Assembly: GCA_964016885.1 (NCBI GenBank)
Contig: OZ024742.1
Coordinates: 169,942,001-170,006,000, forward strand
From: Eledone cirrhosa
Lineage: Eukaryota
DNA length: 64,000 bases
Direction: 5' to 3'
The position numbers were made by a program, and so were the translations under genes. Every line of letters begins with the position of its first letter. Position 1 is the first letter of the stretch. Shown piece after piece: positions 1-64,000 of this stretch. The notes below the pieces were generated by a model. The model worked only from the letters and a program-made list of their open reading frames with translations, was not told the origin of the DNA and ran no database searches.

Positions 1-332
1 GTGGTGCCAAAGGTCCCGTCTTCCACATCTAGAATAAGTAGCAGATATTGCAATAGCGTGGGGTTTAAGGGCCCTCAACTCTTCAACAAGCTGCTGAGGG
101 ATGTGAGAGATCTGCAAGGTGTCGTGTGGATGTCTTCAAGAAACATCTCGACAACTTGCTATCCAGGATCCCGGATGAGCCCACAGCAAGGCACGAGGGA
201 AACCTAAGGGCAGCAGCAACGAGCTCCCTCTTGTACCAGTGGCCAACCAATATAGGCTGGAGATAAAATATGTAGCAACATGGGTGTTGCCCCAGCATGG
301 CCTTAGCCGGATGGCTGGAACAGGTAAAAGAG
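1..332 (+). mobile_element. 3' end of a CR1-clade LINE, degenerate and cut by the window edge
   Basis: Similar to 6134-6466 (VVPKVPSSTSRI.SRYCNS.GFKGPQLFN). Has the same 3' tail gccccagcatggcc...aacaggtaaaagag running into (TA)n. Confidence 0.85.
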
Positions 333-385
333 ATATATCATATATATATGATATATATATATATATATACCATATATATATATAT

Positions 386-2153
386 CATCATCATCATCAT
401 CATCGTTTAACGTCCATATTCCACGCTTGCATGGGTTTGGACGGGAGTTTTCCCACTTGAGGCAAGAGTGGTTGTCTTGCTCGCATAGGACTGTCTGGCT
501 GGTTTTCTACGGCTGGATGCCCTTCCTAACACCAACCACATTTACAGTGTGGAACTGGGAGGTTTTTACCGTGTTACCTACACAGCCACATTACAGCGTG
601 GACTGTGTGTTTTTTGTCGTGACACCTACACGACCTCATTTTGTTTCGGGCTGGATGTTGTGATACCAACATAACTTTACATTGAAAGGGGTGGTGTGGA
701 TGAGGTGGGGGTAGTGGGACGGGCGTGTATTTTGTTAGAGGTGCCTACTGACTGTAGTAAGTTTCACTTTGTACTTAGGTAAGGCAGGTCTTCTCTATTA
801 CTGTGTAGCGCCAAAGCTCTCGATCCAGTGACATTGTCTTGGAGAGGTGTAAGTGTGTGAGGTCGGAATTTATCAAGTCGTCCCAGGTTTTTCTGGGTCT
901 GCCTACTCCGTGGCTACCGTCTATTTTTATTGCCCTGCACTTTTTTATACAGCTGTCGTTTTTCATGCGCATCACGTGACCATACCAACGTAGTCTTCTC
1001 TCGAGTAAACAACATCTGATCCCTCTTATTTCTAATTTCTCCCTTAGTTCGTTTATGCTTTGCCGTTCACGTATATTACTATTACACATCCAGCGGAGCA
1101 TGCAAGCTTCATTTCTCTCCAGTCTGCGTATATCCTCTGCACACAATGCCCAGGTCTCACTGCCATGTAACATTGCTGTTCGTATGCAGGCAGCATACAG
1201 CCTGCCTTTCATTTTTAGAGAGAACCCTTTAGCGGCCAATAGTGGTATAAGCTCTCTGAACTTTTTCCATCCCGTTCTGACTCTAGTTACTGTACTTTCA
1301 GAGCACCCTCCCCCACTGCTGATTTTATCACCCAGGTAACGGAAGCTGTCCACTATTTCTATAGAACCATCTGTGCAATGGAATGAGTTAGTATTCTGTG
1401 GGCACTTGCTGCTACTTATTGCACCAGAGCACCGGCTACATATAAAATCTATATTCTTAGTTAGCTTACCTGTGATCCCACTACATCTTTTATGTACCCA
1501 TACTTTGCATTTGGGACATAAAATGGAGTTTCTACCTACTCCTTTCCTACACACTGAGCATGGCCATTTCCCAGATGGGACCGGTGCCCTATTTTCCTTC
1601 CTACAAACTAGAACTTTAGTCTTAGACAAGTTAACTTTAAGGCCTTTTGATTCTAGGCCATGCTTCCCTGTTTGGAATTTCTTCTCTAGTTCAGCCATTG
1701 ATTCAGCTATGAGCGTTAGATCATCTGCATATAGGAGTTCCCATGGGCAGCCAGTCTTGAACTCCTCTGTTATAGCCTGAAGGGCAATAATAAATAGTAG
1801 GGGGCTAAGGACGGAGCCCTGATGAACACCAATTTTTACGCTAAACTCTTCACTATATTCGTTGTTAATTCTAACCTTGCCGACTGTTTCTTTATACAAG
1901 GCTTGTATAGCTCTCACAAGCCATTCAGCAACACCTAGTTTTCTAAGGGCCCACCAGATAATCGAGCAGAGTTCTCTGTCAAAGGCTTTCTCCAAGTCAA
2001 CAAAAGCTAAGTATAGGGGTTTACTTTTAGCTAGGTACTTCTCCTGTAGTTGTCGTACAATGAAAAGAACGTCTGTTGTACTTTTTCCTGACACAAACCC
2101 GAACTGCATTTCGTCTAGATCAATTCGCTCTCTGATTAGTTGCGCTATTACTC
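386..2153 (-). mobile_element. RTE-clade LINE family A, 5'-truncated; RT ORF at 775-2109
   Basis: ORF has FVDLEKAFD, GVHQGSVLSPLLF, YADD, a C4HC3 finger and RRLRWYGHV. The (GAT)n tail is at 386-403. Same family as 61775-63514. Confidence 0.95.
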
Positions 2154-2575
2154 ATCTTTTTCCATTTCTCATCTTTTTCCATTTCTCATCTTTTTCCATT
2201 TCTCCGAGGGTTATAAACCCCACTATCAGGCTAGAAATGTCTTTAGTCTAAAATACGGTGAAAGCTTATAATTTCCAATTACTAATTTTCAAACTCGCGC
2301 ACCGTTTCAAAAACATACTTACATGTTTACATTTATAATTGCTTGTTTATCATTCACTTGCTAAGTTCGTAGCTTCTAATTCGAATGGAAGGAGACGGGT
2401 TGTGTATTGGTGTAATGGTAGCACAGTGGTCCGGATAACCAAAGATGTGGGTTGGACTCCCATGTACGGCAACACTCATCTTTTTCCATTTCTCCGAGGG
2501 TTATAAACCCCACTATCAGGCTAGAAATTTCTTTAGTCTAAAATATGGTGAAAGCTTATAATTTCTAATTTCTAA
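2150..2575 (+). mobile_element. Non-coding element with a 290-bp period in partial tandem, containing a tRNA-like segment
   Basis: Direct repeat 2184-2280 / 2474-2570. The 17-nt unit catctttttccatttct is tripled at the left junction. Related to 40385-40660 and 40880-40975. Confidence 0.7.
2399..2473 (+). ncRNA. tRNA-like cloverleaf (pseudo-tRNA or repeat head, not a canonical tRNA)
   Basis: D-stem GTGT/GCAC with A-box TGGTGTAATGG. Anticodon stem TGGT/ACCA. T-stem GTGGG/CCCAT with loop TTGGACT. No U33. Followed by T5. Confidence 0.65.
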
Positions 2576-2587
2576 TATATATATATC

Positions 2588-2670
2588 TCTCTAAGGCGGG
2601 TAAAATTCCGGAGATCCATGACGAGTTTTCTCCAGCGGTCTCTGTCCCTCATTATCGCTGCCATGTCTTG
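2588..2670 (-). mobile_element. Extreme 3' stub of an RTE/RTEX-like LINE
   Basis: Encodes [17 protein letters not shown], resembling the DR..WR C-terminus of RTE-type ORFs. Flanked by (TA)n. Confidence 0.55.
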
Positions 2671-5268
<2,598 letters not shown>

Positions 5269-6476
5269 AACTACACGGACTCGGCATAACTGGAAAAGTA
5301 GGTGAGTGGCTGCATGGCTTCCTAAGGGACAGAAGCCAGGCAGTCGCAGCAAATGGGGCCCTCTCGAGGGAAACACCGATAACAAGTGGGGTGCCTCAGG
5401 GGACAGTCCTGGGACCACTACTGTTTTTGGTGGCTCTCTCGGACATGCCCTCTGTGGTGCATGCAACAACATTGCTCACTAGCTATGCTGATGACACTAA
5501 GGTAGCACAGGCAATCAAAACCCGGCTGACGCTGCCCTCTTACAGCAGGATCTGGATGCCATATACAGATGGGCGGAAGAAAACAACATGCAGTTTAATG
5601 CTGGCAAATTCCAAGCCCTACAATACAAACCTGCAAACACAAACACAAATATAGCGGAACACAGCTACACAGGACCAGGAGGGACCGATATCCCTGTGTC
5701 AAAATCGATACGAGACCTGGGCATAGACATGAGCGATGATGCATCTTTTTCTTCACACATCATGAAGGTGGCGACAGCATGTAGACGATTCGCTGGCTGG
5801 ATCTTGAGGACTTTCCTTACAAGAGATCGAGACACCATGTTGACACTGTGGAGGACTTTTGTCCTAAGCCGCCTGGACTACTGCTCCCAGCTGTGGTCAC
5901 CCCATAGTGTCAAACTAACCACGGAGCTTGAGGCAATCCAGCGAAGCTACACCAAGAGGATTGCCAAGATGAGGGAGACAAGCTACTGGGAGAGGCTGAA
6001 GGAACTGAACCTCTACTCCTTGGAGCGAAGACGGGAGAGATACGCAGTGATCTACATGTGGAAAATCCTGGAGGGACTAGCACCAAACTTTGGCATTGGG
6101 AGCTGGACCAACCGTCGAACAGGACGTCACTGTGTGGTGCCAAAGGTCCCGTCTTCCACATCTAGAATAAGGAGCAGGTATTGCAATAGCCTGGGATTCA
6201 AGGGCCCTCAACTCTTCAACAGGCTGCCGAGGCATCTGCGAGACTTGCATGACGTGGAGGTGGATGTCTTTAAGAAACATCTCGACACCTTGTTATCCAG
6301 GATCCCGGATGAGCCCACAGCAAGACACGAGGGAAACCTAAGGGCAGCAGCAACAAACTCCCTCCTACACCAGTGGCCAACCTATACGGGCTGGAGATAA
6401 AATGTGTAGCAACAAGGGCGGTGCCCCAGCATGGCCTCAGCCGGATGGCTGAAACAGGTAAAAGAGTAAAAGAGTA

Positions 6477-6477
<1 letters not shown>
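5269..6477 (+). mobile_element. CR1-clade LINE, 5'-truncated, with a frameshift near 5520
   Basis: [13 protein letters not shown] and YADDTK, then SRLDYCSQLWSP and SLERRRERY in ORF 5588-6400. 3' (GTAAAAGA)n tail. Inserted in (TA)n. Confidence 0.92.
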
Positions 6478-6543
<66 letters not shown>

Positions 6544-6567
6544 ATGATATATATATATGATATGATA

Positions 6568-6610
<43 letters not shown>

Positions 6611-6620
6611 ATATATATAT

Positions 6621-6936
6621 ATAGAAAGATTTGAATGGATACAGTTTAGTTGAAAGGAATTTATTGACACGTGTTTCTATAACAGTTACATAACCTGAAA
6701 ACAGCTGCTATCTACAAAGTTTTAGTTATGCAGACATTCAATATTTCAATGTTATTATTTACTGTCATTTCATCAGAATTCTGATGAAATGACAGTAAAT
6801 AATAACATTGAAATATCGAATGTCTGCATAACTAAAACTTTGTAGATAGCAGCTGTTTTCAGGTTATGTAACTGTTATAGAAACACGTGTCAATAAATTC
6901 CTTTCAACTAAACTGTATCCATTCAAATCTTTCTAT
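6621..6936. repeat. Spacerless 316-bp palindrome (158-bp arms, one mismatch), part of a Penelope pLTR-like element extending to about 7048
   Basis: Axis at GAA|TTC 6778/6779. The arms are reverse complements. Confidence 0.95.
6776..6900 (+). ncRNA. Type I hammerhead ribozyme with long stem-loop II (mirror copy on the - strand at 6657-6781)
   Basis: CTGATGA 6781-6787. Stem II ATGACAGT/ACTGTTAT. GAAAC-ACGT-GTC 6880-6891 gives a palindromic stem III and a GUC site. Stem I is short (ATT/AAT). Confidence 0.7.
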
Positions 6937-7304
6937 TTTTCTCCGGATTACTTTTGGAACTACAACTGGAACCGTCGAGCAAACTCTACGTGAGCTGTCA
7001 ATCTACTGTGTGTAATATTTATATTACAATACAACGGAAAATACTGTATATATATATATATATATATATAGATATACATATATATATATACATATATATA
7101 TATATAGATAATTTAATATATCTACTAACATAAGCGCACAGATGTACGCCAATGCCAGCAAATACACAGGTTATGTCATAGTACCTAGGTGGTTCAATGC
7201 AGGAGGATGCAGAACAATAATATAACAGACGTAAAATAAGAAAATTAAAAAAATTAAAAAAAATTTTTTTTTTTTTAAATTTTAACCTACTTACTTAAAT
7301 TTTC

Positions 7305-7386
7305 ACTCCAACTAATTAGTTTCTGCAATGGGATAAAGACAGTTACGTAATCTAACTGTCGAGAATTCATTGCGTCATCGGGGAGT
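7305..7386 (-). ncRNA. Hammerhead ribozyme copy with a U4C core substitution
   Basis: Same as 7877-7958 but the core reads CCGATGA. Confidence 0.7.
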
Positions 7387-7876
7387 CTATTCTCAGCTGA
7401 GTCTCCAGGCAATGCGCGGACACCGGGGACTCATATAAAAATAATAATAATTCAGTAGATGGAACAGCTAGCGGGGACTGAATTCCATGCACTGAAATCC
7501 TTGCTGCCTCTGGTCAGATGGCCGATTCTAAAGAATCAATCACGTGACACAGAGGCTAGTCAGTAGGAATGGGATGGTAAGATGACAGACGCCTACTAAC
7601 ACCCCCCCCCCCCAAAACAAAAAAAATTTAAAAGTGGTTTTGGCAGGTTTGCTCGACAAATCAGTGATTTGGAGATAAATATAGATAATTTAATATATCT
7701 ACTAACATAAGCGCACAGATGTACGCCAATGCCAGCAAATACACAGGTTATGTCATAGTACCTAGGTGGTTCAATGCAGGAGGATGCAGAACAATAATAT
7801 AACAGACGTAAAATAAGAAAATTAAGAAAATTAAAAAAAAAATTTAAAAAAAAAATTTTAACTTACTTAAATTTTC

Positions 7877-7958
7877 ACTCCAACTAATTAGTTTCTGCAA
7901 TGGGATAAAGACAGTTACGTAATCTAACTGTCGAGAATTCATTGCGTCATCAGGGAGT
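7877..7958 (-). ncRNA. Type I hammerhead ribozyme, intact core
   Basis: Minus strand reads ACTCC-CTGATGA-C-GCAATG...CATTGC-A-GAAACTAATTAGT-T-GGAGT. Stem I is 5 bp, stem III is palindromic and the site is GUU. Confidence 0.85.
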
Positions 7959-7966
7959 CTATTCTC

Positions 7967-10315
<2,349 letters not shown>

Positions 10316-10515
10316 NNNNNNNNNNNNNNNNNNNNNNNNNNNNNNNNNNNNNNNNNNNNNNNNNNNNNNNNNNNNNNNNNNNNNNNNNNNNNNNNNNNNN
10401 NNNNNNNNNNNNNNNNNNNNNNNNNNNNNNNNNNNNNNNNNNNNNNNNNNNNNNNNNNNNNNNNNNNNNNNNNNNNNNNNNNNNNNNNNNNNNNNNNNNN
10501 NNNNNNNNNNNNNNN
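10316..10515. other. Assembly gap (200 N)
   Basis: Run of N. Confidence 0.99.
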
Positions 10516-10945
10516 GATCCATTTCTCAGCCAGGAAAATGCCTACTCCCCCTAACCCATCATCCTTACCTACCCAGAATAGCTTATAGCTAAGACGCTTG
10601 CCTACGACTAGTCTCGCAGAGGCACCCCTCCATCTCACCTCTTGCACGCAGCACACATCCACCTGCCTTCTCTCCAGCATCTCCGCTATTTCAGCAGACC
10701 TACCTCTGAGAGTGCCAACATTAAGTGTTGCAACTCTGAGATGCGACGTCTTCATATTTTTCTATGCTGTTTTGTTGCTGTGCTGATAAGCTTTTTGGCA
10801 TTGATACACTGGCTGGATGCCCTTCCTAACACCAGCGCCACTTTACAGCATGGACTGGGTGCTTTTATTTGTGCCACCAGCACTAGAGAGGATGTCTTAC
10901 TAGACTCAAGGGCCCTCTCTACCCCTCCATTTTACAGCATGGTCA
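10516..10945 (-). mobile_element. 5' end of RTE family B (APE endonuclease start plus 5' UTR), cut by the gap
   Basis: Essentially identical to 16505-16935. Encodes MKTSHLRVATLNVGTL...CCVQEVRW. Confidence 0.92.
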
Positions 10946-11445
10946 TTAAAAAAAAAAAAAAAAAAAAAAAAACTTATTGACACGACTCACACACTAATAC
11001 TCATGCATACAAACCACAACCACACATACCAACACTCATTCATGCATACAATCACGCACACCACTCACAAACATATATATATATACATATATTACCGACA
11101 GTACTGATGCAAAATCAAAATCAAAGTCAAAATCAAAATCAAAATCGTCAAAATCACTATCATGTCAACTGTTGACCTTTCCCAGTCCAGTTCGGCTTGT
11201 ATATAATAACAATAACAATAATAATTGTTTGTTTACGCTGGTAATGGCGGTGGTGGATGGTGTCAGTGTGGTGGTGGTGGATGGTATCAGCGTGGTGGTG
11301 GTGGTGGATGGTCAGTGATGGTGGTGGCAGTTGTTGGTGCTGGAGTTGTTATTGTAGTTGTTACTGTTGTTGTTGTCCTTCATTTCACTGCTGCTGTTGC
11401 TGCAGACAATGGTGTTGATGCTGTTATTGCTGTCGCATATATACA

Positions 11446-13677
<2,232 letters not shown>

Positions 13678-16600
13678 TCATCATCATCATCATTTTACGT
13701 CCGCTTTTCCCTGCTTGCAAGGGTGGGACGGGTCTTATTCAGCACAGCATCTCTCCATTCGTCACGATCCCTCGTCATCTCCACCGTGAGCTTCAATGAT
13801 CTGAGGTCTGTTCTCACCACCTCCGCCCATGTTTTTCGTGGTCTACCTCTACCACGTCTTCCTTCAACTGGCATTTCCTGGCACTTCTTCACCCATCGGT
13901 CATCCTCCATGCGCATCACATGTCCATACCACCTCAGTCTCCTCTCCCGTACACTACATTCTATCCTTCTCAGACACAGTTTCTCTCTCAACACATTTAT
14001 GCTGGGTCGTTCACGCACATTTACACTGCACATCCAACGGAGCATGCTTGCCTCATTTCTCTCCAGCCGTCGCATATCTTCTGCGGTAGCTGCCCATGTC
14101 TCACTACCATGCAGCATCGCGCTCCTCACACAGGCATCATACAACCGGCCTTTCGTACGCAGGGAGAAACCCTTCTTCGTCAACAGAGGAAGCAGCTCCC
14201 TAAACTTCTTCCAACCCGTCCTTATTCTAGATACTATGGCCTCGGAACACCCTCCTCCCATGCTAATCTGATCTCCTAGGTACCGGAAGCTATCCACCAC
14301 TTCTATAGCACCCGCCTGCATTTGAAAAATGTGTCTATCAATGCAACTTCTACTGTCTAATTTCCTTGTACATCTACTGCATACGTATTTCTCCCTACCT
14401 GTTAGTTTGCCTGCTATCCCGCTACATCTCTTGTGTACCCAGGACCTACATTGTGTGCATTTTATAGAATTATGCCAGTTCCTTTTCTGCATATCGAACA
14501 TGGCCATTTCCCTGACGGAATCAGGGTTTTGTCCTCTTTTCTACTCATCAACACTTTTGTCTTAGCTAGATTTACTCTCAGTCCTCTTGCTTCCAACTGC
14601 TGTTTCCATAGCCGGAATTTATTCTCTAGCTCCTCTACTGATTCTGCCATAAGAGCCAGATCGTCAGCATAGAGAAGTTCCCATGGACAGCCAGTCTTAA
14701 ACTCCTCTGTTATGGCTTGGAGGACTATAATGAACAAGAGCGGGCTGAGGACCGAACCCTGATGTACTCCTACTTGTATCTGGAATTCCTCACTAAACTC
14801 CATTCCTACCCTGACTTTACTGAGAGTACCTCTGTACAAAGTTTGCACTGTCCTTACAAGCCATTCCTCAACACCCAGCTTCCTTAGGAACCACCAGATG
14901 ACAGATCGGGGTACCCTATCAAAGGCCTTCTCTAGGTCAACAAAGGCTAAGTATAGTGGCTTATTCTTCTCTAAGAACCTCTCTTGCATTTGTCTCACCA
15001 AGAAGAGGGCATCTGTTGTACTCTTCCCAGGCACAAAACCAAACTGCATCTCATCTAGTTTGACCCTTTCTCTAATTAGTTGTGCTAAAATCCTTTCTGC
15101 CACTTTCATAACCTGATCTATCAGTTTTATACCCCTATAATTGCTCCTCTCCAAAGCATCCCCTTTACCTTTGTAGCAATTTATGAGAATACTGCTGCAC
15201 CAGTCTTTGGGTATGACACCACCATATATAGCCTGATTGATTATGCGTGCAACCAGTTTAGTGCCTACGTCCCCTGATGCCTTCAGCATCTCAGCAACTA
15301 TTCCCGATGGTCCGGCCGCCTTACCATTCTTCATTTCCCTAATTGCCTCTTGGACCCTATATTCGTCAATCTCAATAGCTGGTCCCTCTGTCGGATCTAC
15401 CAAGGGTAATTTTTCTCTCTCCCATTCGTTCTCCACATTCATCAGTCTCTCATAATGACATTTCCAGGCCTCCTTTTTCTGGTCATTCGTGACACTAAGT
15501 ACACCGGCATCATCCCGGACACATTTATCACCAACAACATCCTGATTTGCATTGACACACTGCCTTGCAATGTGATCTTCCCGTCGCAGAACATTGGCAA
15601 ACCTCCTACTCTCTGCCTCCCTGCGTGCTAAGTACACCTGGCGTCTAGCTTCTCTCTTAGTGGCTGTATATTCTTCCCTACTCCCACCCTTATTCCAAGC
15701 CTTCCATGCTAGTCTTTTGTCTCTAATAGCCTTATCTACACTGCTGTTCCACCACCAGGTCACTCTCTGTCTGGTTGGAGCTCTGCTCCAGCCACAGGTT
15801 TCATCAGTAGCCTTCAGCAAGTTGTCACGTAAGAACTTCCAGTTATTATCTATGTCATACGTCTCTAAATCGTCTTCTTTTTCGTCATATACATCTTGAA
15901 GGGCTTTCCTAAATTTGAATTTTAGTGAAAGGTCTTTTAGCTTCCAGACCTTTCTTCTCCACACCTTCCTATATGTCTCATTCCATCTCTTGCTTACTGA
16001 GATATCACTAACAACTAACCTATGCTGTGGGGTACATTCTTCCCCAGGGTATGCCTCGGTATTAGACACTATCTGCCTGTCCCGCTGCCTAACTAGCAGG
16101 AAGTCAATCTGGCTTATGTGCTCACCAGATTTGTAGGTTATTAGGTGATTGGCAGGTTTCTGGAAGTTTGTGTTGCAAATAGTCAATGTACTTGCATCAC
16201 AAAATTCAAGAAGTCTCACTCCTTCTTCATTTCTTGAACCGTAACCGTGCCCACCATGTACCCCAGTGTAACCATCCTGGAGCTGTCCAACATGACCATT
16301 GAAGTCTCCTGCTAGCATAACGATGTCTCCGTCCTCTGTCATTGTGGTTGTTTGCAAAAGTTGCTCATAAAAGCAGTCTTTCTCATCTTTGCCTAGGCCT
16401 GCTTGGGGAGCATAGACCGAGATGATTGTCAGTAGTCTCCTACCTACAACTAATCTAAGCTTAATTATTCGATTACTAACTCGAACTACCTCTATTGTCT
16501 TATTGATCCATTTCTCAGCCAGGAAAATGCCTACTCCCCCTAACCCATCATCCTTACCTACCCAGAATAGCTTATAGCTAAGACGCTTGCCTACGACTAG

Positions 16601-16935
16601 TCTCGCAGAGGCACCCCTCCATCTCACCTCTTGCACGCAGCACACATCCACCTGCCTTCTCTCCAGCATCTCCGCTATTTCAGCAGACCTACCTCTGAGA
16701 GTGCCAACATTAAGTGTTGCAACTCTGAGATGCGACGTCTTCATATTTTTCTATGCTGTTTTGTTGCTGTGCTGATAAGCTTTTTGGCATTGATACACTG
16801 GCTGGATGCCCTTCCTAACACCAGCGCCACTTTACAGCATGGACTGGGTGCTTTTATTTGTGCCACCAGCACTAGAGAGGATGTCTTACTAGACTCAAGG
16901 GCCCTCTCTACCCCTCCATTTTACAGCATGGTCAT
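13678..16935 (-). mobile_element. Near full-length RTE-clade LINE family B (APE endonuclease + RT), with a single frameshift near 14470
   Basis: ORF 14462-16744 has ATLNV, QEVR, SVYAPQ, GDFNGHVG, IDF, QHRLV and YADD. It continues in frame 13695-14507. (GAT)n tail. 1-nt deletion relative to the copy at 52316-52330. Confidence 0.96.
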
Positions 16936-17435
16936 TAAAAAAAAAAAAAAAAAAAAAAAAAAACTTATTGACACGACTCACACACTAATACTCATGCATA
17001 CAAACCACAACCACACATACCAACACTCATTCATGCATACAATCACGCACACCACTCACAAACATATATATATATACATATATTACCGACAGTACTGATG
17101 CAAAATCAAAATCAAAGTCAAAATCAAAATCAAAATCGTCAAAATCACTATCATGTCAACTGTTGACCTTTCCCAGTCCAGTTCGGCTTGTATATAATAA
17201 CAATAACAATAATAATTGTTTGTTTACGCTGGTAATGGCGGTGGTGGATGGTGTCAGTGTGGTGGTGGTGGATGGTATCAGCGTGGTGGTGGTGGATGGT
17301 CAGTGATGGTGGTGGCAGTTGTTGGTGCTGTAGTTGTTATTGTAGTTGTTACTGTTGTTGTTGTCCTTCATTTCACTGCTGCTGTTGCTGCAGACAATGG
17401 TGTTGATGCTGTTATTGCTGTCGCATATATACAAA

Positions 17436-17491
<56 letters not shown>

Positions 17492-17530
17492 TATATATAT
17501 ATATATATTGCTATATATATATATATATGC

Positions 17531-17561
<31 letters not shown>

Positions 17562-17642
17562 TATATATATATATATATATATGCTATATATATATATATA
17601 TATATGCTATATATATATATATATATGCTATATATATATATG

Positions 17643-17698
<56 letters not shown>

Positions 17699-17712
17699 TA
17701 TATATATATATG

Positions 17713-17793
<81 letters not shown>

Positions 17794-18448
17794 TATATAT
17801 ATATATATATATATATGCTATATATATATATATATATGCTATATATATATATATATATGCTATATATATATATATATATGCTATATATATATATATATAT
17901 GCTATATATATATATATATATGCTATATATATATATATATGCTATATATATATATATATGCTATATATATATATATGCTATATATATATATATATGCTAT
18001 ATATATATATATATGCTATATATATATATATATGCTATATATATATATATATGCTATATATATATATATATATGCTATATATATATATATATATGCTATA
18101 TATATATATATGCTATATATATATATATATGCTATATATATATATATATGCTATATATATATATATATATGCTATATATATATATATATATGCTATATAT
18201 ATATATATATGCTATATATATATATATATGCTATATATATATATATATGCTATATATATATATATATGCTATATATATTTATATATGCTATATATATATA
18301 TATATATGCTATATATATATATATATATGCTATATATATATATATATATGCTATATATATATATATATATGCTATATATATATATATATATGCTATATAT
18401 ATATATATATATATATATGCTATATATATATATATATATATATATATG

Positions 18449-18517
<69 letters not shown>

Positions 18518-18554
18518 TATATATATATATATATATATATATGCTATATATATG

Positions 18555-18596
<42 letters not shown>

Positions 18597-18796
18597 TATA
18601 TATATATATATATATATATATATGCTATATATATATATATATATATATATATGCTATATATATATATATATATATATATATGCTATATATATATATATAT
18701 CATATATATGCTATATATATATATATATATATATATATGCTATATATATATATATATGATATATATATATATGCTATATATATATATATATATATG

Positions 18797-18830
<34 letters not shown>

Positions 18831-18876
18831 TATATATATATATATATATATATATATGCTATATATATATATATGC

Positions 18877-18907
<31 letters not shown>

Positions 18908-19002
18908 TATATATATATATATATATATATGCTATATATATATATATATATATATGCTATATATATATATATATATATGCTATATATATATATATATATA
19001 TG

Positions 19003-19036
<34 letters not shown>

Positions 19037-19060
19037 TATATATATATATATATATATATG

Positions 19061-19106
<46 letters not shown>

Positions 19107-19136
19107 TATATATATATATATGCTATATATATATGC

Positions 19137-19167
<31 letters not shown>

Positions 19168-19186
19168 TATATATATATATATATGC

Positions 19187-19217
<31 letters not shown>

Positions 19218-19246
19218 TATATATATATATATATATATATATATGC

Positions 19247-19277
<31 letters not shown>

Positions 19278-19429
19278 TATATATATATATATATATATAT
19301 ATATGCTATATATATATATATATATATATGCTATATATATATATATATATATATATGCTATATATATATATATATATATGCTATATATATATATATATAT
19401 ATGCTATATATATATATATATATATATGC

Positions 19430-19460
<31 letters not shown>

Positions 19461-19525
19461 TATATATATATATATATATATATATGCTATATATATATAT
19501 ATATGATATATATATATATATATGC

Positions 19526-19556
<31 letters not shown>

Positions 19557-19646
19557 TATATATATATATATATGATATATATATATATATATGCTATATA
19601 TATATATATATATATGCTATATATATATATATATATATATATATGC

Positions 19647-19677
<31 letters not shown>

Positions 19678-19728
19678 TATATATATATATATATATATAT
19701 ATATGCTATATATATATATATATATATG

Positions 19729-19772
<44 letters not shown>

Positions 19773-19796
19773 TATATATATATATATATATATATG

Positions 19797-19852
<56 letters not shown>

Positions 19853-19947
19853 TATATATATATATATATATATATGCTATATATATATATATATATATGC
19901 TATATATATATATATATATATATGCTATATATATATATATATATATG

Positions 19948-20001
<54 letters not shown>

Positions 20002-20163
20002 TATATATATGATATATATATATATATATATATGCTATATATATGATATATATATATATATATATATATATATGCTATATATATGATATATATATATATA
20101 TATATATATATGCTATATATATGATATATATATATATATATATATATATATGCTATATATATG

Positions 20164-20244
<81 letters not shown>

Positions 20245-20338
20245 TATATATATGATATATATATATATATATGCTATATATATATATATATATATATGAT
20301 ATATATATATATATATGCTATATATATATATATATATG

Positions 20339-20425
<87 letters not shown>

Positions 20426-20454
20426 TATATATATATGCTATATATATATATATG

Positions 20455-20498
<44 letters not shown>

Positions 20499-21135
20499 TA
20501 TATATATATGCTATATATATATGCTATATATATATGCTATATATATATGCTATATATATATGCTATATAAGCTATATATATATGCTATATATATATGCTA
20601 TATATATATGCTATATATATATGCTATATATATATGCTATATATATATGCTATATATATATGCTATATATATATGCTATATATATATGCTATATATATAT
20701 GCTATATATATATGCTATATATATATTCTATATATATATACTATATATATATGCTATATATATATGCTATATATATATACTATATATATATACTATATAT
20801 ATATGCTATATATATATACTATATATATATGCTATATATATATGCTATATATATATGCTATATATATATATGCTATATATATATGCTATATATGCTATAT
20901 ATATATGCTATATATATATGCTATATATATATGCTATATATGCTATATATATATGCTATATATATATGCTATATATATATGCTATATATATATGCTATAT
21001 ATGCTATATATATATGCTATATATATATGCTATATATGCTATATATATATGTTATATATATATGCTATATATATATGCTATATATATATGCTATATACAT
21101 ATGCTATATATATATATATATGCTATATATATATG

Positions 21136-21179
<44 letters not shown>

Positions 21180-21195
21180 TATATATATATATATG

Positions 21196-21243
<48 letters not shown>

Positions 21244-21269
21244 TATATATATATGCTATATATATATGC

Positions 21270-21300
<31 letters not shown>

Positions 21301-21312
21301 TATATATATATG

Positions 21313-21350
<38 letters not shown>

Positions 21351-21562
21351 CTATATATATATATATATATATATATGCTATATATATATATGCTATATAT
21401 ATGCTATATATATATATATATATATGCTATATATATATATATATATATATATGCTATATATATATATATATGCTATATATATATATATATATATATATGC
21501 TATATATATATATATATATATATATATGCTATATATATATATATATATATGCTATATATATG

Positions 21563-21597
<35 letters not shown>

Positions 21598-23375
21598 TAT
21601 ATATATATGCTATATATATATATATATATATATGCTATATATATATGCTATATATATATATATATGCTATATATATATATATATATGCTATATATATATA
21701 TATATATGCTATATATATATATATATGCTATATATATATATATATATGCTATATATATATATATATATGCTATATATATATATATATATGCTATATATAT
21801 ATATATATATGCTATATATATATATATATGCTATATATATATATGCTATATATATATATATATATGCTATATATATATATATATATGCTATATATATATA
21901 TATATGCTATATATATATATATATATGCTATATATATATATATATATGCTATATATATATATATATATGCTATATATATATATATGCTATATATATATAT
22001 ATATGCTATATATATATATATATATGCTATATATATATATATATATGCTATATATATATATATATATGCTATATATATATATATATATGCTATATATATA
22101 TATATATATGCTATATATATATATATATATATGCTATATATATATATATGCTATATATATATATATATGCTATATATATATATATATATGCTATATATAT
22201 ATATATATATGCTATATATATATATATATATATGCTATATATATATATATATATATGCTATATATATATATATATATATATGCTATATATATATATATAT
22301 GCTATATATATATATATATATATGCTATATATATATATATATATATGCTATATATATATATATATATATGCTATATATATATATATATATATGCTATATA
22401 TATATATATATATACTATATATATATATATATATATACTATATATATATATGCTATATATATATATATATATATATATATGCTATATATATATATATATA
22501 TGCTATATATATATATATATATGCTATATATATATATATATGCTATATATATATATATATGCTATATATATATATATATATGCTATATATATATATATAT
22601 ATGCTATATATATATATATATGCTATATATATATATATATATATATGCTATATATATATATATGTATGCTATATATATATATATATATATGTATGCTATA
22701 TATATATATATATATATATGCTATATATATATATATATGCTATATATATATATATATATATGCTATATATATATATATATATATGCTATATATATATATA
22801 TATGCTATATATATATATATATATATGCTATATATATATATATATATATGCTATATATATATATATATATATATGCTATATATATATATATATATATGCT
22901 ATATATATATATATATATATGCTATATATATATATATATATATGCTATATATATATATATATATATATGCTATATATATATATATATATATATGCTATAT
23001 ATATATATATATATGCTATATATATATATATATATGCTATATATATATATATATATATATGCTATATATATATATATATATGCTATATATATATATATAT
23101 ATATGCTATATATATATATGCTATATATATATATGCTATATATATATATGCTATATATGTATATGCTATATATATATATATATATATGCTATATATATAT
23201 ATATATACAATTAAGTTATTTGTTTTTATATATATATATATATATATATATACTATATATATATATGCTATATATATATATATATGCTATATATATATAC
23301 TATATATATATATATATATGCTATATACTATATATATATATATATGCTATATATATATATATATATATACTATAT
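17436..23375. repeat. (TA)n microsatellite with GC interruptions
   Basis: Seen directly. Confidence 0.98.
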
Positions 23376-23590
23376 AGTTTTAATATAGATGAGATTCTAC
23401 AGGACTAGAACTGTTTCATTCATTAGAAATCATCAGGAATCTCATATATATTATCAGGAGATTCCTGATTTCTAATGAATGAAACAGTTCTCGTCCTGTA
23501 GAATCTCATCTATATTAAAACTGTTTTACTCTGCTATGTATTGAGTACCTTACTTACTGTGGTTACCTCCGATTCAACCCGGAATAACGT
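23376..23590 (+). mobile_element. Small pLTR-like element with an inverted repeat (23376-23443 / 23458-23522) in (TA)n
   Basis: Arms are reverse-complementary apart from a 3-nt indel and one substitution. A unique tail runs to 23590. Confidence 0.8.
23391..23443 (-). ncRNA. Type I hammerhead ribozyme
   Basis: Minus strand reads GAGATTC-CTGATGA-T-TTCTAATGAA-T-GAAACAG-TTCTAGTC-CTGT-A-GAATCTC. Stem I is 7 bp, stem III is 4 bp and the site is GUA. The + strand copy 23458-23507 has lost 3 nt of the core. Confidence 0.85.
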
Positions 23591-25932
<2,342 letters not shown>

Positions 25933-26740
25933 ATATTTTCTATTTAATTTTGGTTGTAATTCTTTTATGCTTACTGCCTCTGTAATTTGCCTAAATATAG
26001 CATAAGATGTACATCTTAGCATAAGATCATCTTAGCATAAGATGTACTGAAGGACAATGTGGAAACAAAAATATAGTGTACATAGGTGAGACAGCTCGTA
26101 GTATAGGGGAACGAATAAATGAACACTGGCGAGACCTTCAAGATAATAAAGAATCATCTGTGCTCTACCAACATGCTAAGATAGAACACAGGGGTAGATT
26201 AGAGAACATAGAAATAAAAATAGAATCCACACACAGAAAAGATGCAATGTTTAGGCAAATTACAGAGGCAGTAAGCATAAAAGAATTACAACCAAAATTA
26301 AATAGAAAATATGAGTGGAACAGCAACATCACAACTTACAATTAAGGACAAAATGAAAACACACACACACATAGAACAAACAACCAACCAACAATAAATA
26401 AATAAACAAATAGATAAATGAACACAAACACACACAGACACCCGGATGTGGCGCATGCGCAAACTGAGCACACAACACACACACAGAAACAAAATGGCGT
26501 AGGATAGAAGAAAGGAAAGGCACAGAAACAAAGAAAGGAATCCCCAGTCACTGAAGAGGTCACATAGTGTGTGACGAAAGGACTATGACTATATATAAAC
26601 AACTATCTGGTTGTGGAACCAACCAACCAACCAGAAATTTAAAAGTTTCTAGATTTGTAAATTTATAAATATATAATAAATTGAAGTGAAAGCAACTGGT
26701 GCGTGTGTTTCTTATTGGCAACATGACCCTCCCAAAGTAT

Positions 26741-26745
<5 letters not shown>
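25933..26745 (+). mobile_element. Penelope-like element 3' fragment: GIY-YIG endonuclease C-half (26076-26345), 3' UTR and an inverted 5' segment
   Basis: YIGETARSIGERINEH...[21 protein letters not shown]. 25933-26003 is an inverted copy of 26242-26312. Confidence 0.88.
26546..26590 (+). ncRNA. Minimal type I hammerhead ribozyme in the Penelope 3' region
   Basis: AGTCA-CTGAAGA-G-GTCACA-TAGTG-TGTGAC-GAAAGGACT-A-TGACT. Stem I AGTCA/TGACT, minimal stem III. Confidence 0.8.
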
Positions 26746-26813
<68 letters not shown>

Positions 26814-27054
26814 TATATATATATATATATATATGGTATATATATATATATATATATGGTATATATATATATATATATATATGCTATATATATATATGCT
26901 ATATATATGGTATATATATATGGTATATATATATGCTATATATATGCTTTATATATGGTATATATATATATGCTATATATGGTGTATATATATATATATA
27001 TATATGGTATATATATATATATATGGTATATATATATATGGTATATATATATAT

Positions 27055-27089
<35 letters not shown>

Positions 27090-27208
27090 TATATATATAT
27101 ATATATATGGTGTATATATATATGGTATATATATATGGTATATATATATATGGTATATATATATATATGGTATATATATATATATGGTATGTATATATAT
27201 ATATATAT

Positions 27209-27241
<33 letters not shown>

Positions 27242-27532
27242 TATATATATATATATATGGTATATATATATATATATATATATGGTATATATATATATGG
27301 TATATATATATATATATGGTATATATGGTATATATATATATATATATGGTATATATATATATATATATGGTATATATATATATATGGTATATATATATAT
27401 ATGGTATATATATATATATATATATGGTATATATATATATGGTATATATATATATGGTATATATATATATATATATGGTATATATATATATGGTATATAT
27501 ATATATATATATATGGTATATATATATATATT
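26746..27532. repeat. (TA)n microsatellite with GG interruptions
   Basis: Seen directly. Confidence 0.97.
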
Positions 27533-27533
27533 G

Positions 27534-28745
27534 TCATCATCACCGTTTTACGTCCGTTCTTCCACGCTAGCATGGGTTAGACGGGTTGTCCTGTTGTGGG
27601 CAGTGTCTGGTCGGCTGACCATGCCTTGCTCATACAGGAACTGATCTGGCTTGATTTCTACAGCTGGATGCCCTTCCTAACACCAACCTCATTTACAGTG
27701 AGTGCTGGGTGCTTTTTCGTGGCGCCTACACGTCCACTTTACAGTGTGGGCTGGGTGCTTTTTTGCCGTGGCACCTCCACGACCACCTTGCGGTGGGGGG
27801 GGGGGCATATTGTTTATATGCTTCAGCATGTACCCATGGGAGGTCGGGTACCCTGTATTACTGCGTGACGCCAGAAGTCACGGTCGTGTGTCATTGACTT
27901 TGAGAGGTGTAGTTGGGTAAGGTCGGCTTTTATCACCTCATCCCAAGTCATCTTGGGTCTCCCCACTCCGCGGTTTCCATCAACTTCTAGTGCTCTGCAC
28001 CTTTTTATGCAGCTGTCATCCTTCATACGCATCACATGTCCATACCAGCGTAACCGCCTCTCCTGCACGCAGCATTTGATTCCTCTTATGCTCAGTCTCT
28101 CTCTCAATTCATTTATGCTTTGTCGTTCACGTATATTACTGTTACACATCCATCGGAGCATGCAGGCTTCGTTTCTCTCTAATCTACGTAAGTCTTCCAC
28201 CTTCAGCGCCCAGGTCTCACTACCATGCAACATCGCTGTTCGGATACACGCATCATACAGTCTGCCTTTCATTCTGAGGGAGAAGCCTTTTGCAGCTAGC
28301 AGTGGTAGTAGTTCCCTAAACTTCTTCCATCCCGTTCTTACCCTAGTTATTGTACTTTCTGAGCACCCACCTCCGTTGCTAATTCGGTCACCTAGGTAGC
28401 AGAAGCTGTCTACTGTTTCTACAGGGCCCTCCCAGAGATTGGTGGTACTTGTTTCCTGTGGCTGTTTGCTTGCTGTTTCAGCACAGCTGCTGCATGTGAA
28501 TCCTACATTCTTAATTAAGCTTCCTGAGATCCCGCTACATCTCTTGTGTACCCATTGTTTGCATTTGGGGCAAAGAATGGAGTTCCTACCTACACCTTTC
28601 CTACATACTGAGCAAGGCCATTTCCCTGAGGGGATCTGGGTTCTGTTTTCTCGTCTACTTATAAGGACCTTAGTCTTTGTCATGTTGACTTTGAGGCCCT
28701 TTCTCTCTAGTCCCTGCTTCCAGGTTTGGAATTTATTCTCTAATT
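27534..28745 (-). mobile_element. RTE-clade LINE family C, 5'-truncated (ORF 27823-28683)
   Basis: C4HC3 finger, YLGD, HGSETW and RRLRWYGHV. The 3' UTR has the AGGAAGGGCATCCAGC module. (GAT)n-like tail. Confidence 0.93.
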
Positions 28746-29202
28746 GTATATATATATATATATATATGGTGTATATATATATATATATGGTATATATATA
28801 TATATATATATATATGGTATATATATATATATATGGTATATATATATATATGGTATATATATCTGCTATATATATGGTATATATATATGATATATATATC
28901 TGCTATATATGGTATATATATATGATATATATATCTGCTATATATATGGTATATATATATATGGTATATATATCTGCTATATATATGGTATATATATATA
29001 TGATATATATATCTGCTATATATATGGTATATATATATATGATATATATATCTGCTATATATATGGTATATATATATATGATATATATATCTGCTATATA
29101 TATGGTATATATATATATGATATATATATCTGCTATATATATGGTATATATATATATGATATATATATCTGCTATATATATGCTATATATATATATATAT
29201 GC

Positions 29203-29235
<33 letters not shown>

Positions 29236-30098
29236 CTGCTATATATATGGTATATATATATCTGCTATATATATGGTATATATATATATGCTATATATAT
29301 GGTATATATATATATGCTATATATATGGTATATATATATATGCTATATATATGGTATATATATATATACTATATATATGGTATATATATATATGCTATAT
29401 ATATGGTATATATATATATGCTATATATATGGTATATATATATATGCTATATATATGGTATATATATATATGCTATATATATGGTATATATATATATATG
29501 CTATATATATGGTATATATATATATATATGCTATATATATGGTATATATATATATGCTATATATATGGTATATATATATATGCTATATATATGGTATATA
29601 TATATATGTTATATATATGGTATATATATATATGTTATATATATGGTATATATATATATGCTATATATATGGTATATATATATATATGCTATATATATGG
29701 TATATATATATATATGCTATATATATGGTATATATATATATGCTATATATATGGTATATATATATATATGCTATATATATGGTATATATATATATATGCT
29801 ATATATATGGTATATATATATATATGCTATATATATGCTATATATATATATATGCTATATATATGGTATATATATATATATGCTATATATATGGTATATA
29901 TATATATATGCTATATATATGGTATATATATATATATCCTATATATATGGTATATATATATATATCCTATATATATGGTATATATATATATATCCTATAT
30001 ATATGGTATATATATATATATGCTATATATATGCTATATATATATATATGCTATATATATGGCATATGCTATATATATGGTATATATATATATGCTAT
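28746..30098. repeat. (TA)n-derived higher-order repeat with alternating GC/GG(/GA) interruptions
   Basis: Seen directly. Confidence 0.95.
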
Positions 30099-30109
30099 TC
30101 ATTTCATTT

Positions 30110-30441
30110 TCATTTCATTTTACGTCCGCTTTTTCCCTGCTTGCAAGGGTGGGACAGGAACTGATTCTGGCTTGATTTCTACAGCTGGATGCCCTTCCTA
30201 ACACCAACCTCATTTACAGTGAGTGCTGGGTGCTTTTTTGCCGTGGCACCTCCACGACCACTTTGCAGTGGAATGAGAGGGACCCCAGTCCCTATCATCT
30301 CATTTCTACAGCTGAGTAAACTGGAGCAATGTGAAATAAAGTGTCTTGCTCAAGGAAACAACACATCACCCGGTCTGAGAATTGAACTCACAACCTTTCG
30401 ATTGCAAGGCCAATGCTCTAACCACTAAGCCATGTGCCTCC
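30110..30441 (-). mobile_element. Composite SINE: tRNA head + CORE-like domain + RTE 5'-type module + RTE-B 3' tail
   Basis: Minus strand has tggcttagtggttagagc...gagttcaattc, then ccttgagcaagacact, then aggaagggcatccagc. The tail cccacccttgcaagcaggg...ggacgtaaaatg matches 13690-13730. Confidence 0.8.
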
Positions 30442-30649
30442 ATATATGTGCCTATATATATGGTATATATATATATGCTATATATATGGCATATGCTATA
30501 TATATGGTATATATATATATGCTATATATATGGTATATATATATATGCTATATATATGGCATATGCTATATATATGGTATATATATATATATGCTATATA
30601 TATGGCATATGCTTTATATATGGTATATATATATATGCTATATATATAT

Positions 30650-30960
30650 GACATAAATACCCCCTCCGCCTTTTGTGGTATTTTTCTCTTAGCTCTTTTT
30701 CTTGACCGCTGTAACACGTGATAAGTACCCCCTCCGCCTTTCGGGATACTATCTCGCGTCCTACGGACGTGTTTTGAAACTCTAAATGAGGTATCCTCTT
30801 GATAAGTCGGCAAACCTCAGAAAAATACTGCATCTCTATGATGTAATGTCTTTGCATAATATCAACGAAACTACGTAGTCGAGAATAATGATGGAATTTA
30901 TGTATACTATATCTTTTTATACATATCTAATGTTTCTTCTTTCTTTATAATGTATTATAC
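30650..30960 (+). mobile_element. Non-coding pLTR-like fragment between (TA)n tracts
   Basis: Contains the hammerhead at 30792-30887 and a duplicated taccccctccgccttt motif. Confidence 0.6.
30792..30887 (+). ncRNA. Type I hammerhead ribozyme, U3:A8 core variant with long loop II
   Basis: TATCCTC-TTGATAA-GTCGG...TCAAC-GAAACTACGTAGT-C-GAGAATA. Stem I pairs 6/7, stem III is palindromic and the site is GUC. Confidence 0.78.
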
Positions 30961-31549
30961 ATATTTATATTTATATATATATTTATATATATATATATAT
31001 TAATTTGTGTGGGTTTAAGCATTAAGGAATTCCACAAATTTCTCACAACTATTCAACTATTTTCTAAATTTATGTTTAATCAGTGTATGAATGTTAGGGT
31101 CATGTGGTGGTGGTGATGGGGGTGTGGCTGTGCTGACGTTATTGTTGTTGGTGTTGTTGGTGTTGATGGTTGTTGTGGGTGGATGAGTATTCTTTTGTGA
31201 ACACCTGAGTCATATATTTGTATCTAGTATTCTGATTGATGTTCAAACTGAAACATTTTTCTCATTCAGTAATAAAACATTCCAAAATGTTGGAGTTGTG
31301 TAAAGTATGTGTTGGAAAAAAAACAAACAAACAGCAATTGGTGTATCTGTGTGTTTTATTTTATAAATTTGTAGATTACATTTTTAGGAGTTATATATAT
31401 ATAATCATTGTTTAACGTCTGCTTCCCCTTTCTGTCTAGCTATCTATCTATCTTTCTATATATAATAAAAATAATAATATACAATATATATATATATAAG
31501 TAAAAAAAATAAAATAAGGGAAACCTTAGAACTTTTTCTACTTGTACAG

Positions 31550-31835
31550 TTTGTGGCAAAATCTGCCTGTCAGAGGATGGACTCAAATATTATTTTTATA
31601 AGAGCACACAATAGAGCATTTCCTACTGACTACAGAACATACCAACCAGTTTGCCCTTCTCAGTGTCACATATACCAAATCTGCAAATCTCAAGGAAGTC
31701 TAAAGAGACAGTTCAAAGATCATCAAGATCAGATAACACAGGCAGTTTAAACTGCTGCAAAACTAATGTGCAATTTATGTGGACGGCTTTTTAAAAATAT
31801 GTCTGGTGTAAAAGTCACATAAGCTCTTGTGCCAG
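31550..31835 (+). pseudogene. Degenerate LINE C-terminal fragment with C2H2-like zinc fingers
   Basis: CNLCGRLFKNMSGVKSH at about 31769-31820, and an upstream decayed CHI.QICKSQGSLKR. Confidence 0.4.
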
Positions 31836-31847
31836 GACCAATCATCA

Positions 31848-32753
31848 TCTCTCTATATATAAAATTGTTTGTCTGTCTGTTCCTATGCATTGTCAAACGG
31901 CTGGACCAAATCAAATCAAATTTTACAAGGTAGGGAATTTCAACATGAAATTTTTATTTTCATTTGGATTCAAATAATATAATATTTTAACTAAAATAAC
32001 CTTTCTATAGTGAACTATAGTAAACCACCATGACTACGACGAGTCACATTTTGTATGAGTATGTATGTGTATGTGAGTGTGTGTGTGTTCGCGAGTTCGT
32101 TACTATGTAAGTTGCATACACATTATCTTCACACAGAGACTATTAAACACACACACATCTACGCATACAGATACATATGTCATGACAGACAGGTGTGCGT
32201 GAATATATGTCTGTGTCTGCCTGTCTTAGTATATGTATGTGAGTGTATATGTGTATGTGTGATAATTTTTATTTTCATTTGCATTAAAACAATAGAAAAC
32301 AACACACCAATGTCACATTTTGTATATGTATGTGTCTGTGAGTGTATGTGCACGCATTCATTAGGTACGTGATTAAATTGACACACACATCTACACATAT
32401 GAAGCAACTGACCAAAAATGAGGTGAAAAGCTATGCGCGTGTCTGCATGAATGTATGTCTGTGTGTGTCTGTCTTAGTATATGTATATGAGAGTGTGTGA
32501 GTGTGTAGCAGCAATTTATTCATTTGGGCACCAACAAAAAATGACACAATGAATATTGTTTACCCTAAGGTGCTTCAAGATTGACAGATTTTCATTTCTA
32601 AATTCTATTATCATTACAATTTTGATATTTTTAAAATAAAATATAGATATTTTGAAATAATTATGAGAAAAAAACAACATATCTTCATATTTATTGTTTA
32701 CTAATCTGAATAAGAACAGCTGTAATCCGGGCAACACCGGGTAATTCAGCTAG
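31848..32753 (+). mobile_element. Non-autonomous Helitron-like element
   Basis: 5' TC after A and (GTCT)n near the 5' end. 3' hairpin ccgggcaacaccggg then CTAG followed by T. Confidence 0.75.
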
Positions 32754-32804
32754 TGTACACTAAAGTGATCAGTCTTTGTATTGAGTAGACAACCTATATA
32801 TATA

Positions 32805-32962
32805 TAGGCACTGGCATGGCTGTGTAGTTAAGAAAAATATTTCACAACCATTTGGTTTTGGGTTTGATCCTACTGTGCAGCACCTTCAGCATGTGTCTTT
32901 TACTATAAACTTTCACTAAGTGCATTTATTAAATAGAAACTGTGAAGAAGCCTGTTGTCTGT
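32805..32962 (+). mobile_element. tRNA-derived SINE (related copies about 41010-41160 -, 45435-45550 +, 59880-59985 -)
   Basis: A-box-like tggctgtgtagttaag, B-box-like gggtttgatcc and CORE-like caccttcagcatgtgtctt. Confidence 0.7.
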
Positions 32963-32963
32963 A

Positions 32964-33240
32964 TATATCTTTTATGGACAGATGCCCTTCTTCGTATGAA
33001 GTCTTCTAGTCAGAGATGTGGAATATCTATTTTAAACTCGATATCTTTTATGGACAGATGTTCTTCCTCGTATCAAGTCTTTTAGTTATATCTTACGACA
33101 CACAGGGATATGGTATATCTATTCGAAACTAGATATCTTTTATGGACAGATGCCCTTCTTTGTATGAAGTTTTCTAGTCATATCTTATGACACACAGGAA
33201 TATAGTATGTCTATTCTAAACTAGATGCCTTTTACAGAAT
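32964..33240. repeat. About 3 diverged tandem copies of a ~80-93-bp unit
   Basis: tatcttttatggacagatg...tatctatt recurs at about 32966, 33043 and 33134. Confidence 0.8.
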
Positions 33241-33339
33241 AGAAAAATGAGGCACACGTTGAATAAAAAAAGAAAAAGGTCCTAAATATAGGTATGTCTG
33301 AAAATAGGCAAGATAGTCACAGCTTAAACACCTGAATAT

Positions 33340-33727
33340 CTGTGGTGAATTGGCAGAGTTGTTAGTGCCAAACAGTCGAATTTGTTCAGGGTCTTAACTT
33401 TCTGAGTTCAAATCCTGCCAAGGACCGCTTTGCTTATTTTTCTCTCATCTTTCTAGATTCAATAAAATAAAGTACCAGTGAAGTCCTGGCACCAATATAG
33501 TTGACTGTTCCTCATTGTTGCCAGCATTGCCTTGTGCCTAAATAATTGTTTCTAATTTTGGCACAAGACCAGCAATTCCTCAGTTCATTACTGGTACTTT
33601 ATTTTATCGACCCCGTAAGGATGAAAGGCAAAGTTAACTTCGGCGAGATTTGAACTCGGACTGTAAAGGGACATAACTATGCTGGAAAGCGTGGCGTCCG
33701 ACCCTCTACCGATACGGCCAATCCACT
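33340..33727. mobile_element. Tail-to-tail pair of tRNA-SINEs with a Meta-like core. Further copies at about 34128-34345, 47930-48440, 49272-49415, 51035-51180, 53695-53920, 58440-58700 and 59145-59335.
   Basis: B-box gagttcaaatcc followed by ctttgcctttcatcc..ggggtcgataaaataaagtaccagt and tail gccttgtgccaaaattagaaac. Confidence 0.8.
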
Positions 33728-34532
33728 AATATTAAGTTATTAATGTTGAAGTAAAAATTTTCAGATTTTCAACCTAATTTCCTGTTTTCTATGACACAAA
33801 ATCGGACTTATTTACTAATGTAACTGAATATTCTTTGTTCTATTAGTCATAGTACGTGGCTACTATCTAGTCAATGAGAGATCTGGGCAGTGTTGTTACT
33901 CAACTAACATGTTCTTTAAATGAATCCTTTGTTTGGTCTTTGAGTTTCTGGAAGCAATACAAGATACCTGAAAAATTAACGTTTTCATTTCCATATTTCT
34001 AATAAAATACTCTGTGTTTGGATTAATTGTATGTTTGTATGGATCCGTAACTCCTGTTATAGTTATGGGGGCGCCATAGTGACATACAGCGTGTCTTGGT
34101 CATTTAAAACGGAATGGAGCCAATCTGCTCTCCAGGTCAATTTCTTCCATAGAAGGAGAGAGAATGATAGAGAGGAAGTGAGAAAGAGATATAGAGGAAG
34201 AATCAACCCCAATACTGGACTGGTACTTTCTTTTATCAACCTCAAAATGCTGAAAATTGACCTCAGCAGGATTTGAACTCGGAGTTAAGAGCCGGAATGA
34301 ATACCACAAAGCATTTTATGTTGTTCTAATGACTGCCAAATTGTGACCAATAAACAACAGCATTATAAGTATCAAATTGTCAGTCTTTCACAAGTTCATA
34401 CTGTTGTCTATTTGAAAGTGCCAACAATTTACTTTGGTGATCATATATCTAATAGAAAAAAAACCGTTCCATCATAATTTTATGTAAGAACATTTATGTT
34501 CCAAGCACCAGCTTGATAATGAAGAAATTAGT

Positions 34533-37500
34533 TATTGTATATACTCGTATATAAGCTGAGAAATATATAACAAAATATTGATGGTAAAATCGAGGTTGGC
34601 TTATATTAAGGTCAATATTTTGCCGGTTTTCCGCAACTTCAAAATTCTACATAAATGAGGCACCGAGATATTTTTGCTTTGGAGGTGAATATTACACTGC
34701 TTTCACTTTCATGGTGAATATTACACTGGTTACACTTTGGAGGTGAATATTACACTGGTTACACTTTGGAGGTGAATATTACACTGCTTTCACTTTAATG
34801 GTGAATATTACACTGGTTACACTTTGGAGGTGAATATTACACTGGTTACACTTTGGTGGTGAATATTACACTGGTTACACTTTGGTGGTGAATATTACAC
34901 TGGTTACACTTTGGTGGTGAATATTACACTGGTTACACTTTGAAGGTGAATATTACACTGGTTACACTTTGGTGGTGAATATTACACTGGTTACACTTTG
35001 GTGGTGAATATTACACTGGTTACACTTTGGTGGTGAATATTACACTGGTTACACTTTGGTGGTGAATATTACACTGGTTTCACTTTCATGGTGAATATTA
35101 CACTGGTTACACTTTGGTGGTGAATATTACACTGGTTACACTTTCATGGTGAATATTACACTGGTTACACTTTGGTGGTGAATATTACACTCGTTTCACT
35201 TTCATGGTGAATATTACACTGGTTACACTTTGGTGGTGAATATTACACTGGTTACACTTTGAAGGTGAATATTACACTGGTTACACTTTGGTGGTGAATA
35301 TTACACTGGTTACACTTCAGTGGTGAATATTACACTGGTTACACTTTGGTGGTGAATATTACACTGGTTTCACTTTCATGGTGAATATTACACTGGTTAC
35401 ACTTTGGTGGTGAATATTACACTGGTTACACTTTGAAGGTGAATATTACACTGGTTACACTTTGGTGGTGAATATTACACTGGTTACACTTTGGTGGTGA
35501 ATATTACACTGGTTACACTTTGGTGGTGAATATTACACTGGTTACACTTTGGTGGTGAATATTACACTGGTTTCACTTTGGTGGTGAATATTACACTGGT
35601 TTCACTTTCATGGTGAATATTACACTGGTTACACTTTGGTGGTGAATATTACACTGGTTTCACTTTCATGGTGAATATTACACTGGTTACACTTTGGTGG
35701 TGAATATTACACTGGTTACACTTTGGAGGTGAATATTACACTGGTTACACTTTGGTGGTGAATATTACACTGGTTTCACTTTGGTGGTGAATATTACACT
35801 GGTTTCACTTTCATGGTGAATATTACACTGGTTACACTTTGGTGGTGAATATTACACTGGTTACACTTTGGAGGTGAATATTACACTGGTTACACTTTGG
35901 TGGTGAATATTACACTGGTTACACTTTGGTGGTGAATATTACACTGGTTTCACTTTCATGGTGAATATTACACTGGTTACACTTTGGAGGTGAATATTAC
36001 ACTGGTTACACTTTGGTGGTGAATATTACACTGGTTACACTTTGGTGGTGAATATTACACTGGTTTCACTTTCATGGTGAATATTACACTGGTTACACTT
36101 TGGAGGTGAATATTACACTGGTTACACTTTGGTGGTGAATATTACACTGGTTACACTTTGGTGGTGAATATTACACTGGTTTCACTTTCATGGTGAATAT
36201 TACACTGGTTACACTTTGGAGGTGAATATTACACTGGTTACACTTTGGTGGTGAATATTACACTGGTTACACTTTGGTGGTGAATATTACACTGGTTTCA
36301 CTTTCATGGTGAATATTACACTGGTTACACTTTGGAGGTGAATATTACACTGGTTTCACTTTCATGGTGAATATTACACTGGTTACACTTTGGTGGTGAA
36401 TATTACACTGGTTTCACTTTCATGGTGAATATTACACTGGTTACACTTTGGAGGTGAATATTACACTGGTTACACTTTGGTGGTGAATATTACACTGGTT
36501 ACACTTTGGTGGTGAATATTACACTGGTTACACTTTGGTGGTGAATATTACACTGGTTACACTTTGAAGGTGAATATTACACTGGTTACACTTTGGTGGT
36601 GAATATTACACTGGTTACACTTTGGTGGTGAATATTACACTGGTTACACTTTGGTGGTGAATATTACACTGGTTACACTTTGGTGGTGAATATTACACTG
36701 GTTTCACTTTCATGGTGAATATTACACTGGTTACACTTTGGTGGTGAATATTACACTGGTTACACTTTGGTGGTGAATATTACACTGGTTACACTTTGGT
36801 GGTGAATATTACACTGGTTTCACTTTCATGGTGAATATTACACTGGTTTCACTTTCATGGTGAATATTACACTGGTTACACTTTGGTGGTGAATATTACA
36901 CTGGTTACACTTTCATGGTGAATATTACACTGGTTACACTTTGGTGGTGAATATTACACTGGTTTCACTTTCATGGTGAATATTACACTGGTTACACTTT
37001 GGTGGTGAATATTACACTGGTTACACTTTGAAGGTGAATATTACACTGGTTACACTTTGGTGGTGAATATTACACTGGTTACACTTTCATGGTGAATATT
37101 ACACTGGTTACACTTTGGTGGTGAATATTACACTGGTTTCACTTTCATGGTGAATATTACACTGGTTACACTTTGGTGGTGAATATTACACTGGTTACAC
37201 TTTGAAGGTGAATATTACACTGGTTACACTTTGGTGGTGAATATTACACTGGTTACACTTTGGTGGTGAATATTACACTGGTTACACTTTGGTGGTGAAT
37301 ATTACACTGGTTACACTTTGGTGGTGAATATTACACTGGTTTCACTTTGGTGGTGAATATTACACTGGTTTCACTTTCATGGTGAATATTACACTGGTTA
37401 CACTTTGGTGGTGAATATTACACTGGTTTCACTTTGGAGGTGAATATTACACTGGTTACACTTTGGTGGTGAATATTACACTGGTTTCACTTTGGTGGTG

Positions 37501-39386
37501 AATATTACACTGGTTTCACTTTCATGGTGAATATTACACTGGTTACACTTTGGTGGTGAATATTACACTGGTTACACTTTGGAGGTGAATATTACACTGG
37601 TTACACTTTGGTGGTGAATATTACACTGGTTACACTTTGGTGGTGAATATTACACTGGTTTCACTTTCATGGTGAATATTACACTGGTTACACTTTGGAG
37701 GTGAATATTACACTGGTTACACTTTGGTGGTGAATATTACACTGGTTACACTTTGGTGGTGAATATTACACTGGTTTCACTTTCATGGTGAATATTACAC
37801 TGGTTACACTTTGGAGGTGAATATTACACTGGTTACACTTTGGTGGTGAATATTACACTGGTTTCACTTTCATGGTGAATATTACACTGGTTACACTTTG
37901 GTGGTGAATATTACACTGGTTACACTTTGGAGGTGAATATTACACTGGTTTCACTTTCATGGTGAATATTACACTGGTTACACTTTGGTGGTGAATATTA
38001 CACTGGTTTCACTTTCATGGTGAATATTACACTGGTTACACTTTGGTGGTGAATATTACACTGGTTACACTTTCATGGTGAATATTACACTGGTTACACT
38101 TTGGTGGTGAATATTACACTGGTTTCACTTTGGTGGTGAATATTACACTGGTTTCACTTTGGTGGTGAATATTACACTGGTTACACTTTCATGGTGAATA
38201 TTACACTGGTTACACTTTGGTGGTGAATATTACACTGGTTTCACTTTGGTGGTGAATATTACACTGGTTACACTTTCATGGTGAATATTACACTGGTTAC
38301 ACTTTCATGGTGAATATTACACTGGTTACACTTTCATGGTGAATATTACACTGGTTACACTTTGGTGGTGAATATTACACTGGTTACACTTTGGTGGTGA
38401 ATATTACACTGGTTACACTTTCATGGTGAATATTACACTGGTTACACTTTGGTGGTGAATATTACACTGGTTACACTTTGGTGGTGAATATTACACTGGT
38501 TACACTTTCATGGTGAATATTACACTGGTTACACTTTGGTGGTGAATATTACACTGGTTACACTTTGGAGGTGAATATTACACTGGTTACACTTTGGAGG
38601 TGAATATTACACTGGTTACACTTTGGAGGTGAATATTACACTGGTTTCACTTTGAAGGTGAATATTACACTGGTTACACTTTGGAGGTGAATATTACACT
38701 GTTTCACTTTGGAGGTGAATATTATACTGGTTATACTTTGGTGGTGAATATTACACTGGTTACACTTTGGTGGTGAATATTACACTGGTTACACTTTGGA
38801 GGTGAATATTACACTGGTTACACTTTGGTGGTGAATATTACACTGGTTACACTTTGGAGGTGAATATTACACTGGTTACACTTTGGAGGTGAATATTACA
38901 CTGGTTTCACTTTGGAGGTGAATATTATACTGGTTACACTTTCATGGTGAATATTACACTGGTTACACTTTGGAGGTGAATATTACACTGGTTTCACTTT
39001 GGAGGTGAATATTACACTGGTTTCACTTTGGAGGTGAATATTGTATCGGTTTCACTTTGGAGGTGAATATTGTATCGGTTTCACTTTTGTTGTGAAATTC
39101 ATATTTCATAATGTTTTTGAGGTGTTTTGGATGAATATAGCCTTCAAAATGGTTGGTAAAAAATCATTATGCAATGGAGTTGTGAAGTAAAAACTAAACT
39201 CTAAATGACACTTAAAACATATTAAATATCAATACAGTAAATTTCATAAATATATTCTCCACTCTTGAGAATTTCAGAATTGTGCCATCTAAACATGGTG
39301 TTGATTAGCTGCCTCGGATTATATATTTGGTTTGGATTTTTGCCTATTTCTAGACAAAATTGGCTTATATTCAAGTATATATGATA
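34533..39386. mobile_element. Tc2/pogo-type non-autonomous DNA transposon hosting the 29-bp array
   Basis: Decayed TIRs tattgtatatactcgtatataagc / gcttatattcaagtatatatgata. The right part matches 44640-44887. Confidence 0.65.
34677..39095. repeat. 29-bp minisatellite, about 150 copies
   Basis: Unit GGTGAATATTACACTGGTT(A/T)CACTTT(GGT/GGA/CAT/GAA). Confidence 0.98.
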
Positions 39387-40384
39387 TATTACTAAATCTC
39401 TCCAAATTCTTAACTATTTTAAAATTGATTTGAAAATTATAGGCTGTGGGTCTTTCTTTTATTGGAAATCTGGTAATAGAAAGGTTAAATAAATAAATGC
39501 CAGTAATATATTAGGTCTGTTTTGGTTGATAAATTTGTGTCATTGTGGCAAATGTTTAGAAATCATTAATGTATTTGCTGACAATAAAATGACAGAACCT
39601 TTGTGACAGTAAATAATTAATAAGAGTTGGATGTCAGCTATTTAGAAGCCATTAGTGTAATATCATTAAATGAAAATAGGGGAGAGGTTGACCATCAGGT
39701 GACCCCAAACACGAAGGAACTATTTATAGATGAAATAATTGATAAAACTATTATATAGGATTGCATTATACCCAGATGGTGGGTGCTCTGGGATTGTAAT
39801 TTGTGTGTGTTTTCAGTTGTGTAAACAGTGCTAATGTATCAACAAAACAACCTGAACAATCTGCTATTGACTGGAACATTAACCCTGTTGTTACCAAACT
39901 ATCTGAAACTATCCCTGTTTTTCTGAATACAAAAGCTGTTAATTCCAAAATGTTTATATTTATCTAAAGACCTTCCATCATAATTTTATGTATAAATCTT
40001 TAGATTATGTTCCAAACACCAGCTTAAAAATGAGAAAGTTAGTCATATTATTAAATATTTACTACCAGAGAGGAATAGTGAAAAGTGCTTACACTTAATT
40101 CTTTCCTCAACAAAGGCTTCTAATTACCCCCCCCCCCTCACTGTATTTATATTTTTTTTATTTACTGGTTTCAGTCATTCAACTGTGGTCATTCTGGGGC
40201 ATCACCCTGAAGGGATTTAGTCAATCATATTGACCCCACTACTTATTTTTTTTCAAATCTGGTACGTATTTTACAGGACATAAACACAGACTCACACAAA
40301 TATAAACATAAACACACACACACACATGCACGCACGCGCGATCACATTTAGAAGACAGCATTGAAATTTGAAAATGAAATTGAA

Positions 40385-40660
40385 TCAGTAGCTTTCACCA
40401 TACCTTATGTTTGACTATAGAAAATAGTTTAATAACAGGACATATAAGCCCCCTGAACAGAGAAAAATGGGCATTAGCATTTAACAGAGAAAAGTGAGTG
40501 GGCAAATTAGTATAATTGGCTAGCACAGTTATAATGAAAATAAGAGGTGTGGGTTCATTTCCCACGTGTGCTGAATCCCATTTTTCCATTCATGCTATAC
40601 ACCCTATTATTTGACTACTTTCTATAGTCAAACATATGGAGAAGCTATAATTCAATTGGA
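40385..40660 (+). mobile_element. tRNA-like-containing element with an inverted copy of its 3' motif on the left
   Basis: tRNA-like fold at 40501-40572. 40385-40471 is a diverged reverse complement of 40577-40657. Motif shared with 2191-2280. Confidence 0.65.
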
Positions 40661-42505
40661 CTTTTGCGTGCGTGTGTGTGTTGATGACGGTAAAGTAGCA
40701 ATTATAATCTCGCACACATTACTCATTCAATGAATTATGGAATGAACTTGTTAGGAACAAAACCTGTCTCAGAGTACTTACCATGTGTATGTTAGTAATG
40801 TGGCATGGTGCTATTAAGTTAGACATGACTTGAGCCAATACTGGCCGAAACCTATCAAAGTTATGCGAATGACAGATTTCTGCAGTTTCTGTCCATTCAA
40901 GGTGCTTATACACCCTGTTATTAGATTACGTTCTGTAGTCAAATGGATGGCAAAAGCTACTAATTCAATTGAATTTTCGTGTGTGTGTGTGTACACGCAC
41001 GCACGCGCGCGCGTCTGCAGTTTCTGTCTACCAAATTCCACTTATGATGCATTGGTCAACCCAAGGCTATAGTAGAAGACACTTGCTCAAGGTGCCACAT
41101 CATGGAAGTAAAACCAGAAGCATGTGGTTGCAAAACAAACGGCTTAACCATGCAGTCATGTATACTCTGTATATATTTTATATAAAACTAAACAATAGCT
41201 AAAGGGCACGGAGGATATATTGTATCTCCAGAAATGGAATTAAATAAGATGGTGACGGTGACAATAATGATGGCGACAGTGATAATTATGATGATGACTA
41301 TGGTCTTAAGTACATCTACCGTTTTGTCATTTAAATATAATTGTTTTAGAATTCATTATCTGATGATCATTTCACGTTGAAGGGAGTTTTATATCTCATG
41401 AGATTGTTTGAAATATTGATAAAAAATGTATAATTACTTCAAATAGTACATAAAACTCTGCTGGTTATAAAATTTGTATTTTTTCTTCTTCCTTTCAACT
41501 CTTAAAATTATAACAGAAGTTTGTTACATTTTGAGATCTAGCACTTGATATGTAATAAATATTTAACTTGATTTTCTGCTTCAGTTTGTAATTAGCATTG
41601 TTTTTTTTAGTTATGCTAAGTTGAACTCTAATCTGCTAAATTAGGTTAAAGCTAAATTTTCCTCTGTTTTGTTTGTAAATAATAAATAATTGTCACACAT
41701 GGATCATTTCATCACTTATATTTGCTTGAGAAAAAAAACAAACCCTCCCATCAAAATATACATCTAAAACAATGTAGAATGCTTTATTGGAATTATCTCA
41801 GTGGATTTGTTTAAAATATTAAAACAGCTGTCGTTAATCAACTTTTAATTAGGCATCTGATCGGAATGTTAACAGTGTTAGAACAATTTTATCTATTTGA
41901 CATTGTACAAAATTGTGTCCCACCCATGCTAACATGGAATACCGATGTAAAATGATGATCATCATGATAACTTGGGTTGACTTTGACTCCAAGTCTCACC
42001 ACTGATATGTGTGTATATCTGTCCCGTAACTTAACAGTTCAACAAAAAGAGATTGATAAAATAAGTATCAGTTGAAAAAATAACTACTAGGGTACTAGGG
42101 TCGATATGATAGACTAAATTAAAGTGGTACTTCATCATGGCTGCCGTCTAATGCCTGAAACCAGTAAAAGAATACACACATACACACACACACACATTCA
42201 CATATGTATAAGGTGATTCATGTCTCTTTTTCTTTTTTTTTCTGCATCCTATTCACTCAGTCTAGCATTCCATAGAAGAATTTAAGTTTGAAATATCAAA
42301 GAGATTTCTATTTCCATTTCCAGAGTGTCAACCTAATAACTACACTGCTTCACCTTGTCTTTTACTATGTTGTTCTTTCTTAATCATAAATGTTGAACAC
42401 ACGCACACATAATAAAAAGAAAAGAGATTGTTCTACATATTCAACTTCAGTTTATTACATCACACATGTTGTGTACATTTCATAAGCATTCAAATGTCAT
42501 TATGT

Positions 42506-42896
42506 AACAGTTATCCAATGCATTGTCATCAGACAGGTGTTTAAATGTAAATGTTTGTTTTGGTTATTCTCTGCGGGTGTAAATTCTATTAATGAAGTGG
42601 CAATGGTTGTACTAGCTGTCCTTAAAATTGGTCGCTGTTGACCCTATGTACTTATACGTTCTATAACTAGTAGTAATCCTATACTTGTATACAATGTTTC
42701 TTCGGAGACATCTGTTCTACATTGGGTAATGTGCTGGATTTCTGCAGTTACAGTTACTATTGGATGTATGTATTGTTGGAATTCTGTCTACTACGGCAGT
42801 TAAACTCTAGGTCTGGATTAATTGAATTGTGTCCATTACTATGTCTCTTATGAATTTTCATTAAGGCTGCAATGTTATTTGCATTGGATAACTGTT
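42506..42896. mobile_element. Small non-coding element with 17-bp inverted termini
   Basis: aacagttatccaatgca / tgcattggataactgtt. Confidence 0.55.
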
Positions 42897-43529
42897 TGAA
42901 TATAGAGCAAAACAAAAACACTTGTTGAATATTTAAGTATCAGCCCACCTGAAACTGTCTCTGGTTCTATCAAACAGAACCATCTATTTTCACTCAAACG
43001 TCCTGTACCACATGAAACCACATTATGGAAAGTACAAAATAGCATTGTGATTGTATCATATTGAAATTTAAAATTTTTACTTTAGTTTACTGAAAATGTT
43101 CACAACAATCTGTCTGTTAGTAAAGATACTACAGCTAATTGAATTAAAACCCATTTGTTGATATTTTCTGCTAAATTATTATGGGATGTTAAGACTTAGA
43201 CTTATGGTCTCTGTAAAATTTAGACTCACAGTAAGTTTTTATCTGTTTTATTATTCAGTACAGAGGAGCAGATATTTTAAGTATAATTTCATGAAACTGT
43301 TAAGGTTATTTATTTTCTGTTATGACTTTTTGTTGTTGTTATCAAATAAGTTTTGCTGTTTGATTCTACTGCAACAGATTGTATTGATCAGTTGAAAGTG
43401 TTATGAAAATACAAAGCCATATAGCTTAAGTGCATATGTTGTTTTCAGTTAGGAACTTTCACTGTTCGTTAATAAACCATGATGCAATCCTGTGAATGAG
43501 ATTTCAACAAAAGCTGTATATACTTTATT

Positions 43530-43795
43530 GTCATCATTTTAAGTCCATTGCTTGCAAGAGTTGGTCGGTCCTTCACAGTACAGCATCTCTCCACTTTTTG
43601 CGTTCATTTGTCATCTCCTCTGTAAGCTTCAGTGATTTGAGATCAGCTCTCACCACTTCCATGCAGAGCTTCCTTGGTCTTCCTCAACTGTGGCTTCCTT
43701 CTGCTGGGTTTTCTTGGCACTGCTCCACCCTGTGATCATCATCCATGCTCATTGCATTTCTATACCAGCACAGTCTCATTCACACTACATTTAAT
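43530..43795 (-). mobile_element. Old degenerate RTE 3' fragment (family B-like)
   Basis: Colinear similarity to 13690-13965. Confidence 0.75.
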
Positions 43796-44639
43796 TCTGT
43801 GATATAAAAGAAACATTAATTAAATAGATTATAAAGAAAATGTCATTGGAAGCTCACACAAGAAACTTTCTATCAAGCACAACCTCATAGTGGGCCAGCT
43901 AAACTTGCATAGATGTGAACAGTACTAGCAACACAGTAGGACTTGGGACCCTATCTTTAAAACACCCAAGAAACCTTCAATGAGGTGGGCTGATAAAATA
44001 AATTACCAGTCAGATACTGGGGGATCAAGGGTTTAATTCTATTTCTTCCTTTTTTCTTCTATAACTCTATAACAGTGGTATCTATGCCCCTTACTTAGGT
44101 TTGTATGAATCAAAGTTGAGAGGAGCAGGTGTGGGATTTGATGATGGTCAAGAAAACTTGTAGTTGTATGCTTTTGTTGTACATATTTATATGGTGTATT
44201 TTAGTATGAGAGTTTTAAAGATGAATAGAGTTGATGTTTGAAGCAATATAAATATGCAATGATTTAACACACATGCATATACACACAGGCACTCACATAC
44301 ATGCACGCATATGCATGCTGAGTGTTTTTCTCTGACTTAATACTTTTTCTTTCAATCTTACATAAGATCTTACTATTTTATTGCTCTTGCTCATTCTCGC
44401 TCCTTCTCCCTTCTCTCACTCACTCTCCCTGCTCTCCCTCACTCTCACTCACTCTCACTGCTCTCTCTCACTCTCACTTGCTGTCTCTCCTCCCTCTTCT
44501 ACTCTATACAAATCCCTGTACAAAGTTCTCTTATTCAATCTCCTATTTCCAAAATACTCCCAGCATGTGTGTGGCAGGAAGTAAACAAAAATTGGAGAAA
44601 CTTGTTGAAACTATAAAACAGATGAAATAATAAAAAAGC

Positions 44640-44887
44640 ATTGCATAATGGAGTTGTGAAACAACCTATATTCTAAACAAGACTTAAAATATTTTAAACA
44701 TCAAAATATTAAAACTTCATAAATATATTTTATATTCATGAGAATTCCAAATCCATGCTATCTAAACATAATGTGTTGACTGGCTGCCTCGGCTTATAAA
44801 CAGTTTGGATTTTTGCCCATTTCTCAGACATAAAATGGGGAGAGGAGGGCTTATCTTCGGATCACCTTATATTCGAGTGTATACAGT
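44640..44887. mobile_element. Right end of a Tc2/pogo-type MITE
   Basis: Similar to 39170-39386. Ends cttatattcgagtgtatacagta. Confidence 0.6.
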
Positions 44888-46369
44888 AAGTTCAAGTTCT
44901 TTGTTCCGCCTATTAGAAATTCTCAAGAAATAACGTTAATACTTTAGAAAGGTGTCAGCTGTTAGGGCTATTTAAGCCTAATTTGCAGGGAAAGAAAAAA
45001 GGAATCTTGGCTTGCAATTAGCTGGTATTTCATAGAATTGTTTGTAGAACTCACCAATGTATTGGTTTACTCCTATTTCCTCCCTTCTTCTTTAATACTA
45101 TGGTAGGGCTTCTTACCCAGGTGTATCCATATCCCTTTCAAATATTGAAACTGGGGGTGTAGTGAGGCGGAATCCTTTTATTTTGTTTCCTGTTCTCTTC
45201 TTGATTCCCTATTATATGTAACATAAAACCCCAGCTATTACCATCTTTTCAAGTTTTAAGAGCTCCTGATAGTTTTTTGATGATGATAATGATGATAGTT
45301 TGAGGAGGTGTCATCCTCATCATCATCATCATCATTACCATGATCATCATCACCACCATTATCATCATTACCATTTACTGTTTGTTTTCTCTACTAGCAA
45401 GGGATGGACGTGTATGTGGACATATTGAAAACTCCTCTGTGTGGTCAAGCAGATAGCTTCACAACATTGTTTTAGGTTTGATCACATTGTGTGGCACCTT
45501 AGACATGTCTTTTACTATAGCCTTGTGCTGACCTATATCTTATGAATGAAACAGTTTTATATCAAAGAACCAAGGGTTGAGGGTTTGATATGAAATGGAT
45601 TACATAAGCTTTGGTTTCGTTTTAGAGCCCATATCTCCATAAGCATTCATATCATGTAAGTCTATAGATTCTATTCCAATGATATATTGAATATTATAGT
45701 TTCCATATTGGTTACTGCTTATTTCTTTGATATTTTGGATATTCTCTGCAAAGAAATTTCTCTGAACTCTATTTCCATGATCAGCTGATTTCACAAGAAA
45801 TTTGGAATTCCAGTAATGTGTTAAGAGATATTATCAAAGAGATCAACCTTGTTAAAGGAAACTCATATTTTTAAAATGGGAACAATTTTGCTTGGTTGAG
45901 TAATTTTATGGTGCCAAAATCGTTTGGTCTGAATAAGAAATTATATCTTTTGAATGTACCTTTCTCAAGTGACCTTATGAATATTAATGTCTATGGTTGA
46001 ATGAATTTTCATTTACGTTTTTCTTTATATCTGATTTCTCATGGAAGTAAGAAATATTTTTAGTTTATTCTGTTTCTTGATATTTTGGTTTGTAGTTAAA
46101 AATACTGGTTGACTGCTTACTGCATAACTGTGATACAATCACCACCTTGAGGTTGAATTTCAGGTGAATACACTGTAGACTGTGCTACTGTGTCACTAAA
46201 TATTATATTACGTTGAATAATGTTTCAGGCAAATGGCTTAATAAGTCTGAAGTTAACAAACATAAACCTTATCAGATTTTGCAATAATCCACAACTGATT
46301 CATCAATACCTTCAAATTGAGGCATACATACATATGTATATGTGTGTGTGTGTGTGTATATATATATGG

Positions 46370-47350
46370 TTGTGTAGGTGTCATGACAAAAAGCACCCCA
46401 CCCACACTGTAAAGTGGTTGTGTAGATGACACGACAAAAAGCCCCCAGCTCACACTGTAAATGTGGTTGGTGTTAGGAAGGTCATCTAGCCATAGAAACT
46501 AAACCAAAACCAGTCCTGTATGAGCAAGACATGGTCATCTGACTTAGCATTTCTCACAATGGGGCTAGCACTGGTGTGATATCATCAAATGCTAACAGAA
46601 TTATGTGAAGTATTTGTTAGTGTGTTGCAGGTAACATAGTACCATCCTGATGTAAAGTGAATGAACATATATATATATATATAAATGCAAAAAGTAAATG
46701 GAAACAACAAAGCAAATAGTACAATGAAGAAGCATATTAGTTTGATGCTTGATATAGTACGAAAAATGTCTACGTTTTAGACACTAGTCCTTCATCAGAA
46801 GATAGAATGAGAAATAAAAGGCAAAATAGAAAGATAGAGAGTGAGAAGAGGAAGAAATGGAAAAATATTTGTTATGGCTAAGTGATGAGTCTTGTCACTC
46901 TGGAGTTTCACCTGTGCACTCAGAGGATCATAAAATACTCACGTAAAACTCCAGAATAACAAGACTCATCACTTAACAATAATATTGAATATTTAAACTC
47001 TACTTCGGTATTGAGTACTCATTTTCATATCTGTCAATATTACCCTGGAAGATGGTCATGTTGGTGACACAACAAGAAACACCCAGTTCACTTTGTAAAG
47101 TGGTCGTGTCGATGGCATGACAGGAAGTACCCAGTCCAACCTGTCAGCTGGTCGTTTTGGTGCCATGATAAAAAGCACTTAGTTCATGCTGTAAATGTAG
47201 TTGGCATTAGCAAGGGCATCCAGCCATAGAAACCAAGCCAGAAACAGTTCTGTATGAACAAGACATGGTCATCTGATCTGACTCGTCTCATAACTGGACA
47301 ACTTGTCTAACCCATGCTAGCATGGAAAAATAGACATTAAATGTTGATGG
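46370..47350 (+). mobile_element. Two RTE-derived non-coding elements (about 46370-46560 and 47050-47350) flanking a degenerate pLTR-like fragment. Related copies at about 50120-50465, 54100-54525, 55475-55655, 57160-57410 and 56555-56930 (-).
   Basis: 1-4 copies of a ~48-bp unit, then ggttgg(c/t)gttaggaagggcatccagc, then cccatgctagcatggaa...(GAT)n. Confidence 0.75.
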
Positions 47351-48866
47351 TATAATTAAAAATGGCTTTCTTAAGAGGAACAGAAAGGAACCACAATTAA
47401 GTATGGTACTGAATAAATTAGTAGCAAAGATACTTATTCATTTCATATAGAAATGACTTCTACATAATCTGGTTGTCATAATGTTAACTTGAAATATGAC
47501 AATGATAAAAACTGCATTAGAAGAAACAAATTAAATTTCTAATTGGCATTTTCACATAGGATAGGACTGAGAGGTTCATTAAAACTAATGCCAGAATTAA
47601 TTAGTACTGTAACAAACCATTTCTTACAGTGACTCAATAGGCTTTACACATGAAATTGATTACACTGTTGCTAAAGAGATTGCCAGTAACTGAATATATA
47701 TATAATTATTGTATTTTCACAGTGTGGATAACACTGTTTCTTTTCCAAAAATAAGTTTGGGAATTTACTCTGAGTCTTGAAGGCTCAAGGTTACGTTAGT
47801 TATAAGCCTAAACTTTTTATTTTTTTCCTCAAATGTTAGCTACCAAAAGATGTCAGTGTATCTTCAACGCCAGAAAATATGATATATAAAAATGGTTGAA
47901 GCTCATTAAGTCTGTATTATTATATCTGGTGACTGAGTTCAAATCCCGCTGAGGGCAGCTTTGCCTTTCATACTTATGGGGGTTAATAAAATAAAGCACC
48001 AGTAATGCACAGGGGTCGATTTAATCAACTTTCCCCCTCCCCCTAAATTACTGGACTTGCGCTTATAGTAGAAATTATTATATCTAGTGGCGAATTGGTA
48101 TAGTTGTTAGAATGTCAAATAGAGAAAAGAGAGCCAGAACGAATACCGCAAAACATTCTGAGTTCAATCAAGTCGCACCAAAGTCAACGTTGCCTTTCAT
48201 CTATTTGAGGTCGATAAAAAAAAAAAGTACCAGTGAAGTACTGAGGTCGAATCTCTCTCAGTATTTGTTTCTCACTTTTTATCCTTCTTTGGAAGAAATC
48301 TGCTGTATTCAGACCTGGAGAGCGATGATCTCCACCAGGATTAAATTGCCAAAGAAACGCTTACGACTCCATCAGTAATGGGGTTGATATATTTTATTTG
48401 CCTTGCACACAAATTGCTGGCCTTGTACCAAAATTAGAAATCGTTACTTAATATCTACTAATGAACTAATGCTATCCATAATGACAGCAATAGTTAATTT
48501 TTGGAGTCCTGGATTGGTATGTTATATATACCAGAATTATAGGATATATGTGCACTCATACAAACTGGGAAATTGTATTTTGATGAATTAATGGTTTGCA
48601 TAAGAGAAACCCTATAGTTTATGATGGTTACTGACACATGGAAGTGATTAAAGATAAAAATGATATTTTGATATATTTCTAGGATATATTTACATAAATG
48701 TTCAGTACATATGTACAAATGACATACAGGATTAAATGTAAGAGTAACTTTAGAGAAATAACTATTTACAGAGACAAAGGTAGGGTTAGAACTCAGGACC
48801 TTAGTATTGGAAAGCCAACTTCTTATTGAAGCAAGTGACTGAGATAGGAAATACATTGGGTGTATG

Positions 48867-48901
<35 letters not shown>

Positions 48902-48962
48902 AAATTTTAAAGAGTTACAGAAATATATAAGTGAATATATAAACATTATTATGGTTATTTGT

Positions 48963-49150
48963 AGGCGGTAGATTGGCAATATCGGTAGAGGGTCGGACGC
49001 CATGCTTTGACGCAAAGCGTTACGGCCCTTTCCATTCCGAGTTCAAATCCCGCCGAGGTTAACTTTGCCTTTCATCCTTACGGGGTCGATAAAATAAAGT
49101 ACCAGTAATACACTGGGTAATTGCTAGCCTTGTGCCAAAAGTAGAAACAA
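48963..49150 (+). mobile_element. Young tRNA-SINE with an 18-bp target-site duplication
   Basis: TSD attattatggttatttgt at 48945-48962 and 49150-49167. CpGs are intact. Confidence 0.85.
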
Positions 49151-51291
49151 TTATTATGGTTATTTGTGCTGGAAGATTTTAATTTAAATAGGAACCCTTT
49201 AAAATGAATGGTTTTGTTTCATAGAACCAGAACCAGTTTTAGTTGTGTTGGTATCAAAAAGGTTAAATATATGATTTCTGATTTAGGCACAAGACCAACA
49301 ATTTCGGTGGGAGGGGAAAGTTGATTAAATTGATCCCAGTGCATTACTGGTACTTTATTTTATTGCCTTCATCAGGATGAAAGGCAATGCTAACCTTGGC
49401 AAGATTAGAACCCAGAAGTTATTCCATTTTCTGTCTGTCACTAACATAAAACAACAGCAGTAGCAACAACAACAACAAAGCAATTGTGTAAATTGTAACA
49501 ACTCATTAAAATGGGCGGGACAAGTATGTTTGGTCACAGAATATCAAGTTTGGTTGTAAATATGTAAGTCAATATATAGTTGTAGTTGATATTGAACATG
49601 GTTGTGCTTGTTTTGTCTTCCAAGTTATGTCAGTAAGCGCAGCAACAAGATAATGACACCATTAGTGCCTCCATTTTTTTTCTTTTTTTTTTTCTTTTTA
49701 CATGTCACAGTATTAACTTACTGGAGTGGGGTAAAGAGAAACTTATTAAATAATAATATCTTGTAATAGTTTAGCATAAAATATTTAAAATAGGGTTGTT
49801 AATTCAAATGTTTATATTTTTTCTAGTGGACAGATCATTGTTAAAATTTGTAATATTAGAGTAAGGGCTTTAAATGTGTACCATCAGTAGCTGGAGGTTT
49901 AACACTGCGATGGATTGGCATCCTGTCAAGGGAGGAGTCTTGTACTCTGTTGCTTCATGCCACAGAAACCAAAATAAGCACTAGCCTGATGAGCCTCCAG
50001 GCTTAAGACAGAATTTAAACTTTTCACTTTCATGCAACACGAGTCGAATGTTATAAAAAGAAGCAACAGAAGCTTCTAGATGTTTTTCACTTTTCTTTTA
50101 TCATTTTTATACATCTTTTGTGACATGACAAAGGTGCCCAGTCTGCACTGTAAAGTGATCGTGTAGGTGTCACGACAAAAAGCACCCCGCACACACTGTA
50201 AATGTGGTTGGCATTAGGAAAGGCATCCAACCATAGAAAGCCAGCCCCAAAACACCCAGTTCAAACTGTAAAGTGGATGTGTAAAAGACATAGCAAAAAG
50301 CACCCAGCACACACTGTCAATGTGGTTGGCATTAGGAAGGGCATCCAGCCATAGACACTCCTATATGAGCGAGACACGGTCACCTGACCCAACTTGCCTC
50401 TAAATGGGACAAACCCGTCTAACCCATGCTAGCGTGGAAGATAGACATTAATCGATGATGATGATTTCCTCCCCATTAGCTTTTTTTTTATCTCTGTCTA
50501 TCTTGTCTTTGTATCGTATCTGTAAGAGGTACTAGATAACTCCCCTAGTCTGTCATAGCTTACTAGCTCTATACGGGCGTTTAAATTAATTAAATAAATG
50601 GATAAGTAAGTAAATAAATAAATAAGAGAATAAATATGTACTACTTATTTACACCCTTCCGCTTTCGAAACAGTGCTTCCTCTGCTCCCCATTCTGACAT
50701 TTGACTCTAAACTATGAAAGCCACAGACAAGTTCTCTATATACCCTGTTGTTCTGTTGTAACCTTTCTGTTGTACATCTGCTCTCTCAATGTTACACTGC
50801 CAGAATAGCTTTGATCTGCTTTCCAGTCTTAAAAGTTTGTCTGTTCAGCTATCTATAACAACTTTACCAGCTCCAATTTAATAGTGTTGTTGTTTTACAT
50901 TGCTAACTCATTTACACTCCTTTATTTTGCATGAATACTCTCTTATATATATATATATCACCATCATTTTACGTCAACTTTTCCCTGCTTTATATATATA
51001 TAAAATCATCATCATCATTATCATCATCATCATTGTTCCGAGTTCAAATCCCACTGAGGTCAACTTTGTCTTTCATCCTTCCAGTGTTGATAAAATAAAG
51101 TACCATTTTAGTATTGGGGTTGATTTAATCAATTTTGCCCTTCCCAGGAAATTACTGGCCTTGTGCTTAAATTAGAATCCAATATTCTGTTATAACAATT
51201 TTTTTTTATTAACAAAATAAAACTAAGAGTTTGATATATAATTCAACATGATTAGTAATAAAATATTTAGTGCTCTTTGAAAAATAGTGTT

Positions 51292-51960
51292 AAAATTGGA
51301 GAGATGACCATAGAATGATACCATTTATGATAAAACTGGAGAGATAACATTAGAATGATGCCTTTAATGGTAAAACTACCATCAAACTTTTACCATTAAT
51401 GGTAACACTGGAGAGATAATATTAGAATGATACCATTTATGGTAAAATTACCATCGAACTTTTACCATTTATGGTAAAACTGGAGAGGTAATATTAGAAT
51501 GATACCATTTATGGTAAATTTACCACCAAACTTTTACCATTTATGGTAAAACTAGAGAGGTAATATTAGAATGATACCATTGATGGTAAAACTGGAGAGA
51601 TAATATTAGAATGATACCATTGATGGTAAAACTGGAGAGGTAATATTAGAATGATACCATTGATGGTAAAACTGGAGAGGTAATATTAGAATGATACCAT
51701 TGATGGTAAAACTGGAGAGGTAATATTAGAATGATACCATTGATGGTAAAACTGGAGTGGTAATATTAGAATGATACCATTGATGGTAAAACTGGAGTGG
51801 TAATATTAGAATGATACCATTGATGGTAAAACTGGAGTGGTAATATTAGAATGATACCATTGATGGTAAAACTGGAGAGATAATATTAGAATGATACCAT
51901 TGATGGTAAAACTGGAGAGATAATATTAGAATGATACTATTGATGGTAAAACTACCATCC
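51292..51960. repeat. 40-bp minisatellite, about 15 copies
   Basis: Unit GGTAAAACTGGAGAGGTAATATTAGAATGATACCATTGAT. Confidence 0.95.
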
Positions 51961-52093
51961 AACATACAGCAGCTGTGAGTAGTATTGCCACAGGAAATAC
52001 TGTCCACTTTTCTTGTATCTAAGAGTTTATATGAAGAGCTTTTTAAAACTATTTTCCATAGTTAAAAAAACCCCTACATTAAAGCAGCTTACA

Positions 52094-53311
52094 TTAACCC
52101 TTTAGCATTTACATTACTTCTCTATGCTGACGATCTGGTTCTTATAGCAGAATCAGTAGAGGAGCTAGAGAATAAATTCCGGCTATGGAAACAGCAGTTG
52201 GAAGCAAGAGGACTGAGAGTGAACCTAGCTAAGACAAAAGTGTTGATGAGTAGAAAAGAGGACAAAACTCTGATTCCGTCAGGGAAATGGCCATGTTCGA
52301 TATGCAGAAAAGGAACTGGCATAAATTCTATAAAATGCACACAATGCAGATCCTGGGTACACAAGAGATGTAGCGGGATAGCAGGCAAACTAACAGGTAG
52401 GGAGAAATACGTATGCAGTAGATGTACAAGGAAATTAGACAGTAGAAGTTGCATTGATAGACACATTTTTCAAATGCAGGCGGGTGCTATAGAAGTGGTG
52501 GATAGCTTCTGGTACCTAGGAGATCAGATTAGCATGGGAGGGGGATGTTCCGAGGCCATAGTATCTAGAATAAGGATGGGTTGGAAGAAGTTTAGGGAGC
52601 TGCTTCCTCTGCTGATGAAGAAGGGTTTCTCCCTGCGTACGAAAGGCCGGTTATATGATACCTGTGTGAGGAGCGCGATGCTGCATGGTAATGAGACATG
52701 GGCAGCAACTGCAGAGGATATGCAACAGTGGGAGAGAAATGAGGCAAGCATGCTCTGTTGGATGTGCAGTGTCAATGTGCGTGAACGACCCAGCATGAAT
52801 GTGTTGAGAGAGAAACTGTCTGAGAGGGATAGAATGTAGTGTGCAAGAGAGGAGACTGAGGTGGTATGGACATGTGATGCGCATTGAGGATGACCGATGG
52901 GTGAAGAAGTGCCAGGAAATGCCAGTTGAAGGAAGACGTGGTAGAGGTAGACCACAAAAAACATGGGCGGAGGTGGTGAGAACAGACCTCAGATCACTGA
53001 AGCTCACGGTGGAGATGACAAAGGACCGTGACAAGTGGAAAGATGCTGTGCTGAATAAGACCCGTCCCACCCTTGCAAGCAGGGAAGAGCGGACGTAAAA
53101 TGATGATGATGATGATGATTACTCTATATTTGCTATTGTATTTTCACGGTAAACACTTTATTTCACATATCAAATCTAAGGGATTTTGATATTATTTATT
53201 TTGAGAACAATACCTTAATATAAGTATGAGCAGTCAGTTATGGCCAGTTTGAATAGAAAGAGGTGTGAGAATTCTGGCCAGATAGAGCCGGTTTAAATGC
53301 TAAAGGGTTAA
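52094..53311. mobile_element. TTAA-flanked (piggyBac-type) MITE interrupted by an RTE
   Basis: ttaaccctttagcattt ... aaatgctaaagggttaa. Confidence 0.8.
52121..53119 (+). mobile_element. RTE family B, 5'-truncated at YADD and frameshifted near 52820
   Basis: Highly similar to the reverse complement of 13678-14675. (GAT)n tail. Confidence 0.95.
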
Positions 53312-55656
53312 GCTAAAATATCGTAAAATTCATAATTTGCTCAATGCTTCTTCAATTCGATTAATTCTTCATATAACATTTTATTGTTTTTTTTCCTCCT
53401 TAATTTGTTGTTGATGTTGTATTGTGGTTAATAGCATCCATTTATAAACACTGTTATAAGAATTCAATACAAACAATACACCTTTTTGTCAGAGATAATT
53501 GGGATAGTGATCATTAAATTATATAAACTAAAAATATAAAGATATTATTCCAATAATTTTAATAAGTGGTGTTAATTATCTATTAAACTGCTTATTAGTT
53601 TCTTTTTGTAGTAAGATTTTTTAGTACATTCTAATGTTTTTTCTTCAGTTTTAATGCTGCTATTTTTCAAAAGAGCACTAAATAACTGGTTTTCTTTGGT
53701 AGATTGGTAAAATTGTTAGAGAATCAGACAAAATACTATGCAGCATTTATTCCTGTTTTTTTTTTATTTTACATTCTTAGTTCAAGTTCGGCCAACGTAT
53801 AATTTTCTTTCATCTGTTTAGGGTCTATAAAATAAAGTACTAGTCAAGTATTGAGAGTTGATATAATTGATTTTCACCCCTCTCCACTAAATTGCTGGGC
53901 TTGTGCTTAAATTAGAAACTATCATTAAGCTGTTATTTATTGAAACATGTCTTAACAACAAAGTTATGAGTTGAGTGGTTATATAACATGTTGTAAAAGA
54001 TATGTCCACCAATAAAAGTGCTGTGGCACTAAATATAAACATGATGAGAGACAGTAAGTAGACTGCAAAGTTTGGCAATCAAAATAGAATGGAGACAATA
54101 TTGGATTGGAGAGGACCCTCCATTCTAGCCTGCCATGTGACAACCTCTCTAGTGATGGTGTCACAATAAAATGGCAATTGAAATAGAATGGAGACAATAT
54201 TGGATTGGAGAGGACTCTCCATTCTGGTCCACCTCTCTAGTGATGGTGCCACAATAAAATATTAGTGTTGATACCATGATAAAATGCACCCAGTCAGTCC
54301 TCTCTGTAAAGTGGTAGTGCTGGTGTCATGAAAAATACACTCAGCACACTCAGTAAAGCGGTTGTTGTTGTTGGTAAGAGCATCCAGCTGTAGAAATCAT
54401 GCCAAATAAGGAACATTACAAGTAAAATTGGTTACTCCAATCTCTCTAGTCTTGGATCACAACAACCCATCCAACATATGCCAGAGTGGAAAGAGGACAT
54501 AAAATGATGATGATGATGATGATAATAAATCTTGATTGGAAGTTTTTATTCAAATATGAAGCCTTTAAAAGCAGGCATTTTTTATTTCAGGTAGGCAGGT
54601 ATTAAATAGGTTACTTAATTTCACATCTACTCCTCTGCCATGCTTTTTATAGCAGTTGAACACACTTCTATTGCCTACTTTTTATAACTTGACAAGCTGT
54701 TGCTGTTTAGCCCCAGGTCTGTCCTGACTGAGAAAATTTATGATCATCAAATGTATAGCCATAACCTCGACCACTCTATTCTTTTCTCTAGCATTCCATA
54801 TCTAGAACTAAATTATCCAATGAGTTTTACTTTTTTTAAAGACAATAGGAGTTGATCTTAGGAAAATTTGGATGTTATATCTAGCAGATCGAACCACCAT
54901 GTATAAGTTCCATTGTTTACAAACTGTTAGTCAGTAATGGTGGAGTTATTGTTCAATATATGTTTAACAAACAAAACATTTTGGTGTGTGTTGGGACTAA
55001 ATTGAGAGCTTTAATAGAGCGTTATACTACAATGTTATTGATTTCTTTGCTATCATCATCTGTTTTTCTCTGTAAATGTTGGTCAGGTTGTCACAGACCA
55101 AGTCAGTACTTAATCAGAGATACTGGCCTCTCCAATGGACTGCAGGACACACACACATTTCACTTACAAATGTTCTCACACTCTTCTGTATGCTTTTTAA
55201 CAGTAATATATATATATTTAATATAAAGAGTGGTATGTTCAAGCATGTAGATGCTATACAAGGTTTGTATCCTTGCAGTGGCTGATGGTAACTTCTTTTT
55301 CCATCTCTAAGGGTCTTCACTCTATTTTATAAGCTATTTTATAGCATCTTTGCACATAAGTACGCATAAAACCACTCTTTATAGTAACTTTACCCCCTCA
55401 ATGCTTAGTAAAAGCAGCCCGAGAGATCGGTTATGAATATACAATGTTTGTTTACATATATACATTCAAAAGTAGTACCCAGTCCTCACGGTAATGTGGT
55501 TGGCGTTTGGAAGGACATACAGCTGTAAGAACCAAGCCAGAAACTGTTCTGTGTGAGTAGCACACAGTCATCTGATCTGACTTGTTTCACAATTGGACAA
55601 CCCATGTAACCCATGCTAACGAGGAAAATGAATGTTAAGGAGTGGTGATGATGATG

Positions 55657-55705
<49 letters not shown>

Positions 55706-55859
55706 CATTACATAATAAACGAAAACAATATAATTATTTCATTACCAAAGGTTTCAAGAAACTAGATGATTCTTGCAGAAACATTGCTATGTAATTAAAT
55801 AGCTCTGTACAATACATAGAGCACACTTCTTTCCTTTACCTTTTCTACAGAAATACCTA

Positions 55860-55901
<42 letters not shown>

Positions 55902-56050
55902 TTAGTGTAAATAAACATTGGCGTATTGAGTTGAAATGTTTAGAAATGTTGAAAATATATGTAGCAGCTAGGGGTTTTACCCAATTTTTTAAGCTGTGTT
56001 CATAGCTTTTCCTGTGTTCAAGATTTTTTACATTTCTAAATATATGTATA

Positions 56051-56363
56051 TCTATATATCTAAAACAGAGAATGTCTGTCTGTCCGATCACTAAAACTCA
56101 AGAACCACCCAACCGATTGTTTTCAAACTTTACACATGTAATACTTATGGTCCTATTGAGTGTTTTGATAAAAAAATTTTTCAAATTTTCAATGCCCTAG
56201 GGACCGCATTAGGCGATTTAGCGATCTCTCTCTCTCTTAGTCTTTCTCTTTTTAGATAGATACATAGATATGACGTTGCGCCCTTATAATATCTGTCTGT
56301 ATGCCTGGCTGTCTGCATTACGACATTGACGTAGCTGTGTGTGTGTATATGTATATATATATA

Positions 56364-56396
<33 letters not shown>

Positions 56397-57063
56397 GTGT
56401 GTGTATATATATATATATAGTGTGTAACGTTTTTCGAAATATTTACTTCTGCGTTCACATCACTGATTTTTTTCATTTTAGTTTCAGAAGATCCCGTTAA
56501 GGGTGAAAGCAACGATTCTTTCCTTAAACTTTAATCTGTTATTTTAATATCTATATCATCGTCATCATCATCATCATCACCGTTTTACGTCCGTTCTTCC
56601 ATGCTAGCATGGGTTAGACAGGTTGTCCTGTTATGGGCAGTGTCTGGTCAGCTGACCATGCCTTGCTCATACAGGAACTGATTTTGGCTTGATTTCTACA
56701 GCTGAATGCCCTTCCTAACACCAACCTCATTTACAGTGAGTGCTGGGTGCTTTTTTCCATGGCGCCTACACGTCCACTTTACAGTGTGGGCTGGGTTCTT
56801 TTTTGCTGTGGCACCTCCACGACCACTTTGCAGTGGGAGGGTGTGGGGGCATATTGTCTATATGCTTCAGCTTCGGCTTGTACCCATGGGAGGTCGGGTA
56901 CGCGTGACGCCAGAGGTCACGGTCATGTACAGATATTTTTGCATACACAATAACAAAATATAAACAAACGTATTTATTTCGTGAGGCTCGATAAGGATAA
57001 ATATATATCAAATATATGAGAACCCTAGAGCAAATCCCAAGCAACGCCGGGCCATTCTGCTAG
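56051..57063 (+). mobile_element. Non-autonomous Helitron-like element containing an RTE-C 3'-end insertion (56555-56930)
   Basis: A|TC start and (GTCT)n. 3' cccaagcaacgccggg hairpin and CTAG|T. Confidence 0.7.
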
Positions 57064-57924
57064 TACACCATAAGTTTCACAAAAGTAACAAATTTAAGGA
57101 CAGACAATCTTTTGCCACATCTTTCATCGTTGATGTCAAAAGATCAGTAAAATTTATTGCTAGTGTCACAATAACATGCACCTAATATACTCTGTAAAGT
57201 GATACTTCTGGTGTCGCAGTAAAATGCACCCAGTACAGTCTGTATGGTGGTTGGTTTTAGGAAGAGCATCCAGCTGTTGAAACCATGCCAAATATGGAAC
57301 ATATGAACAAGATAAGATCTGTTTGACATGTCTAATCATAGAATATGACAATCTGCCATCTAACTGGTGCTGGCATAGAAGAAGGATGTACAATGATGAT
57401 GATGATGATGATAAGGTAGAAAACATGAGAATGGAATTAGTAGGTGTGTTTAACATGTCTGTTTTATCAAATAATTGTTAATAAACTGAAGAAAGCTTTC
57501 TGGTAGATTGTAAATAAATAAATATGATAACATGAAGAGATAAATACATTGGTGTGATATTAATTTGATATAAAAATTATATTTTAGATTATTCTCCAGT
57601 TATCAATATATTATCTCATATTATAATTAAGATAGCAACATGAATAGCATCAGAACAGAAAAATCTTTTAAGGAACAATTTTGATGATCAACTGGTTTTA
57701 GTATGATTGAAAGAAATATGGGGGAAAATAGATCAAATACCTTAGAAAAGAACATGATTTCAAAATTGCTGTCATGGAAATGAATCAAATTTTGATGTTA
57801 TTTCTGATATGTTAACTGAGAAAGCCTATCATGTTACAGCTCACATCTATTTTATCCTTAAGAAATTGTAGAGATATACTACTGACAGGTTCTGTATTGA
57901 GATCTATCGAATATTTCTCTATCA

Positions 57925-58312
57925 TGCTGGTGCCACAATAAAATGTACCACTAATGATACCACAATAAAGTGGTAGCATTAGTGCCACAATAAAAAATAC
58001 CCATCCCACTCTTTAAATTGATAGTGTTGGTACTATGATAAAATGCACCCAGCCTTCTCTGTAAAGTAGTAGTGTTGGTACCATGATAAAATGCACCCAT
58101 CCCTATCTGTAAAGTGGTAGTCTTGTTGCCAAAATAAAAAGTACTCAGTTCACTCTGTTAGGTGGTAGTACTAGTGCCAAACCGAAAAGCATCCAGTCCA
58201 CCTTGTAAGGTGGTAGTACTGGCACTATGATAAAATGCATCCAGCCTACTCTGTAAAGTGGTAGTGTTGGGGCCATATTAAAAAGCACCCAGTCTGACTT
58301 TGTAGGAGTAGT
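57925..58312 (+). repeat. Tandem array of about 7 full and 2 partial ~48-bp RTE-UTR-derived units
   Basis: Unit gtagtgttggtaccatgataaaatgcacccatccctatctgtaaagtg and variants. Confidence 0.85.
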
Positions 58313-60034
58313 AATTGAACTAGATTCAGTGGATATTCAATATGGTTGGTCATGTATAGCCCTTTTGTTACTATATATATATGGACCCAAGTGAGTCGTA
58401 AGGGTACCATATTGCTATCAGTGTTTCTAGGGCATTTTATAACCTGGCGGAGCCCATCTCCTCTCATGGTCTGAATACAGCAGATTTCTTCCGAGAGTGA
58501 GAGAAAAGAAGTGAGAAAGAGATATAGTGGAAGAATTGACCCCAGTACTAGACTGGTACTTTTTTTATCGACCTTAAATGAATAAAAGGTAAATAAAGTT
58601 GACTTCAGCAGGATTTGAACGCAGAGAGAAGAAAATCTGAATAAAATACTGGAAAGCATTCTATCCAATGTTCTAGCAACTCTGCCAGTTCACTGCCTAT
58701 TTTTGTTACTATACTTCTAATGAAAGATACTATGATTTTAAAATAATTTTGAAAATAATTTGGAGGGATAATTAAATAACTTCCTTATTATTTATCTGCT
58801 GTTTGGAATATAACTTAATAATGGTTCTTACATAAAATTAGGATAAACATTTTAAAACATAGTTTTATATCATGAAGTCATGGGCTGTTTGGTATAAGAA
58901 GAGTTAAAGGATTGTGTAAGAATTGAGAGACATGTTAGCTTTTACAGGAAAGATCTAGTGGGTAAGACATATAGTTACTGTCCTTTCTTTCTGATTAATC
59001 ATTTTGATACTGAACCACCTGAAATCATCCCTAGTTCTATAACACAAACCTTTATTTTAAAATGTTTATCTACGAACCTTCAGTCATAATTTTATGTAAC
59101 AGTCTTTAATTTATGCTCAAAACACCAGATACATAATTATTTTTAACATTAGCACAAGGCTAGCAATTTGGAGAAGGGGGGAAATCAATTATATGGATCC
59201 CAGTATTTGACTGGTACTTTTATTTTATTGACTCTAGAAGGAGGAAAGACAAAGTTGATCTTGGCAGGATTTGAACTCAGAACATAAAGGAGCATATCGA
59301 AATGCTTCAATGTATTTTATCCGACTTTGCTGAATCCATCATTAAATAATGGGGAAAATAATTGTTACTAGATCTTTCTAAATTCTTGATTATTTTCAAA
59401 ATTATTTGAAAATTACAGTTAATATTTTTCATTAGAGATATGGTAACAAAAGGGTTAAGTCATAATAAAATGAAAGAGAAAAAAAAAAAGAAATTTAGAA
59501 CAAGGTCTGTTTTATGGTCGACCACTTCCACTTGAATAGTGAGCTTGACTGAATGCAGTAATCCAATTGACTGAGAACAAAGATGGCCTCATGCATAGTT
59601 ATTTTATTATTTATGTTTATTTATATTGTGTTGCTTTGTTCCTGTCAACAGCTGCACTATTCTATCTGCTAGATAACTTATGTATTGCTGTGTGTGGCTT
59701 TGTTCCTGCAATAGTTAGGTCAAAAGATAAAAGAAAATACATATTTTGTTGCTTCAATGCTGCAACATGTTTTTTCCTATTGGAGACTATAATATTTCAT
59801 GAATACAATCATCACCATAATTATGGCTGTTTTTCCATGCTTGCATGGGTTAGAATAGATCTCTCTCTAACACACACACAGTTTCTTTGAAATATCACTC
59901 AGGCATTCATCAACCCATGGTTAAAATAGATACTTTCTCAAGGTGTTATGCAGTGGGATTGAACCTGAAACCACATGGCTGCAAGCATGGAAAAGTGGAC
60001 ATAAAATGACGATGAGGATTATATATATATATAA

Positions 60035-61313
60035 ATGAAAGGATTACAAAGGAGATTATATACTGTCAGAACATGTTTATATAAAAGCACTTACGTACGT
60101 TTCGCCCGAAAAGGGCTTCTCAAGGGCATAGAAAACTACAGAGTGTTCGGTACAGGACCCAGAAGGGGTCAAAGTTCATTTTTAGTTCAAACATATAGGT
60201 TGTTATTGACACAGAGCAAGGGGAGTAACTCTGGCCGGTGTTTGAATAATTGTCCCCAAAGGGCTTATTGCCCGTTCACATGATGGTGGTTTTCCATTGC
60301 TAATTTGTGCGTGCTACTTTACTATTGTCAATTCAGACAGGGTCTGAGATGCATAGTTGGTGCACAGATGTTTATTTGCATAGCCTACCCACCGGAGTGT
60401 TATGGTTTGGTGCAGGGGGACCCAGTTTATGGTTTTCAGGTCTGTTACTTCCCACCTCAAAAAAAACTGCTGTATCCTGTGTCTGCAGTTTATCACTGAT
60501 TCTGCTCTGCTGTTGATGAGCTCGAGGGGTGCTCTTATGATATGCTCGCATTTCCTCTTGAAATTGTACGGTGCTGCCCTGCTGACAATTTCCCAGTGTG
60601 TGGAGAAGCTGATGTTGGAGTCTTTTAATGTTGTGATGTAATTGGCGAGTGACATGGAGTGTCTCAGTTTATTGTTTCTAAAAGAGTGGAGATGTTGGAA
60701 ATCTAGTTTTGAACGGGCTGGAAGTGGCCCCTATATAATGTTTAACGCTATTATGGCTAGTTATGGTGCACCTATAAATAATACTATCTGTCAGGCAACT
60801 TCCCCTAAGTGGGCACCTTTCCCGGTCCTGATAGTTGCATTTTCAGTCGCGGTCGCTCCTGGTGCCCAAAGTCAAGCTATTACTATTGCTACCTATGTTA
60901 TTATCTATGCCACCGCCTCTCTCTCTGTAGTTAGTACTATTATATCCTATGGTGTGCGGGGTAGTACCATTATTGCTCCGCACACCGCAGCGCCTCCTGT
61001 TGCTGCCGCGTGACCCGTACAGGTCACCAGCATGTTCCCCAGTCTCATCACAGTTATGTCGGTTGCTTCTGTTGGGGCTGCCGCCAACACTATTGGGCAC
61101 TGCAAGGGAAACGTTAAGGCTATTAGGGTTGCTGTCAAGTCTAGGCGTATCGGTGCTAAGGTGTCGTGTTTTGGTGATCTTACTGTAATTAGTCATCCCT
61201 ATGAAGTCTGCTAAGTTAGGAGTAGTGGAGAAGGATATTTTAATATTGTTCTTATTGAGGATTTTCCTGTATTTATGGTTGGGTGGGAAATTCTTCTCTA
61301 AGGCTTCGAAGAA
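60035..61313 (-). mobile_element. Degenerate Penelope-like element 3' half (RT C-terminus, Cys linker, GIY-YIG endonuclease, pLTR)
   Basis: Minus strand reads NFPPNHKYRKILNKNNIKISFSTTPN, then KCN..DRERCPLRGSCLTDSIIYRC...HYIGATSSPFKTRF, then LANYITTLKD...WEIVSRAAPY...CRH. Contains frameshifts. Confidence 0.85.
60087..60128 (-). ncRNA. Minimal hammerhead ribozyme, U3:A8 variant
   Basis: Minus strand reads TGCCC-TTGAGAA-GCCC-TTTTC-GGGC-GAAACGTACGT-A-AGTGC. Perfect stem II and palindromic stem III. Stem I is imperfect. Confidence 0.68.
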
Positions 61314-61335
61314 TATATATATCTGTACGTGTGTA

Positions 61336-61601
61336 TGGAGGCATGTGGTCTAATGGTAAGGGTGTTGGACTTACGATCATAATGTCGTGGGTTCGATTCC
61401 TGGGTTGCATGTTATGTTCTTGAGCAAAACACTTCATTTCACGTTGCTTTAATATATTCAGCTAAAAATGAGTACCAGCAATAACTGGAGGCTTAACCCT
61501 GCGATGGACTGGCGTCCTGCCCAGGTGCGAGACTTGTACTCTCAGTCACTTCACGCCATGAAACCGGGATAAACACTGGCCTTATGAGCCTTCTGGCTTA
61601 A
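61336..61601 (+). mobile_element. tRNA-SINE with CORE-like and V-like domains; tail resumes at 63555 (partial relative at 49880-50015)
   Basis: tggtctaatggtaag / gggttcgattcc, ttgagcaaaacact and ctgcgatggactggcgtcc. Confidence 0.82.
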
Positions 61602-63554
61602 CCCTTTAATGTTCAAACTGGCCAGAATTCTCTACCCTTTTCTGTTGAAACTGGCTGTAACTGGTCACTCAAACTTATGTTAAGGTATTGTTCTCAAAAT
61701 AAATACTTTCAAAATCTCATAGATACAATATTATGTGAGATAATTATGCGAAGTAAAGCCTTTACCATGAAAATATCATCATCATCATCATCGTTTAACG
61801 TCCATGTTCCTCGCTTGCATGGGTTTGGACGGGAGTTTTCCCACTTGAGGCAAGAGTGGTTGTCTTGCTCGCATAGGACTGTCTGGCGGGTTTTCTACAG
61901 TTGGATGCCCTTCCTAACACCAACCACATTTACAGTGTGGGGCTGGGAGGTTTTTACCGTGTTGCCTACACGGCCACATTACAGCGTGGACTGTCTGGCG
62001 GGTTTTCTACAGCTGGATGCCCTTCCTAACACCAACCACATTTACAGTGTGGGGCTGGGAGATTTTTACCGTGTTGCCTACACGGCCACATTACAGCGTG
62101 GACTGTGTTTTTTTTGTCGTGACACCTACACGATCTCATTTGTTTCGGCCTGGATTTTGTGGCACCAACATAACTTTACATTGAAAGGGGCGGTGTGGAT
62201 GAGGTGGGGGTGGTGGAACGGGGGTGTATTTTGTTAGAGATGCCTACTGACTGTAGTAGGTTTTACTTTGTATTTAGGTAAGGCGGGTCTTCTCTATTAC
62301 TGAGTACCGCCAAAGGTGTCAGCCCAGTGACATTGTCTTGGAGAGGTGTAAGTGTGTGAGGTCGGAATTTATCAGCTCGTCCCAGGTTTTTCTGGGTCTG
62401 CCTACTCCGTGGCTACCGTCCATCTTTATTGCCCTGCACTTTGCTATACAGCTGTCGTCTTTCATGCGCATCACGTGACCATACCAACGTAGCCTTCTCT
62501 CGAGTAAACAACATCTGATCCCTCTTATTTCTAATTTTTTCCTTAGTTCGTTTATGCTTTGCCGTTCGCGTATATTACTATTACACATCCAGCGGAGCAT
62601 GCAAGCTTCGTTCCTCTCTAGTCTGCGTATATCCTCTGCACACAATGCCCAGGTCTCACTGCCATGCAACATTGCTGTTCGTATGCAGGCATCATACAAC
62701 CTGCCTTTCATTTTTAGGGAGAACCCTTTAGCGGCTAATAGTGGTATAAGCTCTCTGAACTTTTTCCATCCAGTTCTGACTCTAGCTACTGTACTTTCAG
62801 AGAACCCTCCCCCACTGCTGATTTTGTCACCCAGGTAACAGAAGCTGTCCACTATTTCTATAGAACCCTCTGCGCAATTGAAAGAGCTAGTATTTTGTGG
62901 GCACTTGCTGCTACTTATTGCACCAGAGCACCGGCCACATGTAAAATCTGTGTTCTTAGTTAGCTTACCTGTGATCCCACTACATCTTTTATGCACCCAT
63001 ACTTTGCATTTGGGACATAAAATGGAGTTTCTACCTACGCCTTTCCTACACACTGAGCATGGCCATTTCCCGGAAGGGACCGGCGCCTTATTTTCTTTCC
63101 TACAAACTAGAACTTTAGTCTTAGCCAAGTTAATTTTAAGGCCTTTTGATTCTAGGCCGTGCTTCCATGTTTGGAATTTCTTCTCTAGCTCGGCCATTGA
63201 TTCAGCTATGAGCATTAGATCTTCTGCGTATAGGAGTTCCCATGGGCAGCCGGTCTTGAACTCCTCTGTTATAGCCTGAAGGGCAATAATAAATAGTAGG
63301 GGGCTAAGAACAGAGCCCTGATGGACACCAACTTTTACGCTAAACTCTTCACTATATTCGTTGTTAATTCTAACCTTGCTGACTGTTTCTTTATACATGG
63401 CTTGTATAGCTTTCACAAGCCATTCGTCAACACCTAGTTTTCTAAGAGCCCACCAGATAATGGAACGAGGGACTCTGTCAAAGGCTTTTTCCAAGTCGAC
63501 AAAGGCTAAGTATATAATAGTATATCTAGAGTAATGTGAATGCTAAAGGGTTAA
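61598..63554. mobile_element. TTAA-flanked MITE (same family as 52094-53311, inverted) interrupted by an RTE
   Basis: ttaacccttta ... atgctaaagggttaa. TTAA is duplicated inside the SINE tail. Confidence 0.82.
61775..63514 (-). mobile_element. RTE family A, 5'-truncated (ORF 62319-63494; YADD mutated to YAED), with a ~112-bp duplication in the 3' UTR
   Basis: Colinear with 386-2013. (GAT)n tail. Confidence 0.95.
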
Positions 63555-63606
63555 GACAGACTTTATATATATATATATATATATAAAAGTATGCATATGT
63601 ACACAC

Positions 63607-63662
<56 letters not shown>

Positions 63663-64000
63663 CATTTATGTTAGGCTGTTTACCAGTAGGCAGAACTGGT
63701 GGTTCGGTTGGTAAACAATGATGCAACAAATTAATTAAACTACTCAACGTTATGCAAATCATCCATCGTAGATGTGGTATCCAGTGGTTGGTGCAGGAAC
63801 GGAGTAAAGCATTTATTAAAAAAACTACAGAAGGCCGGACTGGAAAATTTACTTTAGATTTTAATTCCACGAAAGCACTATACATATTTTGATGGTCCAG
63901 CTCTATCATCCGATTATGATGTAAGACTAGGTGATTTCATCAGGCATTATTTGCAGAATTATGTAACAGGATTACGTTGAATCCAAACATAGAATAGGAG

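Follow-up and report, generated by a model that had tools for sequence, protein, structure and literature searches.

The reverse transcriptases of Penelope-like elements (PLEs) are the closest relatives of telomerase. Among the described systems, those closest to the repeat family analysed here are the animal non-LTR retrozymes, which, like the repeat, are non-coding tandem units of 170-400 bases with a low GC content, and for which mobilisation by PLEs has been proposed (Cervera and de la Pena 2020, PMC7229834; Li, Clavereau and Pollet 2026, bioRxiv 10.64898/2026.07.22.740005). In contrast to the retrozymes, the repeat has no type I hammerhead and carries a tRNA look-alike and a different hairpin; its arrays are short. 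The octopus tRNA-derived SINEs OK, OR1 and OR2 were reportedly described by Ohshima and Okada in 1994. These and other tRNA-derived SINEs are likewise non-autonomous retroelements having a tRNA-derived domain with A and B boxes, but the tRNA of the repeat lies in the middle of the unit, a T5 run follows it, and the ends are of the PLE type and not a LINE tail.

The non-autonomous Chlamys elements, e.g. MRC1, are also hammerhead-less and form pseudo-LTRs and head-to-tail insertions, as stated in the available part of Craig et al. (2021, PMC8557442). According to the same part, they usually share 3' sequence with an autonomous partner, whereas none was found for the repeat in the loci sampled, and a tRNA domain such as that of the repeat is unmentioned there. 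The autonomous PLEs (Poseidon PAc, PMC11167929; Neptune, Hydra and Naiad, PMC8557442), as described in the accessible portions of these papers, resemble the repeat in having two internal reverse transcription start sites, a tail on one end, an inverted 5'-truncated arm and AT/TA targets; the repeat differs in having neither an open reading frame nor a hammerhead, and its tail measures 42-65 bases, compared to the published 30-40. Helenus and Ajax, tRNA-bearing non-autonomous LTR elements (PMC10886601, available in part), share a tRNA-derived domain with A and B boxes, but the repeat has PLE-type ends and not LTRs. It is likely that the repeat represents a ribozyme-free, tRNA-bearing, retrozyme-like variant of the non-autonomous PLEs, of which no earlier description was found in the literature searched.

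The window, that is, the whole stretch of DNA that was analysed, comprises 64,000 nt of Eledone cirrhosa (assembly GCA_964016885.1, contig OZ024742.1, positions 169,942,001-170,006,000, forward strand). The non-coding unit of the repeat, about 250-290 bases long, is composed of a tail, a leader, the tRNA look-alike, a trailer and a conserved hairpin motif, in this order. As a tandem unit it measures about 290 bases in A1, 260-270 in A2 and 256 in B, all within the 170-400 bases of non-LTR retrozyme units. The exact full-motif pattern was found 4,555 times in the genome (0 in the control) and another pattern of the motif 4,415 times (1 in the control). Lineage A is young, its copies differing by 2.6% from their majority, and lineage B is old, with copies 70-83% identical to that of the window. 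Loci L001-L030 are the best matches by selection and not a random sample. Among four sequencing runs, whose kind is unrecorded, copy depth was high in three, and the fourth gave one contig. Three diagnostic words of the repeat had no match in an O. vulgaris annotation supplement (5,371 characters), and in a metagenome scan of at least 117 stretches none fitted the profile of the element outside the pattern itself (best E 0.028 among the matches listed).

A covariance model of the motif, built from 26 genomic copies that include three of the five window copies, detected exactly five copies in the window (58-80 bits), and the next window match scored 20.7 bits. The initial annotation had treated these five copies as one family; all five are real and belong together, but they stem from two unrelated insertions, a young A and an old B, and not from one 39-kb element. 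The young A1 insertion lies on the forward strand. Its 5' junction, as read from the sequence, is a stretch (2151-2201) in which 17 bases of the tRNA trailer are repeated three times in tandem, and it adjoins the end at which a reverse-strand LINE of the RTE type is 5'-truncated; the open reading frame of this LINE (778-2151) matches the reverse transcriptase family. Motif copy 1 (2194-2282, 76.8 bits) is a 5'-truncated partial unit, equivalent to a pseudo-LTR. The unit start (2287-2400), with a 64-base tail segment ending near 2350 and the leader, is followed by the tRNA-like domain (2401-2471), supported by the variant table and an Rfam tRNA match at 2404-2468, with an A box at 2408-2418 and a B box at 2450-2460 that has one private substitution. 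The trailer (2474-2490) contains a T5 run (2481-2485) and is predicted to pair with the complementary leader segment 2384-2400. Motif copy 2 (2484-2576, of which the model covers 2484-2572 with 79.9 bits) shows a GGG/CCC hairpin, a long bulged hairpin and GAAAGCT, and closes at the first fixed 3' end, 2576, directly followed by TA repeats.

The old B insertion has an inverted left arm on the reverse strand (40340-40480, left limit approximate), recognised by the covariance model and containing the trailer, motif copy 3 (40374-40464) and a decayed tail. Its right arm, on the forward strand, begins with the leader and the tRNA-like domain (40481-40572; the domain itself at 40501-40572) and continues, after a T5 run (40581-40585), with motif copy 4 (40582-40661, 58.5 bits), which has no tail and is followed by GT-type repeats. 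Motif copy 5 (40889-40977, in the model to 40974, 72.6 bits, forward strand) is a separate 5'-truncated B insertion with a 15-base direct repeat on both sides (40879-40893 and 41014-41028). LINEs of the RTE and CR1/L2 types also occur in the window, and young LINEs are present.

The resemblance of these arrangements to Penelope-type elements, pointed out in the initial annotation, holds genome-wide: variable 5' truncation, partial tandems (pseudo-LTRs), an inverted, 5'-truncated left arm and a one-sided tail were all observed, as in the PLE anatomy set out in the available part of PMC8557442. Among 68 A1 3' ends two positions are fixed, the tail end (28) and the unit end (20), and at least three TA units directly follow 59 of the 68. 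TA flanks are present on both sides of 36 of 67 insertions, on one side of 24 and on neither side of 7. In the two-armed A1 insertions the tail is found on exactly one arm in 26 of 27 cases and never on both (binomial p 2e-7). The same two-end design is seen in A2 and B, as well as in the autonomous Poseidon-, Neptune- and Hydra-type families of this genome. In PLEs, the two internal start sites of reverse transcription bound the tail, and both strands are cut and extended (PMC11167929, available part); a rule of one tail per insertion is described as absent from non-LTR target-primed reverse transcription in the accessible text of PMC8557442. Tandem arrays reach about 2.8 units per arm in our sample. 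A non-repetitive target-site duplication of at least 9 bases was found in 3 of 67 insertions, none of them convincing, and the family does not have the target-site duplications and fixed 5' end of an ordinary SINE. Because thousands of copies show this Penelope-like insertion pattern, we consider it likely, with a probability of about 0.7, that a Penelope-like reverse transcriptase/endonuclease, provided in trans, copies the repeat, as had been suggested before from the window.

The tRNA-like domain keeps its fold between lineages by compensatory changes, in agreement with the covariation proposed initially. In the alignment, 85% of 541 cells are paired and 7 of 21 pairs show double changes, compared to 27-60% pairing in slid controls, and the anticodon drifts although the fold is kept. 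The first domain of the window scored 28.8 bits against Rfam tRNA (cut-off 29), better-kept genomic copies reached 44.3 bits, and ARAGORN made no tRNA call in the window. The cloverleaf and T5 described directly before two motif copies are both present, but T5 begins 8-10 bases past the acceptor stem (2481-2485 and 40581-40585). As in tRNA-derived SINEs, the A and B boxes are intact; a SINE would carry its tRNA at the 5' end with no terminator before the 3' end, whereas here the tRNA sits mid-unit, about 90-120 upstream bases of the unit are also copied, and a T5 run separates the tRNA from the motif, which speaks against transcription in the manner of an ordinary Pol III SINE. Despite the intact boxes, it is doubtful that the Pol III link supposed initially accounts for the template, given T5 and the 28 of 51 arms copied past the T-stem, some of them over more than two units. 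In A, 17 bases of leader and trailer are complementary; covariation of this helix was unsupported (58% paired, slid control 60%) in a mixed alignment with many rows lacking the leader.

The other 23 of these 51 arms, all of which reach tRNA positions 62-66 (the T-stem), end there, as if the folded tRNA blocked reverse transcription (8 single-armed, 9 symmetric and 6 asymmetric junctions). The tRNA look-alike was likely folded in the template, because nearly half of the cDNAs reaching the T-stem stop there. The hotspot sequence is palindromic and AT-compatible, and microhomology may contribute to it. Weak tests of the template, circle or linear multimer, were provided by the variants: 22 were common to the arms and 7 were present in all ranks; 8 were rank-specific, came from 3 of 27 insertions and included 5 around a single deletion; and adjacent units differed by 4.4%, arms by 3.4%.

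The motif, in addition to its long hairpin, holds a small GGG/CCC hairpin ahead of it, and the unpaired TTAT and GAAAGCT are conserved across lineages, as is the fold. The outer-stem covariation read from the window fared less well, being partly CpG decay: the family majority is ACGGTG and not ATGGTG, and GATGGCA is a decayed B form. Double changes affect 4 of 16 pairs, and as many were obtained in 148 of 500 shuffles; RNAalifold retained the inner hairpin alone, and the outer pair does not covary in old B copies (Fisher p 0.30). The motif covariation rests on two or three lineage-level events, too thin for a claim of formal significance. The position of the motif, just ahead of the first fixed end, would fit a putative role in reverse transcriptase recruitment.

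An alternative that agrees with copying by a Penelope-like enzyme on mobility, and that we regard as unlikely, is that the motif is a decayed or heavily remodelled hammerhead, derived from a classical non-LTR retrozyme or a PLE end. In this view, the first catalytic core was lost, and stem II stayed, together with GAAA-GC-UH, as a remnant that binds protein. At the end of the motif, GAAAGCT is followed by A or T, which resembles the second core and the short palindromic stem III in hammerheads of PLEs from this genome; the motif also shares GGTGAAAGC with a young Hydra-type end, and CTGAGGG occurs 56 bases upstream in A2-A4. Moreover, the available parts of the published accounts list Naiads with 'half-core' cases (PMC8557442) and report that PLE insertion in vitro did not need hammerhead activity (PMC11167929). 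As the initial annotation had stated, a CUGANGA-type first core is absent from the sense strand, and a functional hammerhead was rejected on this ground; the would-be stem I pairs in A1 but in neither A2 nor B. Lineage B, the older one, is no nearer to a hammerhead than A, and autonomous hammerheads lie 48-125 bases ahead of the first end, compared to 13-18 for the motif. The 9-base match to a Hydra-type end, the sole similarity seen to sampled PLE ends, is by our estimate near chance among about nine families.

The search for autonomous elements ending in the motif, recommended in the initial annotation, gave none among the sampled Neptune, Poseidon, Hydra and Naiad families. The GIY-YIG family search yielded 10,597 candidates, of which 150 were scored and 50 loci read, and no shared end sequence was found in the sampled loci of these four types, which are a small part of the candidates. 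When 159 PLE-bearing or candidate loci were screened with the motif model, the only detections were a single nested copy and two copies of the family itself. Young PLE families with long open frames are plentiful: a first look for the Poseidon and Hydra types gave 37,508 and 82,250 candidates, and the best copies have 94-99% protein identity. A pattern joining a hammerhead to GGYGAAAGCT matched 972 times (155 in the control), and among the first 100 matches the recurrent ones could be assigned to a Hydra variant, to junctions of the family and to unrelated repeats, with no partner. Likewise, no partner was found when 170 motif loci were searched by tblastn with six PLE proteins; the closest case (L017) was a motif element inserted into a decayed element. 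A motif-only DNA search found the tRNA part attached in 15 of 29 new loci.

It is very unlikely that the partner is a Naiad, a hammerhead-less, TA-targeting PLE, with the motif as its recognition signal. Naiads lack hammerheads and prefer (TA)n (PMC8557442, available part), and the published 3' UTRs of Naiad_Obim and Naiad_Ovul contain, by eye, a stretch with motif-like CCC..GTGAAAGCT spacing; this stretch is antisense, however, and its exact pattern is unmatched in this genome. That lineage is represented here by decayed remnants alone (141 candidates, the best other copy 68% identical with stops) and is therefore too old for A1; pattern and protein searches for Naiads gave no partner, and no motif was found beside 32 Naiad loci.

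We consider it highly improbable that the motif belongs to an undescribed class of self-cleaving ribozymes and cuts multimeric RNA into units, although its fold, TTAT and GAAAGCT are conserved, its place near the 3' end is that of PLE ribozymes, and the tandem unit is of retrozyme size. The self-cleavage envisaged initially found no support: Rfam 15 ribozymes, including the type I hammerhead expected once per retrozyme unit, gave no match up to E 10 (window 2140-2600; L212 1440-2060), and the best 150 of 433 matches of a whole-window Rfam scan at E 5 were all microsatellite or hairpin noise. Twister, HDV-like and pistol ribozymes, compared by eye with their consensus features, were dropped, as no pseudoknot partner is conserved across lineages and no Rfam match was obtained. 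Sense-strand folding z-scores of single copies are modest (-0.75 to -2.6), the motif shows no cluster of 5' ends of the kind expected at a cleavage site, and copies of more than two units exist. Finally, it is hardly tenable that the repeat is an ordinary tRNA-derived SINE whose A and B boxes drive Pol III transcription, whose mobility comes from a LINE of the RTE or CR1/L2 type, and whose tandems and inversions arose by chance, since the intact boxes, the duplication flanking copy 5 and the presence of young LINEs are opposed by the mid-unit tRNA, the T5 ahead of the 3' end, the lack of a poly(A) or own simple-repeat tail, the scarcity of duplications and, largely refuting it, the one-tail result.

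If the repeat is copied by a Penelope-like enzyme, the template would be a read-through RNA of more than one unit, bound near its hairpin motif, and the endonuclease would nick a TA-rich target on both strands. Reverse transcription would have two start points within the RNA, the first 13-18 bases past GAAAGCT and the second 42-65 bases further; the use of one start site per strand would produce the inverted arm and the tail on a single arm. The tRNA look-alike may borrow host tRNA machinery, as a landing site for Pol III factors or as a processing or stability signal, in place of the hammerhead. We tentatively extend this to a Penelope counterpart of SINEs, a rather speculative proposal in which a tRNA mimic handled by host tRNA enzymes (modified at the T-loop, trimmed by RNase P/Z, or bound by Pol III factors) would have replaced the hammerhead, and the hairpin would be a stand-alone loading signal that directs a telomerase-related PLE reverse transcriptase to its two internal start sites while sharing sequence with no autonomous partner.

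To our knowledge, RNA choice and internal start by PLE reverse transcriptases are barely known, and the role of the hammerhead is open. For both RNA choice and the role of the hammerhead the repeat offers a compact test object: a probable natural substrate of 290 bases without a hammerhead, in which two start sites can be placed to the base and the lineage variants preserve a single fold. The T-stem stop hotspot would be a trace, left in the genome, of how the template RNA was folded or modified. One study counted 893 recently active 'unclassified SINE' families in cephalopod annotation; our results suggest that some cephalopod repeats annotated in this way may be PLE passengers, and the anatomy of their ends can tell.

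Re-reading of the window sequence placed the five motif copies (2191-2280, 2481-2570, 40385-40471 inverted, 40577-40657 and 40880-40975) and the two tRNA-like domains (2399-2473 and 40501-40572) where the initial annotation had put them. The covariance model that it had called for, trained on 26 copies, recovered all five motif copies at 58-80 bits; elsewhere in the window no comparable match was obtained, the best scoring 20.7 bits. An exact-pattern search of the E. cirrhosa genome (3.0 Gb) gave 4,415 matches vs 1 in the control, and a second gave 4,555 vs 0; the repeat family is therefore large. The two window clusters are independent insertions. The left one belongs to a young subfamily, A1, whose copies differ from their majority by 2.6% (511 of 19,732 sites), and the right one to an old lineage, B, with 70-83% identity among the matches listed. 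Additional subfamilies, A2-A4 and B2-B3, were found among 218 aligned pieces.

The unit (~290 bases in A1, 260-270 in A2 and 256 in B) comprises, in order, a tail segment, a leader, a tRNA look-alike, a trailer with T5, and the hairpin motif. Once duplicate loci were removed and the arms required to be 90% identical or more, the A1 insertions showed two fixed 3' ends: 28 of 68 ends coincided with the last base of the 64-base tail and 20 with that of the unit, most others being a few bases away or shortened, and at least three TA units followed 59 of the 68. Two-armed A1 insertions, with an inverted left and a forward right arm, carried the tail on exactly one arm in 26 of 27 cases, on neither in 1 and on both in 0 (binomial p 2e-7), the "no tail" class also taking in shortened ends. 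TA repeats were present on both sides of 36 of 67 A-type insertions, on one side of 24 and on neither side of 7; non-repetitive flanking duplications of at least 9 bases were seen in just 3 of the 67, none of them convincing. The same layout appears in the parts of PMC8557442 that treat Penelope-like element (PLE) insertions. Passages of PMC11167929 identify the PLE tail as the stretch between two internal reverse transcriptase (RT) start sites, demonstrate the cutting and extension of both target strands, and show hammerhead cleavage to be dispensable in vitro. The two-end design is also present in autonomous PLE families of E. cirrhosa.

The tRNA look-alike scored 28.8 bits with the Rfam tRNA model in a window copy and 44.3 in two A3 copies. 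In an alignment of 26 copies that covers every lineage, pairing held in 85% of 541 cells (slid structures, 27-60%), and 7 of 21 pairs had changed on both sides, of which three belong to the anticodon stem and four to the acceptor stem. Shuffles never reached the paired fraction or the covariation score, but 381 of 500 reached the count of pairs, and the covariation cells mirror mainly one split, A vs B; what stands of the covariation proposed initially is compensatory change between these lineages. The anticodon loop is constant at 7 bases, first C and last A, and the anticodon itself differs among subfamilies; therefore shape, not decoding, is maintained. Subfamily majorities retain an intact A box and B box, but a T5-T6 run lies between tRNA and motif, 8-12 bases past the acceptor stem in both lineages. 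Pol III terminates at T runs, so a Pol III transcript of the unit would normally end upstream of the motif and start sites. In the A lineage, leader and trailer are complementary across 17 bases, including T5; covariation did not support this helix.

Among loci picked by motif pattern only (74 arms, 52 insertions), 23 arms, in 19 insertions, start 5-7 bases 3' of T-loop A58 (8 in single-armed, 9 in symmetric and 6 in asymmetric two-armed insertions); 51 arms reach this point, and 28 go past it. Methylated A58 is a known RT block. On the simplest interpretation, the folded T-arm or A58 methylation brings RT to a halt, and joining then takes place where AT-compatible palindromic bases are nearest. 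Microhomology alone might also create the hotspot, but at other AT-rich sites of the unit no position gathers more than 4 ends.

In the predicted motif fold, a small GGG/CCC hairpin precedes a long bulged one and GAAAGCT stays unpaired; single-copy folding z-scores were -0.75 to -2.6. Over 26 copies, 82.7% of 416 cells were paired (slid controls, 32-41%). The two parts of the long hairpin reached 90% and 93%, and the small hairpin, which sits in different registers in A and B, reached 64%. Compensation at the lineage level was found in the outer stem (A-T to G-T to G-C) and in the A3 inner stem (G-C to A-T). The outer-stem covariation noted initially thus holds between lineages but not within old B copies (Fisher p 0.30), because CpG decay blurs the outer pair. 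Since, in addition, double changes affect 4 of 16 pairs, a count that 148 of 500 shuffles attain, and RNAalifold retains the inner hairpin only, the conserved fold is plausible, short of statistical proof. The motif matched no Rfam family, and the first hammerhead core is absent from it, as the initial annotation stated; its GAAA-GC-UH end is the sole likeness to the second core of E. cirrhosa PLE hammerheads.

E. cirrhosa has young PLE families of Neptune, Poseidon (37,508 first-look candidates) and Hydra type that keep long open frames, and its PLE proteins resemble published Octopus families. The very abundant, young Hydra type, so labelled by eye against Hydra-1_Obim, has 82,250 first-look candidates, a tail of ~88 bases and a 713-residue ORF that matched no Pfam family at E 0.01. 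The motif is absent from the ends of the young autonomous families read so far, each of which ends in its own hammerhead variant. A covariance-model screen of 99 + 61 loci detected it only in one nested copy (locus L353, after a TA run) and two family copies; no autonomous element ending in the motif occurs in this sample, which is small next to 10,597 GIY-YIG candidates. Mobilisation by a Penelope-like enzyme, as first proposed, is favoured by the one-tail rule, the two fixed 3' ends and the TA flanks, but the motif occurs in no autonomous PLE sampled.

Hammerhead cores in young autonomous PLEs (loci L121-L140 and L343-L408) were non-canonical in the Neptune (TTGAAAA, TTGATAA) and Hydra (CAGAAGA) types, and CTGAAGA in the Poseidon type; several non-canonical cores would escape standard descriptors. 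Naiads of the published Octopus lineage persist only as decayed remnants. An antisense stretch in the 3' UTR of published Naiad_Obim (twice) and of the Naiad_Ovul consensus resembles both ends of the motif; it had no exact-pattern match in the E. cirrhosa genome.

A decayed Hydra-type PLE end at 60014-61349 (-) is probably the Penelope-type element meant initially; it lacks the motif, its junction is with a TA repeat, and its hammerhead is a variant that has TTGAGAA as core, a GC-rich stem II and GAAA. A hammerhead-like remnant (short stem, GAAAC) at 40820-40860 (+), between motif copies 4 and 5, is perhaps a decayed retrozyme. The window also contains RTE-type LINE copies at 778-2151 (-), 13695-16750 (-), 27823-28745 (-), 52066-53099 and 62107-63542 (-), whose ORF has a PHD-like Cys-rich insert within the RT region (E 2e-6 for the PHD match of the first copy), a minisatellite at 34532-39071 (29-base period, ~150 copies), an unrelated, conventional-looking tRNA-headed SINE at 61335-61600 (+), and a 99.7% identical duplication (10516-11449 and 16505-17437) that adjoins an assembly gap and is possibly an artefact. 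Another short TA-flanked repeat, some copies of which contain a long perfect hairpin, lies next to family copies at L019, L039, L070, L089, L090 and L414 and is probably a further non-autonomous PLE family.

The family does not qualify as an ordinary SINE. We consider it likely, at roughly 70%, that it is non-autonomous and that a PLE protein mobilises it. Read-through RNA would serve as template, the hairpin just upstream of the first start site as a putative loading signal, and the tRNA mimic as a putative host-factor handle standing in for the hammerhead. Non-LTR retrozymes, in the portions of PMC7229834 and bioRxiv 10.64898/2026.07.22.740005 that describe them, work alike, but membership needs a hammerhead, and the family element falls outside the class because it has none. 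In the open-access literature we found no account of PLE passengers that bear a tRNA domain and lack a hammerhead. The repeat family is real, and this locus contributes the one-tail count, compensatory change between lineages while the anticodon drifts, the stop hotspot at the T-stem and a conserved 3' hairpin.

What the first reader, a model, noticed from the sequence alone, without database searches (positions are those of the whole stretch)
6621..60128. At least six different hammerhead ribozymes in small elements parked in (TA)n tracts
Seen: type I hammerhead cores with supporting stems at 6776-6900 (+/-), 7305-7386 and 7877-7958 (-), 23391-23443 (-), 26546-26590 (+), 30792-30887 (+) and 60087-60128 (-). 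There is also a decayed one at 46765-46800. Their stems are unrelated in sequence and each host element abuts (TA)n. Four have palindromic stem III sequences (ACACGTGT, ACTAATTAGT, ACTACGTAGT, ACGTACGT). Known: Penelope-like elements carry minimal type I hammerheads in their pLTRs, and palindromic stem III permits dimeric cleavage. Inference: the TA tracts are a landing zone for a diverse, mostly non-coding ribozyme-retroelement community driven by GIY-YIG/RT enzymes like those at 26076 and 60400-61300.
Basis: partly seen in the sequence, partly recalled or inferred. Interest (0 to 1): 0.8.

Follow-up and report, generated by a model that had tools for sequence, protein, structure and literature searches.

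The report
Genome flooded with Penelope hammerhead ribozymes
The six hammerhead-ribozyme motifs are real: they are the tail ends of six unrelated jumping-element families that insert into TA repeats (four cut-down copies of protein-coding Penelope-like elements, two non-coding tandem repeats likely moved by them), a known arrangement that here is estimated to occur about 0.2-0.36 million times in the genome, though cutting activity is untested.

Summary
Observation confirmed. All six motif families, plus the decayed seventh, are there. A strict descriptor finds 4 in the window against 0.13 in shuffles; three listed copies are damaged. Four families (A, C, D, F) are 5'-truncated ends of protein-coding Penelope-like elements (PLEs): three carry Hydra-clade motifs and one is Neptune/Nematis-like with intact 1,226-1,240-codon open frames. 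Two (B, E) are non-coding 550-590-nt tandem units with the PLE insertion signature. TA targeting holds: 89 of 114 motifs in a random 1.2 Mb have (TA)6+ within 200 nt downstream, against 14% background. The window is ordinary for this genome, which averages 95 motifs per Mb (about 215,000-360,000 in all, 42 sequence clusters in the sample). pLTR hammerheads, palindromic stem III, U3:A8 and (TA)n targeting are in print, and Hydra elements are listed in Octopus. The scan noted similar PLE hammerheads in other genomes. Possibly new: the scale, TA-like patches at most element 3' ends, and family C copies starting about 30 nt after a TATA box. No cleavage or RNA evidence.

The parts
6624..6779 (-). 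Family A inverted arm (hammerhead core 6776-6770, predicted cut after 6666, short 3' end on TA); stem I only 3 bp
6778..7046 (+). Family A direct arm: pLTR end of a Hydra-type coding PLE (core 6781-6787, long loop II, stem III ACACGUGU, predicted cut after 6891), long 3' end on TA
7683..7966 (-). Family B upstream partial unit with intact hammerhead (core 7953-7947, stem III ACUAAUUAGU, predicted cut after 7882)
7107..7682 (-). Family B full non-coding tandem unit (576 nt here, 550-558 elsewhere); hammerhead core 7381-7375 mutated to CCGAUGA
23377..23445 (-). Family C inverted arm with intact hammerhead (core 23436-23430, 4-bp stem III, predicted cut after 23398)
23455..23590 (+). Family C direct arm (pLTR end of a Hydra-type coding PLE); 3-nt deletion in the core; long 3' end on TA
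26043..26345 (+). Family D: C-terminal GIY-YIG endonuclease fragment of a Neptune/Nematis-like PLE
26346..26745 (+). Family D 3' UTR/pLTR with hammerhead (core 26551-26557, extra G before stem II, stem III AGGACU, predicted cut after 26585), short 3' end on TA
30650..30955 (+). Family E truncated copy of a 580-590-nt non-coding tandem unit; U3:A8 hammerhead (core 30799-30805, stem III ACUACGUAGU, predicted cut after 30880)
46684..46813 (-). Family G decayed hammerhead (core 46798-46792, GAAA lost) and tail on TA
60034..60313 (-). Family F pLTR with U3:A8 hammerhead (core 60123-60117, stem III ACGUACGU, predicted cut after 60092; A.C mismatch at pair 1.1)
60314..61323 (-). Family F broken RT-thumb/GIY-YIG region of a Hydra-type PLE

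Best explanation
These motifs are type I hammerhead sequences in the terminal repeats of several unrelated Penelope-like retroelement families and of two non-coding tandem units likely mobilised by them, and they sit beside (TA)n because the elements likely insert there by target-primed reverse transcription. SHOWN: each motif belongs to a dispersed multi-copy family. A, C, D and F continue upstream, in other copies, into RT/GIY-YIG coding sequence. B and E form head-to-tail 550-590-nt arrays without an ORF. Each family has two fixed 3' ends, which abut TA while the element itself carries no TA run there. Head-to-head inverted arms are common. INFERRED: the GIY-YIG domain nicks (TA)n; the nicked ends prime at two internal sites of the RNA, probably helped by 1-6 nt of TA-like sequence in the template; the two cDNAs run 5'-ward and are joined head to head, giving the palindromes at A and C. 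Most cDNAs run through the ribozyme, so the template is mostly uncleaved (or re-ligated) RNA. PREDICTED: the motifs with palindromic or 2-bp stem III cleave weakly as monomers and better as dimers or with the element's protein; C, with a 4-bp stem III, could work as a monomer. The solo copies in this window are mostly dead ends. B and E would give 550-590-nt RNA circles.
For: Multi-copy families: first-look candidates 844 (A), 1460 (B), 1300 (C), 366 (D), 1131 (E), 1073 (F), with 40 scored each. D: three loci with 1,226-1,240-codon open frames (YVDD, DKS, CX4CxxC, GIY-YIG), two of them flanked by the same hammerhead in direct repeat. C: two direct-repeat hammerheads 5,422 nt apart around a broken RT (DKT, YRDD), and an EN with CxCX5C, CxxC and CxH in four other regions. 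A and F: ENs with CxCX5C, CxxC and CxH. B and E: longest ATG ORF 35-61 aa per unit; no PLE-protein hit in 20 B loci; 3 of 20 E loci have PLE hits, none shared between copies. TA: 100 of 113 other copies end at (TA)4+. 89 of 114 random motifs have (TA)6+ within 200 nt downstream, against 14.3% background and 28 of 112 upstream. Core: C3:G8 106 and U3:A8 8, all other 3/8 combinations 0-4; single changes at G5, A6 or A9 give 4-5 hits. Covariation in 33 family-C rows: 19 two-sided changes against 9.5 shuffled (0 of 500), all in stem I. Literature match: PMC4209133, PMC8557442, PMC11167929, PMC7229834.
Against: No cleavage or expression data. No Rfam match at gathering score. Of 8 folds only C gives the hammerhead three-way junction as the minimum-energy monomer. 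Covariation was tested in one family only, with rows anchored on stem III and picked for a core in register (33 of 86 rows); stems II and III show no two-sided change, and related rows can beat the shuffle. No autonomous partner was found for B, E or G. Clade calls rest on motifs, not on a tree with reference sequences. Pfam did not recognise the full D protein and scores its EN fragment below cut-off (E=7e-4). RTE-type ends are also TA-enriched (33 of 69), so part of the association may be retention in safe regions.
Confidence: 0.88

Rival explanations
1. One reading: a mainly non-coding community of ribozyme parasites (retrozymes) that borrows a few PLE enzymes.
For: B and E are ORF-less tandem units. 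Only 15 of 114 random motifs have a same-strand PLE ORF remnant upstream in the same TA-bounded block, and 34 of 42 clusters have none.
Against: Four of six window families lead into their own ORF once longer copies are read. The four largest random clusters each have ORF-linked members, and the median upstream block is only 480 nt, so missing ORFs mostly reflect truncation.
Confidence: 0.15
2. The TA association comes from retention or from TA growth after insertion, not from targeting.
For: RTE-type 3' ends are TA-enriched too (48% against 14%). Many element 3' ends continue in TA-like sequence in the template, which could seed a repeat.
Against: The hammerhead association is tighter than for RTE (78% against 48%, P=4e-5) and one-sided. 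Both 3' ends and the inverted arms abut TA directly, while tandem junctions have no TA run. (TA)n preference is published for Hydra elements.
Confidence: 0.12
3. The motifs are inert structural signals (for protein binding or RT pausing) that no longer cleave.
For: Most arms run through the cut site. In the anole PLE, ribozyme mutants did not affect insertion in vitro (PMC11167929).
Against: Catalytic positions and the 3:8 pair are kept across 42 clusters with unrelated stems. Two insertions have arms ending exactly at the cut site (L036, L295), though that is within chance.
Confidence: 0.15
4. Chance matches in AT-rich DNA.
For: No Rfam support; the window is 29% GC.
Against: 4 against 0.13 in shuffles; 114 against 0 in reversed DNA; conserved multi-copy families.
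Confidence: 0.01

Closest known systems
Hydra-clade PLEs (Craig et al. 2021, PMC8557442), including Hydra-1_Obim of Octopus bimaculoides
   Same: Families A, C and F have a C-terminal GIY-YIG, a CxCX5C linker, CxxC and CxH motifs, hammerheads and (TA)n targets; C also has DKT.
   Different: The published elements are generally under 3 kb. Family C has a 5.4-kb unit with a 3.4-kb microsatellite-rich 3' UTR, and A has a 3' UTR of about 0.9 kb. Copy numbers here are high.
Neptune/Nematis PLEs with a CX2-5CxxC linker (as described in PMC8557442)
   Same: Family D has RT then EN, a CX4CxxC linker, pLTR hammerheads, a tail and inverted copies.
   Different: It has DKS instead of DKG and a long Asn/Thr/His-rich N-terminal region. 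Neptune versus Nematis was not resolved.
Minimal and palindromic-stem-III hammerheads of metazoan PLEs (Cervera and De la Pena 2014, PMC4209133)
   Same: Type I topology, short stem I, extra base at the start of stem II, palindromic stem III, U3:A8 variant, many sequence families per genome, opposite-strand pairs.
   Different: None of the 114 sampled motifs is the loop-less minimal form. Several have loop II of 50-120 nt, or mismatches at 10.1-11.1 instead of G-C. The estimated count is far above the 2,000-9,000 given there.
Non-LTR retrozymes (Cervera and De la Pena 2020, PMC7229834; bioRxiv 10.64898/2026.07.22.740005)
   Same: Families B and E are AT-rich non-coding head-to-tail units with one type I hammerhead each, found as monomers to long arrays.
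   Different: Units are 550-590 nt, above the 170-400 nt circles of the 2020 paper but inside the 51-972 nt range of the preprint. They insert in (TA)n and show PLE tails and inverted arms. Circular RNA was not shown here.
Poseidon element of the green anole, in vitro (Frangieh et al. 2024, PMC11167929)
   Same: Two internal RT start sites giving a tail; uncleaved RNA as main template; AT-rich target.
   Different: Tails here are about 60-170 nt rather than 30-40. There the start site was not homologous to the cut DNA; here 7 of 11 resolved 3' ends continue in 3-6 nt of TA-like template.

Membership tests
Type I hammerhead ribozyme | Core C3UGANG8A (or U3:A8), GAAA and NUH in type I order | tested here: met
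   Met in A (both arms), upstream B, C(-), D, E, F; broken in downstream B, C(+) and G.
Type I hammerhead ribozyme | Stems I-III can form | tested here: met
   Window copies B, C, D, E pass the descriptor. Relatives of A and F pass it, but the window copies have a damaged stem I.
Type I hammerhead ribozyme | Stem covariation among homologues | tested here: inconclusive
   Stem I of family C: 19 two-sided cells against 9.5 shuffled, pair 8-54 AU15/CG9. None in stems II and III; pairs-with-change count not above shuffles (100 of 500).
Type I hammerhead ribozyme | Match to an Rfam hammerhead model | tested here: not met
   0 matches at gathering score in six loci. Long loops and short stems are the likely reason (inference).
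Type I hammerhead ribozyme | Self-cleavage | not testable with these tools
   Needs in vitro transcription.
EN+ Penelope-like element | ORF with PLE-type RT and C-terminal GIY-YIG | tested here: met
   D intact. C and F broken RT plus EN. For A only the EN end was in view. Absent from B and E units.
EN+ Penelope-like element | pLTRs with hammerhead flanking the ORF | tested here: met
   D: L267, L268. C: L334. For A and F only the downstream pLTR was seen.
EN+ Penelope-like element | Inverted 5'-truncated copy and optional tail (two 3' ends) | tested here: met
   All six families.
Hydra clade (A, C, F) | CxCX5C linker; CxxC and CxH in the EN | tested here: met
   A: CNCTYPDNC, CKLC, CRH. C: CNCLNKEAC, CDLC, CMH. 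F: CNCRDRERC, CELC, CRH. Definitions.
Hydra clade (A, C, F) | DKT motif in RT | tested here: inconclusive
   Present in C; that region was not in view for A or F.
Hydra clade (A, C, F) | RT phylogeny with reference Hydra elements | not tested
   No reference sequences were held as session sequences.
Neptune/Nematis (D) | CX2-5CxxC linker before a C-terminal GIY-YIG | tested here: met
   CIDKKCITC in the intact frames.
Neptune/Nematis (D) | RT phylogeny separating Neptune from Nematis | not tested
   No reference set.
Non-LTR retrozyme (B, E) | Non-coding tandem repeat with a type I hammerhead in consecutive units | tested here: met
   B spacing 550-558 nt, arrays of 6 or more units; E spacing 580-590 nt; ORFs up to 61 aa.
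Non-LTR retrozyme (B, E) | Expressed as linear and circular unit-length RNA | not testable with these tools
   No RNA holder listed.

The most novel reading that the evidence does not exclude
This genome carries the largest and most varied load of hammerhead ribozymes yet described (about 0.3 million motifs, near 95 per Mb, at least 40 families). In it, Hydra- and Neptune-type PLEs and true retrozymes share one route: nicked (TA)n ends pair with short UA patches inside the element RNA to prime two cDNAs. That would give PLE microsatellite targeting and the 'tail' a base-pairing explanation, tie retrozymes directly to PLE enzymes, and leave tens of thousands of perfect hairpins that could feed RNA editing.
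Probability: 0.3. Interest if true: 0.65.

Novelty: new member of a known kind. Interest (0 to 1): 0.36.

Why it matters
The parts are known, so the window itself is ordinary. The genome-level picture is what counts. The highest counts in the papers I read are 126,247 motifs in the 28-Gb axolotl genome and about 9,000 minimal motifs in Xenopus tropicalis; the sample here implies 215,000-360,000 in 3.0 Gb, by a different descriptor. Many young families with intact ORFs, fixed double 3' ends and non-coding passengers make this a good system for open questions: what the PLE hammerhead is for, how the inverted arm and tail form, and whether PLE enzymes move retrozymes. The passages searched in a 2026 Octopus vulgaris repeat annotation do not mention ribozymes or retrozymes.

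Tried and rejected
Expression: no RNA holder was listed for unit B. The three guessed-RNA runs laid matched only its poly-C/poly-A stretch, and the runs of unknown kind were uninformative; this is no evidence either way. Rfam: the E-value scan was swamped by TA-hairpin miRNA matches. A general TATA box upstream of the hammerhead was rejected: it sits at -34/-35 only in A and C among 114 motifs. A general rule that 5' ends fall at the hammerhead's start was rejected: true for C, not for A or B, whose other copies extend further, nor for ten references, where start points also reflect subfamily divergence. Pile-up of 5' ends at the cut site was not found, only L036 and L295. Family C as a stand-alone 140-nt element was rejected after longer ORF-linked copies were found. 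No intact C or F ORF was seen in the regions read. Pfam gave nothing for the full D protein; the PDB gave only weak matches to a GIY-YIG intron endonuclease (E=0.22) and an RT (E=0.64). Paper searches for hammerhead ribozyme + octopus (4 of 5 listed) and hammerhead + cephalopod (15 of 129 listed, mostly sharks) showed no cephalopod ribozyme survey; most subscription papers are not in the library.
Full report
OBSERVATION. The window is 29% GC, with 22% of its bases in (TA)6+ tracts against 4% in a random genome sample. It lies on a 379-Mb contig of a 3.0-Gb genome. The closest named relative of one element's protein is from Octopus vulgaris (70% identity), so the host is probably an octopod (inference). 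I call the families A-G in window order. Every core listed is present. My own type I descriptor (core, GAAA, NUH, stems I and II, paired or palindromic stem III) finds B, C, D and E in the window, against 0.13 per shuffle over 30 shuffles. A fails because its stem I is truncated to 3 bp, F because of one mismatch, and the downstream B copy, the + arm of C and G because of core damage. Relatives of A, F and G pass the descriptor elsewhere. Rfam finds nothing at gathering score.

WHAT EACH FAMILY IS. Genome searches gave 366-1,460 first-look candidates per family, 40 scored each; these are not copy numbers. D: the EN fragment has at least 150 matches at 97-100% identity. Of four regions fetched for their long frames, three hold 1,226-1,240-codon open frames with YVDD, a CX4CxxC linker and GIY-YIG, and two of these have the hammerhead on both sides. 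A: longer copies run through a 3' UTR of about 0.9 kb into a GIY-YIG with CxCX5C, CxxC and CxH. C: longer copies reach, 3.4 kb upstream, the same kind of EN, and one region has two direct-repeat hammerheads 5,422 nt apart around a broken RT with DKT and YRDD. F: relatives show YRDD, CxCX5C, CxxC and CxH. These motifs define the Hydra clade (PMC8557442, section read), whose supplement lists an Octopus bimaculoides family with (TA)n preference. B and E are head-to-tail units of 550-558 and 580-590 nt with ORFs of at most 61 codons, which fits non-LTR retrozymes. G was not traced to a parent.

INSERTION ANATOMY. Each family has two fixed 3' ends, about 60-170 nt apart, and head-to-head arms are frequent, often with one arm ending at each site. 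This is the published PLE tail and inverted copy (PMC8557442), which in the anole element marks two internal RT start sites (PMC11167929). B and E share this signature, which is the main reason to infer that PLE enzymes move them. Where the template continues past a 3' end it holds no TA run, but in 7 of 11 resolved ends it continues with 3-6 nt matching the TA target; one end matches 2 nt and three match 1 nt (F's long end unresolved). By my rough estimate a 3-nt match has under 10% chance per end at this base content. This hints at primer-template pairing, which the anole study did not see.

TA ASSOCIATION. 100 of 113 other copies of the six families end at (TA)4+; five of the 13 misses are B copies inside arrays whose end was out of view. 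I drew 120 random 10-kb stretches from 22 large contigs, with positions capped below true contig length and small contigs left out. Of 114 motifs, 89 have (TA)6+ within 200 nt downstream, against 14.3% of random positions and 28 of 112 upstream; motifs are not fully independent (95 locus-by-cluster pairs). As a control, 33 of 69 RTE-type 3' ends also have TA within 200 nt, fewer than hammerheads (P=4e-5), so TA tracts attract or retain other elements too.

SCALE. 114 motifs in 1.2 Mb is 95 per Mb (bootstrap 72-121), or 215,000-362,000 genome-wide, counting arms rather than insertions, in 42 clusters at 80% identity. The reversed control gave 0. The window's 4 are below the 6.1 expected (P=0.27). 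Stem III is a perfect palindrome in 72 of 114; cut triplets are AUA 51, GUA 33, GUU 14, GUC 6, others 10. Position 3:8 is C:G in 106 and U:A in 8, of which some look like chance; each other pairing gives 0-4. Fifteen of 114 have a PLE ORF remnant upstream, including members of the four largest clusters.

IS IT UNDER SELECTION AS A RIBOZYME? In family C I collected 86 distinct rows by stem III sequence alone and aligned 33 with the core in register, leaving out most junction duplicates. Stem I shows compensation (pair AU 15, CG 9; 19 two-sided cells against 9.5 shuffled, 0 of 500), while stems II and III are paired but invariant. Only C folds into the hammerhead junction as a monomer among 8 folds, in line with reports that such motifs need dimers or protein (PMC4209133; PMC11167929). 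Nothing here shows cleavage.

TEMPLATE 5' ENDS. Among 30 C copies chosen by their tail only, 14 direct arms (the window's included) begin 0-8 nt upstream of the core, and 15 of 18 detected inverted arms end between -8 and +1. A TATAAATA lies 35 nt upstream of the core in long copies of several subfamilies. The simplest reading is that the RNA starts at stem I and is copied uncleaved to its end; stalling at stem I is the alternative. An earlier unchecked note on a shark genome reports the same clustering; I tested it here only for C, and it is not general.

PAPERS SEEN. PMC4209133: parts 1-2 of 4. PMC11167929: parts 1-2 of 4. PMC8557442: passages, section 11 and supplement rows; its hammerhead file S2 was not read and may already show motifs like A, C or F. 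PMC7229834 and PMC13282606: passages. bioRxiv 10.64898/2026.07.22.740005: parts 1-2 of 5, supplements closed; its invertebrate sample named three insects and one anthozoan. The link between hairpins and RNA editing in cephalopods is recalled, not tested.

VERDICT. Real, and a new set of members of known kinds: Hydra-type and Neptune/Nematis-like PLEs plus two retrozyme-like repeats, all (TA)n-targeted. Interest 0.36, carried by the genome-wide scale and two testable mechanistic hints.

Noticed in passing
window 55725-55755 (-): 3' half (GAAA, stem III, GUA, tail) of a further hammerhead family next to the TA tract at 55661-55703; the core is missing.
   Followed up: partly
window 25937-25998: Short inverted piece of family D's EN coding region at the 5' end of the D insertion, ending on the TA array.
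   Followed up: partly
window 27531-28746 (-), 52066-52839 (+), 62319-63542 (-): RTE-like LINE fragments; the two scanned have a PHD-finger match in or after the RT region. The first is flanked by TA arrays on both sides.
   Followed up: partly
window 34677-39096: Minisatellite of 152 copies of a 29-nt unit, 93% matches.
   Followed up: no
window 2672-5269, 7967-13678, 17425-25936, 26745-30093: Kilobase-long (TA)n arrays with regular GC/GG/C/T interruptions that change in blocks, unlike the short TA tracts typical of the genome sample.
   Followed up: no
L331:400-4026: An intact-looking 1,209-codon LINE open frame (endonuclease, RT, C-terminal zinc fingers by eye) nested in or beside a family C element.
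   Followed up: no
L020:1465-1505, L135, L138, L178, L255: TATAAATA 35 nt upstream of the family C core with conserved spacing but divergent spacer; family A has TATAAAAA at -34.
   Followed up: partly
L178:1011-1056 and related loci: In the ACCACUGGU family, 4 of 16 arms start inside the palindromic stem III, suggesting fold-back there.
   Followed up: no
random sample L121-L240: AUA is the commonest predicted cut triplet (51 of 114), in families whose stem III is itself a TA-type palindrome.
   Followed up: no
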